Of a DNA stretch of 64,000 nt, positions 1 through 64,000 are shown piece by piece. The DNA comes from Clostridia bacterium (GTDB lineage: Bacteria > Bacillota > Clostridia > RGIG6154). A model generated the notes under the pieces. The model made no database searches. It was not told where the DNA came from and was given only the letters and a program-made list of their open reading frames with translations. The position numbers were made by a program, and so were the translations under genes. The stretch is taken from NCBI GenBank assembly GCA_017409875.1, contig JAFQRW010000006.1, positions 49,717 to 113,716 on the forward strand, given 5' to 3'. Every line of letters starts with the position of its first letter. Positions within the stretch are counted from its first letter, which is position 1.

Positions 1-214
1 GATGGTAACTGTTCCTGCTGTTACCGGGCAGACAGTTCTTCAGGCAAACTCGACGGTTGTAAGCTCTGGGCTGAACTTTAAGATTTCAGGTGCGGGACGA
101 ATGATTGACAGCGGTGGGCAGACGGCTGCTGTAAAACAAGACCCGGAAGCGGGAAGCACTGTAGAGCGTGGAAGTGTGGTTTATGTTGAGTTCAGGCACT
201 TAGACGTGGAATAA
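1..214 (+). CDS. C-terminal PASTA domain of a penicillin-binding protein (FtsI/SpoVD-like), 5' truncated by window
   Basis: VTVPAVTGQT...SGLNFKISG...QDPEAGSTVERGSVVYVEF is PASTA-like; sits directly upstream of murE. Confidence 0.8.
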   Translation, partial: MVTVPAVTGQTVLQANSTVVSSGLNFKISGAGRMIDSGGQTAAVKQDPEAGSTVERGSVVYVEFRHLDVE

Positions 215-225
215 GGGGAGTTTTT

Positions 226-1644
226 ATGTTGTTAAAGGATTTGCTCGGCGGCGTCAATTATGAAGGAAATGCCGACATAGAAATTAAAGATATTGTGTGC
301 GATTCCAGAAAAGTTGGTAGCGGCAGTGCATTTGTGTGCATTAAAGGCTACGAAACAGATGGGCATATCTATGCAGAAAAAGCAGCCCAAAACGGAGCAA
401 AAGTAATTATTGCAGAGCATAAAACAGAGGCAGAATGCCCGACTGTAATAGTTAAAGATACAAGAAATATTATGGCACTTTTGTGTGCAAGATTTTATGG
501 AAATCCATCAAAAAGATTTAAGCTTATCGGCATAACAGGTACTAACGGCAAAACAACAACAACATATTTAATTAAAAATATTCTTGAAAAAGCAGGCAAA
601 AAGGTTGGGCTTATCGGCACCAATCACAATATGATTGCAGATGAGATAATCGAAACCAAAAGAACAACTCCCGACTCATTTGAACTTCAGGCTCTTTTTA
701 AACAGATGGCGGATAAAAATGTTGACGCAGTTGTTATGGAAGTTTCATCACACGCACTGTTCTTAGACAGGGTGGCACACTGCGATTTTGATATAGGTGT
801 GTTTACAAATCTTACCCAGGACCATCTTGACTTTCATAAAACAATGGAAAACTATGCAGATGCAAAAGCTATTTTGTTCAAGATGTGTAAATGCGGCATT
901 GTTAATATTGATGATAAATATGCAGACAGAATTTTAAAAAATGCAACTGCAAACATTACCACATTCGGAATACAAAATCAAAGTGATCTTTTTGCACACG
1001 ACATTGTGCTTAAAGAAAAGGGTGTAGAATTTAAAATCGGTGAGCAAGCTTACGAGCTTCATGTTCCGGGAAAATTCTCAGTGTATAATTCGCTTTGCGC
1101 AATAGGGGTTGCAAAGGCGCTTGAGATTGATGAAAAATATATTGTTGAAGGACTAAAGACTTCAGGCGGAGTAAAGGGAAGAGCGCAGGTTGTTGATTTG
1201 GGACTTAATGCAACATTTATAATTGATTATGCGCACACGCCCGACGGTGTTGAAAATATTTTAAACACAGTAAGAGGTTTTGCAAAGGGCAGAGTTGTTG
1301 TGCTTTTTGGGTGCGGCGGTGACAGAGATAATAAAAAACGACCTGTTATGGGTGAAATTGCAGACCGTCTTGCGGATTTTTGTATAGTAACGTCAGATAA
1401 TCCAAGAACTGAAAATCCTGCTGAAATTATAAGTCAGATTGTAAAAGGCATGAAGGGCGCGCATCACGTGGTTATTGAAAACAGACGTGAAGCTATAAAA
1501 TATGCAGTCGAAAATGCTAAAGATGGTGATGTTGTTGTTCTTGCGGGAAAGGGACATGAAACATACCAGACTATAGGCAAAGAAAATTTCCCGTTTGATG
1601 AGGAAAAAATACTGTTTGAAATAAAAAATGAACTGGGGGTGTAA
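226..1644 (+). CDS. murE: UDP-MurNAc-L-Ala-D-Glu--2,6-diaminopimelate ligase
   Basis: GITGTNGKTTT P-loop, TTPD, MEVSSH, FTNLTQDHLDFH, DYAHTPD, DNPR (mDAP specificity), AGKGHE. Confidence 0.97.
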   Translation: MLLKDLLGGVNYEGNADIEIKDIVCDSRKVGSGSAFVCIKGYETDGHIYAEKAAQNGAKVIIAEHKTEAECPTVIVKDTRNIMALLCARFYGNPSKRFKLIGITGTNGKTTTTYLIKNILEKAGKKVGLIGTNHNMIADEIIETKRTTPDSFELQALFKQMADKNVDAVVMEVSSHALFLDRVAHCDFDIGVFTNLTQDHLDFHKTMENYADAKAILFKMCKCGIVNIDDKYADRILKNATANITTFGIQNQSDLFAHDIVLKEKGVEFKIGEQAYELHVPGKFSVYNSLCAIGVAKALEIDEKYIVEGLKTSGGVKGRAQVVDLGLNATFIIDYAHTPDGVENILNTVRGFAKGRVVVLFGCGGDRDNKKRPVMGEIADRLADFCIVTSDNPRTENPAEIISQIVKGMKGAHHVVIENRREAIKYAVENAKDGDVVVLAGKGHETYQTIGKENFPFDEEKILFEIKNELGV

Positions 1645-1651
1645 AAAAGCA

Positions 1652-3013
1652 ATGCTTAAAATTTCGGATATTTTAAAAGCAACAGGCGGTGAGCTTATTA
1701 AAGGCTCACAGGACACAGAAATTACTGCTATTAATACCGACACAAGAATAATAAAAGAAGGCATGCTTTTTGTTGCACTCATAGGAGATACTTTTGACGG
1801 AAATGACTATGTTAATCAGGCTGCAGGCGCAGGCGCTGCAGGCTGTGTGGTTTCAAGGCGTGTAGAGGCTGACACAAGCCTTATATTAGTAGATGACACA
1901 ACAAAGGCACTTGGAAAAATTGCAAAGTATTATAAAGAAAAGTTTTGTGTGCCGTTTGTAGGCATTACAGGAAGTGTTGGAAAAACAACAACCAAAGATA
2001 TGATTTCGTGTGCACTTTCTGCAAAATACAATGTACTTAAAACTCAGAAAAACTTTAATAACCATATAGGCTTGCCACTTACTTTGCTAAGACTTAACAG
2101 CGAGCATCAGGTAGGCGTTGTGGAAATGGGAATGAGCGGGTTTGGCGAGATTGACTATTTGGCAGGACTTGTAAACCCGAGCGTTGCAGTATTTACTAAC
2201 ATCGGACTTTCCCATGTTGAAAAGTTAGGCTCAAGAAAAAATATTTTGAAAGCAAAAACAGAGCTGCTTTCACATCTTCCTGATGACGGGTTTGTGGTTT
2301 TATGTGCAGACGATGATATGCTTTTATCATTAAAGGAAAGCTTAAAGCATAAACATATTTATTACGGAACAGAAAATAAAGATGCAGATTTAAGAGCAGA
2401 AAATATTTTTTCTGACGGCGTAAATACTGAGTTTGACATTATTGATAATGGAAACAGATACCACGCAGTAATTCCTGTGCTTGGTGACCACAATGTAAAA
2501 AATGCATTGGCCGCTTATGCTGTCGCAAGACATTTTAATACAGAGCCTGAGGACATAATATCCGCACTTAAAGATTTTGTTCCGGGTAAAATGCGCCAAA
2601 ACATTCTGCATTCGGGCGGAATTACCGTTATTAACGATTGCTATAATGCAAGCCCATCGTCTGTGGAGGCAGGTCTTAAGATATTAAATCAGCTTAAAGG
2701 CGAAAGAAAAATTGCTGTTTTGGGTGATATGCTTGAGATGGGTGAGCTTTCTGAATACGCACACAGATTAGTTGGTAAATATGTTGTGGATTTTGGCGTG
2801 GATTTTTTAATTACGGTAGGAAATAAAAGCGGTGAAATTGCAACCGGCGCAGTAAACCATGGATTTAATCAAAAAAATGCAAAAAGCTTTAAAGATAACA
2901 AAAGCGCAATCGAATTTTTGGACAGTTTTATTAAATCCGGAGATATAGTTTTAGTTAAAGCATCACGCTCAATGAAACTTGAAGAAATTTCTGAGCATTT
3001 ACTTGGTTTCTGA
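1652..3013 (+). CDS. murF: UDP-MurNAc-tripeptide--D-Ala-D-Ala ligase
   Basis: GITGSVGKTTTK, NFNNHIGLP, EMGM, NDCYNASP, LGDMLEMG, KASR; start moved to ATG 1652. Confidence 0.96.
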   Translation: MLKISDILKATGGELIKGSQDTEITAINTDTRIIKEGMLFVALIGDTFDGNDYVNQAAGAGAAGCVVSRRVEADTSLILVDDTTKALGKIAKYYKEKFCVPFVGITGSVGKTTTKDMISCALSAKYNVLKTQKNFNNHIGLPLTLLRLNSEHQVGVVEMGMSGFGEIDYLAGLVNPSVAVFTNIGLSHVEKLGSRKNILKAKTELLSHLPDDGFVVLCADDDMLLSLKESLKHKHIYYGTENKDADLRAENIFSDGVNTEFDIIDNGNRYHAVIPVLGDHNVKNALAAYAVARHFNTEPEDIISALKDFVPGKMRQNILHSGGITVINDCYNASPSSVEAGLKILNQLKGERKIAVLGDMLEMGELSEYAHRLVGKYVVDFGVDFLITVGNKSGEIATGAVNHGFNQKNAKSFKDNKSAIEFLDSFIKSGDIVLVKASRSMKLEEISEHLLGF

Positions 3014-3028
3014 TAAAGGAGATTAAAA

Positions 3029-3982
3029 ATGGATAAAACGGTTTATATAAGCCTTATAGTTTCTTTCATACTTACTGCGGTGATAATGCCCATTTTAATT
3101 CCCGCACTTCATAAACTAAAATTCGGTCAGACAATAAGAGAAATAGGTCCTAAATGGCACGAAAATAAAAACGGAACCCCCACGATGGGCGGAATTTGTT
3201 TTTTAGTAGTTATTACTGTTGTATCTTTGGCGGTGTGTCGGACACCCGCTTTAAGACTTGGTATAATAGCAGCCTTTTTGTTTGGTGTAGTAGGATTTTT
3301 GGATGATTTTATCAAAATCTACTTCAAGAGAAATTTAGGGCTTAATGAAAAACAAAAGCTTTTAGGTCAGACGCTGGTTTCGGTGTTGTTTTTAGTTTTA
3401 GCAGTTAAGCTTGGATATGTAACAACAGAAATTACAATCCCGTTTGTTAATATATCTTTTGATCTTTCGTGGTTTTATATTATATTCATTTCGGTATTTA
3501 TGATTGGCTTTACCAACGCAGTTAATCTAACTGACGGTTTAGACGGTCTTGCAGGTAGTGTTACAGCGGTTGTTTCACTCTTTTTTACCATCGCATCAAT
3601 ATTGCTCAGAAGCTATGATTCATCATACTTTGCAGCAAGCATAACAGGTGCATTAATCGGATTTTTAATTTATAATTATCACCCTGCAAAAGTGTTTATG
3701 GGGGATACAGGCTCTTTATATTTGGGCGGATGTGTTTGCGTACTTGCAATTTTACTTAAAATGGAGCTTATTTTGTTGCTTGTGGGCATAATATATGTAA
3801 TAGAGGCTTTTTCAGTAATAATTCAGGTTGCTTACTTTAAAAAGACAAAGAAACGAATTTTTCTTATGGCTCCTATTCATCACCATTTTGAAATGAAAGG
3901 CTTAAAGGAAGTTCAGATTGTGTATATGTTTTCGCTTATAACGCTTTTGTGTACTGTTATTGCGTTGTTTGCGGTGATTTAA
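3029..3982 (+). CDS. mraY: phospho-MurNAc-pentapeptide transferase
   Basis: GTPTMGG, GFLDD, NAVNLTDGLDGL, PAKVFMGDTGS, MAPIHHHFE. Confidence 0.97.
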   Translation: MDKTVYISLIVSFILTAVIMPILIPALHKLKFGQTIREIGPKWHENKNGTPTMGGICFLVVITVVSLAVCRTPALRLGIIAAFLFGVVGFLDDFIKIYFKRNLGLNEKQKLLGQTLVSVLFLVLAVKLGYVTTEITIPFVNISFDLSWFYIIFISVFMIGFTNAVNLTDGLDGLAGSVTAVVSLFFTIASILLRSYDSSYFAASITGALIGFLIYNYHPAKVFMGDTGSLYLGGCVCVLAILLKMELILLLVGIIYVIEAFSVIIQVAYFKKTKKRIFLMAPIHHHFEMKGLKEVQIVYMFSLITLLCTVIALFAVI

Positions 3983-4010
3983 AAGTTTAAATGAAAAGAG
4001 GTGTCAGGCT

Positions 4011-5162
4011 TTGAGAAAAAAACCTGTAAGAAAATCTGCTGCAAAATCTGTCACAAAAGAATATATGGGTTTTACAAAGACTGATCCTGTTTTGTTTAAT
4101 CTTGTTTTGGTTTTAGTTTGTTTTGGACTCATTATGTGCTTTTCTGCGTCAGCACCTACTGCACAGGTTCAAAACGGGGACAGTTATTATTTCTTAAAAA
4201 GACAGATGATTTGGGCGGTACTTGGCTTTATTGCTATGCTGTTTACGTCAAACTTTCATTATGCAAGATATAAAAAGTATTCATTTATGTTTTATGTGGC
4301 AACCATCGGGCTTTTGTTGATAGTTTTAGCTTTCCCCGGGATTAATGGTGCTAAAAGATGGATTGGAATAGGTGGGTTTAGCTTTCAGCCGTCTGAGGTT
4401 GCAAAATATTCGCTTATTATAATGCTTTCACATAAGATGTCGGTACAAAACTGGGAAAAATCCACGTTTTTCAAAGATTTTGTTCCTTATCTTATTCTGT
4501 ATGGAGTGTTTGCACTTATGCTTATGCTTGAACCGCACTTCAGTTGTACACTTTTGTTATTTGGTGTTACGGTTGCAATGCTTTTTGTTTCAGGCGCAAA
4601 AATGAAATACTTTGCAATATGTCTTTTGGTTGCAATTCCTGCAATATACTTCCTTGCATTCAGCGGCTATCGTGGAGAAAGAATGGCGGTGTTTTTAGAC
4701 CCTATGGGAAGTGACCCCAGCGGAGAAGGCTGGCAGATAAGACAGTCACTTTATGCTATTGGTTCAGGCGGAATGTTCGGACTTGGAATCGGGCAAAGCA
4801 GACAAAAGTTTTTATATCTTCCCGAACCGCAGAATGATTTTATATTTTCGGTTATTTGTGAAGAATTAGGTTTTTTGGGTGCGGCTGTTGTTATACTGCT
4901 TTTTGCAGCACTTATATGGCGCGGAATTTACATTGCAGTTAACGCACCTGATAAATTCAGTTGCTATCTGGCCACAGGAATTACGGCGCTTATTGCAATT
5001 CAGATAATTGTAAACATTGCGGTGGTAACATCGTCAATGCCGGTAACAGGTATGCCATTGCCGTTTTTCAGCGCAGGAGGCTCTTCTTTGGTGTTTTTAA
5101 TGGCAGGCATGGGAATCCTTTTAAATATTTCTAAATCTATCAGGCAAAACAAATCAAAGTAA
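4011..5162 (+). CDS. ftsW: SEDS peptidoglycan polymerase FtsW/SpoVE
   Basis: GAKRWI, FQPSEVAK, QSLYAIGSGG, LPEPQNDFIF, TGMPLPFFSAGGSS; dcw context. Confidence 0.93.
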   Translation: MRKKPVRKSAAKSVTKEYMGFTKTDPVLFNLVLVLVCFGLIMCFSASAPTAQVQNGDSYYFLKRQMIWAVLGFIAMLFTSNFHYARYKKYSFMFYVATIGLLLIVLAFPGINGAKRWIGIGGFSFQPSEVAKYSLIIMLSHKMSVQNWEKSTFFKDFVPYLILYGVFALMLMLEPHFSCTLLLFGVTVAMLFVSGAKMKYFAICLLVAIPAIYFLAFSGYRGERMAVFLDPMGSDPSGEGWQIRQSLYAIGSGGMFGLGIGQSRQKFLYLPEPQNDFIFSVICEELGFLGAAVVILLFAALIWRGIYIAVNAPDKFSCYLATGITALIAIQIIVNIAVVTSSMPVTGMPLPFFSAGGSSLVFLMAGMGILLNISKSIRQNKSK

Positions 5163-5217
5163 CCAAACAAAAACAGTTTGCATAAGATAAAGCATAGCTT
5201 TATTGGAGGTGCAACTA

Positions 5218-6468
5218 TTGAACTGCTTTGCTTTATCAGGTGGCAGGCGCCTTTTGGGTGAAATAACCGTTCAGGGTTCTAAAAATTCTGCATTGCCGCT
5301 TATAGCTGCCTGCCTTTTAAACAAAGGTAAATGTGTTATTCATGATTGCCCCGATTTGTCGGATGTTCGGGCGGCAGTTGATATTTTAAATTGCCTGGGT
5401 TGTGATGCTTCATTTTCCGACGGAACGGTTATCTGCAATTCTAGTTTTGCAGACAAACATATTATTCCCGAATACCTTATGCATAAAATGAGGTCTTCGG
5501 TAATCTTTCTTGGCAGTATGATTTCAACCCTTAAAAAAGCCATTTTATCATATCCGGGTGGATGCGAAATAGGTGCAAGACCTATAGATATACATATTGA
5601 AAGCCTTAAAAAATTAGGTGTGGATATTTTAGAATGTGAAAACCACTTAACATGTATTACCAATGGAATAATTCCTGAAAGAATTGTTTTGCCATTTCCA
5701 AGTGTGGGAGCCACAGAAAACATTATGCTGGTGGCTGCCGTGTCAAACGGACAGACAATTATAGAAAATGCGGCAAAAGAACCTGAAATTGTTGATTTAC
5801 AAGGCTTTTTGAACTCTATGGGCGCAGATATAACAGGAGCCGAAACAGGCAGAATAATAATAAACGGAGTGGGAACTCTTAGAGATACAGAGTATAAAGT
5901 TATACCTGACAGAATTGCGGCGGCAACATTTATGTGTGCTGCACTTGCAACTGACGGTGAAATCGTTCTTAACAATGTAAGATGCGACCATTTAGACGCT
6001 GTTACAAATGCTTTAAGAAAATCAGGAGCTAAAATACAGGAAAACAAATCCTGGATGAGTATAAAACGTGGAAAATATTTTTCCGGAATAGGAAGCTTAG
6101 AGACAGAAGTTTATCCTGCATTTCCTACAGATGCTCAGCCGGCACTTACAGCTTGTCTTGCGGTTGCAGACGGGAAAACGGTCCTTCGTGAAAAAATATT
6201 TACAGACCGTTTCCGCCATGTGCCATATATGAACAATATGGGTGCAGATATTAAGGTTTTCGGCGATACTGCCGAGATAAACGGAGTGTCTGAGCTTAAA
6301 GGCGATATGCTGCTTGCTCATGAACTAAGGGGCGGTGCAGCGCTTGTAATTGCAGGGCTTTGTGCCAAAGGACAAAGTACAGTCGGAAACATAAATTTTA
6401 TTGACAGAGGATATGAAAGCTTAGAAAAAACCTTTAGAAGTTTAGGTGCAGATATACAAAGAATTTAA
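5218..6468 (+). CDS. murA: UDP-GlcNAc 1-carboxyvinyltransferase
   Basis: GSKNSALP, MRSS, PGGCEIGARPID (catalytic Cys), SVGATEN, AAKEPEIVDL, FPTDAQ, IDRGYE; TTG start after GGAGG. Confidence 0.95.
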   Translation: MNCFALSGGRRLLGEITVQGSKNSALPLIAACLLNKGKCVIHDCPDLSDVRAAVDILNCLGCDASFSDGTVICNSSFADKHIIPEYLMHKMRSSVIFLGSMISTLKKAILSYPGGCEIGARPIDIHIESLKKLGVDILECENHLTCITNGIIPERIVLPFPSVGATENIMLVAAVSNGQTIIENAAKEPEIVDLQGFLNSMGADITGAETGRIIINGVGTLRDTEYKVIPDRIAAATFMCAALATDGEIVLNNVRCDHLDAVTNALRKSGAKIQENKSWMSIKRGKYFSGIGSLETEVYPAFPTDAQPALTACLAVADGKTVLREKIFTDRFRHVPYMNNMGADIKVFGDTAEINGVSELKGDMLLAHELRGGAALVIAGLCAKGQSTVGNINFIDRGYESLEKTFRSLGADIQRI

Positions 6469-6479
6469 GGGATAATTAA

Positions 6480-7253
6480 ATGAAAAAACAACCAAAAAAC
6501 AGCGGGAAAATTATTGATATTAACCGCCGTGAAATCAGAAAACGAAAAAAAAGAGCCGCCAGAAATCGCTTTATATGTTTTTTGGCGGTTATAGCTGTTA
6601 TTACTTTTATGATGACACCGGTCTTTAACATCAAATGGATTGATGTAACAGGTAATGAAAAAACAAAGTTTGGCGAAATTGTAAAAGCATCAGGCGTTGA
6701 TTATGAGCAAAATATATTCAGATTAAACATAAAAAAGAGCAAAGCCCAAGTTAAAAAAATTGCATATATTGATGAAGTGAGCATTGCAAGGCATCTTCCC
6801 GGCGGAGTGATGATAAAGGTTACAGAAAGAGTGCCCGTTGCCTGCATAAAATACGCAAACGGATATATGCTTATTGATAAAACAGGCAGACTTTTAGAAA
6901 CAGTTAAAGAGCAACTTAATTTTCCTGAAATTGTTGGAATAAAACTTGCAAAACAAAAGGCGGGAGAGACATTAAAAACTACAGACGAGCAAAGAATTGT
7001 TGCAATGGGCGAGCTTTTGGATACATTAAAAGAGCATGAGCTTTTAGAAAGAACATCTTTAATAAACATTAAAAATGCAGATAATGTTACTTTTATTATA
7101 GACGGCAATAAAACAGTGAAAACAGGCGGAAACTACAGACTTGATTACAAGCTTAAAATGCTTGAAGCTACAGTTTCCGAGCTTTCAAGGTCAGAGGCAG
7201 GAGTAATTGATTTGTCCGTCGAGGGACAGGCACTTTTTACACCGGAGGAATAA
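6480..7253 (+). CDS. ftsQ: cell division protein FtsQ/DivIB
   Basis: basic N-terminus, single TM, POTRA motif FNIKWIDVTGNE...IKVTERVP; dcw position. Confidence 0.88.
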   Translation: MKKQPKNSGKIIDINRREIRKRKKRAARNRFICFLAVIAVITFMMTPVFNIKWIDVTGNEKTKFGEIVKASGVDYEQNIFRLNIKKSKAQVKKIAYIDEVSIARHLPGGVMIKVTERVPVACIKYANGYMLIDKTGRLLETVKEQLNFPEIVGIKLAKQKAGETLKTTDEQRIVAMGELLDTLKEHELLERTSLINIKNADNVTFIIDGNKTVKTGGNYRLDYKLKMLEATVSELSRSEAGVIDLSVEGQALFTPEE

Positions 7254-7256
7254 TAA

Positions 7257-7486
7257 ATGAAATATGACGGAATTTTGATATGCTCAGATATGGACGTAAC
7301 CTTCGAACCAACTGAGCAAAATATAAATTCCTTAAAAGAGTTTCAGGCAGAAGGCGGAAAGTTTTCTGTTGCAACAGGCAGGAATATAAAATATGTAAAA
7401 AAACACTTTGAAGAATAAGCAAAGGTTTTATGTCAAATGTGCCTATTGCAAAAATAATATCAGAGCTTTATAGCCTCTTGACATAA
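7257..7486 (+). pseudogene. internally deleted Cof-type HAD hydrolase remnant
   Basis: 7257-7418 reads MKYDGILICSDMDVTF...EGGKFSVATGR (HAD motif I and ATGR motif II) then stops at 53 aa; a possible C-terminal helix PIAKIISELY follows in another frame. Confidence 0.7.
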
Positions 7487-7506
7487 AAGAGATAAAATGT
7501 TAAAAT
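7478..7506 (+). promoter_or_regulatory. sigmaA promoter of FMN riboswitch/ribU
   Basis: TTGACA-N17-TAAAAT with extended -10 TG. Confidence 0.8.
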
Positions 7507-7511
7507 TTAAT

Positions 7512-7622
7512 AGAGCTTCGGGGCAGGGTGAAATTCCCTACCGGCGGTAAAGCCCGCGAGTGTTAAAAACACTGATTTGGTGAAATTCCAGAGCCGACGG
7601 TATAGTCCGGATGAAAGAAGTA
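7512..7622 (+). ncRNA. FMN (RFN) riboswitch aptamer
   Basis: CTTCGGGGCAGGGTGAAATTCCCTACCGGCGGT..AGCCCGCGAG...GGTGAAATTCC.GAGCCGACGGTATAGTCCGGATGAAAGAAG matches RFN consensus; upstream of ECF S component. Confidence 0.97.
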
Positions 7623-7635
7623 AATATGTATATTT

Positions 7636-7666
7636 ATGCCCCTTTGCATTAAAGGGGCATTTTTTT
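7636..7666 (+). terminator. riboswitch expression-platform terminator
   Basis: ATGCCCCTTT-gcatt-AAAGGGGCAT followed by T6. Confidence 0.85.
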
Positions 7667-7693
7667 GCCTCTTAAAATGAAAGGAAGATTTTA

Positions 7694-8248
7694 ATGGACA
7701 AAAAGAATTTGAGAATACTAACAGTTATGGGGATGCTTTGCGCAGTTTCGGTGATTTTGGTGTCAATCATTCATTTTCCGCTTTTTGCGGCTGCACCGTT
7801 TTTAGAATATGACCCTGCAGATGTTCCTATTTTTATTGCCACTTTTTCATTTGGCCCACTAGCCGGACTTTTACTTACTGTTGTAACCTCTGTAATTCAG
7901 GGAGTTACAGTTAGTGCGTCAAGCGGCTTATATGGTATTTTGATGCACATTATTTCAACAGGAAGCTTTTGCCTGGTTGCAGGAGTTATATATAAAAAGC
8001 TTCACACCAAAAAGGGTGCGGCGATATCACTTGTTATAGGCACGCTTACAATGACTTTAGTTATGATACCTGCCAATCTTTTTATTACACCTTATTTTAT
8101 GGGCGCACCTGTTTCGGTGATAAAAGGATTGCTGCTTCCTGCTATAATTCCTTTTAATTTTGTTAAAGCTGCGGTAAATTCTGTTATAACATTTTTCCTT
8201 TATAAAAGAATTTCAAACCTTTGGGAAAATAAACAAAACAATTTATAA
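7694..8248 (+). CDS. ribU: riboflavin ECF transporter S component
   Basis: PFLEYDPADVP motif, ~6 TM, C-terminal IIPFNFVK; preceded by FMN riboswitch. Confidence 0.9.
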   Translation: MDKKNLRILTVMGMLCAVSVILVSIIHFPLFAAAPFLEYDPADVPIFIATFSFGPLAGLLLTVVTSVIQGVTVSASSGLYGILMHIISTGSFCLVAGVIYKKLHTKKGAAISLVIGTLTMTLVMIPANLFITPYFMGAPVSVIKGLLLPAIIPFNFVKAAVNSVITFFLYKRISNLWENKQNNL

Positions 8249-8274
8249 AGCTACAAAATGTCAGACAAACCAAA

Positions 8275-8303
8275 TTGACAAATACTTGATTTGATGATAT
8301 ACT
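8275..8303 (+). promoter_or_regulatory. sigmaA promoter
   Basis: TTGACA-N17-TATACT with extended -10 TG. Confidence 0.7.
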
Positions 8304-8328
8304 TAACAAAAAATTACAGGAGAACACA

Positions 8329-9009
8329 ATGGAAAGAACGAAGCTTAAAGACAGAATACTTCCTCCATATACAAAAGGTGAGGAAATTATGAATATGGTA
8401 ACACATATCGTAGGCGGTGCAATGGGAATTGTGGCGCTTGTTTTGTGCGTGGTTATGGCGGCAATAAACTCAAATGTATATGGTGTGGTAAGCGGTGCGA
8501 TTTTTGGGGCAACAATGATTATACTTTACACAATGTCGAGCATTTATCACGGATTAAAACCGCATCTTACCGCCAAAAAGGTATTTCAGGTAATAGATCA
8601 TTGCTCGATATTTATACTTATTGCAGGAACATACACACCTATTGTGCTTTGCACGGTAAGAGAGGCATCTTTGGCACTTGGCTGGGGATATTTTGGGGTT
8701 GTGTGGGCAGTTGCAATTTTGGGAATTGTTTTAAACGCCATTGACTTGAAAAAATATGACAGATTTTCTCTTATTTGCTATCTTGTGCTTGGCTGGTGCA
8801 TTATTTTCAGCATAAAGACAGTAGCGACAGGCATTGGCTTTGGCGGAATGATGTTTTTGGTAAGCGGGGGGATAGCTTACACGTTGGGAGCTGTGTTTTA
8901 TGTAATCGGCAAAAAGAAAAATACCAAATACATTCACAGTGTATTTCACCTGTTTGTAGATTTAGGAAGCTTTTTGCATTTCATGTGCATTCTTTTATAT
9001 GTAATGTAA
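8329..9009 (+). CDS. hemolysin III / PAQR (TrhA) family membrane protein
   Basis: EEIMNMVTH, SSIYH, DHCSIFILIAGTYTP, HSVFHLFV. Confidence 0.92.
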   Translation: MERTKLKDRILPPYTKGEEIMNMVTHIVGGAMGIVALVLCVVMAAINSNVYGVVSGAIFGATMIILYTMSSIYHGLKPHLTAKKVFQVIDHCSIFILIAGTYTPIVLCTVREASLALGWGYFGVVWAVAILGIVLNAIDLKKYDRFSLICYLVLGWCIIFSIKTVATGIGFGGMMFLVSGGIAYTLGAVFYVIGKKKNTKYIHSVFHLFVDLGSFLHFMCILLYVM

Positions 9010-9012
9010 TAT

Positions 9013-9040
9013 AAAAAAGCAGTCATGCGACTGCTTTTTT
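9013..9040. terminator. bidirectional intrinsic terminator
   Basis: AAAAAAGCAGTC-atgc-GACTGCTTTTTT between convergent genes. Confidence 0.85.
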
Positions 9041-9535
9041 CCTTGCCCATAAATAAAATATAAACCATATTATAATAATTCCGACAGCACTTCCTGCCGA
9101 GTCAATTAAAAGGTCAGAACCTTGAGCACTTCTTCCCGGAACAAAAATCTGGTGAACTTCATCGCTTATTGCGTACAACACACAAAACAAGAAAGTGTAA
9201 AGTGCATTTTTTTGTATATAATGCTTTCCCTTTTTAATAAATGTAAGCGATGCACTTGCAAAGCCTGATATGCCAAGCAATAAAAACAAAGAAAAATGAG
9301 CAAGCTTGCGCATAAAATTGTTCCATTTTTTTACAAGTTCGTTCTTTTTTTTCTGCGAAATATTTTTGTTTTTTGTAACGGCATCTACAATTTTTCTGGT
9401 TATGGCTTTGCTGGTTTTAGTAGACTCTTTTGCAGGTTGGGCGGAAAAAACAAAAATTGATGTCATAACCAAAAGCGTAAACAAGTATGCAATTATTCTT
9501 TTAAAGACTAATCTTGGATTTGTACCTGATATCAT
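9023..9535 (-). CDS. VanZ family protein
   Basis: IFVFSAQPA..S, RKLAHF, YAISDEVHQIFVPGRS...DLLID. Confidence 0.92.
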   Translation of the reverse strand: MISGTNPRLVFKRIIAYLFTLLVMTSIFVFSAQPAKESTKTSKAITRKIVDAVTKNKNISQKKKNELVKKWNNFMRKLAHFSLFLLLGISGFASASLTFIKKGKHYIQKNALYTFLFCVLYAISDEVHQIFVPGRSAQGSDLLIDSAGSAVGIIIIWFIFYLWARKKAVA

Positions 9536-9537
9536 TT

Positions 9538-9987
9538 TTATTCCTCATCAAAAATCGGTTCAACAAAAATAAACATAAGCTGACCTATTTTAATAAGGTC
9601 GCCTGTTTTTACAGCGCAAGGCTCTGCACCTACACGGTCGCCGTTTACGAAAGTGCCGTTGGTGCTGTCGTTATCAACTATTGTCCATAAGTCGTGCGAT
9701 TTTAAAAACTGAGCATGCACGGTAGACATAAATGGGTCGGCGATTATAATGTCGTTTTTAGATCCTCTGCCGACAGTATATTTATTTTTTATATTATAGC
9801 TTTCTTCAACTCTGAAAGGGACGGATTTGATTTTGTTCATAAGCTTGATATACGGGCTGTCATCTAAAACGGTACCCATACGCGAGTGCTTAATATCAAG
9901 ATATATAAGTCTTATGATACTGAACATAAAAAAGTAAATGGCTGTAATAAACAAGTATTTTAAAAGACCTGAAATAAGCTCAAACAA
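9538..9987 (-). CDS. membrane-anchored FHA domain protein
   Basis: N-terminal TM; VGR, STVHA, DNDSTNGTFVNG, GDLIKIG. Confidence 0.9.
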   Translation of the reverse strand: MFELISGLLKYLFITAIYFFMFSIIRLIYLDIKHSRMGTVLDDSPYIKLMNKIKSVPFRVEESYNIKNKYTVGRGSKNDIIIADPFMSTVHAQFLKSHDLWTIVDNDSTNGTFVNGDRVGAEPCAVKTGDLIKIGQLMFIFVEPIFDEE

Positions 9988-10156
9988 AATTTTCCCTCAC
10001 TTTCTTTTTAATTAGTATATTATAATTATTGAAAAAAAGCAAATTTTTTATTATAATAAAAAGGAAATGAAAAAAGAGGACAGAAATTATAACATTGTAA
10101 CAATTTCGTAATAATTACATAATTTATCGGATATATTAAAAATGGGAGGTAAAAAG

Positions 10157-11620
10157 ATGCGAAATATTATTTCAAATCAAGAAGACCCAAATATGGAAAA
10201 CGGCGGCGAAAATTCCAGCGTTGCTCAAGAGGTTAAAGTAAAAAAAACCCCGCGTAAAATTACAGTTTTAGCAGAGCACGCAGTTAATTATATAAAAGCA
10301 AATTCGGTAGCGGCAAAAAGCACGGCAATCGGTTTTTTTGTGTTTGCTGTCATTTTGACAATTATAGCAAATGTTCAGGTTGGATATGCTGTTGTTTTTA
10401 ACAACAAGACAATAGGGTATGTATCAGAAAAAGATGCAACGCTCGGCAAGATTGACGGTATTATAAAAGAACTTTCTGACAGTATTGAAGGAGAAAAAGA
10501 CATTGATATATCTGCTGACCTTGTTCCGTCATTTGCACCTGATTCAAGGTTTGTAAAAGAAGATGACATAGAGCAGATAATCAAAAGCGAGCTTTCATTT
10601 TATGAAGATGCAGCAGCAGTTTATATAGACGGCAAGTTTGCTTTTGCGGCAAAAGATGCAGACAGCGCAAAAGATTTTATTAAAAAATATCAGGACAAGG
10701 TTTGCGGAGACGGAACTATCCTTTCGGTAGAAAGTGAAAATGAGGTTACTTACAGACAGGAAAAGGTAGTATATACTGAAGTGTTAGACCTAGATGCTGC
10801 AATGTCAAGGCTTTCAGGAACCGACTCAAAAGAAGGTCTTTATGTTGTTAAAGAGGGAGACACGTTGTGGAGCATTGGTATTGATAACGATATGCCTACA
10901 GATTATCTTATGACACTTAATAATTTAGACAGTGAGGTAATACAAATCGGAAGTGTTTTAAGAGTCAAATATCCCGAGCCTATTATGGACATAAAAGTAG
11001 TAAAAGATATAACTTATACAGAGTATCATCCGTATGAAACAGAAAAAAGATATGATAAAAGCCTAAATGTAGGAACATACAGAACATATCAGAAAGGTTC
11101 AAACGGAGAAACAAGGATAAGAGCTACTGTCACCTATGTTAATAATAGCGAAGTAGAACGTGAAATAACAGAAAAAACTGTCATAAGCGAGCCGGTTAAT
11201 GAAATCCTTTTGGTAGGAACAAAACCCAAACCAAAAACTGCGGCAACAGGAAGGTTTGCAAAACCAATTTCGGGAGGTTATGTTTCATCTTCGTTTGGTA
11301 ACCGCAGCCGCGGATATCACACAGGAGTTGACTGGGCAGTATCATACGGAACACCTATTTACGCATCAGACGGCGGAACAGTTACCGCATCGGGCTGGAG
11401 CGGAGGCTATGGAAGAATGATTAAGATTAATCACGGCAACGGTTACGAGACATTGTATGCACATTGTTCAAAACTTGTGGTAAGCACAGGCAAAAAGGTT
11501 GCAAAAGGCCAGCTTATTGCCTATGTAGGAAGTACCGGAAACAGTACCGGCCCGCACCTTCATTTTGAAATTAGAAAGAACGGCGCATATTTAAATCCTA
11601 CTAAATATTGTGGTGAATAA
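10157..11620 (+). CDS. peptidoglycan DD-metalloendopeptidase (LysM + G5 + M23)
   Basis: LysM YVVKEGDTLWSI; G5 region; M23 HTGVD, YAH, GNSTGPHLHFE. Confidence 0.92.
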   Translation: MRNIISNQEDPNMENGGENSSVAQEVKVKKTPRKITVLAEHAVNYIKANSVAAKSTAIGFFVFAVILTIIANVQVGYAVVFNNKTIGYVSEKDATLGKIDGIIKELSDSIEGEKDIDISADLVPSFAPDSRFVKEDDIEQIIKSELSFYEDAAAVYIDGKFAFAAKDADSAKDFIKKYQDKVCGDGTILSVESENEVTYRQEKVVYTEVLDLDAAMSRLSGTDSKEGLYVVKEGDTLWSIGIDNDMPTDYLMTLNNLDSEVIQIGSVLRVKYPEPIMDIKVVKDITYTEYHPYETEKRYDKSLNVGTYRTYQKGSNGETRIRATVTYVNNSEVEREITEKTVISEPVNEILLVGTKPKPKTAATGRFAKPISGGYVSSSFGNRSRGYHTGVDWAVSYGTPIYASDGGTVTASGWSGGYGRMIKINHGNGYETLYAHCSKLVVSTGKKVAKGQLIAYVGSTGNSTGPHLHFEIRKNGAYLNPTKYCGE

Positions 11621-11626
11621 ATTTAA

Positions 11627-11667
11627 ATGCAGCCTCTCTTGTGTAGAGAGGTTGTATGTGCTTTTTT
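11627..11667 (+). terminator. hairpin/terminator after M23 gene
   Basis: ATGCAGCCTCTCT-tgtgt-AGAGAGGTTGTAT followed by T-rich tract. Confidence 0.6.
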
Positions 11668-11692
11668 GTCGATTTTTTTTAGAAAAAAACAC

Positions 11693-11721
11693 TTGATTTT
11701 GAGAAATATGTGTGATATAAT
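11693..11721 (+). promoter_or_regulatory. sigmaA promoter of the PqqD-SLH locus
   Basis: TTGATT-N17-TATAAT with extended -10 TG and upstream A tract. Confidence 0.75.
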
Positions 11722-11784
11722 TACCGTACATAGGTATAACTATGCACTTTTTTGCTTGCAAAATTATGTTTGGAAGGTGAACTG

Positions 11785-12048
11785 ATGCGTCTTAAAGATG
11801 GGTTTTTATTAAGAAAAGTAGCCGGCGAATATATTGTTGTTCCAACGGGGGACAGTATGGTTGACTTTAAGGCGATGATTTCTCTTAATGAAACCGGTGC
11901 ATTCCTTTGGGAGCAGCTTACTCAGGACAAAACAGAGCAGCAACTTTTACAGTTGCTTTTAAGTGAATATGACGTTGACGAAGAAACAGCAACTTTGGAT
12001 ATTACAGAGTTCTTAAATCTGCTGAAGGACAAGAATTTGTTGGTATGA
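11785..12048 (+). CDS. PqqD family protein / stand-alone RiPP recognition element (RRE)
   Basis: FLLRKVAGEYIVVP...ISLNETGAFLWEQL...LLSEYDVDEETATLDITEFLNLLKDKNLL; 87 aa from ATG after GGAAGGTGA. Confidence 0.92.
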   Translation: MRLKDGFLLRKVAGEYIVVPTGDSMVDFKAMISLNETGAFLWEQLTQDKTEQQLLQLLLSEYDVDEETATLDITEFLNLLKDKNLLV

Positions 12049-12497
12049 GTATAAAAAAAGTTTTAAGCACAAAAGAACTTATGCCTCTTATAAGCGACAT
12101 TTTGAAAACGGCTGAGCGTGTGCGTTTTACCGTCAAGGGAAACAGTATGTATCCCTTGCTCAGAGGCAGTCGTGATGAGGTTGAAGTTGTAAAGTGCGAC
12201 AGTATCGGTAAATATGACATTGTTCTTTACAAAAGAAAAGACGGGTCGTATGTTCTCCACAGAGTATTAAAAAAAGATAACGATACATTGTCAATCGCCG
12301 GTGACTTTGAACAGGAGCTTGAACATCCGGTTTATGAAAGTCAGGTAATTGCAAAGGTTGATAATATAATCAGAGACGGCATGAAAGTTATTTCCTGCAA
12401 AAGCAGTATGTATAAGCTGTATTGCGTTGTATGGTCTGCCGTAATCAAAAACAGACGTAAAATACTTAGAATACTTAGGAAACTGAGGAAATGGTGA
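12045..12497 (+). CDS. S24/S26 family peptidase (soluble, Ser/His type)
   Basis: FTVKGNSMYPLL (catalytic Ser), YDIVLY, YVLHRV (His), AGD; ATGA overlap with PqqD; no N-terminal TM. Confidence 0.85.
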   Translation: MSIKKVLSTKELMPLISDILKTAERVRFTVKGNSMYPLLRGSRDEVEVVKCDSIGKYDIVLYKRKDGSYVLHRVLKKDNDTLSIAGDFEQELEHPVYESQVIAKVDNIIRDGMKVISCKSSMYKLYCVVWSAVIKNRRKILRILRKLRKW

Positions 12498-14164
12498 ATT
12501 TGAAAAATAAAGATATCGCTAAGAAATGGTTTTTTAAGAATGTTAAAAGCTCTTTAAGCGGGGTATTTGTTCTTACTGTCATTTCAATTCTTATTAATGT
12601 ATTTGGCGTCGGCTTTGCAGTTTCTTCCCAGCGCGTTTTGGATGTTGCATCCAAAACTATTGGCGGAAGCTTAATCAAAGAAACAACCATATTGTTTTTA
12701 TTGATTGTTTTGCAACTTGTTTTGCAAATTATCCTCTCAAAATGCTATGTTAATGTGCAGGCAAAGGCGAGAATTAAAATAAAAACGGATTTATTCCACA
12801 GTGTTGTAAACAAAGACCTTACCGAAGTGAATTTTTATCACTCAGGCGAATTGGTCAACAGGCTTTCAAGCGATGTAAATGTTGTATCAAGTGCCGTGGT
12901 AGACATTATACCTACAGCACTTGCACTCGGCATTAGTGTTTGTTTAAGCTTTGCGGTGCTGTTTGCGTTTGATTCTGTATACGCAGTTATTTATCTGATA
13001 GTTGCGCCGCTTGCATTGCTGACTGCAAGGATTTTCAGAAAAAAGCTTAAAGTATTACACAAAGAGTCAGTTCAAACTGATGGTACTGTTAAATCCTTTA
13101 TGCAGGAATGCTTTAGAAATCTTCTGGTCATTAAGGCTTTTGAAAAACAAAAGCATGTGACCGACAAGTGTAATGCTTATCAACTTGCTAACTACAAGGT
13201 TTTGATAAAGAAAAATGATGTTAGTATTTTAGCAAACGTAATGTTCTTTTTGTCCATTACGGCGGGCTATTATCTGACACTTATATGGGGAGCATATAAG
13301 CTCTCTTTGGGACTTTTGACTATTGGTGAGATTGTTGCAATGCTTGAACTTGTTTCTCAGATTCAGTCTCCTTTAAAGTCACTGTCATCACTTTTCCCGC
13401 AATACTATTCGGCAGTTGCATCATCAGAAAGAATTTTGGAACTTGAAAATCTTCCCGATGAGAAGCACACGGAAAATCACAACAAAATAAGCGGTTTTTC
13501 TAAGATAGTTATTGACAATGTTTCATTTACATACGATGAAAAGCCTGTTTTTGACGGTGCTTCGTGTGAGATTGAAAAAGGTGACATCGTTGGAATTTAC
13601 GGCGAGTCGGGAATTGGGAAAAGCACACTCATTAAACTTATTTTAGGGGTGCTTAATGCCCAACAGGGTGAGATTTACATAGTTGACCAGGATGGTCAAA
13701 GAGTTTTGGTTGATACAGAAACCAGAAGCCTGTTTTCTTATGTGCCACAAGGTAACCTGATTTTATCCGGCACAATCGCAGAAAATGTGGCGTTTGGTTC
13801 TGACAACATAGATATAAAGCTGGTTGAACATTGCATCAAAGTGTCGCAGCTTGATGAAATGGTCAGTCAGTTGCCATTAAAGCTTGATACCGGTTTAGGT
13901 GAAGGCGGCCTAGGTCTTTCTGAAGGACAGGTACAGCGATTATCTATCGCAAGGGCATTGTATCGGAATTCTGAAGTCCTGTTGCTTGATGAAGCAACGT
14001 CGGCGCTGGATCGCGAGACCGAAATCAGGGTGTTGGAGGAAATAAAGAGGATGAATAAGACTTGTCTTTTCATAACTCATCGCAAGGAAGCACTTGGAGT
14101 TTGCAGCAAGCTTTTAAGTGTAAAAGGCGGAAAAGTTTCCATCGACAGGCAGGAAATTTTATAA
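12491..14164 (+). CDS. ABC exporter, fused permease/ATPase
   Basis: N-terminal TM domain, GESGIGKS, LSEGQVQR, LLLDEATSALD, ITHR. Confidence 0.92.
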   Translation: MVNLKNKDIAKKWFFKNVKSSLSGVFVLTVISILINVFGVGFAVSSQRVLDVASKTIGGSLIKETTILFLLIVLQLVLQIILSKCYVNVQAKARIKIKTDLFHSVVNKDLTEVNFYHSGELVNRLSSDVNVVSSAVVDIIPTALALGISVCLSFAVLFAFDSVYAVIYLIVAPLALLTARIFRKKLKVLHKESVQTDGTVKSFMQECFRNLLVIKAFEKQKHVTDKCNAYQLANYKVLIKKNDVSILANVMFFLSITAGYYLTLIWGAYKLSLGLLTIGEIVAMLELVSQIQSPLKSLSSLFPQYYSAVASSERILELENLPDEKHTENHNKISGFSKIVIDNVSFTYDEKPVFDGASCEIEKGDIVGIYGESGIGKSTLIKLILGVLNAQQGEIYIVDQDGQRVLVDTETRSLFSYVPQGNLILSGTIAENVAFGSDNIDIKLVEHCIKVSQLDEMVSQLPLKLDTGLGEGGLGLSEGQVQRLSIARALYRNSEVLLLDEATSALDRETEIRVLEEIKRMNKTCLFITHRKEALGVCSKLLSVKGGKVSIDRQEIL

Positions 14165-14186
14165 AGTTTGTTTGGGAGGAATAAAG

Positions 14187-15134
14187 ATGAAATGTAAGAG
14201 AATTATCAAAGTAGTAAGTGCGCTTGCATTAACCTTAGCTTTGTTAGTATCTTCTGGCGTTGTTTCATTTGCTGCATCATACACAACAACGACAAATTAT
14301 CTTAATCAAGGTACTATCGAAGTTACATCTAGAGCTTTCGGTTTAGATGAAGGCGACATGGCTACTTACGTTGCGTATAATGGCAACGGTTTCTCAGAAG
14401 CTAATGCAGTTTACATCGACCAGGCAACAGCAGATGATACCCGCATTGTTACTTTTACATATCAGGCAGATTCTGATGATGTAAAAGCAACAGTTAAGTT
14501 CGGCGGAAAAGGCACAACAGTAACACCTGACAAAGAAGGCTACGAAATTGCGGTAACTGTTAACGGAGAACTTTCTTCAACAGAAGTTGTTCCTACTGTA
14601 GATGCAGCTTACACATTCGAAGGCGACGAGGACTTTCTTGCAAGAGAAATTCCTGTTAGCTTAGTAGCAGGTCAGGCTGTTAATGCTGTTACATTTACAG
14701 CAGAAGGTGCTGCTGACGCTACAACTGTAGATGCTTGGTATGTTAAAGACGGCGCAATCGTTGTTTTAAGCAATGTTATCAGATCAAATGGTACATTAGC
14801 TATTACAACAGAAGAAGCAGAAGTTTCTGTTAGAATCGGCGACGTTGTAGCTGGAACTGGAAAAATCACAGCATTTGCTAAAGCAGTTTGTGCTGACGAT
14901 GCAGATTATGGCATTATCCTTGCAACAGAAGACGCTGACATTTCTACAACAGTTTCATTTGAAGAAGCTGGCGATTACACAACAGCAGTTAAATTACCTG
15001 CATTAGGTAAAGGTGCTGACGGTGGATTCTGTGTAGAAGTTGAAGATGATCAGCTTGTTGCAGGAACAAACTACAAAGTAGCTGCTTATGCAGTAGACAA
15101 AGTTACACCAACTAAGGTTGTAACTGCTCAGTAA
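14187..15134 (+). CDS. secreted acidic beta-rich hypothetical protein
   Basis: Sec signal MKCKRIIK...VVSFA|AS; codon use (GCT/GTT/ACA/TTC/ATC) resembles the ribosomal protein genes; GGAGGA RBS. Confidence 0.75.
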   Translation: MKCKRIIKVVSALALTLALLVSSGVVSFAASYTTTTNYLNQGTIEVTSRAFGLDEGDMATYVAYNGNGFSEANAVYIDQATADDTRIVTFTYQADSDDVKATVKFGGKGTTVTPDKEGYEIAVTVNGELSSTEVVPTVDAAYTFEGDEDFLAREIPVSLVAGQAVNAVTFTAEGAADATTVDAWYVKDGAIVVLSNVIRSNGTLAITTEEAEVSVRIGDVVAGTGKITAFAKAVCADDADYGIILATEDADISTTVSFEEAGDYTTAVKLPALGKGADGGFCVEVEDDQLVAGTNYKVAAYAVDKVTPTKVVTAQ

Positions 15135-15184
15135 TAAAAGCGACTGTATCATTTAACGATACAAATTCAGAAGGAGAATTTATC

Positions 15185-15346
15185 ATGAAAAAATATCAGA
15201 AACCTGTTTTAGAGGTTGTTGAATTAGCAGTTGCTGAAAATATTGCTGCATTAGTGCCGAAAACTATCTATAAAAGATCGGCAGGCTCTGCACTTGCTCA
15301 GAAAGGTTTGGAAACATACAAACTTCAGGGGGAGAGCTTAAGCTAA
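15185..15346 (+). CDS. 53-aa putative RiPP-like precursor peptide (below ORF-track cutoff)
   Basis: AAGGAG RBS; MKKYQKPVLEVVELAVAENIAALVPKTIYKRSAGSALAQKGLETYKLQGESLS; YxxPxL RRE-binding leader motif; inside PqqD/peptidase/ABC/kinase locus. Confidence 0.75.
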   Translation: MKKYQKPVLEVVELAVAENIAALVPKTIYKRSAGSALAQKGLETYKLQGESLS

Positions 15347-15394
15347 TTTTAGCACTGCAAATTAAATAAAAATTTGAGAGGATGTTCACTAAAT

Positions 15395-16270
15395 ATGCAA
15401 TATACTGTCGCAGGTTTTAATATTGATGTTATCAGTGAGCATCCTTCTTACATTTTTATGAGAATGAAGGATTACCAAAGCACTTTTTCGGGGGAAGCTG
15501 ACTTTACAATCAGGTGTAAAGAAGAAAAAAATATTGCTCTCCCCGACGGATTGGTGCATGTTGGTGAAAGAGTCGGAAGATGGCTTTGGTTTAAAAAAAA
15601 TGACGGCACGTTCGGTGCGTACATAAAATATACCGATATCCCAGAGATTGCGGCTTTAGTTGATTGGGATGAAAATTTTAAAAATATCAGTCTTTCGGTT
15701 TATGATGTTGAGCCCTTTGGCGGATTGCCAATAGCTCAAAGAATTTTTTATTTATTGGGCGATGTTTTTACATACTCGGTATTAAGCTTGGGCGCAGGAG
15801 TTTTTCATTCTTCTGCTATAAGCTATAAAGAAAAAGGGATTTTGTTTTCGGCACCGTCGGGAACAGGAAAATCTACCCATACATCGCTTTGGAAAGATGT
15901 ATTTAAAAAAGATGTATCAATCTTTAATGATGATACACCGATACTTAAGATAGAAAATAACGTATGTTTTGCTTACGGATCTCCGTGGAGCGGCAAAACT
16001 GCGATTAATAAAAATATAAAAGTTCCACTTAAGGCTATTGTAAGCCTTGACAGAGCGGAAAAGAATTCGGCAAAAAAACTTACAGGGTTAGATGCTTTTT
16101 ACAGAGTGTTCAACGAATTCAGAAAGCCTCCTGTAGGAACGCTTATGGAAAATTGTTTAACACTTATAGACGGCGTTTTGGAAAGAGTTCCGGTATTTGA
16201 ACTTTTGTGCAATAAAGAAAAAGACGCTGTCACTACAATATACAATGCTGTCGGATTTGACAGAGAATAA
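15395..16270 (+). CDS. HPr-kinase/PEPCK-like P-loop kinase
   Basis: FHSSAI...GILFSAPSGTGKSTH...W...NDDTP...YGSPWSGK; His, Walker A and DD motif of the HPrK-like fold. Confidence 0.8.
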   Translation: MQYTVAGFNIDVISEHPSYIFMRMKDYQSTFSGEADFTIRCKEEKNIALPDGLVHVGERVGRWLWFKKNDGTFGAYIKYTDIPEIAALVDWDENFKNISLSVYDVEPFGGLPIAQRIFYLLGDVFTYSVLSLGAGVFHSSAISYKEKGILFSAPSGTGKSTHTSLWKDVFKKDVSIFNDDTPILKIENNVCFAYGSPWSGKTAINKNIKVPLKAIVSLDRAEKNSAKKLTGLDAFYRVFNEFRKPPVGTLMENCLTLIDGVLERVPVFELLCNKEKDAVTTIYNAVGFDRE

Positions 16271-16288
16271 TTTAAAAGGATGAATACT

Positions 16289-17899
16289 ATGAAGAAAAAA
16301 CTGATTTTTAGCACATTTTTATGTGCAGTGATTTGTGTAAGCTTGATGCTTAGCGTTTTTGCAGTTTCATTTTCAGATTTAACGAGCAGCTACTGGGCTT
16401 ACAGCAACATTATTGAGTTAAGCTCAAAAGGTGTTATCAACGGATATAGCGATGGCACATTCCGTCCGGAAGCTCATGTTACAAGAGCTGAGTTTGTAAA
16501 GCTTATCGGAACAATTAATGTTACAAAAGGCGAGGACTTTGCAGACCTTCCAAAGAGCCACTGGGCATACAGCTACGTTATGAACTCAGGCGTTGATATG
16601 GACAGAAAGAATTTCCGTCCTGATGAAAATATCACCAGAGCAGAAGTTTTAGATATTTTATGGAACAGATACGGTATCAAAACTGATGCAAAGGTTCCTG
16701 GATTGATTGAAAATCAGCATAAAAATGTGGAAGCTGTCGCATGGGCATATTCATACGGACTTATGATTGGCGATGACGGTATAAACTTAAGGCTGGAAGA
16801 TGATTTGTCAAGAGCTGAGGCGGTTACACTAATATTACGCTCAAGAAAAGTTGATACTTCAAAACAAAAATTGCTTGCAGACAACGTAGATAGTATTGTT
16901 TTGGAAAACATTTTTAACAGGGCAATGCTTTTTGATAAAAAGTACAATGAAAATGATACAGTTACAGTTGGGGAGATTTCAAGGGCGGCATTAAGACTTG
17001 CATATCAGACACAGCAAATTCCTTACAATAAAGATTTGTACATAGGAGTTCCTGCTTTTGAAAGTGAATATGCAAACGATATTGCACACATGGCAAAACA
17101 GGTATTTGGTGAAGAAAATAACAATAAAGAATTTGCAGAAAGTAAAGCAAATCAGCAACAAGCTATAGCGGCACTTATGTATGGTTATATGTTTAAAGCA
17201 AACGAGTCACCTGTTATTGGAAGAATGGACGACTATTACAAGGATGCAACAGTTGAAAGAAGCAAAACCATGCTTAATATGCTTCTTACATATACAAACA
17301 GACGTGGCGTGTTTGCAAGTGCAGACGGACTTTTGCACAATGATAAAGCAATTACTCATAAAGAAATTGCATCACTTATTTTGCAGCTCGATAGCTTAAC
17401 AGGCTCACAAATCAGCTATTCAAATGGCAAAGAACAAGACGAAAAATTAAGCACAGATGCTTATCTTTATAAAGAAGCTGATAAAGATTTTGGTATTTTA
17501 TTAAAAGAACTTCCTGCGGTGGTTTATAAAACACCTATTGAAGGCTCTGCTTCAGAATTTACAGTATTTTCAAAAGATTTCTTTGAAATATTTACTACTC
17601 TCGCAGACGGTATTCAGGGAAAAGCAAAATCAAGAGCCACCGAGATTGTACTAAGAGTATATCCTACACTTATTTCAAATGCCGGCGACGAAGTTGTAAT
17701 GAGAACAAAGATTTATGTGGCTTCAAACCCTAAAGGATTAGGACTGGGTGAAATTATCGGTAAGTGTGATATGAACACTGATGTTGCAGCAAAAGAAGGG
17801 ACAACTTATATAATTGACATTTCAACAAACCAGCCACTTAATGATATGTACATAAACCCTGACGACGTGAGTTTAAGAAGACTTATTTGGAATGATTGA
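16289..17899 (+). CDS. S-layer homology (SLH) domain protein
   Basis: signal peptide; FSDLTSSYWA, GVINGYSDGTFRPEAHVTRAEF, FRPDENITRAE, LSRAEA. Confidence 0.88.
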   Translation: MKKKLIFSTFLCAVICVSLMLSVFAVSFSDLTSSYWAYSNIIELSSKGVINGYSDGTFRPEAHVTRAEFVKLIGTINVTKGEDFADLPKSHWAYSYVMNSGVDMDRKNFRPDENITRAEVLDILWNRYGIKTDAKVPGLIENQHKNVEAVAWAYSYGLMIGDDGINLRLEDDLSRAEAVTLILRSRKVDTSKQKLLADNVDSIVLENIFNRAMLFDKKYNENDTVTVGEISRAALRLAYQTQQIPYNKDLYIGVPAFESEYANDIAHMAKQVFGEENNNKEFAESKANQQQAIAALMYGYMFKANESPVIGRMDDYYKDATVERSKTMLNMLLTYTNRRGVFASADGLLHNDKAITHKEIASLILQLDSLTGSQISYSNGKEQDEKLSTDAYLYKEADKDFGILLKELPAVVYKTPIEGSASEFTVFSKDFFEIFTTLADGIQGKAKSRATEIVLRVYPTLISNAGDEVVMRTKIYVASNPKGLGLGEIIGKCDMNTDVAAKEGTTYIIDISTNQPLNDMYINPDDVSLRRLIWND

Positions 17900-17934
17900 T
17901 ATTTACACAATATACGGAAAGGATGAAATTTGAA

Positions 17935-18627
17935 ATGGAAGAAAGAGAAATAGATATTTGGGGTTTAGTTCAGGCAGTTCTTAAGAGATGGTGGCTTGTT
18001 GCTATTATTACTATTTTATCAGGTTCTATTAGTTTTGGGTATTCAAAGTTTGCAATTACACCTCTATATTCTGCAAGAGGCACACTGTATATAACAATTG
18101 ACAACACAGCTTCATCACATGGCGGCACAAGTCTTGATTACAATTCAATCTTGGCTGCTCAGGAGCTGACAAATACATACTCACTGATTCTTTCGAGCAA
18201 TACTTTTTATAAAATTGTTGCTGCAGAAAGCGGACTTAATTACAATTACAAAGAAATTTCAAGAATGGTTTCAATGAGCAATGAAAATGAAAGTGAAATT
18301 ATGAGCATAACTGCAACTTGTCCGAACAGGGAGCATGCGGCAATCATTGTTGAAACAATGTTAAATAACGCTCAGGCGGAAATTTCGAGAGTTGTTATTG
18401 GCGGAAGCGTTAGAATTATTGATCATCCAGAAATGCCTTTGACACGTTCTTATCCTAATGTAACGAAAAATGTATTTTTATGTTTGATATTAGGAGTGGT
18501 TTTGGGATGCGCACTTGCTATTTTAATTGAATGGCTTGACGACACAGTTAAGAATAGCGACGATGTTATGAAGTATGGTATCCCGGTGTTAGCAGAAATC
18601 CCGCTTTTGGAAGCAAAAAGCGAATAA
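17935..18627 (+). CDS. Wzz/CpsC (YveK-like) polysaccharide co-polymerase
   Basis: EREIDIWGL...KRWW, TPLYSA, two TM segments, DDTVKNSDDV..GIPVLAEIP. Confidence 0.88.
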   Translation: MEEREIDIWGLVQAVLKRWWLVAIITILSGSISFGYSKFAITPLYSARGTLYITIDNTASSHGGTSLDYNSILAAQELTNTYSLILSSNTFYKIVAAESGLNYNYKEISRMVSMSNENESEIMSITATCPNREHAAIIVETMLNNAQAEISRVVIGGSVRIIDHPEMPLTRSYPNVTKNVFLCLILGVVLGCALAILIEWLDDTVKNSDDVMKYGIPVLAEIPLLEAKSE

Positions 18628-18666
18628 TTGACATAACAAATAATTCAGAAAGGGTGAGAAAAAGGT

Positions 18667-21600
18667 ATGAAGAAGTGTGTTAAATCACTTATAAGCATGA
18701 TTATTGCACTGACTATGCTTATGCCGACAGCACTGCCGGTTTTTGCAGATAATTCAGTGCCGGCAGACAGTTTATATGGCTTTGTGGATTTTCCTACAGG
18801 ATGGTCAAAAACTGCAATGGCTCATGCTGTTGAAAATGGTTTAATATATGGAAAAACAAGCGAACGTATATATCCTCATGATAATCTTACAAGAGCTGAA
18901 ATGGCGACAATTATAAACCGTGCGTTTGGTTCTACGGTAACCAAGGATATTTCAGCATTTGCAGATGTATCCCAGTCACAATGGTACTATAATGATATAA
19001 AGAAAGCTTATAATATGCAAACACTTTACGGTGACGCAGGTGGAACTATGCGCCCCGATGCTTTTATTATAAGAGAAGAGGCTATAGCTATTGTTGCAAG
19101 AGCTATGGTTTTAAGCGGATATGCGGCATCAAATCTTGACAAATTCAAAGACAAGGCTGATATTTCTGATTGGGCAATAGATCCGCTTGCTTCGATGGCT
19201 GCTTGTGGTTATGTAAACGGCGATGAAAAGTCTAATATGAATCCAAAGGCGTTTATAACAAGAGAAGAGTTTGCACAACTGCTTCACAACATTATTAAAC
19301 ATTATTATAACGAAGAAGACGGAATTACGACATTCAAAGGTAATGTTATGGTTAATAAGCCGTTTACTTCGTTGAGTAATTTAGTTATTAACGGTGACCT
19401 TATTTTGGGTGACGGTGTTGGAACAAGCACTATTGTTCTTAAAAATGTAAAAGTAACTGGTCGCATTCTTATAAGAGGTGCTACACATATTTCGTTCGAA
19501 AACAGTAACTTTGAAGGTGGCGTTACAGTTAAAAATGTTAATGATGTAGTGCATTTTGATCATTTTAGTGATGAAGTGCATTTTAATTACATGAAGGATC
19601 ACACAGAAGTTACATTTAAGAAAAAAACTACCGGTGGCGGCGGAACACCTCCTGCACCTACGCCAACAACTGCAAATTACACAGTTGAACATTATCAGGA
19701 AGCTTTAGACGGAAGTTTTGCAGTTTTTGAAACTGAAACTCTTTCTGGCACTGTTGGCTTAAGTGTAACAGCTGTTGCAAAAACATATGAAGGATTTAGC
19801 GAAGATACATTAAATCCGTCAAGAGTTGCAACCGGTACGGTTGCTACAGGTGGCACTTTAGTATTGAAGCTGTATTATACAAGAAACACATACACAGTAA
19901 CCTTTGATTTTGGTTCGGGCGCTACACTTACACCAGGTACACAAACAAGCAAAACAGATAAATACGGTGCAACTGTTGTTCTTCCGACAACCGGGTTTTC
20001 AAATGGTGCACTTAATTTTGGCGGATGGTATACACAGCCAAACGGTGTAGGAGAACAGATAACACAGATTGTAATCGGCACATCAAATACTACCATTTAC
20101 GCTTACTGGACATCACAAAACACATATAAAGTAGAGCACTATCAGGAAAATATTGATGGCAGCTATTCCATTGTTGATGCGGATACACAGATATTAGCTG
20201 CAGATGCGGGAACAAACGTTACAGCTGTTGCGAAAACATATACAGGTTTTTATGAAAACACTTCTCACGCACAAAGAGTGCCAAGCGGTATAGTTTTGGC
20301 TGACAACTCATTAGTGCTTAAGCTTTACTATCAGAGAAACACCTATACATTCACATTTAATGCTGCCGGCGGTTCTATTTCAGGCACACCAAAAACTGTT
20401 TACAAATTTGGTGAAACATTAGTGCTTCCAACACCTACAAAAGGAACAGACTCCTTTGGTGGATGGTGGACTTTGCCAAACGGAACCGGAACAAAAATTG
20501 AAAACACAAGCGTACTGGGAACAGATATTACATCTGCTGCCATTACAGTTTATGCACATTGGATACCTGCAGCACCTACTACTGGCACATTTACAGTAGA
20601 ACACTACCAGGAAGATTTTTACGGAAACTGGATGCTTTATGAAACTGATCTTGAACAGACAATAGCAATAGGAACAGTTTTAAAAGCTCAGGACTACAAA
20701 AACGAATATGCGGGATTTACAGTAGATTTGGCAAATAGTCCTAATGTTACAGTTGCAGCAGGAAACAATACACTTGCTATTTACTATACAAGAAATGAAT
20801 ACACAGTAACGTATAATTTCAACGATGGCGTACCTGCAACAGTTCATACTGTAACACTTAAGTATGGACAGCAGGTAGACCTTGCATATTTGCCGACAGT
20901 TACAGTGCCGGGTAAATTCTTTGCAGGTTGGTATAATGCGCCTGCAGGCGGAACACAGTACCCGTCACTTTGGGTTCCGGCGGAAAATATTACAATTTAT
21001 GCACAGTGGTCAGACAATCCGGGCTATGCTATTGAGTATTGGCTGGAAAATGCAGATGATGATGAATATACATGTGTAATCCGAGAAGTAAGAAATGATG
21101 TGACTGAAGGACAGACAGCGACAATTCCTGCAGAAATTTTTGAACATTTCACAGAAATCGTCCATCCACAAACCAACACCTCTGGTGTTGTTACAGCTAC
21201 TCCTCAGTTAACTCTCAAACGATTCTATAACAGAGCAAGATACACCATAACCTTTGATTATCAGGGTGCAGATGGTGGTGTTATAATACCTTCAAAAGAA
21301 TATAAGCACGAACAGACAATAGAGTTGCCATTTCCTACAAAAACAGGTTATATGTTAGAAGGCTGGTTTACAGGTATAAATGGCACAGGCGAAAAGATTT
21401 TTGACGGAAGCCAGATTACTTCAGGCAGAACACTTTATGCTTATTGGGTGCCGGCAGTAGTTGAATTTAAAGTTGAGCACTACAAACAAGAGCTTGACGG
21501 TACATATTCTGCTACTCCTTCGCAGACAGAAATAAAAGAGGATTATACAGGAATTGAAGTTGATGCCGTAGATCATAAATTAGACTTTACAGGCTTTATA

Positions 21601-24600
21601 TTTGACGGTTCAAGTCCATCAGTTATAGTTTCAGGTGATGGAAGTACAGCTCTTAAGATTTACTACATCAGAGAAACATACACAGTTTCATTCGATACAG
21701 GTCTTGGTACAGCAGTGTCACCTGTTGTATATAAGTACGGTCAGGCATTTACAGAACCTGGAACAACAAGACCGGGTTATGAAGTTGAAGGCTGGTATAC
21801 AACATCAACATTTGATGCAGCAACCAAGGTTTCAGCAGGCGATTTAGCCGGCACAGCATTTACTTCTGGTACTTTGTATGCAAACTGGGTAGCACTTCCT
21901 TCAGACTTTACAGTAAAACATCATAAGCAAAACATTGATGATGATTTATATACCGAAGCTGAAACAGAAACAAAATCTGCTTTGACAGATTCAACAGTCA
22001 GCGCTGATACTTATAAAAAACAGTATACTGGCTTTGCAGTTGACCTTTTAAGCAGTGTTGATAAAACAGTTTCAGCTGACGGAAGCACAGTTTTAAATAT
22101 TTACTATCTGAGAAATAAGCACAGCATCACATATAACTACGAAAACGATGTTACAGCACCTTTAGTAGTACCAGATGTTAAGTATGATGCACAGGTTAAT
22201 CTTGCAGAACCGGACACAAGCTTATGGCCTGCAGGTAAATATTTCACAGGCTGGTCACTGACTTTAGGCGGTGAAGCAATAGTAGCATATCCAATGCCTG
22301 ATGAAGACTTGAATCTCTATGCAGTATGGGGAAATAATCCTCCATATCAGTTGCAGTATTTATTTGAAAACGCTGATGATGCTGATTACACAGTAAATCC
22401 TGCATATTCAACTGCAAAAAATGATGTTGTAGAAGGTCAAAGTGCATCAATTCCTGAACTTTCAACAATTCCTACAGGATTTGAAGCATATCCCACACAT
22501 GGCGACACATTACTTTCAGGAACAGTTACTGAGACCCCTCAGTTAGTTCTTAAACGCTTCTACAAGAGATTAAGATTTACAGTAGAGCTTAACTACAACG
22601 GAGCAGACGGAAACAACACAGTTTTAACACAGGAATATAAGTACGAACAAACTGAAAACTTACCAGCACCTACAAAAACAGGTTACATTTTTGCAGGTTG
22701 GTTTACTGCACTCGATAATACAGGAATTTTAATTGCAGACGGAAGCAAGATTACTTCAGGCGGAACACTTTATGCAAAGTGGACACCTGATGTAGTAGAA
22801 TTTAAAGTTGAGCATTACAAACAGAATATTGACGGAACATATCCGGATTCTACAACTTTAACAGATACAAAGAATGAATACACAGAAACAATAGTAAAAC
22901 CGGAAGATTACGACATAGCTATCGAAGGCTTTACATTTGATGCTACAAGAAATAGCGGAATTGCAATAGCTGGAAATGGTACTACTGTTTTAAAGGTTTA
23001 CTATACAAGAAATGAATACACAGTTACATATAACTATGGTGAGGCCGGCGGAAGCAATACAGCTACACTTAAATATGAAGCAAATATCAGCCTTGCACCA
23101 CCTACAGCTACAGTAGCAGGCAAATATTTTGCAGGATGGTATGACGCACCAACAGGTGGCTTGCAAATCACAAGTCTTACAATGCCTGTAGGCGGAACTA
23201 CAATTTATGCATACTGGTCAGTAAATCCGTCATACACAGTAAAGCATTACAAACAAGCACTTGACGGAACATATCCTGAAGATGGTGCAGTAATTGAATA
23301 CATTCAGGCAGGACTTAATGAAACAGTTACTGCGACAGCAAAGACTTTCACAGGATTTAGTGAAGATACATCCAATCCGTCAAGAGTGCCAAACGGTACA
23401 AATGATGGCAATTTAACGCTTAAACTTTACTATACAAGAAATCAGTACACCCTTACATTTGAATATAATGGTGCAACCGGCAACAACACCACCCTTTCAC
23501 AAAGTTATAGGTTTGGTGAAACAATAGCTCTTCCAACACCTACAAAAGGTGAACAGTTTGCTTTTGGTGGTTGGTTTACAGGTCAAAACGGCACAGGTAC
23601 GCAGATTACCAATTTGAGTGTATTAGGAACAGATGTTACAAATAGTAACACAACCCTTTATGCAAAATGGATTCAGAAGTACGCATATACTGTAAAATAT
23701 TTAAAACAGAATGTTGACGGAGTAAGTTACACAGAGGTAGCAGCTGATACAAAGACATTTTACGGTTTTGACAATGAAGTTGTAAGCATTACAAATGATA
23801 AGACATACGAAGGTTTTGAATATGATACAGGCAGCATAACAAGCGGCGTAGTTTCATCTGTAACACCTTTGGTAATTGAACTTAAATTTGTAAGAAACAG
23901 CTATAATGTAAACTTTGATTTTGGTGGCGCAACAACATCGCTTCCTTCAAGTGCACCATATAAGTACGAAGAATTGGTAGTTCTTCCTACAACAGGCTTT
24001 ACAAACGGCGTAAAGACATTTGTTGGCTGGTTTGATGCTCAGACAGGCGGCAACAAGGTTACACAGATTACAGTGCCTTTGGGCGGAACAACTGTATATG
24101 CACGCTGGGCCGACACATATTTTACAGTTAAGCATTTAATTGAAAATATTGATGGTACTGATTATTCACAGCATGGTGCAAGTAGAACCGAATTTATAGC
24201 AGCAGGGGAGGCTGTAAAACCTGAAACCTATGCTATTTTAATTGACGGATTTGCATTTGACACCACAAGAAATGATGAAATTACAGTATCAGAAGACAAC
24301 ACGACTGTATTAAATGTTTACTATACAAGAAATGAATACACAGTTACATATAACTATAATGAAAGTGCAACACCTACAATAAAAACAGAAACGTTTAAGT
24401 ATCAGCAAAATGTTGACCTTTCAGCACCAATTATTACAGTTCCTAATAAGTTCTTTGCAGGATGGTATGACGCACCAACAGGTGGCTTGCAAATCACAAG
24501 TCTTACAATGCCTGTAGGCGGAACTACAATTTATGCACAGTGGTCAGACAATCCGGGTTATGCTATTGAATATTGGTTAGAAAATGCCGATAATGGCGAC

Positions 24601-27600
24601 TATACCCGTGAAGTGCGCGAAGTTAAAAATGATGTACAAGAGGGACAGACAGCGACAATTCCTACAAGGAATTTTGATTACTTTAATGAAATTACGCATC
24701 CGCAAACCACCATATCAGGTACAGTTTCTTCAACTGAGGAGCTTGTTCTTAAACGTTACTATCAAAGAATAAGGTTTAGTGTAGACCTTGAGTATAACGG
24801 TGCAACAGGCGGAAACACCACTCTATCACAGGATTATAAATACGAACAGACTGAAAACTTGCCGACACCTACAAAAACAGGTTATGAGTTTGCAGGTTGG
24901 TTTACTGCGCCTGATGATACAGGAGTTTTGATTGCAGACGGCAGTAAAATGCCTCTCGTTGATAGACTTTATGCAAAATGGACACCTGCGTTGGTAAAAA
25001 TTATTGTTGAACATTATAAACAAAAGGTAGAAACTGATGATTTTGATGCACCGATTGTTGATAATCAGCAAAAAGCATACACAGAAAGTACAGTTTCAAA
25101 TAAAATGACAACATATGATGGCTTTAGTGTTGACTTAAATGCAGCAGGAACAGTAAATTCAGCAACAGTTTTACCTGACGGAACTACAGTTCTTAAATAT
25201 TACTACACAAGGAACAAATACAATGTAATTTATGATTATAACAACAATGAACATCCGGGCACGCTTGTTCAAACCCTTAAGTTTGAAGCAAGTGTTGACC
25301 TTTCGGTTGAACCTACATTTACAGTGACCAATAAGTTCTTTGCAGGATGGTATAATGCAGCAACCGGCGGAACTCAGGTAACAAGCCTTACAGTTCCTGT
25401 AGGCGGCGCAACACTTTATGCAAAATGGGAAGACAACCCGGGATATGCTTATGAGTACTGGCTGGAAAACATTGAGGACAACAATTATACACGCGTTGAA
25501 AGAACAGTGTATAATGATAAAACTGTAGGTACATATGTAGGTCCTATTCCAACAAAAACTTATGATGGATTTGTTGAAAACGAGGCTAAGGCGGTACTTT
25601 ACGGTAATGTACTCCAAGATGGATCACTTGCTCTTAAGCGTTTCTATGACAGAAAACGATACACAGTAACATTTGACTACAGAGGAGCAACAGCAGGAAT
25701 TACGTCTAAAGAATATAAATATGGTCAATCTGCTGGTCTTCCGGCACCTTCAAGAGAATTCTATGACTTTAAAGGTTGGTTTACAGAGGTAAATGGTGGA
25801 GGAACAAAGGTTGAAAGCACCGATCTTGCCGGCGTGAAATTTGAATCAGGAACACTTTATGCGTTCTGGGAATTCAACTGGGACGGAGAAGTTAAATTTA
25901 CTGCAAATGTTACAGAGCAAGACTCTGATAATGACGAATTTTCTATAATAGTAGATGTATCAAACAACCCGGTAGGTATTGCAAAATATGACCTTTCACT
26001 TTCTTTTGACAATACAAATGTTGTTGCAATTTTACAAGACGGAAAGGTTGTAACAGACCTTAAAGCTGATGGAGGCTTTGGAGCAGATGTTGCATCCATT
26101 ACATCAAACGCAGATGGAATCACCACAAATGATGACGCAGCACTTTTAAATACAATTACTGTATCATGGGAAAATGCTACAAATAAATCAGGAAATGCAA
26201 ATCTGTTTAAGATAAGATTTAAGATTGTGGGAACAAAGGGAGACGAAGACCATGAAGCTCCGGCACTAATGCGCTTTAGAATGATGAGAGCGATTTCTTT
26301 AATCCCTGGTCTTGAAAGCTTGCCGTTTACATTGGAAGCAACCACAGTTGCAGTTAAATCTGATGAAACAGATAACAACAGCTACATCGAGCTTGAAAAA
26401 GAAACTGAAGGTGACAGCCTTTCACCTTATATGGTTGAGCATTATAAAGAAAATGCCGACAATGATGGTTATACAAAGGTATTCACTCAGTACGGACACG
26501 CAGTTTTAGGCAGTGTAGTTTGGGCTGATCTTAGAAATGCGTACTTAACTGACGGGTTTACACCTGATTATGTAAATTCGATAGACAAAGCAGTGGTGAC
26601 TGAAAGTGGTGCTGTCTTAAAGCTTTACTATTTAAGACCAAGATTTACCGTAACCTTTGATTATCAGAATGCTACAACTGTAGGAATTCCTTCAGTAAGC
26701 CTCAAAGCAGGTGCTTTGGTTTACAACAATCTTCCTTCAGAAAGCACTTTCAGTAAGACCGATTACAACTTCAGCGGTTGGTATACTGAGGCAAATGGTC
26801 AGGGAACAAAGGTTGATGCAAGTTACAAATCTCCTTTTGAAGATGTAACACTTTATGCATACTGGACACAGACACCTTATAAGGTTGAGCATTATCTGGA
26901 AGAATTAGACGGCAACTTTACATTTAAAGAAACAGAAGAAGCTCAGGCAAAAGCCGGAACTTTAGTTACAGCAACCGCTAAGAGCTATCTTGGTTTTGAT
27001 GCACCGGCTGTTATGCCAAGTGCAGTAGTTGCAGAGGACGGCTCAACAGTTATCAAAGTTAACTACACAAGAAAAACCTATACCATTAACTATAACTTTG
27101 GTGACGGATATGCAGACGGAAGTTATGAAATCGAGTTTAAATACGGACAGTCCATTGAACTTGCTAAAGGTAAAAACGATAACGGACTTGTTTTAGGCGG
27201 TTGGTATACTAAAGCAAACGGTCAGGGAATAAAGATAACTACTACTGCAGATATAGATGACATTTTAACAAATCTTGCAGGCGATACAATCACCCTTTAT
27301 GCAAACTGGGTTGAAGAGATTGCTAACTATACCATTGAATTCTATAAGCAGAGCATAGATGTTTCTAACTATTATCCTCAGGTTATGGCAGACACAATAA
27401 CTCTTCAAGGCGTGGTTGGAAGCTTTGTAGAAGTAGATCCAAACGACCCTGCAATTAAAAATAAGTATGTAGGATTTGAACTTAATGAAGCGATAAGTTT
27501 CTTAAAACTAAAACTTGAGGAAACAGGTACACGTTTAAGAGTTTACTATGACAGAAATGAATATACATTAACATTGAACTTCGGTGAAGGTGCAACAGTA

Positions 27601-30600
27601 GATGGTTCAATTAATAAAACACCAAGTGTTAAATATGAAGCAACATATACACTTCCACAGCCAGAGGACGGTTTTTCAAACGGCAACCTGATATTTGTTG
27701 GCTGGTTTGATGCACCTACAGGCGGCAACAAGGTTACAGAAGTAACAATGGGAGCTTCAGATACCGAGGTTTATGCACGCTGGGCAGAGGATGTTGGCGT
27801 TTACACTGTTGAATTCTATCAGCAGAATTTAGACGGCAGTGACTACACAATAGTGGCAACAGACACACAAACAGGACTTGCAGGCACTATTGGCAACACT
27901 GTAAGCGTTGATGCTACAACAGCAGAAATTAAGAATAAATACGAAGGATTTACAATCAACACTTCAATAAGTAAGCTTTCAGAAACTCTTACAAAAACAG
28001 GCACAGTACTTAAAGTTTACTATGACAGAAATGAATATACATTAATTTACAACTACAGTGAAGCTGACAAAACCGGCATTGCAAGTCAGACTTTCAAATA
28101 CGGTCAAACAATTACCTTCCCTGAAGAAAGTACATTTGAAAAGTCAGACTATAAGTTCGTAGGATGGTACACTACAACAAACTTTGCCGATGACGAGCTT
28201 TTGGATACAAGCTTTGCAATTGAAGATGTTGTAGACGTAGCAAATGGTGATACTGAAGCTACAATTTATGTTAAATGGTCTGAAGTATTTACAGTAACAT
28301 TCAGAGAAGGAGCTAAGATTGGAACTTACACAGTTGATCCTGAAGTAAGCAGTACGGTTCCATATTCAGCATTCCCGTATGATAAGCTTAAAGAGCGTTA
28401 TAAGAATGGTTACTTTGAAAATGCAAGCGTTTCATCAGTATATGCAGGAAACGAATATCAGCACACATTTGAAGGTGACTGGTACTACACAGATGAAAAC
28501 GGAAATGACGCATTATTCACAGATGAAACTGTTGTAGACCGTGACATAACAGTTAGATACAAATTCAGATATGTAAGATTGGAACTTTTTGTTGAAAAAT
28601 TAAGTCATAATCTTGTACTTGAAGTACCTTTTGAGGAAAGCACAAGAGTTATTGATTCCATCAAAGACGAATTGTTTGTAAATCAGGAAAAAATTCTTCT
28701 GTTGGCAGACGAAATTGATGCAAGACAAAAATTCCTGGCATTAAATCTTAAGCTTGTTGATTTCTTGGCGGATAAAGGTCTTGAGATTGATCCCGGTCAG
28801 ATTTTTGCTGACGACGGTGAAATCTTAAAGCAGCACATTAAGTTTAATGCATTTGCTTATTTGAACGAAGAAAGTCTTAAAACGGTTGTTGTTAACGCGA
28901 TAAGAACAACATTTAAAAACGATCCTTTAAGAATGCGCGGCGTTATTGACGAAATGATGACCGAACAAGACAAAGACGTTGTTGATCTTATGGATACAGT
29001 GCTGGTGTCTATGCTTTCAGGCGATGATGCTGAAAGGATTAAAGGAATTATTGCAGATGCTGTAGAAACTGCTGTTAAGTATGACGAAAATGATACTGAA
29101 GAGCAAAGAGCTGAAAAAGACGAGTTCAGACAGAGAATTAAAGGTATTATAGTAAGTCGTCTTGATACAGAAGCAGATCCTGAGTTTGAAGGACAAAAAG
29201 TTGTTACGGATAGTGTAAAAGAAGCTGTTTACAGCTATTTCATGGATGAAACCAATGATACAAATATCCGCAAAACTATTATAGACCTTATTAATGATGC
29301 TTACGAAGCAGATGAAGATGGCGAACCTGCAAATCCAGAAATAAGAGCTTTCGTTAAAGGCTATATTACAGACTACTTTAAGTCAGCAACAGGAAGTGCA
29401 GTATTTGACAATTTGATTTTAGAATTGGGCGAAACTCTTGATGCAGATAATCCTGACGATAAGCCTGTTATTGACCTTATTCACGATGTTCTTGCTAAAG
29501 ACGACAGAAATGAAAATGGACTTACTTATCTTGAGGAACTGGTTGACAGAGTAATCAGAGACCTTCATAATCTTGCTGAAGATGAAGAGAATACAGAGCT
29601 TTATGATTTCGTTGTTGATGCAATCACAGAAGAACTTATGAATGATGCCAGCGAACTTGAGACATTGATAAGAACAATTGGTGATGCAGAACCTGCAGAT
29701 TTGAAAGCAGTTTTAGCAACTGCTATGGAAGATGACGGTGTATTTGAAACTGTCGTAAAAACTGCAGTTTCAAATAGCAACGTATTTGCAGATGTTATCA
29801 ATGCATCGGTTTCAGACACAGATGTATTTGAAATTATGGTAAGACAGCTTTGTGAAACAGAAACAGATTTCTACAATATTCTTGTTGACATTGCACTTTC
29901 AAGCACAACTCTTACAAACGAAGTGAAAAATGCTGTTGTTAATAATGATGATGCACTTATCAGTGTACTTAAAGAAGTTTCAACAGATGATGCACTTAAG
30001 GCAGACATAGTTGATGAGATTTTAACTGCTGCAGATGCAGAACTTAAAGGCAAACTTACAAATCCGATTGATTCATCATCAGAATATTATGCTGATGTTA
30101 AAGCTCAGGCACTTATTCAGGCTAAAGCTGAAATTGTAGCTGGCGGAATAACAGAATCAAGTCCGCTTTGGGCTGATGCAGTTGCACAGGCAGAAACAGA
30201 AATCACTAACTTATTGGCAACAGGTATTGCAGAAGGCAGTGAGTATTGGAATGTTGCATACAATACTGCGAAATCAATCTTAAGACAAGAAATTGAAACA
30301 AACTTTGATTCAAAGCTTGATGAAATCAAAACTGATGCTAATCTTAAAGCACAGGTAAGAACCTGGGTACAAGGTGCAATCAACAAGCCGGAAGTAGAAA
30401 GTGCTATTAAAGATTTAACTAATAGCTTGGCAACAAGCACAGATGCTGATGATATTGCGCTTAAGGCATCAATTATTGAAACTGTAATTACAACCGTTAA
30501 AGGTGCAGGTTTTGACACAACAGGATTGGCATCAAGCATTACAACAGAACTTAACAAGGCTGAAAATTCAACTCTTAAAGAAAAAGTTGCAGCAAAAGCT

Positions 30601-32577
30601 ATCGCAGTTCTTAATGATGATGCTTATGCAGACGTCAAGACAGATCTTATAGCTGATGTTTTAGCTGAAGTTTTACCTGATAGTGGTGCGGCTGCAGAGA
30701 ATAAGGCAGACATTGTATCAGAACTTATCGACCAGCTTGTAGGCCAGGTTAATCAAGATGACGGTCAGCCGGGTGGAATTAAAGACACAGTTATTTCGGT
30801 TGCGATTGATGCAGTTGTAAATGACAGCCACGTTAATGAAGAAGCAGTTGCTATTATCAACAAGCTTATTGACGAGTCACCTGAGGAAAATCCGGACGGA
30901 ACTCCTACATTTAAAGAAAAATGTATAACAAACATTATTACATACGTTCTTAATACTCCGACTGTAAAACAAGAGGTAATGCAAAAGGTTGTTTCAATGA
31001 TTGAAACTCCTTATAATCCTGAAATTCCGGGGGCCATTGATTATAAGGCAGAAGCTATTGAATTTGCCTTTAACTATCTTGGAACGCATCCGGTAAAACG
31101 CACAGAAATTGCAGGTAAGCTTCTTGATAGCATTTTAGATGAAGAGCCTGTTGATGGTGTTTATGTACAGCGCGAAAACCTTGCAAATGATGTAAAAACA
31201 GTTATGTTCGAGAGCAGTACAATAATCAGAAACAGAATTCTTGATGTTGGCTTTGAACAGATGTTTGCAGGGGATATAGAAGGATTTGTTTCACTTGCAC
31301 TTGATGAGCTTATCGGAGATGATGCCGTAAGACGTGAGATGATCATTGCGGTAATAAGCACAGAAAACGGCAGAAGAAGCATTTTGGATATCCTCTTTGA
31401 TGAACTTGAAAGAGATCCTACTTTCATTGACGATATGGTTGATATTGCAATGAAAGGCAAGTATGGCGATTTGGTAGCTGATTTTGTACATCAGGTTATC
31501 AATGAAGGAAGGTTTGAAATCAATCCTGATAACGTACAAATAGCTGACGAAATTGTTCTTCCAATGCTTGACAGCCTTACACTTGATACTGTTTTAGAAA
31601 GACTTCCTGAAAGAATTACTGATGTTTTACCAACATCAAAGATTGAAGGAATATTTAACAAATTTAAGACAAAAGCAAGAGAGCTTTTAGTTGAAGCTAT
31701 TAAAGAAGGTAAAGAGGGCAACTCCAAGTATATCAACATAATGATTGATCACGATATTGATGTGATTAATGACATTTTGGTTCCTGCATATAACAAGGTG
31801 TTCCCGAAAGTTGTTGATAAGGCAGAAGACTTCTACTATTACAATGAAAACGTTTACCTTAAAGCAATCGTTGATATGATTGACCCAACCGTCTTGCTCG
31901 ACAATTCTAAGCCGGCTTCAAGTGGCGGCACAGGCTACAGATTAAGAAGCACAGATGAGTATTATGTAATATTTAGAAACGTACTTACTTTGGCTGACGA
32001 TGCTGCAGACTGGTACTTAAATAATATTTCAGATGAGCAGATTAACGGTGCTATCGACAAGGTGGTAGGAAAAGTAAAAACATTGCTTACAAAACTTAAC
32101 AGCTTTGTTGGAAACAGAATTCCGGTATCTAAGATTGATACAGTTGAAAATTATACCAAGAAAATTCTCGATAAGAGAGAAAGAGCATATAATGTTTCAA
32201 CTGCAGGCGCATTTGAACGCTTTGACAATGCTTATGACAAATTTATCGGCTTTGTTAAAGAAAAAACGGGAGTTGACATTTCAAAATCTACAACAATCGA
32301 AGTTACATTCGACGGAAGCAGACTTGCTGTAAACGATAAGGATGTTAACATTGACAACTATGATATAAGCATCAGCGTTAAAGGCTATACCTTCAAACTG
32401 GATTCACACTCAATAACAGTTGCAGGTAAAACCGTTGATATCAGCAGATTTGTTCAAAAAGCAGCTGACATATTCGGAACAAGAAGTGTAACAGTTAAGA
32501 TTGCACAGGAAAATCCATATTCGTACGGCGCTTATGTGGGCAATAACTATATTAAATTGTCTGCTGAGTACAAGTAA
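18667..32577 (+). CDS. giant (4636 aa) SLH-anchored surface protein: 3 SLH, ~18 MucBP-like/InlB B-repeat pairs, cohesin-like domain, long acidic helical C-terminus
   Basis: signal peptide; SLH LTRAEMA/IIREEA/ITREEFA; alternating YxVEHYxQ...GF...LKLYYxRN and YTVTF...F.GWY...LYAxW modules. Confidence 0.88.
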   Translation: MKKCVKSLISMIIALTMLMPTALPVFADNSVPADSLYGFVDFPTGWSKTAMAHAVENGLIYGKTSERIYPHDNLTRAEMATIINRAFGSTVTKDISAFADVSQSQWYYNDIKKAYNMQTLYGDAGGTMRPDAFIIREEAIAIVARAMVLSGYAASNLDKFKDKADISDWAIDPLASMAACGYVNGDEKSNMNPKAFITREEFAQLLHNIIKHYYNEEDGITTFKGNVMVNKPFTSLSNLVINGDLILGDGVGTSTIVLKNVKVTGRILIRGATHISFENSNFEGGVTVKNVNDVVHFDHFSDEVHFNYMKDHTEVTFKKKTTGGGGTPPAPTPTTANYTVEHYQEALDGSFAVFETETLSGTVGLSVTAVAKTYEGFSEDTLNPSRVATGTVATGGTLVLKLYYTRNTYTVTFDFGSGATLTPGTQTSKTDKYGATVVLPTTGFSNGALNFGGWYTQPNGVGEQITQIVIGTSNTTIYAYWTSQNTYKVEHYQENIDGSYSIVDADTQILAADAGTNVTAVAKTYTGFYENTSHAQRVPSGIVLADNSLVLKLYYQRNTYTFTFNAAGGSISGTPKTVYKFGETLVLPTPTKGTDSFGGWWTLPNGTGTKIENTSVLGTDITSAAITVYAHWIPAAPTTGTFTVEHYQEDFYGNWMLYETDLEQTIAIGTVLKAQDYKNEYAGFTVDLANSPNVTVAAGNNTLAIYYTRNEYTVTYNFNDGVPATVHTVTLKYGQQVDLAYLPTVTVPGKFFAGWYNAPAGGTQYPSLWVPAENITIYAQWSDNPGYAIEYWLENADDDEYTCVIREVRNDVTEGQTATIPAEIFEHFTEIVHPQTNTSGVVTATPQLTLKRFYNRARYTITFDYQGADGGVIIPSKEYKHEQTIELPFPTKTGYMLEGWFTGINGTGEKIFDGSQITSGRTLYAYWVPAVVEFKVEHYKQELDGTYSATPSQTEIKEDYTGIEVDAVDHKLDFTGFIFDGSSPSVIVSGDGSTALKIYYIRETYTVSFDTGLGTAVSPVVYKYGQAFTEPGTTRPGYEVEGWYTTSTFDAATKVSAGDLAGTAFTSGTLYANWVALPSDFTVKHHKQNIDDDLYTEAETETKSALTDSTVSADTYKKQYTGFAVDLLSSVDKTVSADGSTVLNIYYLRNKHSITYNYENDVTAPLVVPDVKYDAQVNLAEPDTSLWPAGKYFTGWSLTLGGEAIVAYPMPDEDLNLYAVWGNNPPYQLQYLFENADDADYTVNPAYSTAKNDVVEGQSASIPELSTIPTGFEAYPTHGDTLLSGTVTETPQLVLKRFYKRLRFTVELNYNGADGNNTVLTQEYKYEQTENLPAPTKTGYIFAGWFTALDNTGILIADGSKITSGGTLYAKWTPDVVEFKVEHYKQNIDGTYPDSTTLTDTKNEYTETIVKPEDYDIAIEGFTFDATRNSGIAIAGNGTTVLKVYYTRNEYTVTYNYGEAGGSNTATLKYEANISLAPPTATVAGKYFAGWYDAPTGGLQITSLTMPVGGTTIYAYWSVNPSYTVKHYKQALDGTYPEDGAVIEYIQAGLNETVTATAKTFTGFSEDTSNPSRVPNGTNDGNLTLKLYYTRNQYTLTFEYNGATGNNTTLSQSYRFGETIALPTPTKGEQFAFGGWFTGQNGTGTQITNLSVLGTDVTNSNTTLYAKWIQKYAYTVKYLKQNVDGVSYTEVAADTKTFYGFDNEVVSITNDKTYEGFEYDTGSITSGVVSSVTPLVIELKFVRNSYNVNFDFGGATTSLPSSAPYKYEELVVLPTTGFTNGVKTFVGWFDAQTGGNKVTQITVPLGGTTVYARWADTYFTVKHLIENIDGTDYSQHGASRTEFIAAGEAVKPETYAILIDGFAFDTTRNDEITVSEDNTTVLNVYYTRNEYTVTYNYNESATPTIKTETFKYQQNVDLSAPIITVPNKFFAGWYDAPTGGLQITSLTMPVGGTTIYAQWSDNPGYAIEYWLENADNGDYTREVREVKNDVQEGQTATIPTRNFDYFNEITHPQTTISGTVSSTEELVLKRYYQRIRFSVDLEYNGATGGNTTLSQDYKYEQTENLPTPTKTGYEFAGWFTAPDDTGVLIADGSKMPLVDRLYAKWTPALVKIIVEHYKQKVETDDFDAPIVDNQQKAYTESTVSNKMTTYDGFSVDLNAAGTVNSATVLPDGTTVLKYYYTRNKYNVIYDYNNNEHPGTLVQTLKFEASVDLSVEPTFTVTNKFFAGWYNAATGGTQVTSLTVPVGGATLYAKWEDNPGYAYEYWLENIEDNNYTRVERTVYNDKTVGTYVGPIPTKTYDGFVENEAKAVLYGNVLQDGSLALKRFYDRKRYTVTFDYRGATAGITSKEYKYGQSAGLPAPSREFYDFKGWFTEVNGGGTKVESTDLAGVKFESGTLYAFWEFNWDGEVKFTANVTEQDSDNDEFSIIVDVSNNPVGIAKYDLSLSFDNTNVVAILQDGKVVTDLKADGGFGADVASITSNADGITTNDDAALLNTITVSWENATNKSGNANLFKIRFKIVGTKGDEDHEAPALMRFRMMRAISLIPGLESLPFTLEATTVAVKSDETDNNSYIELEKETEGDSLSPYMVEHYKENADNDGYTKVFTQYGHAVLGSVVWADLRNAYLTDGFTPDYVNSIDKAVVTESGAVLKLYYLRPRFTVTFDYQNATTVGIPSVSLKAGALVYNNLPSESTFSKTDYNFSGWYTEANGQGTKVDASYKSPFEDVTLYAYWTQTPYKVEHYLEELDGNFTFKETEEAQAKAGTLVTATAKSYLGFDAPAVMPSAVVAEDGSTVIKVNYTRKTYTINYNFGDGYADGSYEIEFKYGQSIELAKGKNDNGLVLGGWYTKANGQGIKITTTADIDDILTNLAGDTITLYANWVEEIANYTIEFYKQSIDVSNYYPQVMADTITLQGVVGSFVEVDPNDPAIKNKYVGFELNEAISFLKLKLEETGTRLRVYYDRNEYTLTLNFGEGATVDGSINKTPSVKYEATYTLPQPEDGFSNGNLIFVGWFDAPTGGNKVTEVTMGASDTEVYARWAEDVGVYTVEFYQQNLDGSDYTIVATDTQTGLAGTIGNTVSVDATTAEIKNKYEGFTINTSISKLSETLTKTGTVLKVYYDRNEYTLIYNYSEADKTGIASQTFKYGQTITFPEESTFEKSDYKFVGWYTTTNFADDELLDTSFAIEDVVDVANGDTEATIYVKWSEVFTVTFREGAKIGTYTVDPEVSSTVPYSAFPYDKLKERYKNGYFENASVSSVYAGNEYQHTFEGDWYYTDENGNDALFTDETVVDRDITVRYKFRYVRLELFVEKLSHNLVLEVPFEESTRVIDSIKDELFVNQEKILLLADEIDARQKFLALNLKLVDFLADKGLEIDPGQIFADDGEILKQHIKFNAFAYLNEESLKTVVVNAIRTTFKNDPLRMRGVIDEMMTEQDKDVVDLMDTVLVSMLSGDDAERIKGIIADAVETAVKYDENDTEEQRAEKDEFRQRIKGIIVSRLDTEADPEFEGQKVVTDSVKEAVYSYFMDETNDTNIRKTIIDLINDAYEADEDGEPANPEIRAFVKGYITDYFKSATGSAVFDNLILELGETLDADNPDDKPVIDLIHDVLAKDDRNENGLTYLEELVDRVIRDLHNLAEDEENTELYDFVVDAITEELMNDASELETLIRTIGDAEPADLKAVLATAMEDDGVFETVVKTAVSNSNVFADVINASVSDTDVFEIMVRQLCETETDFYNILVDIALSSTTLTNEVKNAVVNNDDALISVLKEVSTDDALKADIVDEILTAADAELKGKLTNPIDSSSEYYADVKAQALIQAKAEIVAGGITESSPLWADAVAQAETEITNLLATGIAEGSEYWNVAYNTAKSILRQEIETNFDSKLDEIKTDANLKAQVRTWVQGAINKPEVESAIKDLTNSLATSTDADDIALKASIIETVITTVKGAGFDTTGLASSITTELNKAENSTLKEKVAAKAIAVLNDDAYADVKTDLIADVLAEVLPDSGAAAENKADIVSELIDQLVGQVNQDDGQPGGIKDTVISVAIDAVVNDSHVNEEAVAIINKLIDESPEENPDGTPTFKEKCITNIITYVLNTPTVKQEVMQKVVSMIETPYNPEIPGAIDYKAEAIEFAFNYLGTHPVKRTEIAGKLLDSILDEEPVDGVYVQRENLANDVKTVMFESSTIIRNRILDVGFEQMFAGDIEGFVSLALDELIGDDAVRREMIIAVISTENGRRSILDILFDELERDPTFIDDMVDIAMKGKYGDLVADFVHQVINEGRFEINPDNVQIADEIVLPMLDSLTLDTVLERLPERITDVLPTSKIEGIFNKFKTKARELLVEAIKEGKEGNSKYINIMIDHDIDVINDILVPAYNKVFPKVVDKAEDFYYYNENVYLKAIVDMIDPTVLLDNSKPASSGGTGYRLRSTDEYYVIFRNVLTLADDAADWYLNNISDEQINGAIDKVVGKVKTLLTKLNSFVGNRIPVSKIDTVENYTKKILDKRERAYNVSTAGAFERFDNAYDKFIGFVKEKTGVDISKSTTIEVTFDGSRLAVNDKDVNIDNYDISISVKGYTFKLDSHSITVAGKTVDISRFVQKAADIFGTRSVTVKIAQENPYSYGAYVGNNYIKLSAEYK
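22996..24557 (+). repeat. exact internal nucleotide repeats in giant gene
   Basis: 84 bp identical at 23128-23211 and 24454-24537; 42 bp at 22996-23037 and 24316-24357; 33 bp at 20991-21023 and 24525-24557. Confidence 0.85.
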
Positions 32578-32586
32578 TAATTTATC

Positions 32587-32617
32587 AGCGGGTAAACTTA
32601 GAGTAAGTTTACCCGCT
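32587..32617 (+). other. intergenic 14-bp-stem hairpin without poly-U tail
   Basis: AGCGGGTAAACTTA-gag-TAAGTTTACCCGCT. Confidence 0.75.
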
Positions 32618-32643
32618 TGATTAAAAAAGAAAGGATGATACAT

Positions 32644-34218
32644 TTGAAAAAAGCATTATGTCTTGTTTTAACACTTATTTTATGCTTGTCTTCTGTGGCT
32701 GCGTTTGCGGATGTAGAAGGAAGTGTGCAAGGTGATATAATGCTCACTTCAACTGAGGGACAAGCTGTTTCTTCTGAAAAAGCAAATACAATTACATTCA
32801 GCGATATTGTAGCTGATTCTCAGCTTGGTGAAGCAGTGTACAAGCTTGTTGAAGCTAAAGTTATTGCAGGCTATCCTGATGGCACATTCAGACCGAATGC
32901 AGGACTTACAAGAGCTGAACTTTGCAAAATGATTAATCTTGTGTTTGATTTAAATGAAAAATCTGAAAATATGTCTTTTACAGATGTAACAAAAGATGAC
33001 TGGTATTATGATTATGTTTTGGTAGCAGTTAAAGCAGGTTACATCAAGGGCTTCCAGGATAACACTTTCAGAGGCGATGACCCTGTTACAAGAGAGCAGG
33101 CATGTGCTATCATCAACAGAGTAACAAAAGCAAAAGAAATAGACCTTTTCGACCTTCCGTTTACTGATAATATCACCGACGAAGTGTCTGACTGGGCATT
33201 AGAAGACGTTAAAAAGATAATTGCAAATTACATTATGCCTTTAGAAGCAGGCGGAAAATTCCGTGCGACAGAAAATATTACAAGAGCAGAGCTTGCACTT
33301 GCTTTAGAAAGCTTTGTTGTGATACTTCCTGAATATACTGTAACATTTAATTCAAACGGTGGCAGCGAAGTTGAAAGCCTTATCGTTAAAGAGGGCAAAA
33401 AAGCTACAAAGCCTGCCGATCCTACAAAAAAGGACTATAAATTTAAAGGTTGGTACACTGATAGCAAGCTTAAAACAGCTTATGATTTTGAAAGCATCAT
33501 TACAGCCGATATCACACTTTATGCTGCATGGACTGCAACTGCTACAGGTGGCGGAGGCGGTGGAGTTTATATTCCTCCGTCAACAGAAGACCCGGAACCT
33601 GCAACATATACAGTAACATTTAAATTCAACAATGGTGATGCTGATGCAACACAGACCGTTACACAGGGAAGCTTGCTTACAAAACCTGCAGACCCTACAA
33701 AGCAGTTTTATGTATTTGAAGATTGGTACACAGATTCAGGCTTAACCAATGCTTATGACTTTACCATTCCCGTAACAGACAAATTAACTCTTTATGCAGG
33801 ATGGGGACAAACACCGGAACTTAAAAATGAGCAAAGAATCTTTGATCTTGGTATATTTAAAACAGCATTGGAAACACAGTTGGCAGACGGATTATTTGCA
33901 CAAGACGAAAGTGATGCGTATGAAAGAATGGTAAACAACATACTTTCTACATTTGAAAGCGCTATATCAGCAGGACAGTCAGGTGCAACTATTGATGAAG
34001 ACTACATCAGAACGAATTATCAAAGCAATATGCTTCAGATTCAGGACATCTGGGAAAATGAGTTGTTTGTTGATACATTTGTTGATGAGAAGCGAGAGTT
34101 TAAAAATAATATTTTAGTAGTTTTAACAGTTGCACAGAGTAATGGTTATACAATGACAGTTGGTCAGACATATAATCTTTTTCAAGCTGTAATCGGCGAT
34201 TTTATAGATTGGGAATAA
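32644..34218 (+). CDS. SLH domain protein with two InlB B-repeats
   Basis: signal peptide; GYPDGTFRPNAGLTRAEL, FRGDDPVTREQ, ITRAEL; YTVTFNSNGG...FKGWY...TLYAAW x2; GGGGG linker. Confidence 0.88.
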   Translation: MKKALCLVLTLILCLSSVAAFADVEGSVQGDIMLTSTEGQAVSSEKANTITFSDIVADSQLGEAVYKLVEAKVIAGYPDGTFRPNAGLTRAELCKMINLVFDLNEKSENMSFTDVTKDDWYYDYVLVAVKAGYIKGFQDNTFRGDDPVTREQACAIINRVTKAKEIDLFDLPFTDNITDEVSDWALEDVKKIIANYIMPLEAGGKFRATENITRAELALALESFVVILPEYTVTFNSNGGSEVESLIVKEGKKATKPADPTKKDYKFKGWYTDSKLKTAYDFESIITADITLYAAWTATATGGGGGGVYIPPSTEDPEPATYTVTFKFNNGDADATQTVTQGSLLTKPADPTKQFYVFEDWYTDSGLTNAYDFTIPVTDKLTLYAGWGQTPELKNEQRIFDLGIFKTALETQLADGLFAQDESDAYERMVNNILSTFESAISAGQSGATIDEDYIRTNYQSNMLQIQDIWENELFVDTFVDEKREFKNNILVVLTVAQSNGYTMTVGQTYNLFQAVIGDFIDWE

Positions 34219-34223
34219 AAAAT

Positions 34224-34256
34224 AAAAGGTGAAAGCGAAAAGCTTTCACCTTTTTT
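34224..34256 (+). terminator. intrinsic terminator ending the surface locus
   Basis: AAAAGGTGAAAGC-gaaa-GCTTTCACCTTTTTT. Confidence 0.88.
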
Positions 34257-34282
34257 GTTGGGTAAAGTTTAACAAATATATA

Positions 34283-34311
34283 TTGACTTTGCGCTTTAAA
34301 TATTATATAAT
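34283..34311 (+). promoter_or_regulatory. sigmaA promoter of secDF
   Basis: TTGACT-N17-TATAAT. Confidence 0.78.
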
Positions 34312-34351
34312 AATTATACATGTGGACAAAGTTTTAAGGAGGAAAATAAGC

Positions 34352-35653
34352 ATGGGTAAAAGTTTTGCAAAGCTTTTGATTGCAGTGCTCTTAATTGCAG
34401 CTATTGTTTATGTTGCATTTTTTGATGTTACAATCGGAAGCTTCAAAAAACCGGGTGTTTTCAGCGATGAAAGTGGTATTGGCTCGGTTATTAAAGGATT
34501 GGATTTAACAGGCGGTTCTGTTATAACATTTGAAGCACAGACAGATTCTGTTACAACAGAGCAGATGTCAACTGTTATCAATATTATGAGAACACGTCTT
34601 GACAGCCTTGGATACACAGAGGCAACAGTTAGAAGTCAGGGCGATAAAAAGTTTGTTGTTGAAATGCCGGCTATTACAAATCCTGACCAGGCAGAAGCAC
34701 TTTTGGGAAGAACAGCTCAGCTTAAATTTGTTGATGCCGACGGTAATGAAGTTTTGGGTGGAACAGATGTTAAAAAGGCTGTAAAGATGTACGGACAGCT
34801 CTCACAGACAACAGCTGCTGAAAACTACGTTGAACTTCAGCTTAATGAAGAAGGCGTTCCGAAATTTGCTGCTGCTACAAAAGCTGCCGCAAATGCACAG
34901 CCTGATGAAAACGGAAACGCTAAAAACTATATTGCTATTATGCTTGACGAAGAAATAGTTTCTGCTCCGTCAGTAAGCGCTGAATATGCTGCTGAAGGTA
35001 TTAACTCTGATACTGCTGTTATTTCAGGCTCATTTACAGCTCAAGGCGCAGAAGAACTTGCAAGTATTATCAATGCAGGTCAGCTTCCGTTTGATTTAAA
35101 GGCAGTTTCTAAATCATCTGTTGGTGCAACACTTGGTGAAAGAGCTTTAGAGTCAAGCCTTTTTGGTGCATTAATCGGAATTATCATTATTTTATTGTTT
35201 ATGCTTATTGTTTACAGAGCAATGGGCTTGGCAGCAGATATTGCACTCGTTTGCTATATCGGCATTTTAATGCTTATTATGGGACTTTTAAGAGTTAACT
35301 TAACCCTTCCTGGTATTGCAGGTCTTATCCTTTCTATAGGTATGGCAGTTGATGCTAATGTTGTTATCTTTGAAAGAGTTAAAGAAGAATTAAAAGCAGG
35401 CAAAACAACAAAAGCTGCTGTTTCAGCAGGATTTAAAAGAGCATTTGCCGCAATTATTGACTCAAACGTAACAACACTTATTGCTGCAGTTGTTTTATAT
35501 GTTGTAGGTGCAGGTCTTATCAAAGGATTTGCTATTACATTGGGATTAGGTATTATTGTAAGTATGTTTACTGCAATATTTGTAACTAAGTTCTTGCTTA
35601 AACAGGTTGTTGGGCTTTTCGGCAAGAATCCTAAGTTATACTGCGGAAGATAA
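34352..35653 (+). CDS. secD: protein translocase subunit SecD
   Basis: GLDLTGG, GQLP, VGATLG, LTLPGIAGLILSIGMAVDANVVIFERVKEE, DSNVTT, KGFAITL. Confidence 0.96.
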   Translation: MGKSFAKLLIAVLLIAAIVYVAFFDVTIGSFKKPGVFSDESGIGSVIKGLDLTGGSVITFEAQTDSVTTEQMSTVINIMRTRLDSLGYTEATVRSQGDKKFVVEMPAITNPDQAEALLGRTAQLKFVDADGNEVLGGTDVKKAVKMYGQLSQTTAAENYVELQLNEEGVPKFAAATKAAANAQPDENGNAKNYIAIMLDEEIVSAPSVSAEYAAEGINSDTAVISGSFTAQGAEELASIINAGQLPFDLKAVSKSSVGATLGERALESSLFGALIGIIIILLFMLIVYRAMGLAADIALVCYIGILMLIMGLLRVNLTLPGIAGLILSIGMAVDANVVIFERVKEELKAGKTTKAAVSAGFKRAFAAIIDSNVTTLIAAVVLYVVGAGLIKGFAITLGLGIIVSMFTAIFVTKFLLKQVVGLFGKNPKLYCGR

Positions 35654-35666
35654 GGAGGCTGAAAAA

Positions 35667-36551
35667 ATGTTTAATATTGTAAAGAATAAAAAGATTTTCT
35701 ATATCATTTCAGCAATCGTTATCCTTGCAGGTATTGTTTCAATGTTTATCCAAGGGTTTAAAATGGACATTGATTTTGCTGGTGGTATTGAATGTACAGT
35801 AAGTGTTGGCGCTGCAGTTGACAGTGCTAAATCAAGTGAAATTGCAAGCATCGTTAAAGATGCAACAGGCGTTAACGCAACTGTTCAAAAAGCAGGTGAT
35901 AACGGCACACATGCAATTATCAAAATTTCAGATGAGCTTACAACTGAAAAAGAGCTTGCTATGAAAGCTGCTTTAAAAGAAAAGCTTGGAATTGGCGATG
36001 AAGCAATCACAAACTTTGAAGTTGTTTCGCCTACAGTAGGTAAAGAAATGCAGACAAGTGCTATTTTGGCGGTTGTTATTGCAGTAGCTTTAATGCTTGT
36101 TTACATTTCGGTAAGATTTGAATTTTTGTCAGGTTGTGCAGCAGTTTGCTCGCTTGTTCATGACGTCTTGGTTATGGTTTCATTCTACTCAATCTTCCAG
36201 ATTGCAGTAAACACAACATTCATTGCTGCAATCCTTACAATTTTGGGTTATTCAATCAATGCAACAATCGTACTTTTTGACAGAGTAAGAGAAAACCAGA
36301 AACTCACAAGAAAAGAAACATTTTCAAATATTGTTAATACCAGCGTATGGCAGACAATGATGCGTTCACTTAATACATCAATCACAACGCTTGCGACTAT
36401 TATTGTTTTGTTCTTTGTGGGAGTTAGCTCAATCAAAGAATTTGCACTTCCGATTACAATCGGTGTTGTAGCAGGATTTTATTCATCAGTATTCCTTTCA
36501 GGAAACTTGTGGATTTTCTTCAAAAAGCTTGCTAAGCATAAAAACATTTAA
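35667..36551 (+). CDS. secF: protein translocase subunit SecF
   Basis: IDFAGG, VSPTVGKE, RFE, LVHDV, LTILGYSINATIVLFDRVREN, RSLNTS. Confidence 0.96.
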   Translation: MFNIVKNKKIFYIISAIVILAGIVSMFIQGFKMDIDFAGGIECTVSVGAAVDSAKSSEIASIVKDATGVNATVQKAGDNGTHAIIKISDELTTEKELAMKAALKEKLGIGDEAITNFEVVSPTVGKEMQTSAILAVVIAVALMLVYISVRFEFLSGCAAVCSLVHDVLVMVSFYSIFQIAVNTTFIAAILTILGYSINATIVLFDRVRENQKLTRKETFSNIVNTSVWQTMMRSLNTSITTLATIIVLFFVGVSSIKEFALPITIGVVAGFYSSVFLSGNLWIFFKKLAKHKNI

Positions 36552-36564
36552 TTATAAAAAGCAG

Positions 36565-36599
36565 AGCACCTGGGGGATAACTTCCCCAGGTGCTTTTTT
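36565..36599 (+). terminator. intrinsic terminator after secF
   Basis: AGCACCTGGGG-gataactt-CCCCAGGTGCT-TTTTT. Confidence 0.88.
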
Positions 36600-36721
36600 A
36601 TTGTGAAACACAACAAGGTTCCGGGTACCAAACAACAATCTTTGATTGTGTTGTTGGGTGGGGTTCTTATTTTATGCTGAATATCTTCGGTAAGCGGATT
36701 GTATAATTATTCATAAATTTG

Positions 36722-36750
36722 TTTACTTTTTTGAATAAATGTGGTATACT
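36722..36750 (+). promoter_or_regulatory. sigmaA promoter of OLE RNA
   Basis: TTTACT-N17-TATACT with extended -10 TG, ~15 nt before the OLE 5' stem. Confidence 0.7.
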
Positions 36751-36765
36751 ATAGTTGTAAAATTA

Positions 36766-37367
36766 GGTGGTGCAGTATTCTAGTCAGATTTTTTCATTCC
36801 CAGGACGGGCCTAAAAATCCGTTGAAGGGCACATCGATGAAGTTTCTGGTGGCGGCTTTCGACGCCCAGTCGAGGGTTGGTGCTGGGAGTTAAGGATTAA
36901 GGGCGGTCGGCAATGGCATGCAGAATTCGACCCTTTTTCCGTGGAGACCTATACTTGTGCCGTATTGACCTGTGGTCTGTGAAGACCCGGGTTAAAAAGG
37001 TACGACTTAGGATTAAACCTGCGTTGCGGTCTTTTGGGCTGTGCGCAGAGTAGCCTGCCTTGAGCGGCTGTGGTGGATTGCAAGATCAGGTTTTGCTTGG
37101 TTGGCCGATCGAGCAGGACTATTGCTTCATGAAACCACATTTGCAAAAGAGGCTAAGATTGATTAAATCTGTTGAGGAAATCTCCTAGACTGTTGGAAAC
37201 AGATACATTAAGGATTGGAGTGCGGACTAAGTGGCAATCGGGTACAAGGTTGAGCAATCGCCTTGGCTGGTCTTTAAAGGGAAACCGCTCATATTGGCGA
37301 CGAGTGAGCAGACCGGCGGGAAAGCCAACCCGACCTAAGCCGTAAATTTTACTTTGTGTATTGCCCC
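36766..37367 (+). ncRNA. ole: OLE (ornate, large, extremophilic) RNA
   Basis: ~600-nt GC-rich ORF-less segment with OLE-like blocks GTGCAGTATTCTAGTCAG, GGGCCTAAAAATCCG, GGGCACATCGATGAAGTT, GACGCCCAG, GAGTAGCCTGCCTTGAG, GAGGAAA.CTCCTAGACTG, GACTAAGTGG, GGGAAACC, GACCTAAGCCG; 5' GGTGGTGCA can pair with 3' TGTATTGCC; followed by oapA-dxs-tlyA-nadK-argR-recN. Confidence 0.92.
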
Positions 37368-37398
37368 TATATTTACAATTATTCAGGAGATAGTAAAA

Positions 37399-37962
37399 TT
37401 GAAAAAGAAAATCAAATTTAAATCAGGTAAGAAAAAGATAAGCTTTAAATATGTGTTTACCATTTCTTTTACCACGCTCATAATTGCTATTTTAATGCGC
37501 GCTGTAAGCGATGTTCTTCTTGAAAACATAGTTCTTGCATACAGCTATTTTATTTTAATGGCAATAATTCTTATTGGTATCATTTTTGATATTGTTGGCG
37601 TTGCGGTTACATCGAGTGATGATACTAAATTTCACGCAATGGCTGCCGATAAGGTGTATGGCGCAAAAGAAAGCATTATGCTTATTAAAAATGCAGAAAA
37701 AGTATCAAGCATTTGCAATGACGTAATAGGTGACGTGTGCGGCATCATAAGCGGTGCGGTTTCAACATGGATTGTGGCACAGCTTTTGATAAATGGTTTT
37801 AATAATGGAAAAGAGTGGCTTGCTCTTGCGATGACGGGAGTTGTTTCGGCACTTACTGTTGGCGGCAAAGCGCTTGGAAAGTTTTTTGCAATCAATTTTA
37901 ACTGCAATATTGTATATATGGCAGGAAAAACTATAAGATTTTTTAAATTCCGTAAAGATTGA
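37399..37962 (+). CDS. oapA: OLE-associated protein A (DUF21/CNNM-like 4-TM membrane protein)
   Basis: GIIFDIVGVA, FHAMAA, CNDVIGDVCGIISG (DxxxD), ALTVGGKALGK; immediately after OLE; TTG start after AGGAG. Confidence 0.9.
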   Translation: MKKKIKFKSGKKKISFKYVFTISFTTLIIAILMRAVSDVLLENIVLAYSYFILMAIILIGIIFDIVGVAVTSSDDTKFHAMAADKVYGAKESIMLIKNAEKVSSICNDVIGDVCGIISGAVSTWIVAQLLINGFNNGKEWLALAMTGVVSALTVGGKALGKFFAINFNCNIVYMAGKTIRFFKFRKD

Positions 37963-37978
37963 TTTTAGGAGGCAGGTT

Positions 37979-39793
37979 ATGGGCATTATTGACAGTGTTA
38001 ATTCGCCAAAAGACGTAAAAAAACTTAATAATGCCGAACTTAAGCGTTTAGCAGGCGAAATAAGAGAGCTTGTAATACAATCAGTCGCAAAAAACGGGGG
38101 ACACTTGGCTTCTAACTTAGGCATTGTTGAAATTACACTTGCGCTTTTTAAAGTGTTTGACTTGCCTGAAGATAAAATTGTGTATGACGTTGGTCACCAG
38201 TGCTATGTTCATAAAATTTTGACAGGCAGAAAAGACCAAATGCATACTTTAAGAACCTATAATGGTTTGGCGGGTTTCCCAAAAATTCAGGAAAGCGAAT
38301 ATGATGCTTTCAACACGGGACACTCGGGAAACTCTGTATCTGTTGCAATGGCAATGGCAGAAGCTAACAGACTTAATAAAAAAGATGCGTTTGCGATAGC
38401 AGTGATTGGTGATGGCTCACTTTCAAACGGATTAGCATTTGAGGGGCTTAACAATGCAGGAAGAGAAAAATCAAATCTTGTTGTTATTTTAAACGATAAC
38501 GAGATGAGCATATCAAAAAATGTGGGAAGTTTAAGCAACTATCTGAGTATGCTTAGAACTGCACCTAAATATTCAGGTTTAAAAAAGAAAATTCAAGACG
38601 GTCTGGGACAAATGAAAGGCTTAGGAACAGGTATTACAAAAGCCCTTTCTGTTACAAAGGACGGTTTTAAACATCTTTTAATTCCGGGTACGGTTTTTGA
38701 GGCACTGGGATTTACTTATGTCGGACCTATTGACGGGCATGATATTGATCTTTTGACCACGGTGCTTGAACACATTAAGACAATTAACAAACCCGTTTTA
38801 GTTCATACAATCACTAAAAAGGGCAAGGGATATGGATTTGCCGAAAATAACCCGGCGGCATATCATGGAACAGGTGCGTTTGATGTAAAAAAACCACTGT
38901 TTCTAGAACAAAAAAAAGATTCTTATGCGTATGCACTTGACGAAACATTGTGCCAGCAAGCAGAAAAAAACAGTGATATAGTTGGAATTTGTGCTGCGAT
39001 GGAGCATGCGGTGGGAATGAGCAAATTCCATAAAAATTTCCCAGACAGATTTTACGATGCGGGAATTTGTGAAGGACATGCTGTGACCTTTGCAGCAGGA
39101 ATGGCAGCATCAGGGAAAATACCGATAGTTGCAATTTATTCAACATTTATGCAAAGAGCTTATGATAATATAGTAACAGATGTTGCACTTACAAATCAGC
39201 ATGTTATCTTTTGCATGGACAGGGCAGGTCTTTCGGGAGAGGATGGCGAAACACATCACGGTATTTTTGATGTCCCGTTTATGCTTCACATCCCGAATAT
39301 GACAGTTTTAACACCCAGAAGTCCGGAGGTTTTAAAGCTTGCACTTGAAACTGCCATTAATGATATTAAAGGTCCGGTTGCTATAAGATATCCAAAATCA
39401 GGAATGTGCACACTGCCTGCGCCTGATGATATTTTTAAAGCTGAGCTTTTGCGTGAGGGTGAAAAAGTAACAGTTATTACAATGTCTAAAATGACTGAGG
39501 TTGTAAAAGACATTGAGTTTGACGGCGACCACATAAATTTAAATTCTATAAAACCCATTGATAAAGATACAATTATTAAATCTGCACTTAAAACAAAAAG
39601 AGTTATTACCGTTGAGGATAATATTATAAAAGGCGGTATGGGCGAATTGGTTGAAGATGTTTTAAGAGGGCTTGACATTTCCGTAATAAAGCTTGGAATT
39701 GATGATAAATATGTCACCCACGGCAAAGTAAATCAGCTTTTGGAAGAATTAGGTCTAAGCGCACAGGATATTAAAAAGGTGATTTTACAATGA
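37979..39793 (+). CDS. dxs: 1-deoxy-D-xylulose-5-phosphate synthase
   Basis: GGHLASNLG, DVGHQCYVHKILTGR, GDGSL..G..FE..NN, GPIDGH, YSTFMQRAYD, DRAG..GEDGETH. Confidence 0.97.
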   Translation: MGIIDSVNSPKDVKKLNNAELKRLAGEIRELVIQSVAKNGGHLASNLGIVEITLALFKVFDLPEDKIVYDVGHQCYVHKILTGRKDQMHTLRTYNGLAGFPKIQESEYDAFNTGHSGNSVSVAMAMAEANRLNKKDAFAIAVIGDGSLSNGLAFEGLNNAGREKSNLVVILNDNEMSISKNVGSLSNYLSMLRTAPKYSGLKKKIQDGLGQMKGLGTGITKALSVTKDGFKHLLIPGTVFEALGFTYVGPIDGHDIDLLTTVLEHIKTINKPVLVHTITKKGKGYGFAENNPAAYHGTGAFDVKKPLFLEQKKDSYAYALDETLCQQAEKNSDIVGICAAMEHAVGMSKFHKNFPDRFYDAGICEGHAVTFAAGMAASGKIPIVAIYSTFMQRAYDNIVTDVALTNQHVIFCMDRAGLSGEDGETHHGIFDVPFMLHIPNMTVLTPRSPEVLKLALETAINDIKGPVAIRYPKSGMCTLPAPDDIFKAELLREGEKVTVITMSKMTEVVKDIEFDGDHINLNSIKPIDKDTIIKSALKTKRVITVEDNIIKGGMGELVEDVLRGLDISVIKLGIDDKYVTHGKVNQLLEELGLSAQDIKKVILQ

Positions 39794-40587
39794 AAACAAG
39801 ACTCGATATATATCTTTTTGAAAAAGGATTTGCCGAAAGCAGAGAAAAAGCCAAAAGTATTATTATGAGCGGAAATGTTTATGTCAATAATCAAAAAGCC
39901 GACAAAGCAGGCTTTACCGTAAATGATACTGATACAGTTGAAGTAAGAGGAAAACAAAATCCTTATGTTAGCAGGGGCGGACTTAAGCTTGAAAAGGCGA
40001 TGAAGGTTTTTGATATCAGTTTAGACGGCAAGGTGTGCATGGATATTGGCGCATCAACCGGCGGTTTTACCGATTGTATGCTTCAAAATAAAGCACGTAA
40101 GGTTTTTTCAGTTGATGTGGGCTATGGTCAGCTTGCATGGAAATTAAGATGCGACGAAAGAGTCGTTAATATGGAAAGAACCAATATAAGAAATGTTACC
40201 AAAGAGCAAATCGGAGAGGAAATTGATTTTGCATCTGTTGATGTTTCTTTTATATCTTTAAAACACGTTTTGCCTGTTGCAAAAAAAATTCTGGCTGAAA
40301 GCGGAGAAATGGTATGTTTAATTAAACCTCAGTTTGAGGCAGGAAGAGAAAAGGTTGGCAAAAAAGGCGTTGTGAGGGATATTAATGTTCATTATGAGGT
40401 AGTGGAAAATATTATTTCTCTTGCAAAAAGTGAAGGCTTTTTTGTTGCAGCACTTGACTATTCTCCCATAAAAGGTCCTGAGGGGAATATTGAGTATATA
40501 ATCCACTTAAAAACGGTTGAAACAGGCAGTGATATTGATATTAAAAAAGTAGTTGATTTAAGCCACGAAAATTTGGCAGCTCTTTAA
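39790..40587 (+). CDS. tlyA: TlyA family rRNA methyltransferase
   Basis: S4-like RLD, YVSRGGLKL, DIGASTGGFTD, DVSFISL, IKPQFE, GPEGNIEY. Confidence 0.96.
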   Translation: MKTRLDIYLFEKGFAESREKAKSIIMSGNVYVNNQKADKAGFTVNDTDTVEVRGKQNPYVSRGGLKLEKAMKVFDISLDGKVCMDIGASTGGFTDCMLQNKARKVFSVDVGYGQLAWKLRCDERVVNMERTNIRNVTKEQIGEEIDFASVDVSFISLKHVLPVAKKILAESGEMVCLIKPQFEAGREKVGKKGVVRDINVHYEVVENIISLAKSEGFFVAALDYSPIKGPEGNIEYIIHLKTVETGSDIDIKKVVDLSHENLAAL

Positions 40588-40603
40588 AAGAGGAGTTTTA
40601 ATT

Positions 40604-41449
40604 ATGAAAAGAATTGCTTTGATTACAAACTTAACTCGTGACAAAGATTTAACACACACAAAAAATGTTGCAAAAAGTCTTTGTGAATTTGGTGCGCAAA
40701 TTTTTACAAACACCAAAGATGTAGAAAACACAATATATGTTGAAAATCTTGATGCGGCATTTTTAAATGCAGATTTGGCTGTTGTTTTAGGAGGAGACGG
40801 TACACTTCTTGGTGCATCTAAATATGCCGTCAAATATGATGTGCCCGTGTTAGGTTACAACATCGGCAATCTTGGTTTTCTGGTAGAGCTTGAAAAAGAT
40901 GAAAAGAGTGAGTTTTCAAGAGTATTTTCGGGTGAATACAAAGTTGAAAATAAAATGACGCTTTGTGCTGAGGTGATAAGAGACGGCAAACAAGTTTTTA
41001 AAGCCCTGGCTTTAAATGATGTTGTGGTCTCACGCGGGGCAATTCCTAAAATAACGCATTTAAGGCTTGATGTTGATGATAGCCTGGTAAGTGAGTATTA
41101 TGCAGACGGACTTATTGTTGCAACACCTACGGGGTCTACTGCGTATTCTTTGTCAGCAGGAGGACCTGTTGTGGCACCGGACCTTGACGTTATGATAATC
41201 ACCCCGATTTGTGCACATACAATAACCTCACGTCCTATGGTTATCTCAGACAAAAGCAAGGTGGCTGTGAGTGTTGACATTTATCACAGCGAGGATGTTG
41301 TGGTTATGTGTGACGGTGAGCGTGGAATTGAACTTAAAAGCGGAGATAAAGTTATTGTTACAAAAGAGCAAAGGGCGGCAAAGTTTATAAGATTTGGAAA
41401 AAGAAGCTTTTTTGATGTACTTTATAAAAAGCTTTCAGAGAGAAAGTAA
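40604..41449 (+). CDS. nadK: NAD kinase
   Basis: GGDGTLL, GNLGFL, ALND, DGLIVATPTGSTAYSLSAGGP. Confidence 0.96.
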   Translation: MKRIALITNLTRDKDLTHTKNVAKSLCEFGAQIFTNTKDVENTIYVENLDAAFLNADLAVVLGGDGTLLGASKYAVKYDVPVLGYNIGNLGFLVELEKDEKSEFSRVFSGEYKVENKMTLCAEVIRDGKQVFKALALNDVVVSRGAIPKITHLRLDVDDSLVSEYYADGLIVATPTGSTAYSLSAGGPVVAPDLDVMIITPICAHTITSRPMVISDKSKVAVSVDIYHSEDVVVMCDGERGIELKSGDKVIVTKEQRAAKFIRFGKRSFFDVLYKKLSERK

Positions 41450-41472
41450 TTATGATTTCGGAGGAGTAAAAA

Positions 41473-41928
41473 ATGTCAAAAAAGAAAAGACATGACGAAA
41501 TTTTAAGACTTATCAGCGAAAATGTAATAGAAACACAGGGTCAGCTTACTCAGCTTTTGTTAGATGAGGGGTTTGATGTTACTCAGGCTACTGTTTCAAG
41601 AGATATCAAAGAATTAAGATTGGTTAAGGTTTCAGACTATGAAGATAACTACAGATATGCTATGTCACGGTCTGAAAACCAAGCTTCAATGATGAGCAGA
41701 AATATTCAGCTTTTAAAGCATGTGATTTTAAGCGTTGAGAGTGCAAAAAACATTGTTGTAATTAAAACTTTAGCAGGCTCTGCGCAAGGATGTGCAAGCG
41801 CATTAGAGTCTATGAATTTTGAAAAAATTGTTGGTGTAATTGCAGGTGACGACACTATTTTTGCAGTTGTTCCTGATGATTTGGACGCAAATAGACTTAT
41901 CCGTAAAATAGAAGAGGTATTAAAATAA
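41473..41928 (+). CDS. argR: arginine repressor
   Basis: TQATVSRDIKEL, VGVIAGDDTIF. Confidence 0.96.
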   Translation: MSKKKRHDEILRLISENVIETQGQLTQLLLDEGFDVTQATVSRDIKELRLVKVSDYEDNYRYAMSRSENQASMMSRNIQLLKHVILSVESAKNIVVIKTLAGSAQGCASALESMNFEKIVGVIAGDDTIFAVVPDDLDANRLIRKIEEVLK

Positions 41929-43601
41929 TGCTTGGTCATTTACACATTGAAAACATAGCCATTATGGATAATGTAAGTGTTACACTTGAAAACGGCTTTC
42001 TTGCACTGACTGGTCAAACCGGAGCAGGAAAGTCTATTATCATTGACTCTATCAACCTTTTAACAGGCGAAAGAAGCTCAAGAGAGCTCGTCAAAAGCGG
42101 TAAGGATAAAGCCTTTGTTGAAGGTGTGATATACACTGATAATAAAGAAGTTTTTGAGATTTTAGCTGACAGCGGAATTGAGGCTAACGCTACAGACCCA
42201 ATTATTTTAAGCAGAGAAATAACGAAAGACGGAAGAAGCACTGTAAGAATTAACGGAAGAATTACCACTACCCACCTTTTAAAAGAGGTGTGTTCTAAAA
42301 TTATAAATATTCACGGTCAAAATGATAATCAAAGCATTTTGGATACAAAGTTTCACGGACTGTTTTTGGACAGCTTTGCAGGTCTTGAAAATGAAATTGA
42401 AGATTACAAGAAAGTTTATGATGAATTTAAGCAAACTGAAAACCTTTTAAAACAGACAGATGAAAATGAAGAACAAAAAGCACAAAGAAAAGATTTCTTG
42501 GAATTTCAGATAAATGAAATTGAACAGGCAGAACTTACAGTAGGAGAAGACGAAGAGCTATTAACCCAAAGACAACGTTTTTTAAACAATGAAAAATTTG
42601 AAGAAAGCATCAATAAAAGCTATTACTCGTTAGCAGGAGATAATGATTTTGAAGGTGCGTGTTCTTTGGTGAATTCTGCACAAAAGGGTTTAGAGGAACT
42701 TTCGCGTTTTGAACCCAAAGCAGAAGAAATACTTAATCGGATTATAGAAGTAAAATGCGAATTGGAAGACATTAAAGAGACAGTTTACGACCTTAAAAAC
42801 GATGATGAGTATTCTGAGATTGATATAAACTACGTTGAGTCAAGAATAGATGTTATAAACCGCTTAAAGCGTAAATTCGGCGGAGAAATAGAAGATATTT
42901 TAGCAAAAAAAGATGAACTTGAGACAGAGCTTAATTCAATAGAAAACAGCGATGCAAACAAGAAAATGCTAAAAGAAAAATTAGAGTTGTTAGAGCTTGA
43001 TTTAACAAAAAGAGCGGTAAAAATCGAAGCTGCAAGAAAATCGGCGGCTGAAAAACTGAAAAAAGAAGTTTCGTATCAGCTTAAAGACCTGGAAATGGAA
43101 AAGGTTGAATTTGACACCCAGATAAAAAGATGTGAGCCGGGTATGCGGGGATTTAACGAAGTTCAGTTTTTAATTTCCACCAATCCGGGCGAGCCTTTAA
43201 AGCCGCTTAACAAAATTGCGTCAGGCGGTGAGCTTTCAAGAATTATTTTAGCGCTTAAAGTGGTGCTTTCAAGTAAGGACAGCGTTTCGACCATGATTTT
43301 TGACGAGGTTGATGTTGGAGTTGGTGGCAGTGCTGCTCAAAAAATTGCAGAAAAGCTTAAAAGCATATCAAAAGACCGTCAGGTAATTGTTATAACGCAT
43401 TTGGCTCAAATCGCAAGTTTTGCAGACCACCACTATCTTATTTCAAAAAACTCTGAAAACGGTAATACGTATTCTGAAATAAACCTTTTAAACGAAAATG
43501 AAAGAATAGATGAAATTGCAAGAATTATGAGTGGCAGCGTGATAACACAGAGTGCTAAAAATACGGCAATCGAGATGATTAAAATTGCAAAAGAGTTTTA
43601 A
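41928..43601 (+). CDS. recN: DNA repair protein RecN
   Basis: TGQTGAGKSIII, IHGQ, coiled coil, ASGGELSR, FDEVDVGVGG, ITHLAQIA. Confidence 0.96.
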   Translation: MLGHLHIENIAIMDNVSVTLENGFLALTGQTGAGKSIIIDSINLLTGERSSRELVKSGKDKAFVEGVIYTDNKEVFEILADSGIEANATDPIILSREITKDGRSTVRINGRITTTHLLKEVCSKIINIHGQNDNQSILDTKFHGLFLDSFAGLENEIEDYKKVYDEFKQTENLLKQTDENEEQKAQRKDFLEFQINEIEQAELTVGEDEELLTQRQRFLNNEKFEESINKSYYSLAGDNDFEGACSLVNSAQKGLEELSRFEPKAEEILNRIIEVKCELEDIKETVYDLKNDDEYSEIDINYVESRIDVINRLKRKFGGEIEDILAKKDELETELNSIENSDANKKMLKEKLELLELDLTKRAVKIEAARKSAAEKLKKEVSYQLKDLEMEKVEFDTQIKRCEPGMRGFNEVQFLISTNPGEPLKPLNKIASGGELSRIILALKVVLSSKDSVSTMIFDEVDVGVGGSAAQKIAEKLKSISKDRQVIVITHLAQIASFADHHYLISKNSENGNTYSEINLLNENERIDEIARIMSGSVITQSAKNTAIEMIKIAKEF

Positions 43602-43610
43602 AGGAGATTT

Positions 43611-44015
43611 ATGGAAAAGGCATTTGGCAAGGTTGAAAGCATATCAGGCGATATCGCAGAGGTTTTAATTCAGCGTGGTACAATGTGCGGAGAAAACTGC
43701 TCATCATGTGGTATGTGCGAAAAAGGTAAATCTAAAATAAAGGCTAAAAATACTATAGGTGCTAAAATAGGAGATAATGTGGTTTTGAGCACAACTGTTT
43801 CTAAGGGGTTAAAGGCGGCAATGCTTGTTTACGGCGTGCCTGTGATTATTTTGGTTGTATCGACGATGCTCTTTTTAAATGCAGGCTTTTCTGAGGGGAA
43901 AGCAGTTATATTTTCACTTTTAATTATGGCTGTGTGGTTTTTGGTAGTATTTGCTGCAGAAAAAGCAGGTCTGTTTAAAAAGCATATTTTAGCTCAAATA
44001 ACTGAAATATTGTAA
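43611..44015 (+). CDS. SoxR reducing system RseC family protein
   Basis: CGENCSSCGMC, AKNTIGAKIGD, LVYGVP, two TM. Confidence 0.85.
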   Translation: MEKAFGKVESISGDIAEVLIQRGTMCGENCSSCGMCEKGKSKIKAKNTIGAKIGDNVVLSTTVSKGLKAAMLVYGVPVIILVVSTMLFLNAGFSEGKAVIFSLLIMAVWFLVVFAAEKAGLFKKHILAQITEIL

Positions 44016-44043
44016 AAAAGTCAGGAGTTTCCTGACTTTTTAT
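44014..44043. terminator. bidirectional-type terminator
   Basis: AAAAAAGTCAGGA-gtt-TCCTGACTTTTT. Confidence 0.8.
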
Positions 44044-44100
44044 AATAAAATCCAGCTTACCTGTATACAATTAGTATTAGACAGGAAGGTGGTTAAAAGT

Positions 44101-44679
44101 ATGAACAAAATACTTAAAAAGTGGGAGATAATTGGATTTATCTTTGTGGTGGCACTTGGATCGCTGGGACATTTTTTGTATGAGTGGACCGGGCAAAATG
44201 CTTTGGTAGGCAAATTTTTTGCAGCTAACGAAAGTACCTGGGAGCATTTAAAACTTTTGTTTTTCCCTTATGTGATTTTTATGATAATCCAGTGGTTTTG
44301 TATTGGCAAAAACTACAAGGGTTTTGCTTTGGCAAAACTAATTGGTGTGCTTTCAGGAATGGCAATGATTGTAATTATTTTTTACACATATACAGGCGTA
44401 ATTGGAACTTCAAACGATTTTTTTAATATTGTGATTTTTGTAGTAAGTTCAGCTTTTGCGTTTTATGTAAGCTTTAGACTTTTATCAGGCGGCGGGATGA
44501 AAGCAACACTTAAAACCTTTTCTTTAATTACATTTTTGTTGGTTGGGATATTGTTTGTTACGTTTACTGCTAATCCGCCTCAAATAAATCTTTTTAAAGA
44601 CCCTGTAACGGGAAACTACGGCACACAAAATATATCTGACGCAGCAGGTTATGAAAACTATGAAATGAAGCTTTTTTAA
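44101..44679 (+). CDS. DUF6512-like membrane protein
   Basis: GSLGHFLYEW, NESTWEHLKLLFFP, FYTYTG, PPQINLFKDPVTG. Confidence 0.75.
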   Translation: MNKILKKWEIIGFIFVVALGSLGHFLYEWTGQNALVGKFFAANESTWEHLKLLFFPYVIFMIIQWFCIGKNYKGFALAKLIGVLSGMAMIVIIFYTYTGVIGTSNDFFNIVIFVVSSAFAFYVSFRLLSGGGMKATLKTFSLITFLLVGILFVTFTANPPQINLFKDPVTGNYGTQNISDAAGYENYEMKLF

Positions 44680-44789
44680 AATATACAGAAGCATTCAAGA
44701 GAAAATTTAATAAGTAAATTAAAGGCTTTTTCACACGATTTCAAATAATGAAATTTTTGTGAAAAAGCCCTTTAAATTGGTTCAGATAA

Positions 44790-44818
44790 TTGACTTTACA
44801 GCCTCATGGGTGTATAAT
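44790..44818 (+). promoter_or_regulatory. sigmaA promoter of ABC pair
   Basis: TTGACT-N17-TATAAT; palindrome CATTAATTAATG at 44824-44835. Confidence 0.7.
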
Positions 44819-44849
44819 TTTAACATTAATTAATGCATTTGGAGGATAT

Positions 44850-46586
44850 ATGTTAAAAGAACTTTTAAAGTGCGTGGGTAAATATAAACTGCCTTCATTT
44901 TTAGCGCCTCTTTTTATAACAGGTGAGGTAGTTTTAGAGGTTTTAATCCCGCTTTTTATGGCAACCATTATTGACAACGGAATAAATGCCGGCAATATGA
45001 ATGTAGTGATTTCAACCGGTGCGACATTAGTACTTTTAGCACTTTTATCTTTGGTTTGCGGCGCACTTTCAGGGAAATATGCAGCTATAGCGTCAGCAGG
45101 ATTTGCTAAAAATTTAAGAAAGAAAATGTTTTTTAAAATTCAGGATTATTCCTTTAAAAACATTGATAAATTTTCAACTGCAAGCTTAGTTACAAGAATG
45201 ACAACTGATGTAACAAACCTGCAAAATTCATATCAGATGATTATAAGGGTTGCAGTGCGTTCACCTATAATGATGGTAACTTCGCTCATTATGGCTTTTT
45301 CGGTAAACGGCAGACTTTCACTTATTTTCTTTGCGATTTTGCCTGTTTTGGGTGTAGGACTTTATTTGATTATGACGCATGCGCATCCGATTTTTGAAAA
45401 AGTTTTTAAGATTTATGACAGGTTAAATACTGTTGTTCAGGAAAATTTAAGAGGAATACGCGTAGTTAAAGCTTATGTAAGGGAAGAACACGAAAAAGAA
45501 AAATTTAAAAAGGCATCGCAGGGAATGTTTGAGGGCTTTTCAAAGGCGGACAAACTTTTGGCGTATAACGCACCTTTAATGCAGTTTTGCGTGTACAGTG
45601 CAATGCTTCTGATTTCGTGGTTTGGTGCACATATGATTGTGCAGGATGCTTTTACTACAGGTAAGCTTGTGACTTTAATTTCTTATGTTATGCAAATTCT
45701 TCACAGCCTTATGATGCTTTCTATGATTTTTGTTATGATTACGATGTCAAGAGCATCAGCAGAAAGGGTTGTTGAGGTAATAAAAGAAGTGCCTGATGTA
45801 AAAAATCCCGAAAATCCTGTTTTTGAGGTTAAATCAGGGGAGATTGAATTTGACAATGTGTCTTTCGGATATTCTGAAAATAAAAATTGCTTAAATAATA
45901 TTAATCTAACCATAAAAAGCGGCCAGACTATAGGAATATTAGGGGAGACGGGAAGCGGAAAATCGAGCCTTGTTCAGCTTATACCAAGACTTTATGATGT
46001 AACAAGCGGAAGCATAAAAGTTGGCGGCGTTGATGTAAGAGATTACGACCTTAATGCACTACGTGACAGTGTAGCAGTTGTTTTACAGAAAAACGTACTG
46101 TTTTCAGGTACCATAAAAGAAAATTTAAGGTGGGGAAATAAACAGGCAACAGACGAGCAGATTAAAAATGCTTGCCGTCTTGCACAGGCGGATGAGTTTA
46201 TAAATACTTTCCCTGATAAATACGATACATTTATTGAGCAGGGCGGAAGCAATGTATCAGGCGGACAAAAACAAAGGCTTTGTATTGCCCGTGCGCTTTT
46301 GAAAAATCCTAAAATTCTTATTTTAGATGACTCTACCAGTGCGGTTGACACAAAAACAGATGCGGCATTAAGAAAAGCTTTCAAAGAGGCTATCCCAAAT
46401 ACAACAAAGCTTATTATTGCTCAAAGAATAGCTTCTGTTATGGATGCAGATAAAATTATTGTTATAAGCGGTGGCAAAGTTTCAGGTTTTGGAACTCACG
46501 ATGAGCTTATAGAAAATAATAAAATATATAAAGAAGTATACTATTCACAAAACAGAGGGGGGCTTAATAATGGGACCGATGCCTAG
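44850..46586 (+). CDS. heterodimeric multidrug-type ABC exporter, subunit 1
   Basis: FSTASLVTRMTTD, GETGSGKS, VSGGQKQR, degenerate ILDDSTSAVD, IAQR. Confidence 0.93.
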   Translation: MLKELLKCVGKYKLPSFLAPLFITGEVVLEVLIPLFMATIIDNGINAGNMNVVISTGATLVLLALLSLVCGALSGKYAAIASAGFAKNLRKKMFFKIQDYSFKNIDKFSTASLVTRMTTDVTNLQNSYQMIIRVAVRSPIMMVTSLIMAFSVNGRLSLIFFAILPVLGVGLYLIMTHAHPIFEKVFKIYDRLNTVVQENLRGIRVVKAYVREEHEKEKFKKASQGMFEGFSKADKLLAYNAPLMQFCVYSAMLLISWFGAHMIVQDAFTTGKLVTLISYVMQILHSLMMLSMIFVMITMSRASAERVVEVIKEVPDVKNPENPVFEVKSGEIEFDNVSFGYSENKNCLNNINLTIKSGQTIGILGETGSGKSSLVQLIPRLYDVTSGSIKVGGVDVRDYDLNALRDSVAVVLQKNVLFSGTIKENLRWGNKQATDEQIKNACRLAQADEFINTFPDKYDTFIEQGGSNVSGGQKQRLCIARALLKNPKILILDDSTSAVDTKTDAALRKAFKEAIPNTTKLIIAQRIASVMDADKIIVISGGKVSGFGTHDELIENNKIYKEVYYSQNRGGLNNGTDA

Positions 46587-48474
46587 AGGGCCTCGCGGTA
46601 TGCGTGGAGGCAAAAAAGCCAAAAACCCCAAAAAGACATTAAAAAGATTATTTGGTATAATCATAAAAGAAAATAAAATAAGATTTATCGGTGTTATAAT
46701 CGGAATAATTGTAAGCTCACTTACAGGTGTTTTGGGCTCGATGTTTACAGGAATTTTGATAGATGATTATATAACTCCGCTGATTGGAAGTCCAAATCCT
46801 GTATTTACCGGACTTTTAAAGGCAATTTTAATAATGGCTGTGATTTATTTTATTGGTCTTAGTGCGACATTTATTTACAACAGATTTATGGTAACAATCA
46901 CCCAAGGCACTTTGAAAAAAGTAAGAGATGATTTGTTTTCACACATGCAGACTCTGCCACTTAAATATTTTGATTCTCACACCCACGGTAACATTATGAG
47001 CCACTACACCAATGATGCAGACACTCTTCGTCAGCTTGTTTCACAAAGTATTCCGCAGATGTTTTCATCGGTAATAACAATAACTTCGGTGTTTGTTGCC
47101 ATGGTGTCACGAAGCGTATATCTTACGATTTTTGTACTTGTGTTTATCTTTGGTATGACTAAAATTGCAGGCAAGGTTGGCAGGGAAAGCGGAAAAAACT
47201 TTGCAGCTCAGCAAAAAACTTTAGGTCAGATTAACGGATATATGGAAGAGATGATTCATGGACAGAAAGTGGTAAAAGTATTTTGCCATGAAGACGAGGC
47301 AAAAGAAAAAATGGATGAGCTTAACGAGCTTTTGTGTGACAACGCAACAAAGGCAAACACCTTTGCAAATATTTTAATGCCTATTATGGGAAATCTCGGG
47401 CATCTTCAGTATGTTTTGATTGCAGTTATTGGCGGCTTTTTTGCAATTTCAGGAATAGGAACTGTCACAGTTGGCGTTATTGCAACATTCTTGCAGCTAA
47501 GCAGAAACTTTTCTATGACAGTAACGCAGATTTCACAACAAATTAATTCAGTTGTTATGGCGCTCGCCGGTGCAGAAAGAATATTCGAGCTAATGGACGA
47601 AACTTCAGAAACAGACGATGGTTATGTAACTTTGGTTAATGCGCAAACCATCGGAGAAACTCTGGTTGAAACCAATGAGCGTACCGGTATATGGGCATGG
47701 AAACATCCACACAAGGACGGAAGCATTACCTACACAAGGCTTAGGGGAGATGTGAGATTTTATGATGTAGATTTTGGATATACAGATAAAAAAATTGTTC
47801 TTCATAATGTTTCAATATACGCCAGTCCGGGTCAACAGGTTGCTTTTGTTGGCGCAACCGGTGCAGGAAAAACAACAATAACAAATCTTATAAACAGATT
47901 TTATGATTTGGCTGACGGAAAAATAAGATATGACGATATAAATATAAATAAAATTAAAAAAAGCGATTTAAGACGTTCACTTGGAATTGTTTTGCAGGAT
48001 ACCAATCTGTTTACCGGAACGGTTATGGAAAATATCAGATATGGTAAGCTGGATGCAACAGATGAAGAAGTGTATGCAGCAGCAAGGCTTGCAAACGCAG
48101 ATGGATTTATTAATATGCTGCCTGACGGATATAATACTTATCTTTCGGGCGATGGCTCGGGGCTTTCGCAAGGTCAAAGGCAACTTTTGGCTATCGCACG
48201 TGCGGCGGTAGCTGATGCTCCGGTTATGATTTTAGACGAAGCAACTTCAAGTATTGATACAAGAACTGAAGCTATTGTTCAAAACGGTATGCACAAGCTT
48301 ATGGAGGGAAGGACTGTGTTTGTTATAGCACACCGTCTTTCAACTGTTCAAAATGCAGATGTGATAATGGTTTTAGATCAGGGCAGAATAATAGAACGCG
48401 GAAGTCACGATGAGTTGGTTGCACAAAAAGGCAAGTATTATCAGCTTTATACAGGTGCATTTGAACTTGAGTAA
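46570..48474 (+). CDS. heterodimeric multidrug-type ABC exporter, subunit 2
   Basis: GATGAGKTT, LSQGQRQ, ILDEATSSID, IAHRLST. Confidence 0.93.
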   Translation: MGPMPRGPRGMRGGKKAKNPKKTLKRLFGIIIKENKIRFIGVIIGIIVSSLTGVLGSMFTGILIDDYITPLIGSPNPVFTGLLKAILIMAVIYFIGLSATFIYNRFMVTITQGTLKKVRDDLFSHMQTLPLKYFDSHTHGNIMSHYTNDADTLRQLVSQSIPQMFSSVITITSVFVAMVSRSVYLTIFVLVFIFGMTKIAGKVGRESGKNFAAQQKTLGQINGYMEEMIHGQKVVKVFCHEDEAKEKMDELNELLCDNATKANTFANILMPIMGNLGHLQYVLIAVIGGFFAISGIGTVTVGVIATFLQLSRNFSMTVTQISQQINSVVMALAGAERIFELMDETSETDDGYVTLVNAQTIGETLVETNERTGIWAWKHPHKDGSITYTRLRGDVRFYDVDFGYTDKKIVLHNVSIYASPGQQVAFVGATGAGKTTITNLINRFYDLADGKIRYDDININKIKKSDLRRSLGIVLQDTNLFTGTVMENIRYGKLDATDEEVYAAARLANADGFINMLPDGYNTYLSGDGSGLSQGQRQLLAIARAAVADAPVMILDEATSSIDTRTEAIVQNGMHKLMEGRTVFVIAHRLSTVQNADVIMVLDQGRIIERGSHDELVAQKGKYYQLYTGAFELE

Positions 48475-48539
48475 AACTCCGTTAGGAGTTTTCACTGTGA
48501 AATTATCATTTCACGGAGGATTTGCAAACTTATATGAAT

Positions 48540-48570
48540 AAAAAGTCAGGATGCACGCCTGACTTTTTAT
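48540..48570. terminator. bidirectional terminator
   Basis: AAAAAGTCAGG-atgcacg-CCTGACTTTTT between convergent genes. Confidence 0.8.
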
Positions 48571-48585
48571 GGTTTTAAGCGTTTT

Positions 48586-49491
48586 TTAAACAAAAAATCT
48601 TCCGAAAGAGAAAAGTCCGTATCCAAGCTGATTGTCTTTGCCGAAAAAGCCCAGGTCATCAGCATAGATGTTCATTACAAGGCTTAGCTCGTCGGGAGTT
48701 AAAAATCTGCCGAAGCGGATTTTGGATTTCCCCTGTAAGATTGCAGCAGCACCGGTGATAAGAGGAGTTGCCATAGAAGTTCCGCTTAAAACAGCGTAAG
48801 TGTTGTTTTTGTAAGTAGAAAGAATATTTGTTCCTGCAGCGGCAACCTGTGCTTTGTTCCCCTGGGATGAAAAAGGTGCGCGGTTTAAGTTCATATCAAC
48901 TGCGGTTACTGCAATGACTTTTTCATATTTTGCAGGATAGCCTATGGTATCTTCATCGCCCTTGCCGCCGTCGTTGCCGGCAGCACCTACCAAAACAATT
49001 CCGTTATCATAGCATTTTTTTATCATCATTTTTTCGTATTCATTTGGCTCGGATGCTGAAAAAGACATATTTATAACATGCACTTTTTTAGAGATAAGCC
49101 AATCAAAGCTTTTAATAATGCTTTCTGTTTGAGCATGACCGTCAGTGCCAAACGCTTTTGCAATGTAAAGGTCACATTTAGGAGCAGCGCCTACAACCCC
49201 AATGCCGTTGCGGTTGGCACAAATTGAACCTGCAACGTGGGTGCCGTGACCGTTTGTGTCTTCAACATCGTTAGTATACTTTGATGTAAAGTTTATATAT
49301 TCTTTTATCCGACCTCTTAAATCTTCGTGGTTTAAGTCTATGCCTGTATCTATTACACCTACCCGTATCCCTTCGCCCATTGTTTCGTGCCATTCGTACA
49401 TGGTGCCAAGCATTTTGACACCGTAATCAACCGTCTCTTTGGGAAGGCTTTGTGATGTTGCTAAAATTTTGTAGTCAGAAATTTTATACAT
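48586..49491 (-). CDS. S8 subtilisin-like serine protease, no signal peptide
   Basis: triad motifs IDTG, HGTHVAG, GTSMATP; AAGN. Confidence 0.95.
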   Translation of the reverse strand: MYKISDYKILATSQSLPKETVDYGVKMLGTMYEWHETMGEGIRVGVIDTGIDLNHEDLRGRIKEYINFTSKYTNDVEDTNGHGTHVAGSICANRNGIGVVGAAPKCDLYIAKAFGTDGHAQTESIIKSFDWLISKKVHVINMSFSASEPNEYEKMMIKKCYDNGIVLVGAAGNDGGKGDEDTIGYPAKYEKVIAVTAVDMNLNRAPFSSQGNKAQVAAAGTNILSTYKNNTYAVLSGTSMATPLITGAAAILQGKSKIRFGRFLTPDELSLVMNIYADDLGFFGKDNQLGYGLFSFGRFFV

Positions 49492-49512
49492 AAAAACTCC
49501 CCTTTATAAGCC

Positions 49513-49540
49513 ATTATATGACTTTTTAAGGGGAGTTGTG
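49513..49540 (-). promoter_or_regulatory. putative sigmaK (mother-cell sporulation) promoter
   Basis: minus strand CACA-N16-CATATAAT inside inverted repeat AACTCCCCTT...AAGGGGAGTT. Confidence 0.55.
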
Positions 49541-49544
49541 ATTT

Positions 49545-51074
49545 TTATTCTTCTGTTCCTACTGCTTGTTCTGTTTGTTCTGTTTCTGCAAGAGGCATGA
49601 TTATTTCAGACTCAGCCGACTTGTTTAACACCTCAATAGCAGAATCGCAAATCTTTTGTGCAAGCTTTATAATGAAATCGTCATCCATTAAGAGCGCAAG
49701 GTCATCAGGGTTTGACATAAATGCGTTTTCTACAATAATTGAAGGCATATTGGCTTTGTATATTACAATGTAGCGCGGGTTATTTAAAAGGCCTGCCTTT
49801 CTTAATCCTAAAGATGCGATGTTATTATAGAAAACGTTTGAAATTTCACGATTTGTAATATCGGAAAATTCAGCAGTTGAGTCAGCATAACAAATCTGAA
49901 CACCGTTTGCTGCACTGCTTTCTGATGCGTTGTTGTGAATTGACATATAAAAATGCGCACCCATTTCGTTTGCAATTTCAGGACGTCTTGTCACAGCAAT
50001 GGCTTGGTCGTCTGTTCTGACCATATAAGTGTTTACACCGTTATTTATGAGCATTTCATTAACTAAAAGTGCAATTTTAATATTAACATCTTTCTCATAA
50101 ACGTCTTTGCCGTTATATTTGCCGATTGTACCTACTTCGCTTCCGCCATGGCCCGGGTCAATAAATAACAGCTTATCTTTAGCGGAATCTTTAAGAACTA
50201 TGTGGCTTACATAAGAACCGGCATCTGAAATATCACCTGGCGCTGTACTGCTGTTTTTAAAAGTAATAACAAGGTTTTTGCCTGACTGCGAAATGCGGTA
50301 TGTTGCAAATTCTCCCAAATCAACTACAATTCTTGTTACACTTTCAGAAAACTGCCCGCTTCTTACACTCAAAATATTGGGGTTATCGCTTTTGTAAGTT
50401 GATGCGTTGCCCATTAGTGTGCAGTTTTTGAAGTCAAAAACAATTCTTGCAGGGTTTTCAAGCTTTATAACAGACGGTGTGATATTTCCAACACCATTTA
50501 ATGTAATAGTTGTTTGTGTGCTTGTGTCTCTTACTGAAATCTCAGACAGCAAATGCAAATTGCCGTTGATTTCAGGAAGTTCCGGCTCCGGCACGGGCTC
50601 CGGTTCAGGTTCAGGTTCTGGCTCCGGTTCTGGCTCCGGTTCTGGAGTAATGTCTTTTCCTACTATCGAAACGGTAGATGTCGTATCGTCCCATCCGACT
50701 GACATACCAAGTTCTTGTGCAACAAATCTCACAGGAATCATTGTTCTGCCGCTCACAATTTTAGCAGGAACATCTAGCTGTTTTATATCTGTGTTGACTA
50801 TTGTCAGCGTTTTTTCTGCAAAAAGCATAATTACAGATGTGTCATATTTTATGGTAACACATTTTGTTACAGGCTCCCATTCAACTGTTGCGCCTAAGTC
50901 CTCAAAAACAGCTCTTGCGGGGATCAAAGTTCTTCCACTATCTATTATAGGCGGGGTATCAGTTGTAATAATGTTGCCATTTACTTTTAAAGTTACAACC
51001 CTGTCTGCAAAAACGGGGGAAAATGTATTTAATATAATTATTATGGCCAAAATTAAAGGCTTAAAAATTTTCAT
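49545..51074 (-). CDS. N-acetylmuramoyl-L-alanine amidase (Cu-amine-oxidase N-terminal domain, PE linker, AMIN, Amidase_3)
   Basis: GRTLIPARAVFE, GRTMIPVRFVA; PARIVFD; IDPGHGG, EKDVN, SIHNN, VENAFMSN. Confidence 0.92.
   Translation of the reverse strand: MKIFKPLILAIIIILNTFSPVFADRVVTLKVNGNIITTDTPPIIDSGRTLIPARAVFEDLGATVEWEPVTKCVTIKYDTSVIMLFAEKTLTIVNTDIKQLDVPAKIVSGRTMIPVRFVAQELGMSVGWDDTTSTVSIVGKDITPEPEPEPEPEPEPEPEPVPEPELPEINGNLHLLSEISVRDTSTQTTITLNGVGNITPSVIKLENPARIVFDFKNCTLMGNASTYKSDNPNILSVRSGQFSESVTRIVVDLGEFATYRISQSGKNLVITFKNSSTAPGDISDAGSYVSHIVLKDSAKDKLLFIDPGHGGSEVGTIGKYNGKDVYEKDVNIKIALLVNEMLINNGVNTYMVRTDDQAIAVTRRPEIANEMGAHFYMSIHNNASESSAANGVQICYADSTAEFSDITNREISNVFYNNIASLGLRKAGLLNNPRYIVIYKANMPSIIVENAFMSNPDDLALLMDDDFIIKLAQKICDSAIEVLNKSAESEIIMPLAETEQTEQAVGTEE
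50581..50646 (-). repeat. (Pro-Glu)n low-complexity linker
   Basis: TPEPEPEPEPEPEPEPVPEPELPE, hexamer repeats. Confidence 0.85.
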
Positions 51075-51233
51075 AGTACACCTCGCTATTCTAATAATAG
51101 CAGAAAAAGTGAGCTATTTCAATATTTTTCACCAAATTTCCATAAATTTTATAAAGCGATATTTGTTACTAAAGAGGTTAAGAAAAATATACCCCAGTCA
51201 TAAAAACATATAAAAAAGCGACAGGTTTGCCGC

Positions 51234-51734
51234 TTAAACTTGTATTGTAATAATTTTTTTGTGAGACCTTTTTGCATAATTCAATGTATGTGCAGTACCT
51301 CCTGTTGGGGGATTATCGCATACTGCAATAACAAGGGAAGAATTATCCACCATATATTTGTTTCTTTCAAAATAGCAATCTTTTGTGTAGGATTTGTTTA
51401 GAATAACTTGTTCGTCACTCAATTTAATGCAGGATTTGTATCGCTTTTTTTGTGCTCTATTCCACGAGTAAGATTGGTTTTTGTATGGGATTGCACAAAT
51501 AAGCCTGACTTCAGGATAGCTTTTTTTAAGCTCTAAAACTGCTTCTGCAGCCCAAAGGTCAACACCAAGCGCCATTCCGCTGATAAACGTATTGTATCCG
51601 GCAAGTATTGCAATCTCAATCTGGTCGAATAGCTTGTTTTTTAAATCTATACACTCTCTTGCGCTTTCATTAAAGCCAAAAGGCAGGCTTTGAGGGCGTT
51701 TTCCTGTAAAGCAACATGTTTTATTTATGTCCAT
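51234..51734 (-). CDS. SLOG / DUF1273 (YspA-like) protein
   Basis: CCFTGKRP, FISGMALGVDLWAAE, RNKYMVDNS, GGTAHT. Confidence 0.88.
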   Translation of the reverse strand: MDINKTCCFTGKRPQSLPFGFNESARECIDLKNKLFDQIEIAILAGYNTFISGMALGVDLWAAEAVLELKKSYPEVRLICAIPYKNQSYSWNRAQKKRYKSCIKLSDEQVILNKSYTKDCYFERNKYMVDNSSLVIAVCDNPPTGGTAHTLNYAKRSHKKIITIQV

Positions 51735-51831
51735 ATTTTACCTCACAATTTACCGTAATCAATTCGTATTTCACATACCAAAAATTCTACCAGGAGTAAA
51801 AATGTTTGTTTGCAAAAGTCCTTATATGCCA

Positions 51832-51860
51832 ATTATAAATTGCTTTTAAAATAAAGTCAA
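51832..51860 (-). promoter_or_regulatory. sigmaA promoter of SLOG gene
   Basis: minus strand TTGACT-N17-TATAAT. Confidence 0.65.
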
Positions 51861-51891
51861 CAATATGTTGAAAGTTACATAAAGTAACATA

Positions 51892-51918
51892 ATAATTGTA
51901 ACAAATTGTTACAATTAT
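51892..51918. promoter_or_regulatory. perfect 27-bp palindrome, putative operator
   Basis: ATAATTGTAACAA-A-TTGTTACAATTAT just upstream of XRE gene RBS. Confidence 0.6.
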
Positions 51919-51934
51919 GTCAAGGGGTGATTGG

Positions 51935-52138
51935 ATGAAAGGACTTAAAAAAGTAAGGCAGGAGAGAAACTTAAACCAGCTTAAAGTAGCTATGGATTTA
52001 AATATATCCCGCGAGGCACTTTCTCATTATGAAACAGGCAGACGTGAGCCGAGCCTTGATATGTTAAGAAAATTATCAGACTATTTTAATGTTTCAATAG
52101 ATTATCTGATTAACGGTGAGGAATTTAAAAGAAAGTAG
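51935..52138 (+). CDS. XRE family helix-turn-helix regulator
   Basis: LKKVRQERNLNQLKVAMDLNISREALSHYETGRREPS...YFNVSIDYL. Confidence 0.92.
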   Translation: MKGLKKVRQERNLNQLKVAMDLNISREALSHYETGRREPSLDMLRKLSDYFNVSIDYLINGEEFKRK

Positions 52139-52186
52139 TTTTTGATTTAAAAATCAAACAATGACAGAAAAAATTGTAAAAATATC

Positions 52187-52215
52187 TTTACAAACTAAAA
52201 AGTTTGTGATATAAT
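52187..52215 (+). promoter_or_regulatory. sigmaA promoter of tRNA-Lys
   Basis: TTTACA-N17-TATAAT with extended -10 TG. Confidence 0.75.
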
Positions 52216-52236
52216 ACAACTTCGTTAGGGTAATAT

Positions 52237-52312
52237 GCACCATTAGCTCAGTTGGTAGAGCACCTGACTCTTAATCAGGGTGTCCGGGGTTCGAGCCCCC
52301 GATGGTGTACCA
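52237..52312 (+). tRNA. tRNA-Lys (CTT)
   Basis: 76-nt cloverleaf: GCACCAT/ATGGTGT acceptor, anticodon arm CCTGA-CTCTTAA-TCAGG, GGTTCGAG T-loop, encoded CCA. Confidence 0.97.
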
Positions 52313-52314
52313 CC

Positions 52315-52358
52315 AAAACAGAACGATTTAGATGACAATCTAGATTGTTCTGTTTTTT
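52315..52358 (+). terminator. long hairpin/terminator after tRNA
   Basis: AAAACAGAAC...TAGAT-gaca-ATCTA...GTTCTGTTTTTT. Confidence 0.7.
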
Positions 52359-52488
52359 CGTTTGTATTATTGCTTTTTAAGGGAAATATGGTATAATATA
52401 ACATATATAGAATTTTATTTGAATGAAACTGGGCTTGTATGTTTATAGACAAATTGATATAAATTAAATTATAAATGGAGTAACAATT

Positions 52489-53397
52489 ATGAAAAAAGAG
52501 AAAAATTTTAAATCTTTGAAATGGTACAATTTTTTAACTTATTATTTTACTAATATTTTTCCTGTTGTGATATTGTTGTTTGTAATATGGTCACTCATTG
52601 CTATTTGGGGCAGTGGAAGAGAAGTTACATTAGGTCATATTTATAGTGAATTATTAAGTAGTGGTATATATGTAGATGGACCTGATGCTGTTTCTGCTGT
52701 TTATAGAATATTCAATGCAGATTATTTGTCAACTTTCATTTTCAAAACAGTTTTTATTGTTCTATACGCTGTATTTATAGTTATATTTACAAACTATATT
52801 AAAAAGAAGATGCAAATATTTGACAAAGTTGTACCTAAATTATTGTTCGTAAGGTTTACTGTAAATACAATATTTTATAATCTTTCTCATAGTTTATTTG
52901 TTGAAGAACCTTTATCTCTATTCATTGGTTTTTCAATTGTACTTTCAATTCCATATCTAGCCATATTAATACCCAATATTGTGTATTTTCGCAAACGTAA
53001 TATCGGCGGATATGCAACCATATCAGTCCAACCTCTTGAATCTGATAGTGTTACATATGCTAGCGAAAGCAAGTTTGATAGAATAGAATCTAAAAATTTT
53101 ATAGATGTTGAGAAGAAAATGGTTATAGAGCAAAAGGCTTCAAATCATAGCTTGGATAACAATAACTATATTATAGCACACGTCTTATCAACATCAAAAG
53201 GATATTACACAAGCAAAATAAGAATAACAGATAAGAACAAAGAGTCAATATTAAAGTGGAAAGACCAAGACAACAATTGTATATATATCACAAAGATAGC
53301 GGTTGAAGGGCAAGAAAAGTCACATTTTACAACAAAAGAGGTTTTTGAAAAAAAACGGTCAGCTTTTGATGAATTATTTGATGTTAATACGAAATAG
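52489..53397 (+). CDS. hypothetical membrane protein (about 4 TM plus soluble C-terminus)
   Basis: long AT-rich ORF with GGAG RBS; hydrophobic N-terminal half. Confidence 0.7.
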   Translation: MKKEKNFKSLKWYNFLTYYFTNIFPVVILLFVIWSLIAIWGSGREVTLGHIYSELLSSGIYVDGPDAVSAVYRIFNADYLSTFIFKTVFIVLYAVFIVIFTNYIKKKMQIFDKVVPKLLFVRFTVNTIFYNLSHSLFVEEPLSLFIGFSIVLSIPYLAILIPNIVYFRKRNIGGYATISVQPLESDSVTYASESKFDRIESKNFIDVEKKMVIEQKASNHSLDNNNYIIAHVLSTSKGYYTSKIRITDKNKESILKWKDQDNNCIYITKIAVEGQEKSHFTTKEVFEKKRSAFDELFDVNTK

Positions 53398-53461
53398 ATT
53401 AGCATCTATTTTGTACACGAAATCTATAATCTTGATAAATTAATTAAAGGTGAGATAAAAT

Positions 53462-54154
53462 ATGAAAAAAACAATTGGATTTTTGTTGTTATTTACGCTG
53501 ATATTTACTGTTTGTGGGTGTCAAAACAATGATATTGATGTTAGAGGTAAATATGAAAATGATACAACAAGGGTTTCCTCTGATATATCGAGCGATACAA
53601 ATTTATCCACAGAAGAATTTTCTTTAGGAAATATAACGGGAAACGTTTATAAAAACGATTTTATTGGCATTAGTTATAAATTAGATGAAAATTGGACATT
53701 CTATAATGATGAACAAATTAAAGAATTGAATAATATTACTGTTGATATGGCTGGGGATGAAGTTGAGGAGTTAGTTAAGAACGCTACAATTGTCTATGAT
53801 ATGTGTGCTACTGATGGTGACCAACTTAACAATATAATTATAAATCTTGAAAAGGTTAGCAACCGCAAACTCTTTTCATTGAATATTGAAGAAAATCTTA
53901 AAACGCTTGTCCCTATACTTATGGATGGTTCCAAAAATATGGGGTACGAAAATATTGACTATGAAATTATTGATGTTGAAGTTGATGGAAAGATGTTAGA
54001 TGCTTTACATACCACCGCGGAAATTAATGGTGTAAATATGTATCAAACTATGTTTCAAAAGAAATGCAATGGTTATTTAGCAAGTATAACTATAACCACA
54101 TATTTCTATGACGCAATTTCTGATTTAATTGATAATTTCTATTGGACAGAATAA
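53462..54154 (+). CDS. hypothetical lipoprotein
   Basis: MKKTIGFLLLFTLIFTVCG|C lipobox; acidic mature domain. Confidence 0.75.
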   Translation: MKKTIGFLLLFTLIFTVCGCQNNDIDVRGKYENDTTRVSSDISSDTNLSTEEFSLGNITGNVYKNDFIGISYKLDENWTFYNDEQIKELNNITVDMAGDEVEELVKNATIVYDMCATDGDQLNNIIINLEKVSNRKLFSLNIEENLKTLVPILMDGSKNMGYENIDYEIIDVEVDGKMLDALHTTAEINGVNMYQTMFQKKCNGYLASITITTYFYDAISDLIDNFYWTE

Positions 54155-54257
54155 TACTGATGACTTTTGATGGATACATAATTCGAATACAGTTTTATAT
54201 GATTTTATTGTAATTTTCAACAAAAATAACTGCCATCTAAACCATTCGGTTCTTCCA

Positions 54258-54291
54258 AAACAAAATCCTGTCGATAGGCAGGATTTTGTTT
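54258..54291. terminator. intrinsic terminator
   Basis: AAACAAAATCCTGTC-gata-GGCAGGATTTTGTTT. Confidence 0.7.
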
Positions 54292-54321
54292 ATATAACTT
54301 TAAAATGAAGATAGCGTGATT

Positions 54322-54692
54322 ATGGTGGATAAGGCGTATATTTGTAATTTGATTGAAGAAAGAAAAGATGAACTGTTTGAGCTTTTGGGAAGTTTTATTA
54401 AAATAAACTCTGAAAGCTTTGTAACAAATGGAAATGAGGAAGCTCTGGCAAAACATATACACAGTATGTGTGTAAAGAAGTAACAGGCGAAACTCTCAGT
54501 GTGTGCGACTCGTGCCTTTATGACCTTTCGGTAATTTCAAAATATGGTGGTGGCAATGCATTTGCGTTTGGCTCAGGGAGAGACTTTTCTTTGCCGGGCG
54601 GTGCACATCAGCCAAACGAGTACATAGAATGTGACAAGCTTGTTGAATATACAAAAGTAATTGCAGCTTACGTTTTAAAAATATTAGGTTAG
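54322..54692 (+). pseudogene. internally deleted M20 (ArgE/DapE-like) metallopeptidase
   Basis: N-terminus MVDKAYICNLIEERKDELFELLGSFIKINSE...GNEEALAKHI joined out of frame to C-terminus ...FAFGSG...GGAHQPNEYIECDKL; catalytic core absent. Confidence 0.75.
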
Positions 54693-54714
54693 GCAAGATA
54701 TATTATATAGGAAG

Positions 54715-54752
54715 AAAACCCGTATCTTTTTAGAAAAAAGGTACGGGTTTTT
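54715..54752 (+). terminator. intrinsic terminator
   Basis: AAAACCCGTATCTTTTT-aga-AAAAAGGTACGGGTTTTT. Confidence 0.8.
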
Positions 54753-54803
54753 AGCTTGTGTAAAGTATTTTTAAAAAAAAACAAAAAAAATTCAAAAAAA
54801 CAC

Positions 54804-54832
54804 TTGATTTTTCTTGACTTTTATAGTATGAT
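54804..54832 (+). promoter_or_regulatory. sigmaA promoter of S10 operon
   Basis: TTGATT-N17-TATGAT preceded by phased A tracts (UP element). Confidence 0.72.
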
Positions 54833-54921
54833 ATACGAGTTGTATGCTGCAGAACTATGTGTGGTGTGATATGAAACACCTGGAGCAGTTGCAGAAATTC
54901 AGAAGAAAAGGAGGACGAAAA

Positions 54922-55236
54922 ATGGCATCAGAAAAGAAAATCAGAATTAAGATTAAAGGTTATGACCATGCGTTGGTTGATCAGTCAGCAGAAAAAATTG
55001 TTGATACTGTTAAAAGAACAGGCGCAGAGGTTGCAGGTCCTATCCCGCTTCCTACTAAAAAGGAAATAATCACTATCTTAAGAGCTGTTCATAAGTACAA
55101 AGATTCCAGAGAACAGTTCGAAATGAGAACACATAAAAGACTCATTGATGTGATCTCACCTAAGCAGAAAACAACAGAAGCTTTAGGAAAACTTGATTTG
55201 CCTGCCGGAATTAATGTTGAAATTAAGGTCATCTAA
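54922..55236 (+). CDS. rpsJ: 30S ribosomal protein S10
   Basis: [33 protein letters not shown]; start after AGGAGG. Confidence 0.98.
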
Positions 55237-55300
55237 CCGGTAAGGTAGTGGGTCATGTTCGCAATACGGGCGAACCAATAACCATAAGGAGGAAAAAATA

Positions 55301-55933
55301 ATGAAAAAGGCAATACTTGGCAAAAAGCTCGGTATGACTCAGCTTTTTGACGAAGCAGGAAAACTTATTCCTGTTACAGTAGTTGAAGCCGGTCCTTGCG
55401 TTGTAGTTCAGAAAAAAACAACTGACAACGATGGATACGAAGCTGTTCAGGTTGGCTTTAAAGACATTGAAGAAAGAAAAGTTTCAAAGCCTTTAAAAGG
55501 TCACTTTGATAAAGCTGGCGTTGGCTACAAAAGATTTTTAAGAGAATTTAAACTTGAGGATGCTGCCTCAATGAACATCGGCGACGAAATTAAGGTTGAT
55601 GTGTTTGCAGCGGGCGAGAAAATCGACGTTACTGGCACAAGCAAAGGTAAAGGATATGCTGGTGTAATCAAGCGTTACAATGCTCACAGACTTAAAGAAA
55701 CTCACGGTACAGGTCCTGTACATCGTCATGCCGGTTCTAACGGCGCATGTTCAGATCCGTCAAGAGTATTCAAAGGTAAGAAAATGGCAGGTCATATGGG
55801 CTGCGAAACAGTTACCATTCAGAATCTGGACGTTGTAAATGTTGACGTTGAAAAGAACTTGCTTTTGGTTCGCGGTGCAATTCCGGGACCTAAAGGCGGA
55901 TTAGTAATAGTTAAAAACACGGTTAAAGCGTAA
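55301..55933 (+). CDS. rplC: 50S ribosomal protein L3
   Basis: [24 protein letters not shown]. Confidence 0.98.
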
Positions 55934-55959
55934 GTTTTTAAGAAAGGAGGAAGTTACAC

Positions 55960-56583
55960 ATGCCTAACGTGGCTTTATATAACATAGATGGTAAAGAAAT
56001 TGGTACTATCGAGTTAAACGAAAGCTTGTTTGCTGCTGAAGTAAACGGTGCTGTTTTGCACGAAGTTGTTAAAAATTATCTTGCTAACCAGAGACAGGGT
56101 ACTCAGAGCACAAAAACAAGAGCAGAAGTTAGAGGCGGCGGCATTAAGCCTTGGCGCCAGAAGGGAACAGGCAGAGCAAGACAGGGCTCTATCCGTTCAC
56201 CTCAGTGGATTCACGGCGGTATCGCTTTAGGTCCAAAACCAAGAGATTACAGATATTCAATTAACAAGAAGATGAAACTTGTTGCTTTAAAATCTGCTTT
56301 ATCTTCAAAGGTTGCTGACAGTAAGATTTTTGTTATCGATACATTAGCACTTGATGAAATTAAAACAAAGAAAGTTGTTAACCTCCTTGGAAACGTTGGA
56401 GCTACTAAAGCACTTATCGTTACAAGCGAAGTTAATGAAAATGTATACAAATCAGCAAGAAACATCGAAGGTGTGAAAGCATCTTACGTTGGTGAGCTCA
56501 ATGTTTACGAACTTTTGAAATATGACAGCCTTGTTATTTCACAGGACGCTGTTAAGAAATTAGAGGAGGTGTATGCTATATGA
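55960..56583 (+). CDS. rplD: 50S ribosomal protein L4
   Basis: [32 protein letters not shown]. Confidence 0.98.
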
Positions 56584-56870
56584 TGTATCATGATATTTTA
56601 AGAAGACCTATCATATCAGAAAACTCAATGGAAGATATAGCAAACAAAAAGTACACCTTTGAGGTTGCTGCTACTGCAACAAAAGTAGATATTAAAATCG
56701 CTGTTGAACAGGTTTTTAAAGTACAGGTTGCAAAAGTTAACACCATGAACTACTTGGGCAAAACCAAGAGAATGGGTGTTCATGTTGGTAAAAGACATGA
56801 CTGGAAAAAAGCAATTGTTACTTTGAAACCCGAAAGCAAAGCAATTGAATTTTTTGACGGAATGGCTTAA
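56580..56870 (+). CDS. rplW: 50S ribosomal protein L23
   Basis: [19 protein letters not shown]. Confidence 0.97.
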
Positions 56871-56903
56871 TTGAATGAATTGAAATGAAGGAGTTGAAAT
56901 TAA

Positions 56904-57737
56904 ATGGCTATAAAAAAATATAACCCGACTACTCCGGCAAGAAGAAATATGACCGTTTCAACATTTGAGGAAATCACCAAAAAGTCTCCTGAAAGAAATT
57001 TGGTTGAAACAATCAAAGAAAAAGCCGGAAGAAACTCATACGGTAGAATCACTGTTCGTCACAGAGGCGGCGGTGTAAAAAGAAAGTACAGAATCATTGA
57101 CTTTAAGAGAAATAAAGACGGTATCGAAGCTAACGTTATCGCAATCGAGTACGATCCAAACAGAAGCGCTAACATCGCACTTTTGGAATATGCTGATGGC
57201 GAAAGAACATACATCATTGCTCCTCTTAATCTTAAGGTTGGCGATAAAGTTATTTCAGGCGAAGGCGCTGACATTAAGCCCGGTAACGCATTGTTCATTA
57301 AAGATATCCCTGTTGGTACTTTAATCCACAATATCGAGCTTATGCCAGGCAGAGGTGCTCAGATGGTTAGATCTGCCGGTAACTCTGCACAGCTTATGGC
57401 TAAAGAAGGTGCTTACGCTCAGGTTAGACTTCCATCAGGTGAAGTTAGAATGGTAAGCGTTAAGTGTAAGGCTACAATCGGTGAAGTTGGTAATCAGGAT
57501 CACGAAAACATTTCTATCGGTAAAGCTGGTAGAAAAAGACATATGGGATTTAGACCTACAGTCCGTGGTGTTGTTATGAACCCGAACGACCATCCGCACG
57601 GTGGTGGTGAAGGTAAATCACCTATCGGCCGTCCGAGTCCTGTTACTCCTTGGGGTAAACCTGCACTCGGTCTTAAGACAAGAAAGAAAAACAAGAAATC
57701 AGATATGTTTATTGTTAGAAGACGTAACGGTAAATAA
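56904..57737 (+). CDS. rplB: 50S ribosomal protein L2
   Basis: [26 protein letters not shown]. Confidence 0.98.
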
Positions 57738-57761
57738 TATCATAGGATATGGAGGTATAAC

Positions 57762-58040
57762 ATGGGTAGATCAGTTAAAAAAGGCCCTTTCGTGAACGAA
57801 AAGCTCCTGAAAAGAATTGTTGAAATGAACGAAGCAGGCGAAAAAAGAGTTTTAAAGACATGGTCAAGAAGCTCAACAATCTTCCCTGATATGATTGGTC
57901 ATACAATCGCAGTTCATGACGGAAGAAAGCATGTTCCGGTATATATCACTGAGGACATGGTTGGTCATAAATTAGGTGAATTTGCTCCCACAAGAACTTA
58001 TAAGGGACATGCTGGAGCAAAAACATCTGGAGTTAAATAA
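57762..58040 (+). CDS. rpsS: 30S ribosomal protein S19
   Basis: [22 protein letters not shown]. Confidence 0.98.
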
Positions 58041-58069
58041 TTTAGTAACGTAAGAGAGGAGGGCATAAC

Positions 58070-58405
58070 ATGGAAGCAAGAGCAGTCCTTCGTTATGCAC
58101 GTATTTCACCCCGTAAAGTGAAAATCGTGATTGATTTAATCAGGAATAAGTCTGTTGCTGAAGCTATTGGTATTATCAATAATACACCAAAAGCTGCATC
58201 AGAATATCTTATAAAGCTGTTAAATTCAGCTATTGCAAACGCAACTAACAACCATAATATGGATGCCGAAAAGTTGTATGTTGCAGAAGTATACGCAAAC
58301 CCGGGCCCTATTTTGAAGAGAATTATGCCAAGAGCTCAGGGAAGAGCGTTCAGAATCAGAAAAAGAACTAGTCATATTACAATTGTTCTTAAAGAAAGAC
58401 AATAA
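58070..58405 (+). CDS. rplV: 50S ribosomal protein L22
   Basis: RISPRK, PRAQGRA, KRTSHIT. Confidence 0.98.
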   Translation: MEARAVLRYARISPRKVKIVIDLIRNKSVAEAIGIINNTPKAASEYLIKLLNSAIANATNNHNMDAEKLYVAEVYANPGPILKRIMPRAQGRAFRIRKRTSHITIVLKERQ

Positions 58406-58425
58406 TCTTGTAAGGAGGTAATACA

Positions 58426-59085
58426 ATGGGTCAGAAGGTACATCCACACGGACTCAGAGTCGGCGTTATCAAAGATTGGGACTCCAAATGGTACGCAGAT
58501 TCAAAAAACTTCGGTGATAGCTTAGTCGAAGATTATAATGTGAGAGAATATCTTAAAAAGACTCACTTTGATGCCGGTGTTGCAAAGATCGAGATTGAAA
58601 AGCCATCAAACAGACTTAAAATCAACATCTATGCTGCTAAACCTGCGTTTATTATCGGCAAAAAAGGTGAAGGTATAGAAAAGACAAAGCAGGCAATCGT
58701 TAAAATGACAGGCAAAAGTGTTTCAATTAACATTATTGAAATCAAACAGCCTGACATGTGTGCACAGCTTGTTGCTGAAAACATCGCTGCACAGCTCGTA
58801 AAACGTGTTTCTTTCAGACGGGCTATGAAGCAGGCTATGGGAAGAACAACAAAAGCAGGTGCTATGGGTATTAAGGCTGCTTGCTCAGGTCGTTTAGGAG
58901 GCGCTGAAATCGCTCGTACAGAGCAGTATCATGAAGGTACAATTCCGCTTCAGACAATCAGAGCAGACATTGACTACGGTTTTGCAGAAGCTGATACAAC
59001 ATTCGGTAAAATCGGTGTTAAAGTTTGGATTTATAAAGGCGAAGTTCTTCCTGGAACTGGTAAGAAGAAGGGAGAGAATAAATAA
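58426..59085 (+). CDS. rpsC: 30S ribosomal protein S3
   Basis: [32 protein letters not shown]. Confidence 0.98.
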
Positions 59086-59525
59086 TGTTATTGCCTAAAA
59101 GAGTTAAATACAGAAGAGTTATGAGAGGTCGTATGACCGGTAAAGCTACTAGAGGTAACAAAGTAAGCTACGGTGAATATGGTATTCAGGCTGTAGAGCC
59201 CGGCTGGATTAAGAGTAACCAGATCGAAGCTGCCCGTATCGCTATGACAAGATACACAAAAAGAGGCGGTAAAGTTTGGATTAAGATTTTCCCGGATAAG
59301 CCTGTTACAGAAAAACCGGCTGAAACACGTATGGGTAGCGGTAAAGGTTCTCCTGAGTACTGGGTTGCAGTTGTTAAACCAGGCAGAGTAATGTTCGAAA
59401 TCGGCGGTGTTTCCGAGGACATTGCAAGAGAAGCTCTCCGTCTTGCTATTCACAAGTTGCCTATCAAATGTAAAATAGTTACTAAGGCTGATACAGAAAC
59501 GGAAGGTGAAGCTAATGAAGGTTAA
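59085..59525 (+). CDS. rplP: 50S ribosomal protein L16
   Basis: [17 protein letters not shown]. Confidence 0.98.
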
Positions 59526-59715
59526 TGAAATAAGAGATTTATCTTATGAAGAATTAGCGCAGAAGCTTGTTGACCTCAAAGCTGAACTTTTTAATTTAAG
59601 ATTTCAGCACGCTACAAGTCAGTTGGATAACCCCATGCAGCTTGTTGAGGTTAAGAAGTCAATCGCTAGAGTTAAAACTGTTATGAGAGAAATAGAGCTC
59701 AAAGAAGCTCAGTAA
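59515..59715 (+). CDS. rpmC: 50S ribosomal protein L29
   Basis: [17 protein letters not shown]. Confidence 0.97.
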
Positions 59716-59750
59716 TATTCCTTGTTATATATGGGAAAGGAGGAGCCGAC

Positions 59751-60008
59751 TTGTCAGAACGCGGATACAGAAAGACAAGAGTTGGAAAGGTTGTTAGCAA
59801 TAAGATGGATAAAACAATCGTTGTTGCCATCGTTGATAGTGTTAAACATCCTTTATACGGAAAAATCGTTAAAAAAACCTACAAATTAAAAGCACATGAC
59901 GAGCAGAACGTTTGCTCAGTGGGCGATAGAGTTAAGGTTATGGAAACAAGACCTCTTTCAAAGGATAAGAGATGGCGTCTTGTAGAAATCGTAGAAAAAG
60001 CTCAGTAA
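59751..60008 (+). CDS. rpsQ: 30S ribosomal protein S17
   Basis: [22 protein letters not shown]. Confidence 0.98.
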
Positions 60009-60035
60009 TATTTAGAGCAGAAAGGAGATTTTGCC

Positions 60036-60404
60036 ATGGTACAGCAACAGACATTGTTGAAGGTAGCAGACAACACCGGTGCAAAAGAACTTATGTGCAT
60101 TCGTGTGCTCGGCGGTACAAGAAGACGTTATGCCAACGTTGGCGACGTTGTTGTTGCTTCTGTTAAGAAAGCAACACCGGGCGGAGTTGTTAAAAAAGGC
60201 GAAGTAGTTAAAGCTGTTATTGTTAGAACTGTTAAAGGCTTGAAAAGAGCTGACGGTTCATATATAAAGTTTGATGAAAATGCAGCAGTTATTATCAGAG
60301 AAGATAAAAACCCCAGAGGTACTCGTATCTTTGGACCTGTTGCAAGAGAATTGAGAGATAAAGAATATATGAAAATATTATCTTTAGCTCCCGAAGTATT
60401 ATAA
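60036..60404 (+). CDS. rplN: 50S ribosomal protein L14
   Basis: [27 protein letters not shown]. Confidence 0.98.
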
Positions 60405-60419
60405 TAAGGAGGTACAACC

Positions 60420-60743
60420 ATGAGTAAAATGCATATTAAAAAAGGTGATACAGTAGTTGTACTTTCCGGTAAAGACAAAGGCAAAAAAGGTAAAGTACTT
60501 GCTGTATTTCCAAAGACTTCTAAAGCTATTGTTGAGGGTGTTAATGTTGCTTCTAAGCATCAGAAACCAAGAAGACAGGGCGAAGAAGGCGGAATTATCA
60601 AGCAGGAAATCGCAATTAATGCTTGCAAATTGATGCATGTTTGCAGTAAATGCAACGAAGCTACAAGAATCGGCCGTAAGGTGTTAGATGATGGTTCTAT
60701 CGTTCGTTATTGCAAAAAGTGTAATGAATTATTTGCAGATTAA
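60420..60743 (+). CDS. rplX: 50S ribosomal protein L24
   Basis: IKKGDTVVVLSGKDKGK, VEGVN. Confidence 0.98.
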   Translation: MSKMHIKKGDTVVVLSGKDKGKKGKVLAVFPKTSKAIVEGVNVASKHQKPRRQGEEGGIIKQEIAINACKLMHVCSKCNEATRIGRKVLDDGSIVRYCKKCNELFAD

Positions 60744-60765
60744 TTAAAGGAAGGAGGAATTTTAA

Positions 60766-61308
60766 ATGACCCGACTTTACGAAAAGTATGTTAATGAAGT
60801 TGCACCTGCTCTTATGAGCAAGTTTGGTTATAAAAGCCCCATGCAGATTCCGAAGATTGAAAAAATCGTTATTAACATGGGTGTTGCAGAAGCAAAAGAA
60901 AATGCTAAAGCATTAGAAGCTGCTGCAAACGACTTGGCTATCATTACAGGTCAGAAACCTCTCATCACTAAAGCTAGAAAATCAGTTGCTAACTTTAAAA
61001 TCAGAGAGGGTATGAACCTTGGCTGCAAGGTTACTTTAAGAAAAGACAAAATGTACGAATTTATGGACAGATTGTTCAATATCGCGCTTCCGCGTGTTAG
61101 AGACTTCAGAGGTATTAATCCCGATTCCTTTGATGGAAGAGGAAATTATGCTTTCGGTCTTAAAGAACAGTTGATTTTCCCTGAAATTGAGTACGATAAA
61201 ATTGATAAAATCAGAGGTATGGACATTATCTTTGTTACTACCGCTAAAACTGATGAAGAAGCTAGAGAGCTGCTCACTCTTATGGGTGCTCCGTATTCAC
61301 ATAATTAA
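60766..61308 (+). CDS. rplE: 50S ribosomal protein L5
   Basis: [23 protein letters not shown]. Confidence 0.98.
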
Positions 61309-61322
61309 GGAGGTAACTTATC

Positions 61323-61508
61323 TTGGCTAAAAAAGCAATGATTATAAAACAGCAGAGAACTCCTAAGTATGCAACAAGAGCTTACACAAGATGTAAGATC
61401 TGCGGAAGACCGCATGCTTATTTAAGAAAATTCGGTATTTGCCGTATTTGCTTCAGAGAATTAGCGTACAAAGGTCAGATTCCTGGTGTTAAAAAAGCAA
61501 GTTGGTAA
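61323..61508 (+). CDS. rpsN: 30S ribosomal protein S14 type Z (zinc-binding)
   Basis: RCKICGRP...CRICFRE. Confidence 0.97.
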
Positions 61509-61563
61509 GATTTATTCTTACTATGTAGTTATGTTTTAAGTATTATGGAAGGAGGCAACATAT

Positions 61564-61962
61564 ATGCATATTACAGATCCTATCGCAGATATGCTTACTC
61601 GTATCAGAAACGCAAATGACGCAAAGCACGAAACAGTTGATGTTCCTTGCTCAAATATGAAAAAAGCTATTGCTGACATTTTGCTTGAAGAAGGATATAT
61701 TAAGAATTATCAAATAATTGACGATAATAAACAGGGTATTATCAGAATTACTCTTAAGTATGCTGCTAACAAGAGAAAAGTTATTTCAGGTCTTAAGAGA
61801 ATTTCAAAACCCGGTCTCAGAATTTACGCATCCAAGGAAGATCTTCCAAGGGTGTTAAGAGGTTTAGGTATTGCTATCATCTCTACTTCTAAAGGTATTA
61901 TGACCGATAAGAAGGCTAGACAGAACAATGTTGGTGGCGAGGTTTTAGCGTACATCTGGTAA
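61564..61962 (+). CDS. rpsH: 30S ribosomal protein S8
   Basis: [24 protein letters not shown]. Confidence 0.98.
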
Positions 61963-62004
61963 TCGCAGATTCCAGATTAGCACAAAGTTAAGGAGGTGTA
62001 TACG

Positions 62005-62547
62005 ATGTCCAGAATAGGAAGAATGCCAATCGAGGTACCACAGGGCGTCGAAGTAAAACTTGGTGCGGGTAATGAAATTACAGTTAAAGGTCCTAAAGCT
62101 ACTCTTTCAAGAGTATTGCATCCCGAGATGTTAATTACTGTTGAAAACGGCCTTATTACTGTTACAAGACCTTCGGAGAATAAGACACACAAGTCACTCC
62201 ACGGACTTACCCGTACTTTGATAAATAATATGATTATCGGTGTAACAGAAGGTTACACAAAGACTCTTGAAATTAACGGCGTAGGTTACAGAGCTCAGAA
62301 ACAGGGAAATAAACTTGTTATGAACTTAGGTTATTCACACAACGTTGAAATGGAAGAACCTGAGGGTGTAAAAGTTGAAGTTCCTAACCCTAACCAGATT
62401 ATCGTTTCAGGTAGCGATAAACAGGCTGTTGGCCAGTTTGCTGCTGTGGTTAGAGAAAAGAGACCGCCTGAACCGTATAAAGGCAAGGGTATCAAATACG
62501 CTGATGAAGTTATCAGACGTAAAGAAGGTAAGACAGGTAAGAAATAA
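62005..62547 (+). CDS. rplF: 50S ribosomal protein L6
   Basis: [20 protein letters not shown]. Confidence 0.98.
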
Positions 62548-62581
62548 TGCTGCCTGACACTTTAGAAAGGAGTGGAGAGTT

Positions 62582-62941
62582 TTGATTAACAAAACTGCAA
62601 GTAACGTTGCAAGAGTTGCAAGACACGCTAGAGTTAGAAAACATATCTCAGGAACACCTGAAAGACCACGTCTTTGTGTTTTCAGAAGCTCTAAGAATAT
62701 ATACGCTCAGATTATCGACGATGTTAACGGCAACACTTTAGTTTCAGCTTCTTCTTTAGAAGCAGGCTTCGAAGGTGTTGGTTCTAACAAAGAAGCTGCA
62801 AAAACAGTTGGTAATATGGTAGCAAAAAAAGCACTGGATAAGGGTATCAAGAATGTTGTATTTGACAGAGGCGGATATGTTTATCACGGTAGAGTAAAAG
62901 AATTAGCAGAGGGTGCCAGAGAGGGCGGCCTGGAATTCTAA
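62582..62941 (+). CDS. rplR: 50S ribosomal protein L18
   Basis: [21 protein letters not shown]. Confidence 0.98.
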
Positions 62942-62956
62942 TTTAGGAGGTAAACT

Positions 62957-63457
62957 ATGGCAGAGTTAAACACAAACGGTGTTGAATTAAAAGAAACCGT
63001 TGTTAATATCAACCGTGTTGCCAAGGTTGTAAAAGGTGGTAGAACCTTTAGATTTAGTGCTTTGGTAGTAGTAGGCGACGAAAACGGCCATGTAGGTTGC
63101 GGAATGGGCAAAGCTGCTGAAATTCCGGAAGCTGTTAGAAAGGCTATTGAAGACGCTAAGAAAAACATGGTTTATGTTCCAAGAGTAGGAACAACAATTC
63201 CGCACGAAATCATCGGCGAATTCGGTGCAGGCAGAGTATTACTTAAACCTGCTGCTCCCGGTACCGGTGTTATCGCAGGCGGTCCTACCAGAGCGGTACT
63301 TGAACTTGCTGGTATCAGAGATATCAGAACAAAGTCATTGCGTTCAAACAATCCTAAGAACATGGTAGGTGCAACAATCGCAGGACTCGCTAATCTTAAA
63401 GAAGCAAAAGATGTAGCTGAACTTCGCGGTAAAACAGTAGAAGAATTATTAGGTTAA
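62957..63457 (+). CDS. rpsE: 30S ribosomal protein S5
   Basis: [19 protein letters not shown]. Confidence 0.98.
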
Positions 63458-63470
63458 GGAGGAGATTTTA

Positions 63471-63650
63471 ATGGCAACCATCAAAGTTACATTACAAAAG
63501 AGTCTTATTGGCAGAAAAAAAGACCAGATTGCCACTGCTCACGCTTTAGGTCTTAAAAAGATCAGACAGACAGTTGAGCATGAAGCAACTCCTCAGATTT
63601 TAGGCATGGTTAATAAAGTTTCACACCTTGTCAGCGTAGAGGAAAATTAA
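63471..63650 (+). CDS. rpmD: 50S ribosomal protein L30 (59 aa, not in ORF track)
   Basis: [37 protein letters not shown]...[10 protein letters not shown]; GGAGG RBS; position after rpsE. Confidence 0.96.
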
Positions 63651-63672
63651 ATTTTTAAGGAGGTGCACTAAT

Positions 63673-64000
63673 ATGAAGCTTAGTGAATTATCACCAGCTC
63701 CAGGTTCTGTTAGAGAACACTACAGAAAAGGAAGAGGTCATGCTTCAGGTAATGGCAAGCAGGCAGGTCGCGGTCATAAAGGTCAGAACGCACGTTCTGG
63801 CGGTGGTGTAAGACCAGGATTTGAAGGCGGACAGATGCCATTATACAGAAGATTACCAAAGAGAGGCTTCACAAATGTTTTTGCTAAAAAATATGTAGAA
63901 GTAAATCTCTCATCTCTTAATGCATTTGAAGAAGGTTCAGTAGTTACTGCTGAATTATTAAAGAATATGGGAATTATCAGTAAAGTATGCGATGGCATTG
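63673..64000 (+). CDS. rplO: 50S ribosomal protein L15, 3' truncated by window
   Basis: [12 protein letters not shown]...[23 protein letters not shown]...[17 protein letters not shown]. Confidence 0.97.

Follow-up and report, generated by a model that had tools for sequence, protein, structure and literature searches.

What does a gene run make that has the RRE, kinase and exporter of a phosphorylated lasso peptide cluster, has no lasso cyclase, and continues into genes for SLH proteins? The run lies at 11693-34256 of the window, by which we mean the whole analysed stretch of 64,000 nucleotides from a Clostridia bacterium (GCA_017409875.1, contig JAFQRW010000006.1). An earlier note, made from the sequence alone, took it for a candidate new system. 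Our analysis makes it probable that the locus belongs, as a clostridial representative, to the LPP-type RiPP pathways, exporting a linear and probably phosphorylated peptide. The pathway type itself is already known; what is new here is a clostridial variant with a different gene order and with cell-surface companions.

ORF inspection places all genes of the putative operon on the + strand, in the order RRE, peptidase, ABC exporter, secreted protein, precursor, kinase, the SLH protein SLH539, Wzz, a 4636-aa protein and a 533-aa protein. Upstream, a terminator-like hairpin (11627-11657, + strand; 13-pair stem with a T run) ends an M23/LysM/G5 peptidase gene. Directly 3' of it lies a sigma-70-like promoter match with an extended -10 (11693-11721, + strand; 10/12), the top score within 11500-19000, in a search where promoter-like sites overall were not above shuffles (24 found vs 21.1 expected). 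The run is closed by an intrinsic terminator hairpin followed by a T run (34224-34254, + strand), beyond which come a new promoter match and the start of SecD at 34353. Every gene that the earlier note listed is present on a single strand, with a good promoter match ahead of the run and a real terminator behind it; the likely true starts of the RRE (11785), secreted protein (14187) and kinase (15395) correct earlier ORF starts.

The same gene set is that of the linear polyphosphorylated peptide (LPP) family of Bacilli, which Popov et al. reported, with partial reconstitution, in May 2026 (Nat Commun; PMC13381572), so the statement in the earlier note that no characterised pathway has this make-up does not stand. 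As presented there, LPP clusters encode an RRE, an archaeal-type signal-peptidase-like leader peptidase, an HPr-kinase-like kinase and an ABC exporter, with no cyclase in the described set; RRE-dependent leader cleavage by LppS and polyphosphorylation by LppK were shown, and the clusters co-localise with capsular polysaccharide loci. The main text does not mention Clostridia, while the supplementary data may list some. The described clusters (Paenibacillus alginolyticus, other Bacilli) share with the window a Tyr-x-x-Pro leader, a discrete RRE, an MsbA-like exporter, an HprK-like kinase, a leader peptidase built on Ser, His and an acidic residue, the lack of a cyclase and surface-polysaccharide neighbours. 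The order differs, B-S-D-(secreted protein)-A-K in the window against the published A-K-B-S-D-N, and the RRE, peptidase and kinase of the window, though detectable as homologues of those in canonical lpp loci, are distant from them (22-31% identity).

The first gene (11785-12048, + strand) encodes a discrete LppB-like RRE of the PqqD family (Pfam PqqD, E = 6.7e-19), 87 aa long from the ATG at 11785, in an ORF that opens with TTG at 11752. BLASTP aligns it with RREs of canonical lpp loci at 26-31% identity (E 4e-6 to 1e-3); against PDB entries it scores better with the lasso B1 proteins (TbiB1 7e-5, PbaB1 0.002) than with LppB (0.02). Its ATGA overlap with the peptidase gene, which the earlier note had pointed out, is real in the sequence. 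The peptidase (12045-12497, + strand; 150 aa) has no match in our local copy of Pfam, and its match to NCBIfam sigpep_I_arch (8e-7) is below cut-off; predicted fold and alignment both confirm it, as far as modelling goes, as an LppS-like leader peptidase of the archaeal/ER signal peptidase type that sits beside the RRE. Foldseek with the model (pLDDT 91.8) returned SEC11C first, then LexA, SpsB and UmuD, the top matches all being clan SF peptidases, and Gly32, Ser34, Met35, Pro37, His72, Arg73, Gly86, Asp87 and Glu93 are invariant in 37/37 aligned sequences. Ser34/His72/Glu93 align with Ser29/His68/Asp93 of an LppS-like ORF, the residues mutated in the published LPP work (PMC13381572); the window thus has Glu93 where the LPP peptidase has a catalytic Asp. 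Fold and Ser-His catalytic boxes are shared with the archaeal-ER-type signal peptidases SipW and SEC11. Unlike these, the window's enzyme is RRE-coupled; its model shows no N-terminal membrane anchor but a helix at the N-terminus and basic helices at the C-terminus, and it is predicted to act in the cytoplasm, cutting a leader instead of a Sec signal peptide. The clostridial peptidase profile matches a ~155-aa ORF in 66 of 136 Paenibacillaceae genomes, and LppA-type precursors are present in 26 of the 35 loci fetched. By BLASTP the window's peptidase, like its RRE and kinase, finds matches in these loci.

The kinase (15395-16270, + strand; 291 aa) also lacks a match in the local Pfam copy, and here too folding and alignment agree, confirming at the model level an LppK-like P-loop kinase of the HPrK/PEPCK fold. 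Its model (pLDDT 93.8) matches PEPCK and HPrK/P in Foldseek (E about 1e-5), its P-loop and Asp-Asp motifs are invariant in the alignment, and BLASTP aligns it with kinases of canonical lpp loci at 23-30% identity (E 7e-10 to 2e-4). The exporter (12491-14164, + strand; Pfam ABC_membrane and ABC_tran) is MsbA-like and LppD-like, without a peptidase domain; its NCBIfam MsbA match (1e-69) is below cut-off. As an MsbA-like pump it resembles the LPP exporter, yet an ABC gene was detected in just 8 of 15 own-family loci and is absent from an otherwise contiguous block in 5/15 own-family genomes.

The candidate precursor is a 53-aa LppA-like ORF (15185-15346, + strand) with a GGAG ribosome-binding site, a Tyr4-x-x-Pro7-x-Leu9 leader motif and a terminal Ser53. 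It is conserved in 41 database relatives: residues 1-31 hardly change, 32-52 vary, and the final Ser is there in 41/41. Length, N-terminal Tyr-x-x-Pro and variable C-terminus fit the LPP pattern of 35-200 aa precursors, but the leader lacks the His-Gln and Phe-Glu-Thr (Phe-3, Glu-2, Thr-1) of the LPP consensus and the core has no Ser at the place of the phosphorylated Ser+3, the invariant C-terminal Ser standing instead. A pattern search for the full published LppA consensus found none among 80 clostridial-type loci and the window. Of the extended consensus, the Glu at Tyr+14 alone remains, by hand count Glu in 19 and an acidic residue in 25 of 30 candidate precursors; the terminal Ser is found in only 6 of these 30 wider candidates, and therefore a terminal-Ser site cannot be general. 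RNA-library contigs, all from one study, span only the 3' end of the ABC gene, the secreted protein and the precursor, the last in two libraries.

The main substrate might instead be a larger neighbour, the secreted 320-aa protein or an SLH protein: the secreted protein always stands between exporter and precursor in the window's clade, and LPP precursors of up to 200 aa have been published (PMC13381572). We consider this highly unlikely, since the large neighbours begin with ordinary Sec-type signal sequences and have no Tyr-x-x-Pro head, while motif, ribosome-binding site and conservation all belong to the small ORF.

Resemblance to lasso clusters is strong in parts. Phosphorylated lasso clusters (paeninodin, and pseudomycoidin with kinase and NTP transferase) have an RRE, the same leader motif and an ABC exporter, and their HPrK-like kinase acts on the precursor's C-terminal Ser (PMC8498205), just as the window peptide ends in an invariant Ser. 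The earlier note had called cyclase, B2 protease, radical SAM enzyme and nucleotidyltransferase absent. For the first two this extends to the genome, which is 98% complete: searches found neither an Asn-synthetase-like lasso cyclase nor any match to the transglutaminase-like B2 leader peptidase, and where lasso clusters use a cysteine peptidase the window has a serine peptidase. The other two exist outside the locus, a SCIFF-type radical SAM maturase on contig C21 and an NTP_transf_5 gene in a glycan locus on C10 (Pfam 1.6e-45). Pfam and NCBIfam find no LppN (NTP transferase) in the window's gene run, a difference from the published LPP clusters; NTP transferases occur at 12 of 76 related loci. 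The Asn_synthase matches in the genome are short; one, on C21, is a tRNA-thiolase-like PP-loop protein, and the other lies on C3.

A decayed, nonfunctional lasso cluster that has lost its cyclase would account for the leader motif, RRE and kinase held in common with paeninodin-type clusters (PMC8498205), and a 661-aa PP-loop ORF does lie near one of the 81 sources (L052). Such decay is hardly credible when all frames are intact, catalytic residues are invariant, relatives run into the hundreds, a dedicated non-lasso peptidase takes the place of B2, and the published LPP system is active with no cyclase among its described parts (PMC13381572). Because no cyclase exists the product would stay linear, and neither candidate cleavage site places an Asp or Glu at core positions 7-9 for ring formation. 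The exported linear, probably phosphorylated peptide proposed in the earlier note is supported as a prediction by this gene set and the missing cyclase.

In the LPP-type mechanism that we propose, RRE dependence, leader cleavage and phosphorylation are carried over by homology from the Bacilli. The PqqD-like RRE would bind the 53-aa precursor through its Tyr-x-x-Pro motif; the HPr-kinase-fold kinase would phosphorylate it, most likely at invariant Ser53 and possibly several times; and the RRE would present the leader to the translationally coupled cytoplasmic Ser34/His72/Glu93 protease for removal. Register with LppA would put the cut after Asn19, a cut after the clade-invariant Thr27 being the alternative. 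The ABC exporter would then secrete the linear product.

Cassettes of this kind recur, as the earlier note had stated: of 81 sources, 78 have the kinase, 44 the peptidase, 41 the RRE and 32 the ABC exporter. There are 1342 kinase relatives at E <= 0.001, and the family occurs in 150 of 399 sampled Clostridia genomes. The peptidase went undetected in 5/15 own-family genomes, some loci being cut by contig ends. Might the product be a secreted peptide with an antimicrobial or competitive function, as RiPPs usually have, with Wzz and SLH adjacency reflecting only a shared envelope gene island? In the 41 relatives, the 21-residue stretch that separates the invariant head from the terminal Ser changes rapidly, as in conflict-driven peptides, and Popov et al. 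interpreted the patchy occurrence of LPPs across Bacilli as conflict-like (PMC13381572). The genome encodes about 20 SLH proteins in 1.46 Mb, and therefore SLH genes at 15 of 76 loci are at about chance level and not generally enriched. We nonetheless regard an antimicrobial role as unlikely. There is no evident immunity gene; 15/15 own-family genomes have the kinase, as does every sampled member of several other families, a distribution that looks vertical, unlike that of a patchy antibiotic cluster or the LPP pattern in Bacilli; and the order kinase-SLH539-Wzz is kept across six genera at 30-40% protein identity, with overlapping or 9-nt junctions in the window.

We tentatively prefer, for the window's own lineage, a peptide that may act at the cell surface together with co-inherited proteins that set this locus apart from published LPP clusters. 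The first is the secreted protein Sec320 (14172-15134, + strand, before correction of its start), with no match in Pfam or NCBIfam; its family occurs in 8/81 sources and 11/15 own-family genomes, and it is covered by the RNA contigs. SLH539 (16280-17899, + strand; Pfam SLH, C-terminal part without family assignment) lies directly 3' of the kinase in 10/81 sources and 13/15 own-family genomes. The third, a Wzz/CpsC-type chain-length determinant (17896-18627, + strand; Pfam Wzz and GNVR; NCBIfam polys_exp_MPA1 4e-30, below cut-off), is the sole Pfam Wzz match in the genome. It stands beside the kinase block in 14/15 own-family genomes, and EPS genes lie within 9 kb at 18/76 loci, a trait that changed at least 12 times on the kinase tree; the surface linkage noticed earlier is non-random. 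This surface link is the point of interest; co-inheritance in a gut Clostridia variant hints at the purpose of such peptides.

The Wzz gene also bears on another role, in which the exported phosphopeptide is no structural component and serves as a quorum or envelope-state signal regulating EPS or S-layer through a Wzz/CpsC-CpsD tyrosine-kinase circuit. The window's Wzz is CpsC-like, as in the CpsC/CpsD/CpsB capsule regulators of Firmicutes; in some relatives the cassette runs straight on through Wzz into CpsD and CpsB, and the genome's own CpsD/CpsB pair, on contig C16, has no Pfam Wzz beside it. In the window, by contrast, Wzz has neither CpsD nor CpsB next to it and comes after a gene of Ser-kinase fold and one for an SLH protein. 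A signalling role is rather improbable, as the operon has no sensor kinase or regulator and a dedicated receptor would have to track the fast core variation.

Treating the whole 22.5-kb span as one functional system, as the earlier note did, is supported only in part, the block up to Wzz being conserved family-wide. The 4636-aa surface protein that follows (18667-32577, + strand), with three SLH and 16 Flg_new stretches (Listeria-Bacteroides repeats), belongs to the same operon by spacing, and an N-terminal homologue after Wzz (53-70% identity) occurs only within the genus (L123-L125). An open giant frame is seen at L006. The last gene of the run encodes a 533-aa SLH and Flg_new protein (32617-34218, + strand; Pfam).

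The gene run at 11693-34256 is as the earlier note described it, and all the listed genes were found, on the + strand: a PqqD-family RRE (Pfam E = 6.7e-19); the putative peptidase, of 150 aa, whose ATG overlaps the RRE stop codon (ATGA); an ABC exporter; an unassigned secreted protein of 320 aa (14172-15134); a 53-aa ORF with a ribosome-binding site, the putative precursor; a 291-aa P-loop protein, the putative kinase; an SLH protein (16280-17899, here SLH539); a Wzz/GNVR protein; a giant protein of 4636 aa (18667-32577) with three SLH and 16 Listeria-Bacteroides repeats; and a further SLH protein. The match at 11693 outscores all other promoter matches of its region and lies downstream of a terminator; taken together, promoter-like sites are no more frequent than in shuffles. 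The hairpin at 34224 is a genuine + strand terminator, behind which SecD starts afresh. In two RNA libraries of one study, contigs cover 12957-15329 and 18675-19427 only. The first stretch takes in the 3' end of the ABC gene plus the secreted protein and precursor genes, with both junctions among the three bridged. These contigs are weak evidence of expression, and DNA carry-over is possible; none in the two libraries covers the kinase, SLH539 or Wzz, and they are silent on co-transcription. Cell-wall and division genes lie upstream at 226-7253 (two Mur ligases, MraY, FtsW, a MurA-like gene and FtsQ), a VanZ-family gene at 9023-9535 on the minus strand, and an M23/LysM/G5 peptidase gene immediately 5' of the operon. 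A gene pair at 41473-43601 (151 and 557 aa) matches the peptidase-exporter pair in size, but is ArgR and RecN, a coincidence rather than a second cassette.

The earlier note knew of no characterised pathway with this make-up; the linear polyphosphorylated peptide (LPP) family of Bacilli, as presented by Popov et al. (Nat Commun 2026; PMC13381572), is of the same kind. According to that paper, lppA encodes the precursor, lppK an HprK-like kinase, lppB an RRE, lppS a SipW-type, signal-peptidase-like leader peptidase, lppD an MsbA-like pump and lppN an NTP transferase, and the clusters are located in capsular polysaccharide loci. LppK attaches as many as four phosphates to core residue Ser3, and LppS, which requires LppB, cleaves after Thr-1, with Ser29, His68 and Asp93 essential (PMC13381572). 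Our literature search found no other paper on such signal-peptidase-like peptidases in RiPPs.

The clostridial peptidase profile matches a ~155-aa ORF in 66 of 136 Paenibacillaceae genomes, and a published-type precursor is present in 26 of the 35 Paenibacillaceae loci fetched. We compared the window proteins by BLASTP with eight fetched loci, seven of them canonical; the eighth (L092) is of clostridial type and was left out of the figures. Against the canonical loci, identity was 22-27% for the peptidase (E 1e-11 to 2e-6), 23-30% for the kinase (7e-10 to 2e-4) and 26-31% for the RRE (4e-6 to 1e-3). Among PDB sequences, the window RRE has stronger matches to lasso B1 proteins than to LppB. Window residues Ser34, His72 and Glu93 align with the catalytic residues numbered Ser29, His68 and Asp93 in one such LppS-like ORF. 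These low identities and this alignment indicate that the locus is a distant LPP member, not a close one, and its pathway is probably LPP-type. It differs from the published family in gene order, in the lack of an LppN within the locus, in an altered catalytic residue (Glu93 for Asp93), in another likely phosphosite, and in three surface genes co-inherited in its lineage. What is new here is the clostridial form of the pathway, which takes the family far outside the Bacilli where it has been studied. By homology to the published system, the RRE would bind the leader of the precursor, the kinase would phosphorylate the peptide, the Ser/His/Glu peptidase would cleave under RRE guidance, and the product would be exported.

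Both enzymes fit these assignments. Among 37 relatives of the peptidase, which has no N-terminal anchor, Gly32, Ser34, Met35, Pro37, His72, Arg73, Gly86, Asp87 and Glu93 are invariant. Its sequence profile retrieved five signal peptidases from the PDB with weak E-values, and its structural model (pLDDT 91.8) matches clan SF peptidases only, SEC11C first, then lambda repressor, SpsB, LexA and UmuD. The kinase belongs to a family with 1342 relatives (E <= 0.001), in which the P-loop and Asp-Asp motifs are invariant and which carries the precomputed Pfam label PF27840. Its profile gave only P-loop-level matches to PDB sequences, so that a fold search was needed; in it, the model (pLDDT 93.8) hit PEP carboxykinases as well as HPr kinase/phosphorylases at ~1e-5. 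When a complex of peptidase, RRE and precursor was predicted, a control with a replaced peptidase scored too near the real one for the prediction to count for or against binding. ESM Atlas look-ups gave nothing usable, either for the secreted protein or for SLH539's C-terminal part.

The lasso cyclase and B2 protease, reported missing on sequence inspection, were also not found in whole-genome searches (1.46 Mb, 98% complete, from an uncultured Clostridia bacterium): there is no B2-type match, and Asn_synthase gave only two short matches, on contigs C21 and C3, the former a tRNA-thiolase-like PP-loop protein. The other PqqD matches in the genome are one stand-alone gene and one SCIFF-type maturase. 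The latter, a radical SAM enzyme with an N-terminal RRE-like stretch, and the separate PqqD-like gene are found at C21:76382-77758 and C21:92059-93013; the PqqD-like gene adjoins a metal-hydrolase-like gene (His-Glu-x-x-His motif) and an oligopeptide transporter. The claimed absence of a nucleotidyltransferase holds for the locus but not for the genome, which has an orphan NTP_transf_5 gene (LppN/PsmN family, Pfam 1.6e-45) on contig C10, away from the cassette (C10:158010-159158, or L121:3014-4159 in its extracted locus, minus strand). Its neighbours encode a 965-aa fucose-pyrophosphorylase/GHMP-kinase protein, a flippase and LicD, along with a gene classed as serine recombinase-like by its first residues only. 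Popov et al. suspected an LppN partner outside the core cluster (PMC13381572).

In 41 relatives of the precursor, residues 1-31 are almost unchanged, residues 32-52 are variable, and the last residue is always Ser. Register with LppA (Tyr-16 to Thr-1) would predict a cut after Asn19, and in the same register the Glu at Tyr+14 corresponds to LppA Glu-2; Thr27, constant in this clade, may be an alternative site. The Ser+3 of LppA has no counterpart in the window precursor, whose invariant terminal Ser resembles the C-terminal Ser described as the kinase target in paeninodin (PMC8498205). Such a site is not general, since only 6 of 30 wider candidate precursors end in Ser (hand count). A pattern search of 80 clostridial-type loci and the window with the published LppA consensus gave a single match, inside an ABC gene and spurious.

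Of 399 genomes drawn evenly from the class, 150 match the kinase profile, over a third of the sampled Clostridia species; by genus the figure is 77 of 216. We sampled 80 loci from species genomes which, with the window, make 81 sources; contig ends truncate many of the loci, so the counts here and below are floors. The kinase is present in 78, the peptidase in 44, the RRE in 41, the ABC exporter in 32, Wzz and NTP_transf_5 in 13 each, SLH539 in 10, VanZ in 9 (in several different arrangements near the cassette), a CpsD-like gene in 8, CpsB in 7 and a radical SAM gene in 5. This neighbourhood analysis upholds the recurrence of the cassette near surface or EPS genes, the latter lying within 9 kb in 18 of 76 loci, with at least 12 state changes on the kinase tree. 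SLH genes are also within 9 kb in 15 of the 76 kinase-tree loci, but the SLH density of the window's own genome predicts about that rate, and we do not count general SLH adjacency as evidence of a surface link. The inheritance of the clostridial cassette looks vertical.

Within the organism's own family, all 15 sampled genomes match the kinase profile and 14 have Wzz beside the kinase block. SLH539 and the precursor are found in 13 each, the RRE in 12, the secreted protein in 11, the peptidase in 10 and the ABC exporter in 8, its gene being absent in 5 despite contiguous neighbouring genes. Thus, of the 22.5-kb run proposed as one surface-linked unit, the Wzz linkage stands, whereas the giant protein has a clear homologue after Wzz only in three same-genus genomes. 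The window Wzz is the sole Pfam Wzz match in its genome, where CpsD and CpsB are on another contig, C16. There, a capsule-type set (C16:128042-132982, L122) comprises a CapD-like gene, an NTP transferase, an unassigned 247-aa membrane protein, a CpsD-like gene and CpsB, with no Pfam Wzz beside it.

For the role of LPPs, section 12 of Popov et al. (PMC13381572) offers only speculation on biofilm, and our search found no paper tying the cassette to SLH proteins. Genes for a Wzz-type protein and for SLH proteins belong to the same predicted operon as the pathway, and this linkage is kept across a whole family of gut Clostridia; together with the spread of the kinase, this sharpens a vague co-localisation into the testable hypothesis that these peptides have a part in surface assembly. 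That the peptide acts at the cell surface we hold tentatively, at slightly short of an even chance, the main rival being an ordinary secreted competition peptide. A bolder version of the surface reading, which we consider improbable, makes the LPP-type phosphopeptide, in this lineage, a built-in part of envelope assembly and no weapon, its terminal Ser-phosphate anchoring or priming a glycan or secondary cell-wall polymer; the partners of the peptide would be the co-inherited secreted protein, SLH539 and the sole Wzz-type chain-length protein of the genome. If true, this would be the first biological role for LPPs and for the phosphate and phospho-sugar modifications that related lasso peptides carry.

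Some peculiar loci were also observed: (i) In the own-family loci L126, L131 and L132, the block RRE-peptidase-secreted protein-precursor-kinase-SLH539-Wzz is contiguous but lacks the ABC exporter. (ii) Two own-family genomes of another genus (L136, L137) have a reduced RRE-precursor-kinase-Wzz form, in which peptidase, exporter, secreted protein and SLH539 were not detected; the gene immediately upstream of the RRE in L136 encodes a serine recombinase. (iii) A crude screen for cyclases near the cassette, based on the PP-loop motif only, hit 1 of the 81 sources, L052, where a 661-aa ORF upstream of the cassette (L052:3041-5026) is a possible lasso cyclase. (iv) L052 is also among five loci (with L021, L025, L037 and L055) that have, besides the kinase, peptidase, RRE and ABC genes, one for a radical SAM enzyme (Pfam) and one to three precursors with Cys-rich cores. 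This combination resembles a cross between the LPP machinery and a thioether-type RiPP; three of the five loci have CpsB, a sugar transferase or both downstream of the cassette.

Follow-up and report, generated by a model that had tools for sequence, protein, structure and literature searches.

In a window of 64,000 nucleotides (the whole stretch of clostridial DNA that was analysed), a reading frame of 53 codons lies between a gene for a secreted protein and a gene for a P-loop protein. The questions raised by this locus are whether so short a frame is a gene at all, what kind of peptide it would encode, and what the enzymes encoded around it would do to that peptide. The closest described counterpart is the system that makes linear polyphosphorylated peptides (LPPs), described in 2026 and centred on Bacilli (Popov et al., Nat Commun 2026, PMC13381572). 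We propose that the frame probably encodes an LppA-like precursor of a ribosomal peptide that is linear, phosphorylated, and exported, and that the locus is a variant of the LPP system in gut Clostridia.

The 53-codon frame and its peptide family

The features of the peptide gene are as follows.

15171..15176, + strand: ribosome-binding site AAGGAG, 8 nt 5' of the peptide ATG
15185..15346, + strand: precursor peptide gene, ATG to TAA, 53 aa plus stop; the LppA-like part of the locus
15194..15211, + strand: leader motif Y4-Q-K-P7-V-L9 (YxxPx[L/I/V])
15236..15250, + strand: E18-N19-I20-A21-A22, probable leader/core border, the bond itself placed tentatively by analogy
15257..15274, + strand: P25-K-T27-I-Y29-K30 block, conserved in this clade
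15341..15343, + strand: Ser53, C-terminal, candidate phospho-acceptor

The ribosome-binding site and the 53-aa frame given in the original prediction both match the sequence and its translation exactly. A homologue of the kinase-like gene that follows the frame was found in 29 of the 61 related genomes searched (the window's own genome counted), including all 17 genomes of the same family. Around this gene, a small frame homologous to the peptide gene is present in 17 of 20 relatives' loci, and in 16 of the 17 same-family genomes it stands directly 5' of the kinase-like gene. The seventeenth same-family locus, which has no peptide homologue, stops at a contig edge; the two other loci without one belong to other families and have flanks of only 1.5 kb. 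The peptides of L002 and L006 are identical and are probably one record. In most of 12 orthologous genes, a ribosome-binding site of the GGAGG type precedes the ATG by 6-10 nt, while two have weaker purine runs. The pN/pS ratio of the peptide gene is 0.29 (first 31 codons), with 2-5 synonymous changes against 1 non-synonymous change within the genus. Lack of conservation of the frame had been named as one ground for giving up the original prediction; the frame is conserved. The 53-codon frame is a real, conserved gene, far beyond chance.

The family extends well beyond these loci. A profile of 16 peptides matches at least 130 clusters in a large protein collection, which holds a protein identical to the window's peptide (on 9 contigs) and 129 related clusters besides. 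Since this peptide is already on record there, gene callers do find the frame. None of the 120 peptide clusters listed has a Pfam family, only four of the 120 rows carry a name, in each case "hypothetical protein", and against PDB sequences the profile gave nothing but a chance match (E 0.33).

Logan contigs from three RNA-library runs of one study lie over the peptide frame; such contigs do not prove transcription. X2 spans 15151-15329 with no differences, and the RNA-library contigs extend over 13.7-15.33 kb, which takes in both the secreted-protein gene and the peptide gene. No contig of these libraries lies over the RRE, peptidase, or kinase genes, and contigs can show neither absence nor expression level. 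Additionally, an inverted repeat (TGTATC, 7 nt, GATACA) occurs at 15145-15163, between the secreted-protein gene and the ribosome-binding site of the peptide gene; its 3' arm and the next bases are conserved in three genus-level relatives.

The residue counts given below come from an alignment of 120 listed relatives out of at least 130 peptide clusters. M1, Y4, P7, E13, and P25 are invariant, and K6 and L14 nearly so (119 of the 120 peptides each). The residue at position 18, located 14 residues after the leader Tyr, is acidic in all 120. At position 19, 117 peptides have N, A, or S; I20 is kept in 115, and position 22 is occupied by A (96), L (15), or V (5). Further on, position 27 is T in 117 peptides and S in the remaining 3, and Y29 is kept in 116. 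The view of the frame as a precursor-type peptide with a YxxPxL leader is thus upheld, with the motif widened to YxxPx[L/I/V]. Distant relatives keep an N-terminal block, M-[KR]-x-Y-x-K-P-x-[LIV]-x-V-V-x-L...[ED]-x-[IMLF]-[AS]-A, and their likeness to the window's peptide stops at about residue 22. A conserved leader followed by a variable core had been expected; the leader is indeed kept, but within the family conservation continues through P25-K-T-I-Y-K30. The tail becomes variable past residue 31, except for the column of S53.

This column holds Ser in 114 of the 120 peptides, and does so in tails of plainly different types. When the tails were shuffled (20 controls), no column exceeded 61 for any residue or 28 for Ser, a comparison that overstates Ser conservation because the peptides are related by descent. 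The claim that a terminal Ser is retained therefore holds for the residue rather than for its terminal place: it is the last residue in just 59 of the 120 peptides, and 1-9 residues follow it in 61. The window's own subgroup is uniform in this respect, every listed member ending in Ser.

The operon, its neighbours, and its spread

The peptide gene belongs to an operon that also encodes an RRE, a signal-peptidase-like protease, an MsbA-like exporter, a secreted protein, and a protein of HprK/PEPCK fold. The surrounding features are listed here.

11627-11657, 5' of the promoter-like site: terminator-like hairpin (consensus match)
11693..11721, + strand: promoter-like site TTGATT-17-TATAAT with TG, probable operon start (consensus scan only)
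11785..12048, + strand: discrete RRE of the PqqD family, about 87 aa (Pfam PqqD, 6.7e-19)
12045..12497, + strand: soluble ER/archaeal-type signal-peptidase-like protease, 150 aa, LppS counterpart (NCBIfam sigpep_I_arch, 8.3e-7, below cut-off)
12491..14164, + strand: MsbA-like ABC exporter, 557 aa, with no peptidase domain (Pfam ABC_membrane and ABC_tran)
14172..15134, + strand: secreted protein, 320 aa, with a Sec-type signal peptide (no Pfam or NCBIfam family)
15395..16270, + strand: P-loop protein of predicted HprK/PEPCK fold, 291 aa from ATG, LppK counterpart
16280-17899, + strand: SLH-domain protein (Pfam)
17896-18627, + strand: Wzz-type chain-length determinant (Pfam)

A PqqD protein, an S26-type peptidase, and a kinase had been placed alongside the peptide from the start, and the RRE, the protease, and the HprK-like protein are all found in the operon. 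The RRE frame opens at a TTG at 11752, while its homologues begin at the ATG at 11785. The exporter matches NCBIfam MsbA_lipidA at 1.1e-69, a score below the cut-off. The promoter-like and terminator-like sites come from a scan whose site counts equal chance. A homologue of the secreted protein is encoded at the same place, directly 5' of the peptide gene, in L002, L023, and L024. A search for its family in the Atlas gave only leads, all with scores below 0.9 and TM below 0.4.

The gene set was followed in 11 extended loci of relatives. The RRE and the kinase are present in all 11, the peptidase in 9, and the peptide in 8; in the two loci that lack the peptidase, the protease is encoded elsewhere in the genome. 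Immediately 3' of the kinase gene, an SLH or Wzz gene was found in 8 of the 11 loci. Three loci, L028-L030, have the order kinase-RRE-peptidase-pump, with no peptide of this type nearby. Downstream in the window, at 18667-34218, a protein of 4636 aa is encoded that carries 3 SLH domains and 16 Flg_new (Listeria-Bacteroides) repeats; it is followed by a gene for a 533-aa SLH/Flg_new protein and then by the SecD/SecF genes. The N-terminal part of the 4636-aa protein is also found 3' of the operon in L002 and L027.

A wider view was obtained from an alignment scan with the protease, according to which at least 586 species genomes encode a relative. Most of the 80 protease records listed come from uncultured gut and rumen Clostridia. 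Among the best 80 of these at least 586 protease-anchored loci, the RRE and the kinase accompany the protease in 55. A peptide of this leader type lies within 7 kb of the protease gene in 10 of the best 80 (other species) and not in the other 70; a reversed-sequence control for the leader search gave 0 matches in 19,578. With such a peptide in just 10 of these 80 loci, the family described here is thus a single branch of a wider clostridial system. In L028-L030 and in 46 of the 80 loci L039-L118, no peptide with such a leader lies near the genes for the protease, RRE, and kinase. The precursors of these loci are either encoded remotely or of another, unrecognised type. Outside Clostridia, relatives of the protease at 39-40% identity were seen in a Chitinophagales MAG and a Sumerlaeota MAG (L067 and L082).

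Predicted processing and competing readings

The predicted folds of the enzymes fit a pathway of leader recognition, phosphorylation, cleavage, and export. A profile of 12 RRE homologues matches the lasso B1 proteins TbiB1 (1.2e-9), TfuB1 (4e-7), and PbaB1 (5e-6), as well as LppB (9x8z_B, 8.5e-6), so that by profile score the window's RRE is no closer to LppB than to the lasso proteins. Its residues N35, D72, and F76, which are invariant or near-invariant, align with the leader-contact residues N33, D70, and F74 of LppB. Co-folding of the RRE with the peptide scored 0.39 (runs 0.40, 0.38, and 0.39), against 0.02 for the best control. Among the calibration pairs, 116 of 157 solved complexes and 2 of 215 mismatched pairs reached the mark; the band at 0.60 or under, in which this score falls, held 18 of the 157 solved complexes and both mismatches that passed. 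The three runs have at least 69% of contacts in common and a partner pLDDT of at least 49, the peptide's own fold being uncertain. Since RRE-leader complexes have already been solved, passing the mark may reflect likeness only. For the RRE-leader interaction that the original prediction proposed as a check, the score stands well above the control but in a low band, and it lends weak support to binding of the leader by the RRE through Y4-x-x-P7-x-L9.

In the protease, S34, H72, D87, and E93 are invariant among 10 homologues, with the motifs G-N-S-M-x-P and L-H-R. The best PDB match of its model (pLDDT 88.6) is the human SEC11 subunit 7p2q_A (4.7e-4), with S24/S26 folds next, while a profile search against PDB sequences gave only weak S26/S24 matches, with E of 0.03 and above. 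The model lacks an N-terminal membrane anchor, and residues 9-22 form an amphipathic helix. The catalytic triad of LppS is S29, H68, and D93 (PMC13381572), and a Ser/His/acid triad is likewise found here, with Glu (E93) at the place of LppS D93.

For the 291-aa protein, a fold search was needed. Pfam gave no match on any of 12 homologues, and a profile search against PDB sequences, which returned only P-loop matches to ABC proteins (E 0.82), did not identify the protein. With NCBIfam, ScmC was matched by 12 of the 12 homologues, HprK_rel_B by 11, and HprK_rel_A by 10, in all cases below the cut-offs. The P-loop S-x-S-G-T-G-K-S-T is invariant among them. The model (pLDDT 93.2), compared with the PDB by Foldseek, resembles HPr kinase/phosphatase 1knx (7.9e-6), PEPCK, and HprK catalytic domains (TMt 0.5-0.57). 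From its fold and P-loop, we infer that the protein is a kinase.

Taken together with the order of genes, these features suggest the following pathway, which is modelled on that of the Paenibacillus LPPs. After translation of the 53-aa peptide, the small PqqD-type RRE would bind Y4-x-x-P7-x-L9, the leader joining it as an extra beta-strand. One or more phosphates would then be added to a hydroxyl residue of the core by the kinase of HprK fold whose gene lies immediately 3' of the peptide gene. The likeliest acceptor would be S53, the conserved Ser found at the C-terminus or close to it, and the second candidate would be the near-invariant T27. S53 is favoured because LppK is Ser-specific (PMC13381572) and because Ser is kept in an otherwise variable tail. 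While the RRE presents the leader, the soluble Ser/His/acid protease would cut within E18-N19-I20-A21-A22. Within this stretch, N19|I20 is favoured as the bond, as both the distance from Tyr and the acidic residue at -2 fit the LPP register; possible alternatives are A21|A22, by the classic rule of small residues at -3 and -1, and A22|L23, as originally predicted. A core of 31-34 residues would be exported by the MsbA-like pump. The peptide may also be decorated further, for example by the NTP_transf_5 enzyme encoded elsewhere in the genome, and may act at the cell surface.

The strongest competitor to this pathway is the model first put forward for the locus, in which the peptide is cut exactly after E-N-I-A-A22 to release a 31-aa basic core whose free C-terminal Ser53 is the substrate of a paeninodin-type kinase. 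Paeninodin kinases act on a C-terminal Ser. The count of 8 Ser, Thr, and Tyr residues among residues 23-53 was correct, and the border was placed well: the N-terminal block of distant relatives ends at about residue 22, and almost every member has small residues at positions 19 and 21. The exact bond, on the other hand, is a tentative placement. The would-be -1 position is L or V in 20 of 120 peptides, and the characterised LPP cut, 15 residues past Tyr (PMC13381572), would fall after N19 here. The S53 column and the terminal Ser of all listed members of the window's subgroup favour Ser53 as the acceptor, but as further residues follow this Ser in 61 of 120 peptides, a free C-terminal Ser cannot be a general requirement. 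In its exact form, we regard this model as rather unlikely and retain the LppA-like reading.

A bolder proposal concerns the function of the peptide. Rather than a sporadic product of the conflict type, it could be a vertically inherited cell-envelope factor of a family of gut Clostridia with small genomes, a linear peptide (poly)phosphorylated on the conserved Ser of its C-terminal region and exported for building the SLH-anchored surface layer and polysaccharide; together with the adjacent Wzz protein and the giant SLH/Flg_new protein, it could for example act as a phosphate-linked primer, an anchor, or a length signal. This idea is drawn from the presence of the kinase gene in every genome of the family, from the SLH or Wzz gene that comes next in most extended loci, and from the secreted-protein gene 5' of the peptide. 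We consider it speculative, and somewhat less probable than the paeninodin-type model.

A further reading reassigns the protease. In the tapA-sipW-tasA operon, a dedicated signal peptidase works with a neighbouring secreted protein. By analogy, the protease of the window could be a SipW-like signal peptidase for the secreted 320-aa protein, and the peptide could be an unrelated, uncleaved small protein, such as a regulator or a factor of surface assembly. The position of the secreted-protein gene between the pump and the peptide in close relatives, the ER-type signal peptidase as best fold match of the protease, and the RNA-library contigs that cover both the secreted-protein and the peptide genes all agree with it. 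However, the modelled protease has no membrane anchor and its helix 9-22 is as in LppS (PMC13381572), the secreted protein carries an ordinary Sec signal peptide of its own, and the peptide stays with the RRE and the kinase where the secreted-protein and peptidase genes are not adjacent (L025 and L026). This makes the SipW-like reading very improbable.

Finally, a lasso-peptide precursor with its cyclase encoded elsewhere, which the YxxPxL leader and an RRE most like lasso B1 proteins might suggest, was rejected, as the original prediction had also held: the peptide fails the rule of Thr at -2, a small residue at position 1, and an acidic residue at 7-9 (with T27 at -2, core position 1 would be Y29, and with T44 it would be K46), and the 98%-complete genome gave only two short weak matches to a cyclase (Asn_synthase, in frames of 346 and 333 aa) and no match to the B2 protease PF13471.

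The clostridial branch and related systems

The enzyme set itself has been known since 2026 as that of the LPP family (PMC13381572). The pathway was worked out there by deletions, mass spectrometry, and crystal structures on the lppA-K-B-S-D-N cluster of Paenibacillus alginolyticus DSM5050. Its core consists of the precursor LppA, the HprK-like LppK, the RRE LppB, the SipW-like LppS, the MsbA-like LppD, and the NTP transferase LppN. The YxxP motif of the leader, within YxxPxVLxHQxIxFETxxS, serves RRE binding. LppS cuts after T-1 (F-E-T|), where an acidic and then a small polar residue precede the bond, with Tyr at -16, only when LppB presents the leader, and its amphipathic helix docks on the RRE-leader sheet. 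LppK adds several phosphates to core Ser3 and accepts neither Thr nor Tyr. The clusters, whose distribution in Bacilli is patchy, are frequently part of capsular polysaccharide loci; according to the paper, what the final product is and does is not known.

The window shares with this system the RRE, the Ser/His/acid peptidase, the HprK-like protein, and the MsbA-like pump, with no cyclase in either, whereas its secreted protein falls outside the LPP gene set. Both precursors are small, with an N-terminal YxxPx[V/L], both RREs have the same Tyr- and Pro-contact residues, and both loci lie among cell-envelope or polysaccharide genes. The window's E18, 14 residues after Tyr, equals E-2 of LppA. 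Beyond this the leaders diverge: YxKPx[LIV]xV[VI]ELx[VI]x[ED]N-IAA in the window's clade stands against YxxPxVLxHQxIxFET in the LPP leader described, which leaves YxxPx[LIV] and an acidic residue at Tyr+14 as the only features in common. The window's clade has no Ser at core +3; its extras are the P-K-T-I-Y-K block and the conserved Ser of the C-terminal region. The distribution differs as well, with the kinase gene in 17 of 17 same-family genomes against the patchiness reported for LPPs in Bacilli, and inheritance of the clostridial system looks vertical.

An NTP transferase of the LppN type was not found among the frames scanned in the first ~48 kb of the window. The genome has a single NTP_transf_5 (PF14907) gene, on contig C10, with no linkage to the peptide operon. 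In its region (L036, 8011-15917), genes for a 965-aa fucose-pyrophosphorylase/GHMP-kinase, a flippase, and LicD adjoin it. Also in L036, at 5783-7743 (contig C10, ~155.8-157.7 kb), a 97-aa frame corresponds to the C-terminal end of SpoIVA only and adjoins a gene for a 550-aa large serine recombinase, an arrangement that suggests interruption of a sporulation gene by an excisable (skin-like) element.

Some clostridial peptidases already appear in a table of the LPP paper (PMC13381572), where SSN clusters 4, 9, and 20 are entered under "RRE others", with neither an LPP RRE (count 0) nor a precursor. The window's RRE and protease resemble these rows when compared by eye. The motif strings of the clade are absent from six supplementary files of that paper, and a literature search, with paywalled papers outside its coverage, found no paper on the clostridial peptide family. 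As far as our searches show, the precursor family, the probable acceptor, and the stable tie to the surface layer are not in print. The analysis thus provides a defined precursor family for clostridial peptidase/RRE pairs that are given without a precursor in that table. It also adds to the Bacilli-centred LPP set a large clostridial branch, with at least 586 species genomes encoding the peptidase and at least 130 peptide clusters. In this branch, the leader follows a grammar of its own and the probable acceptor site differs; the branch has a stable tie to surface-layer and polysaccharide genes and occurs in abundant uncultured gut bacteria. With two conserved hydroxyl residues, T27 and S53, the question of the kinase target becomes a simple two-mutant experiment.

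Three further groups of systems invite comparison. Remote likeness links the kinase to ScmC and HprK_rel_A/B of the SynChlorMet and GeoRSP systems, each with a PqqD-family partner; however, the window's kinase scores far below the cut-offs, and no radical-SAM enzyme is encoded at the window's locus. Paeninodin-type lasso systems are alike in the YxxP/WxxP leader, the discrete B1-type RRE, the HprK-like kinase, and, for the window's subgroup, the terminal Ser; in contrast, the window's peptide fails their core rules, neither a cyclase nor B2 was found in its genome, and its leader peptidase is a serine protease. SipW-type (S26B) signal peptidases have the fold and the Ser/His motifs (G-N-S-M-x-P and L-H-R) in common with the window's protease, whereas the latter is modelled without a membrane anchor, is paired with an RRE, and would presumably act on a cytoplasmic leader peptide rather than on a Sec signal.
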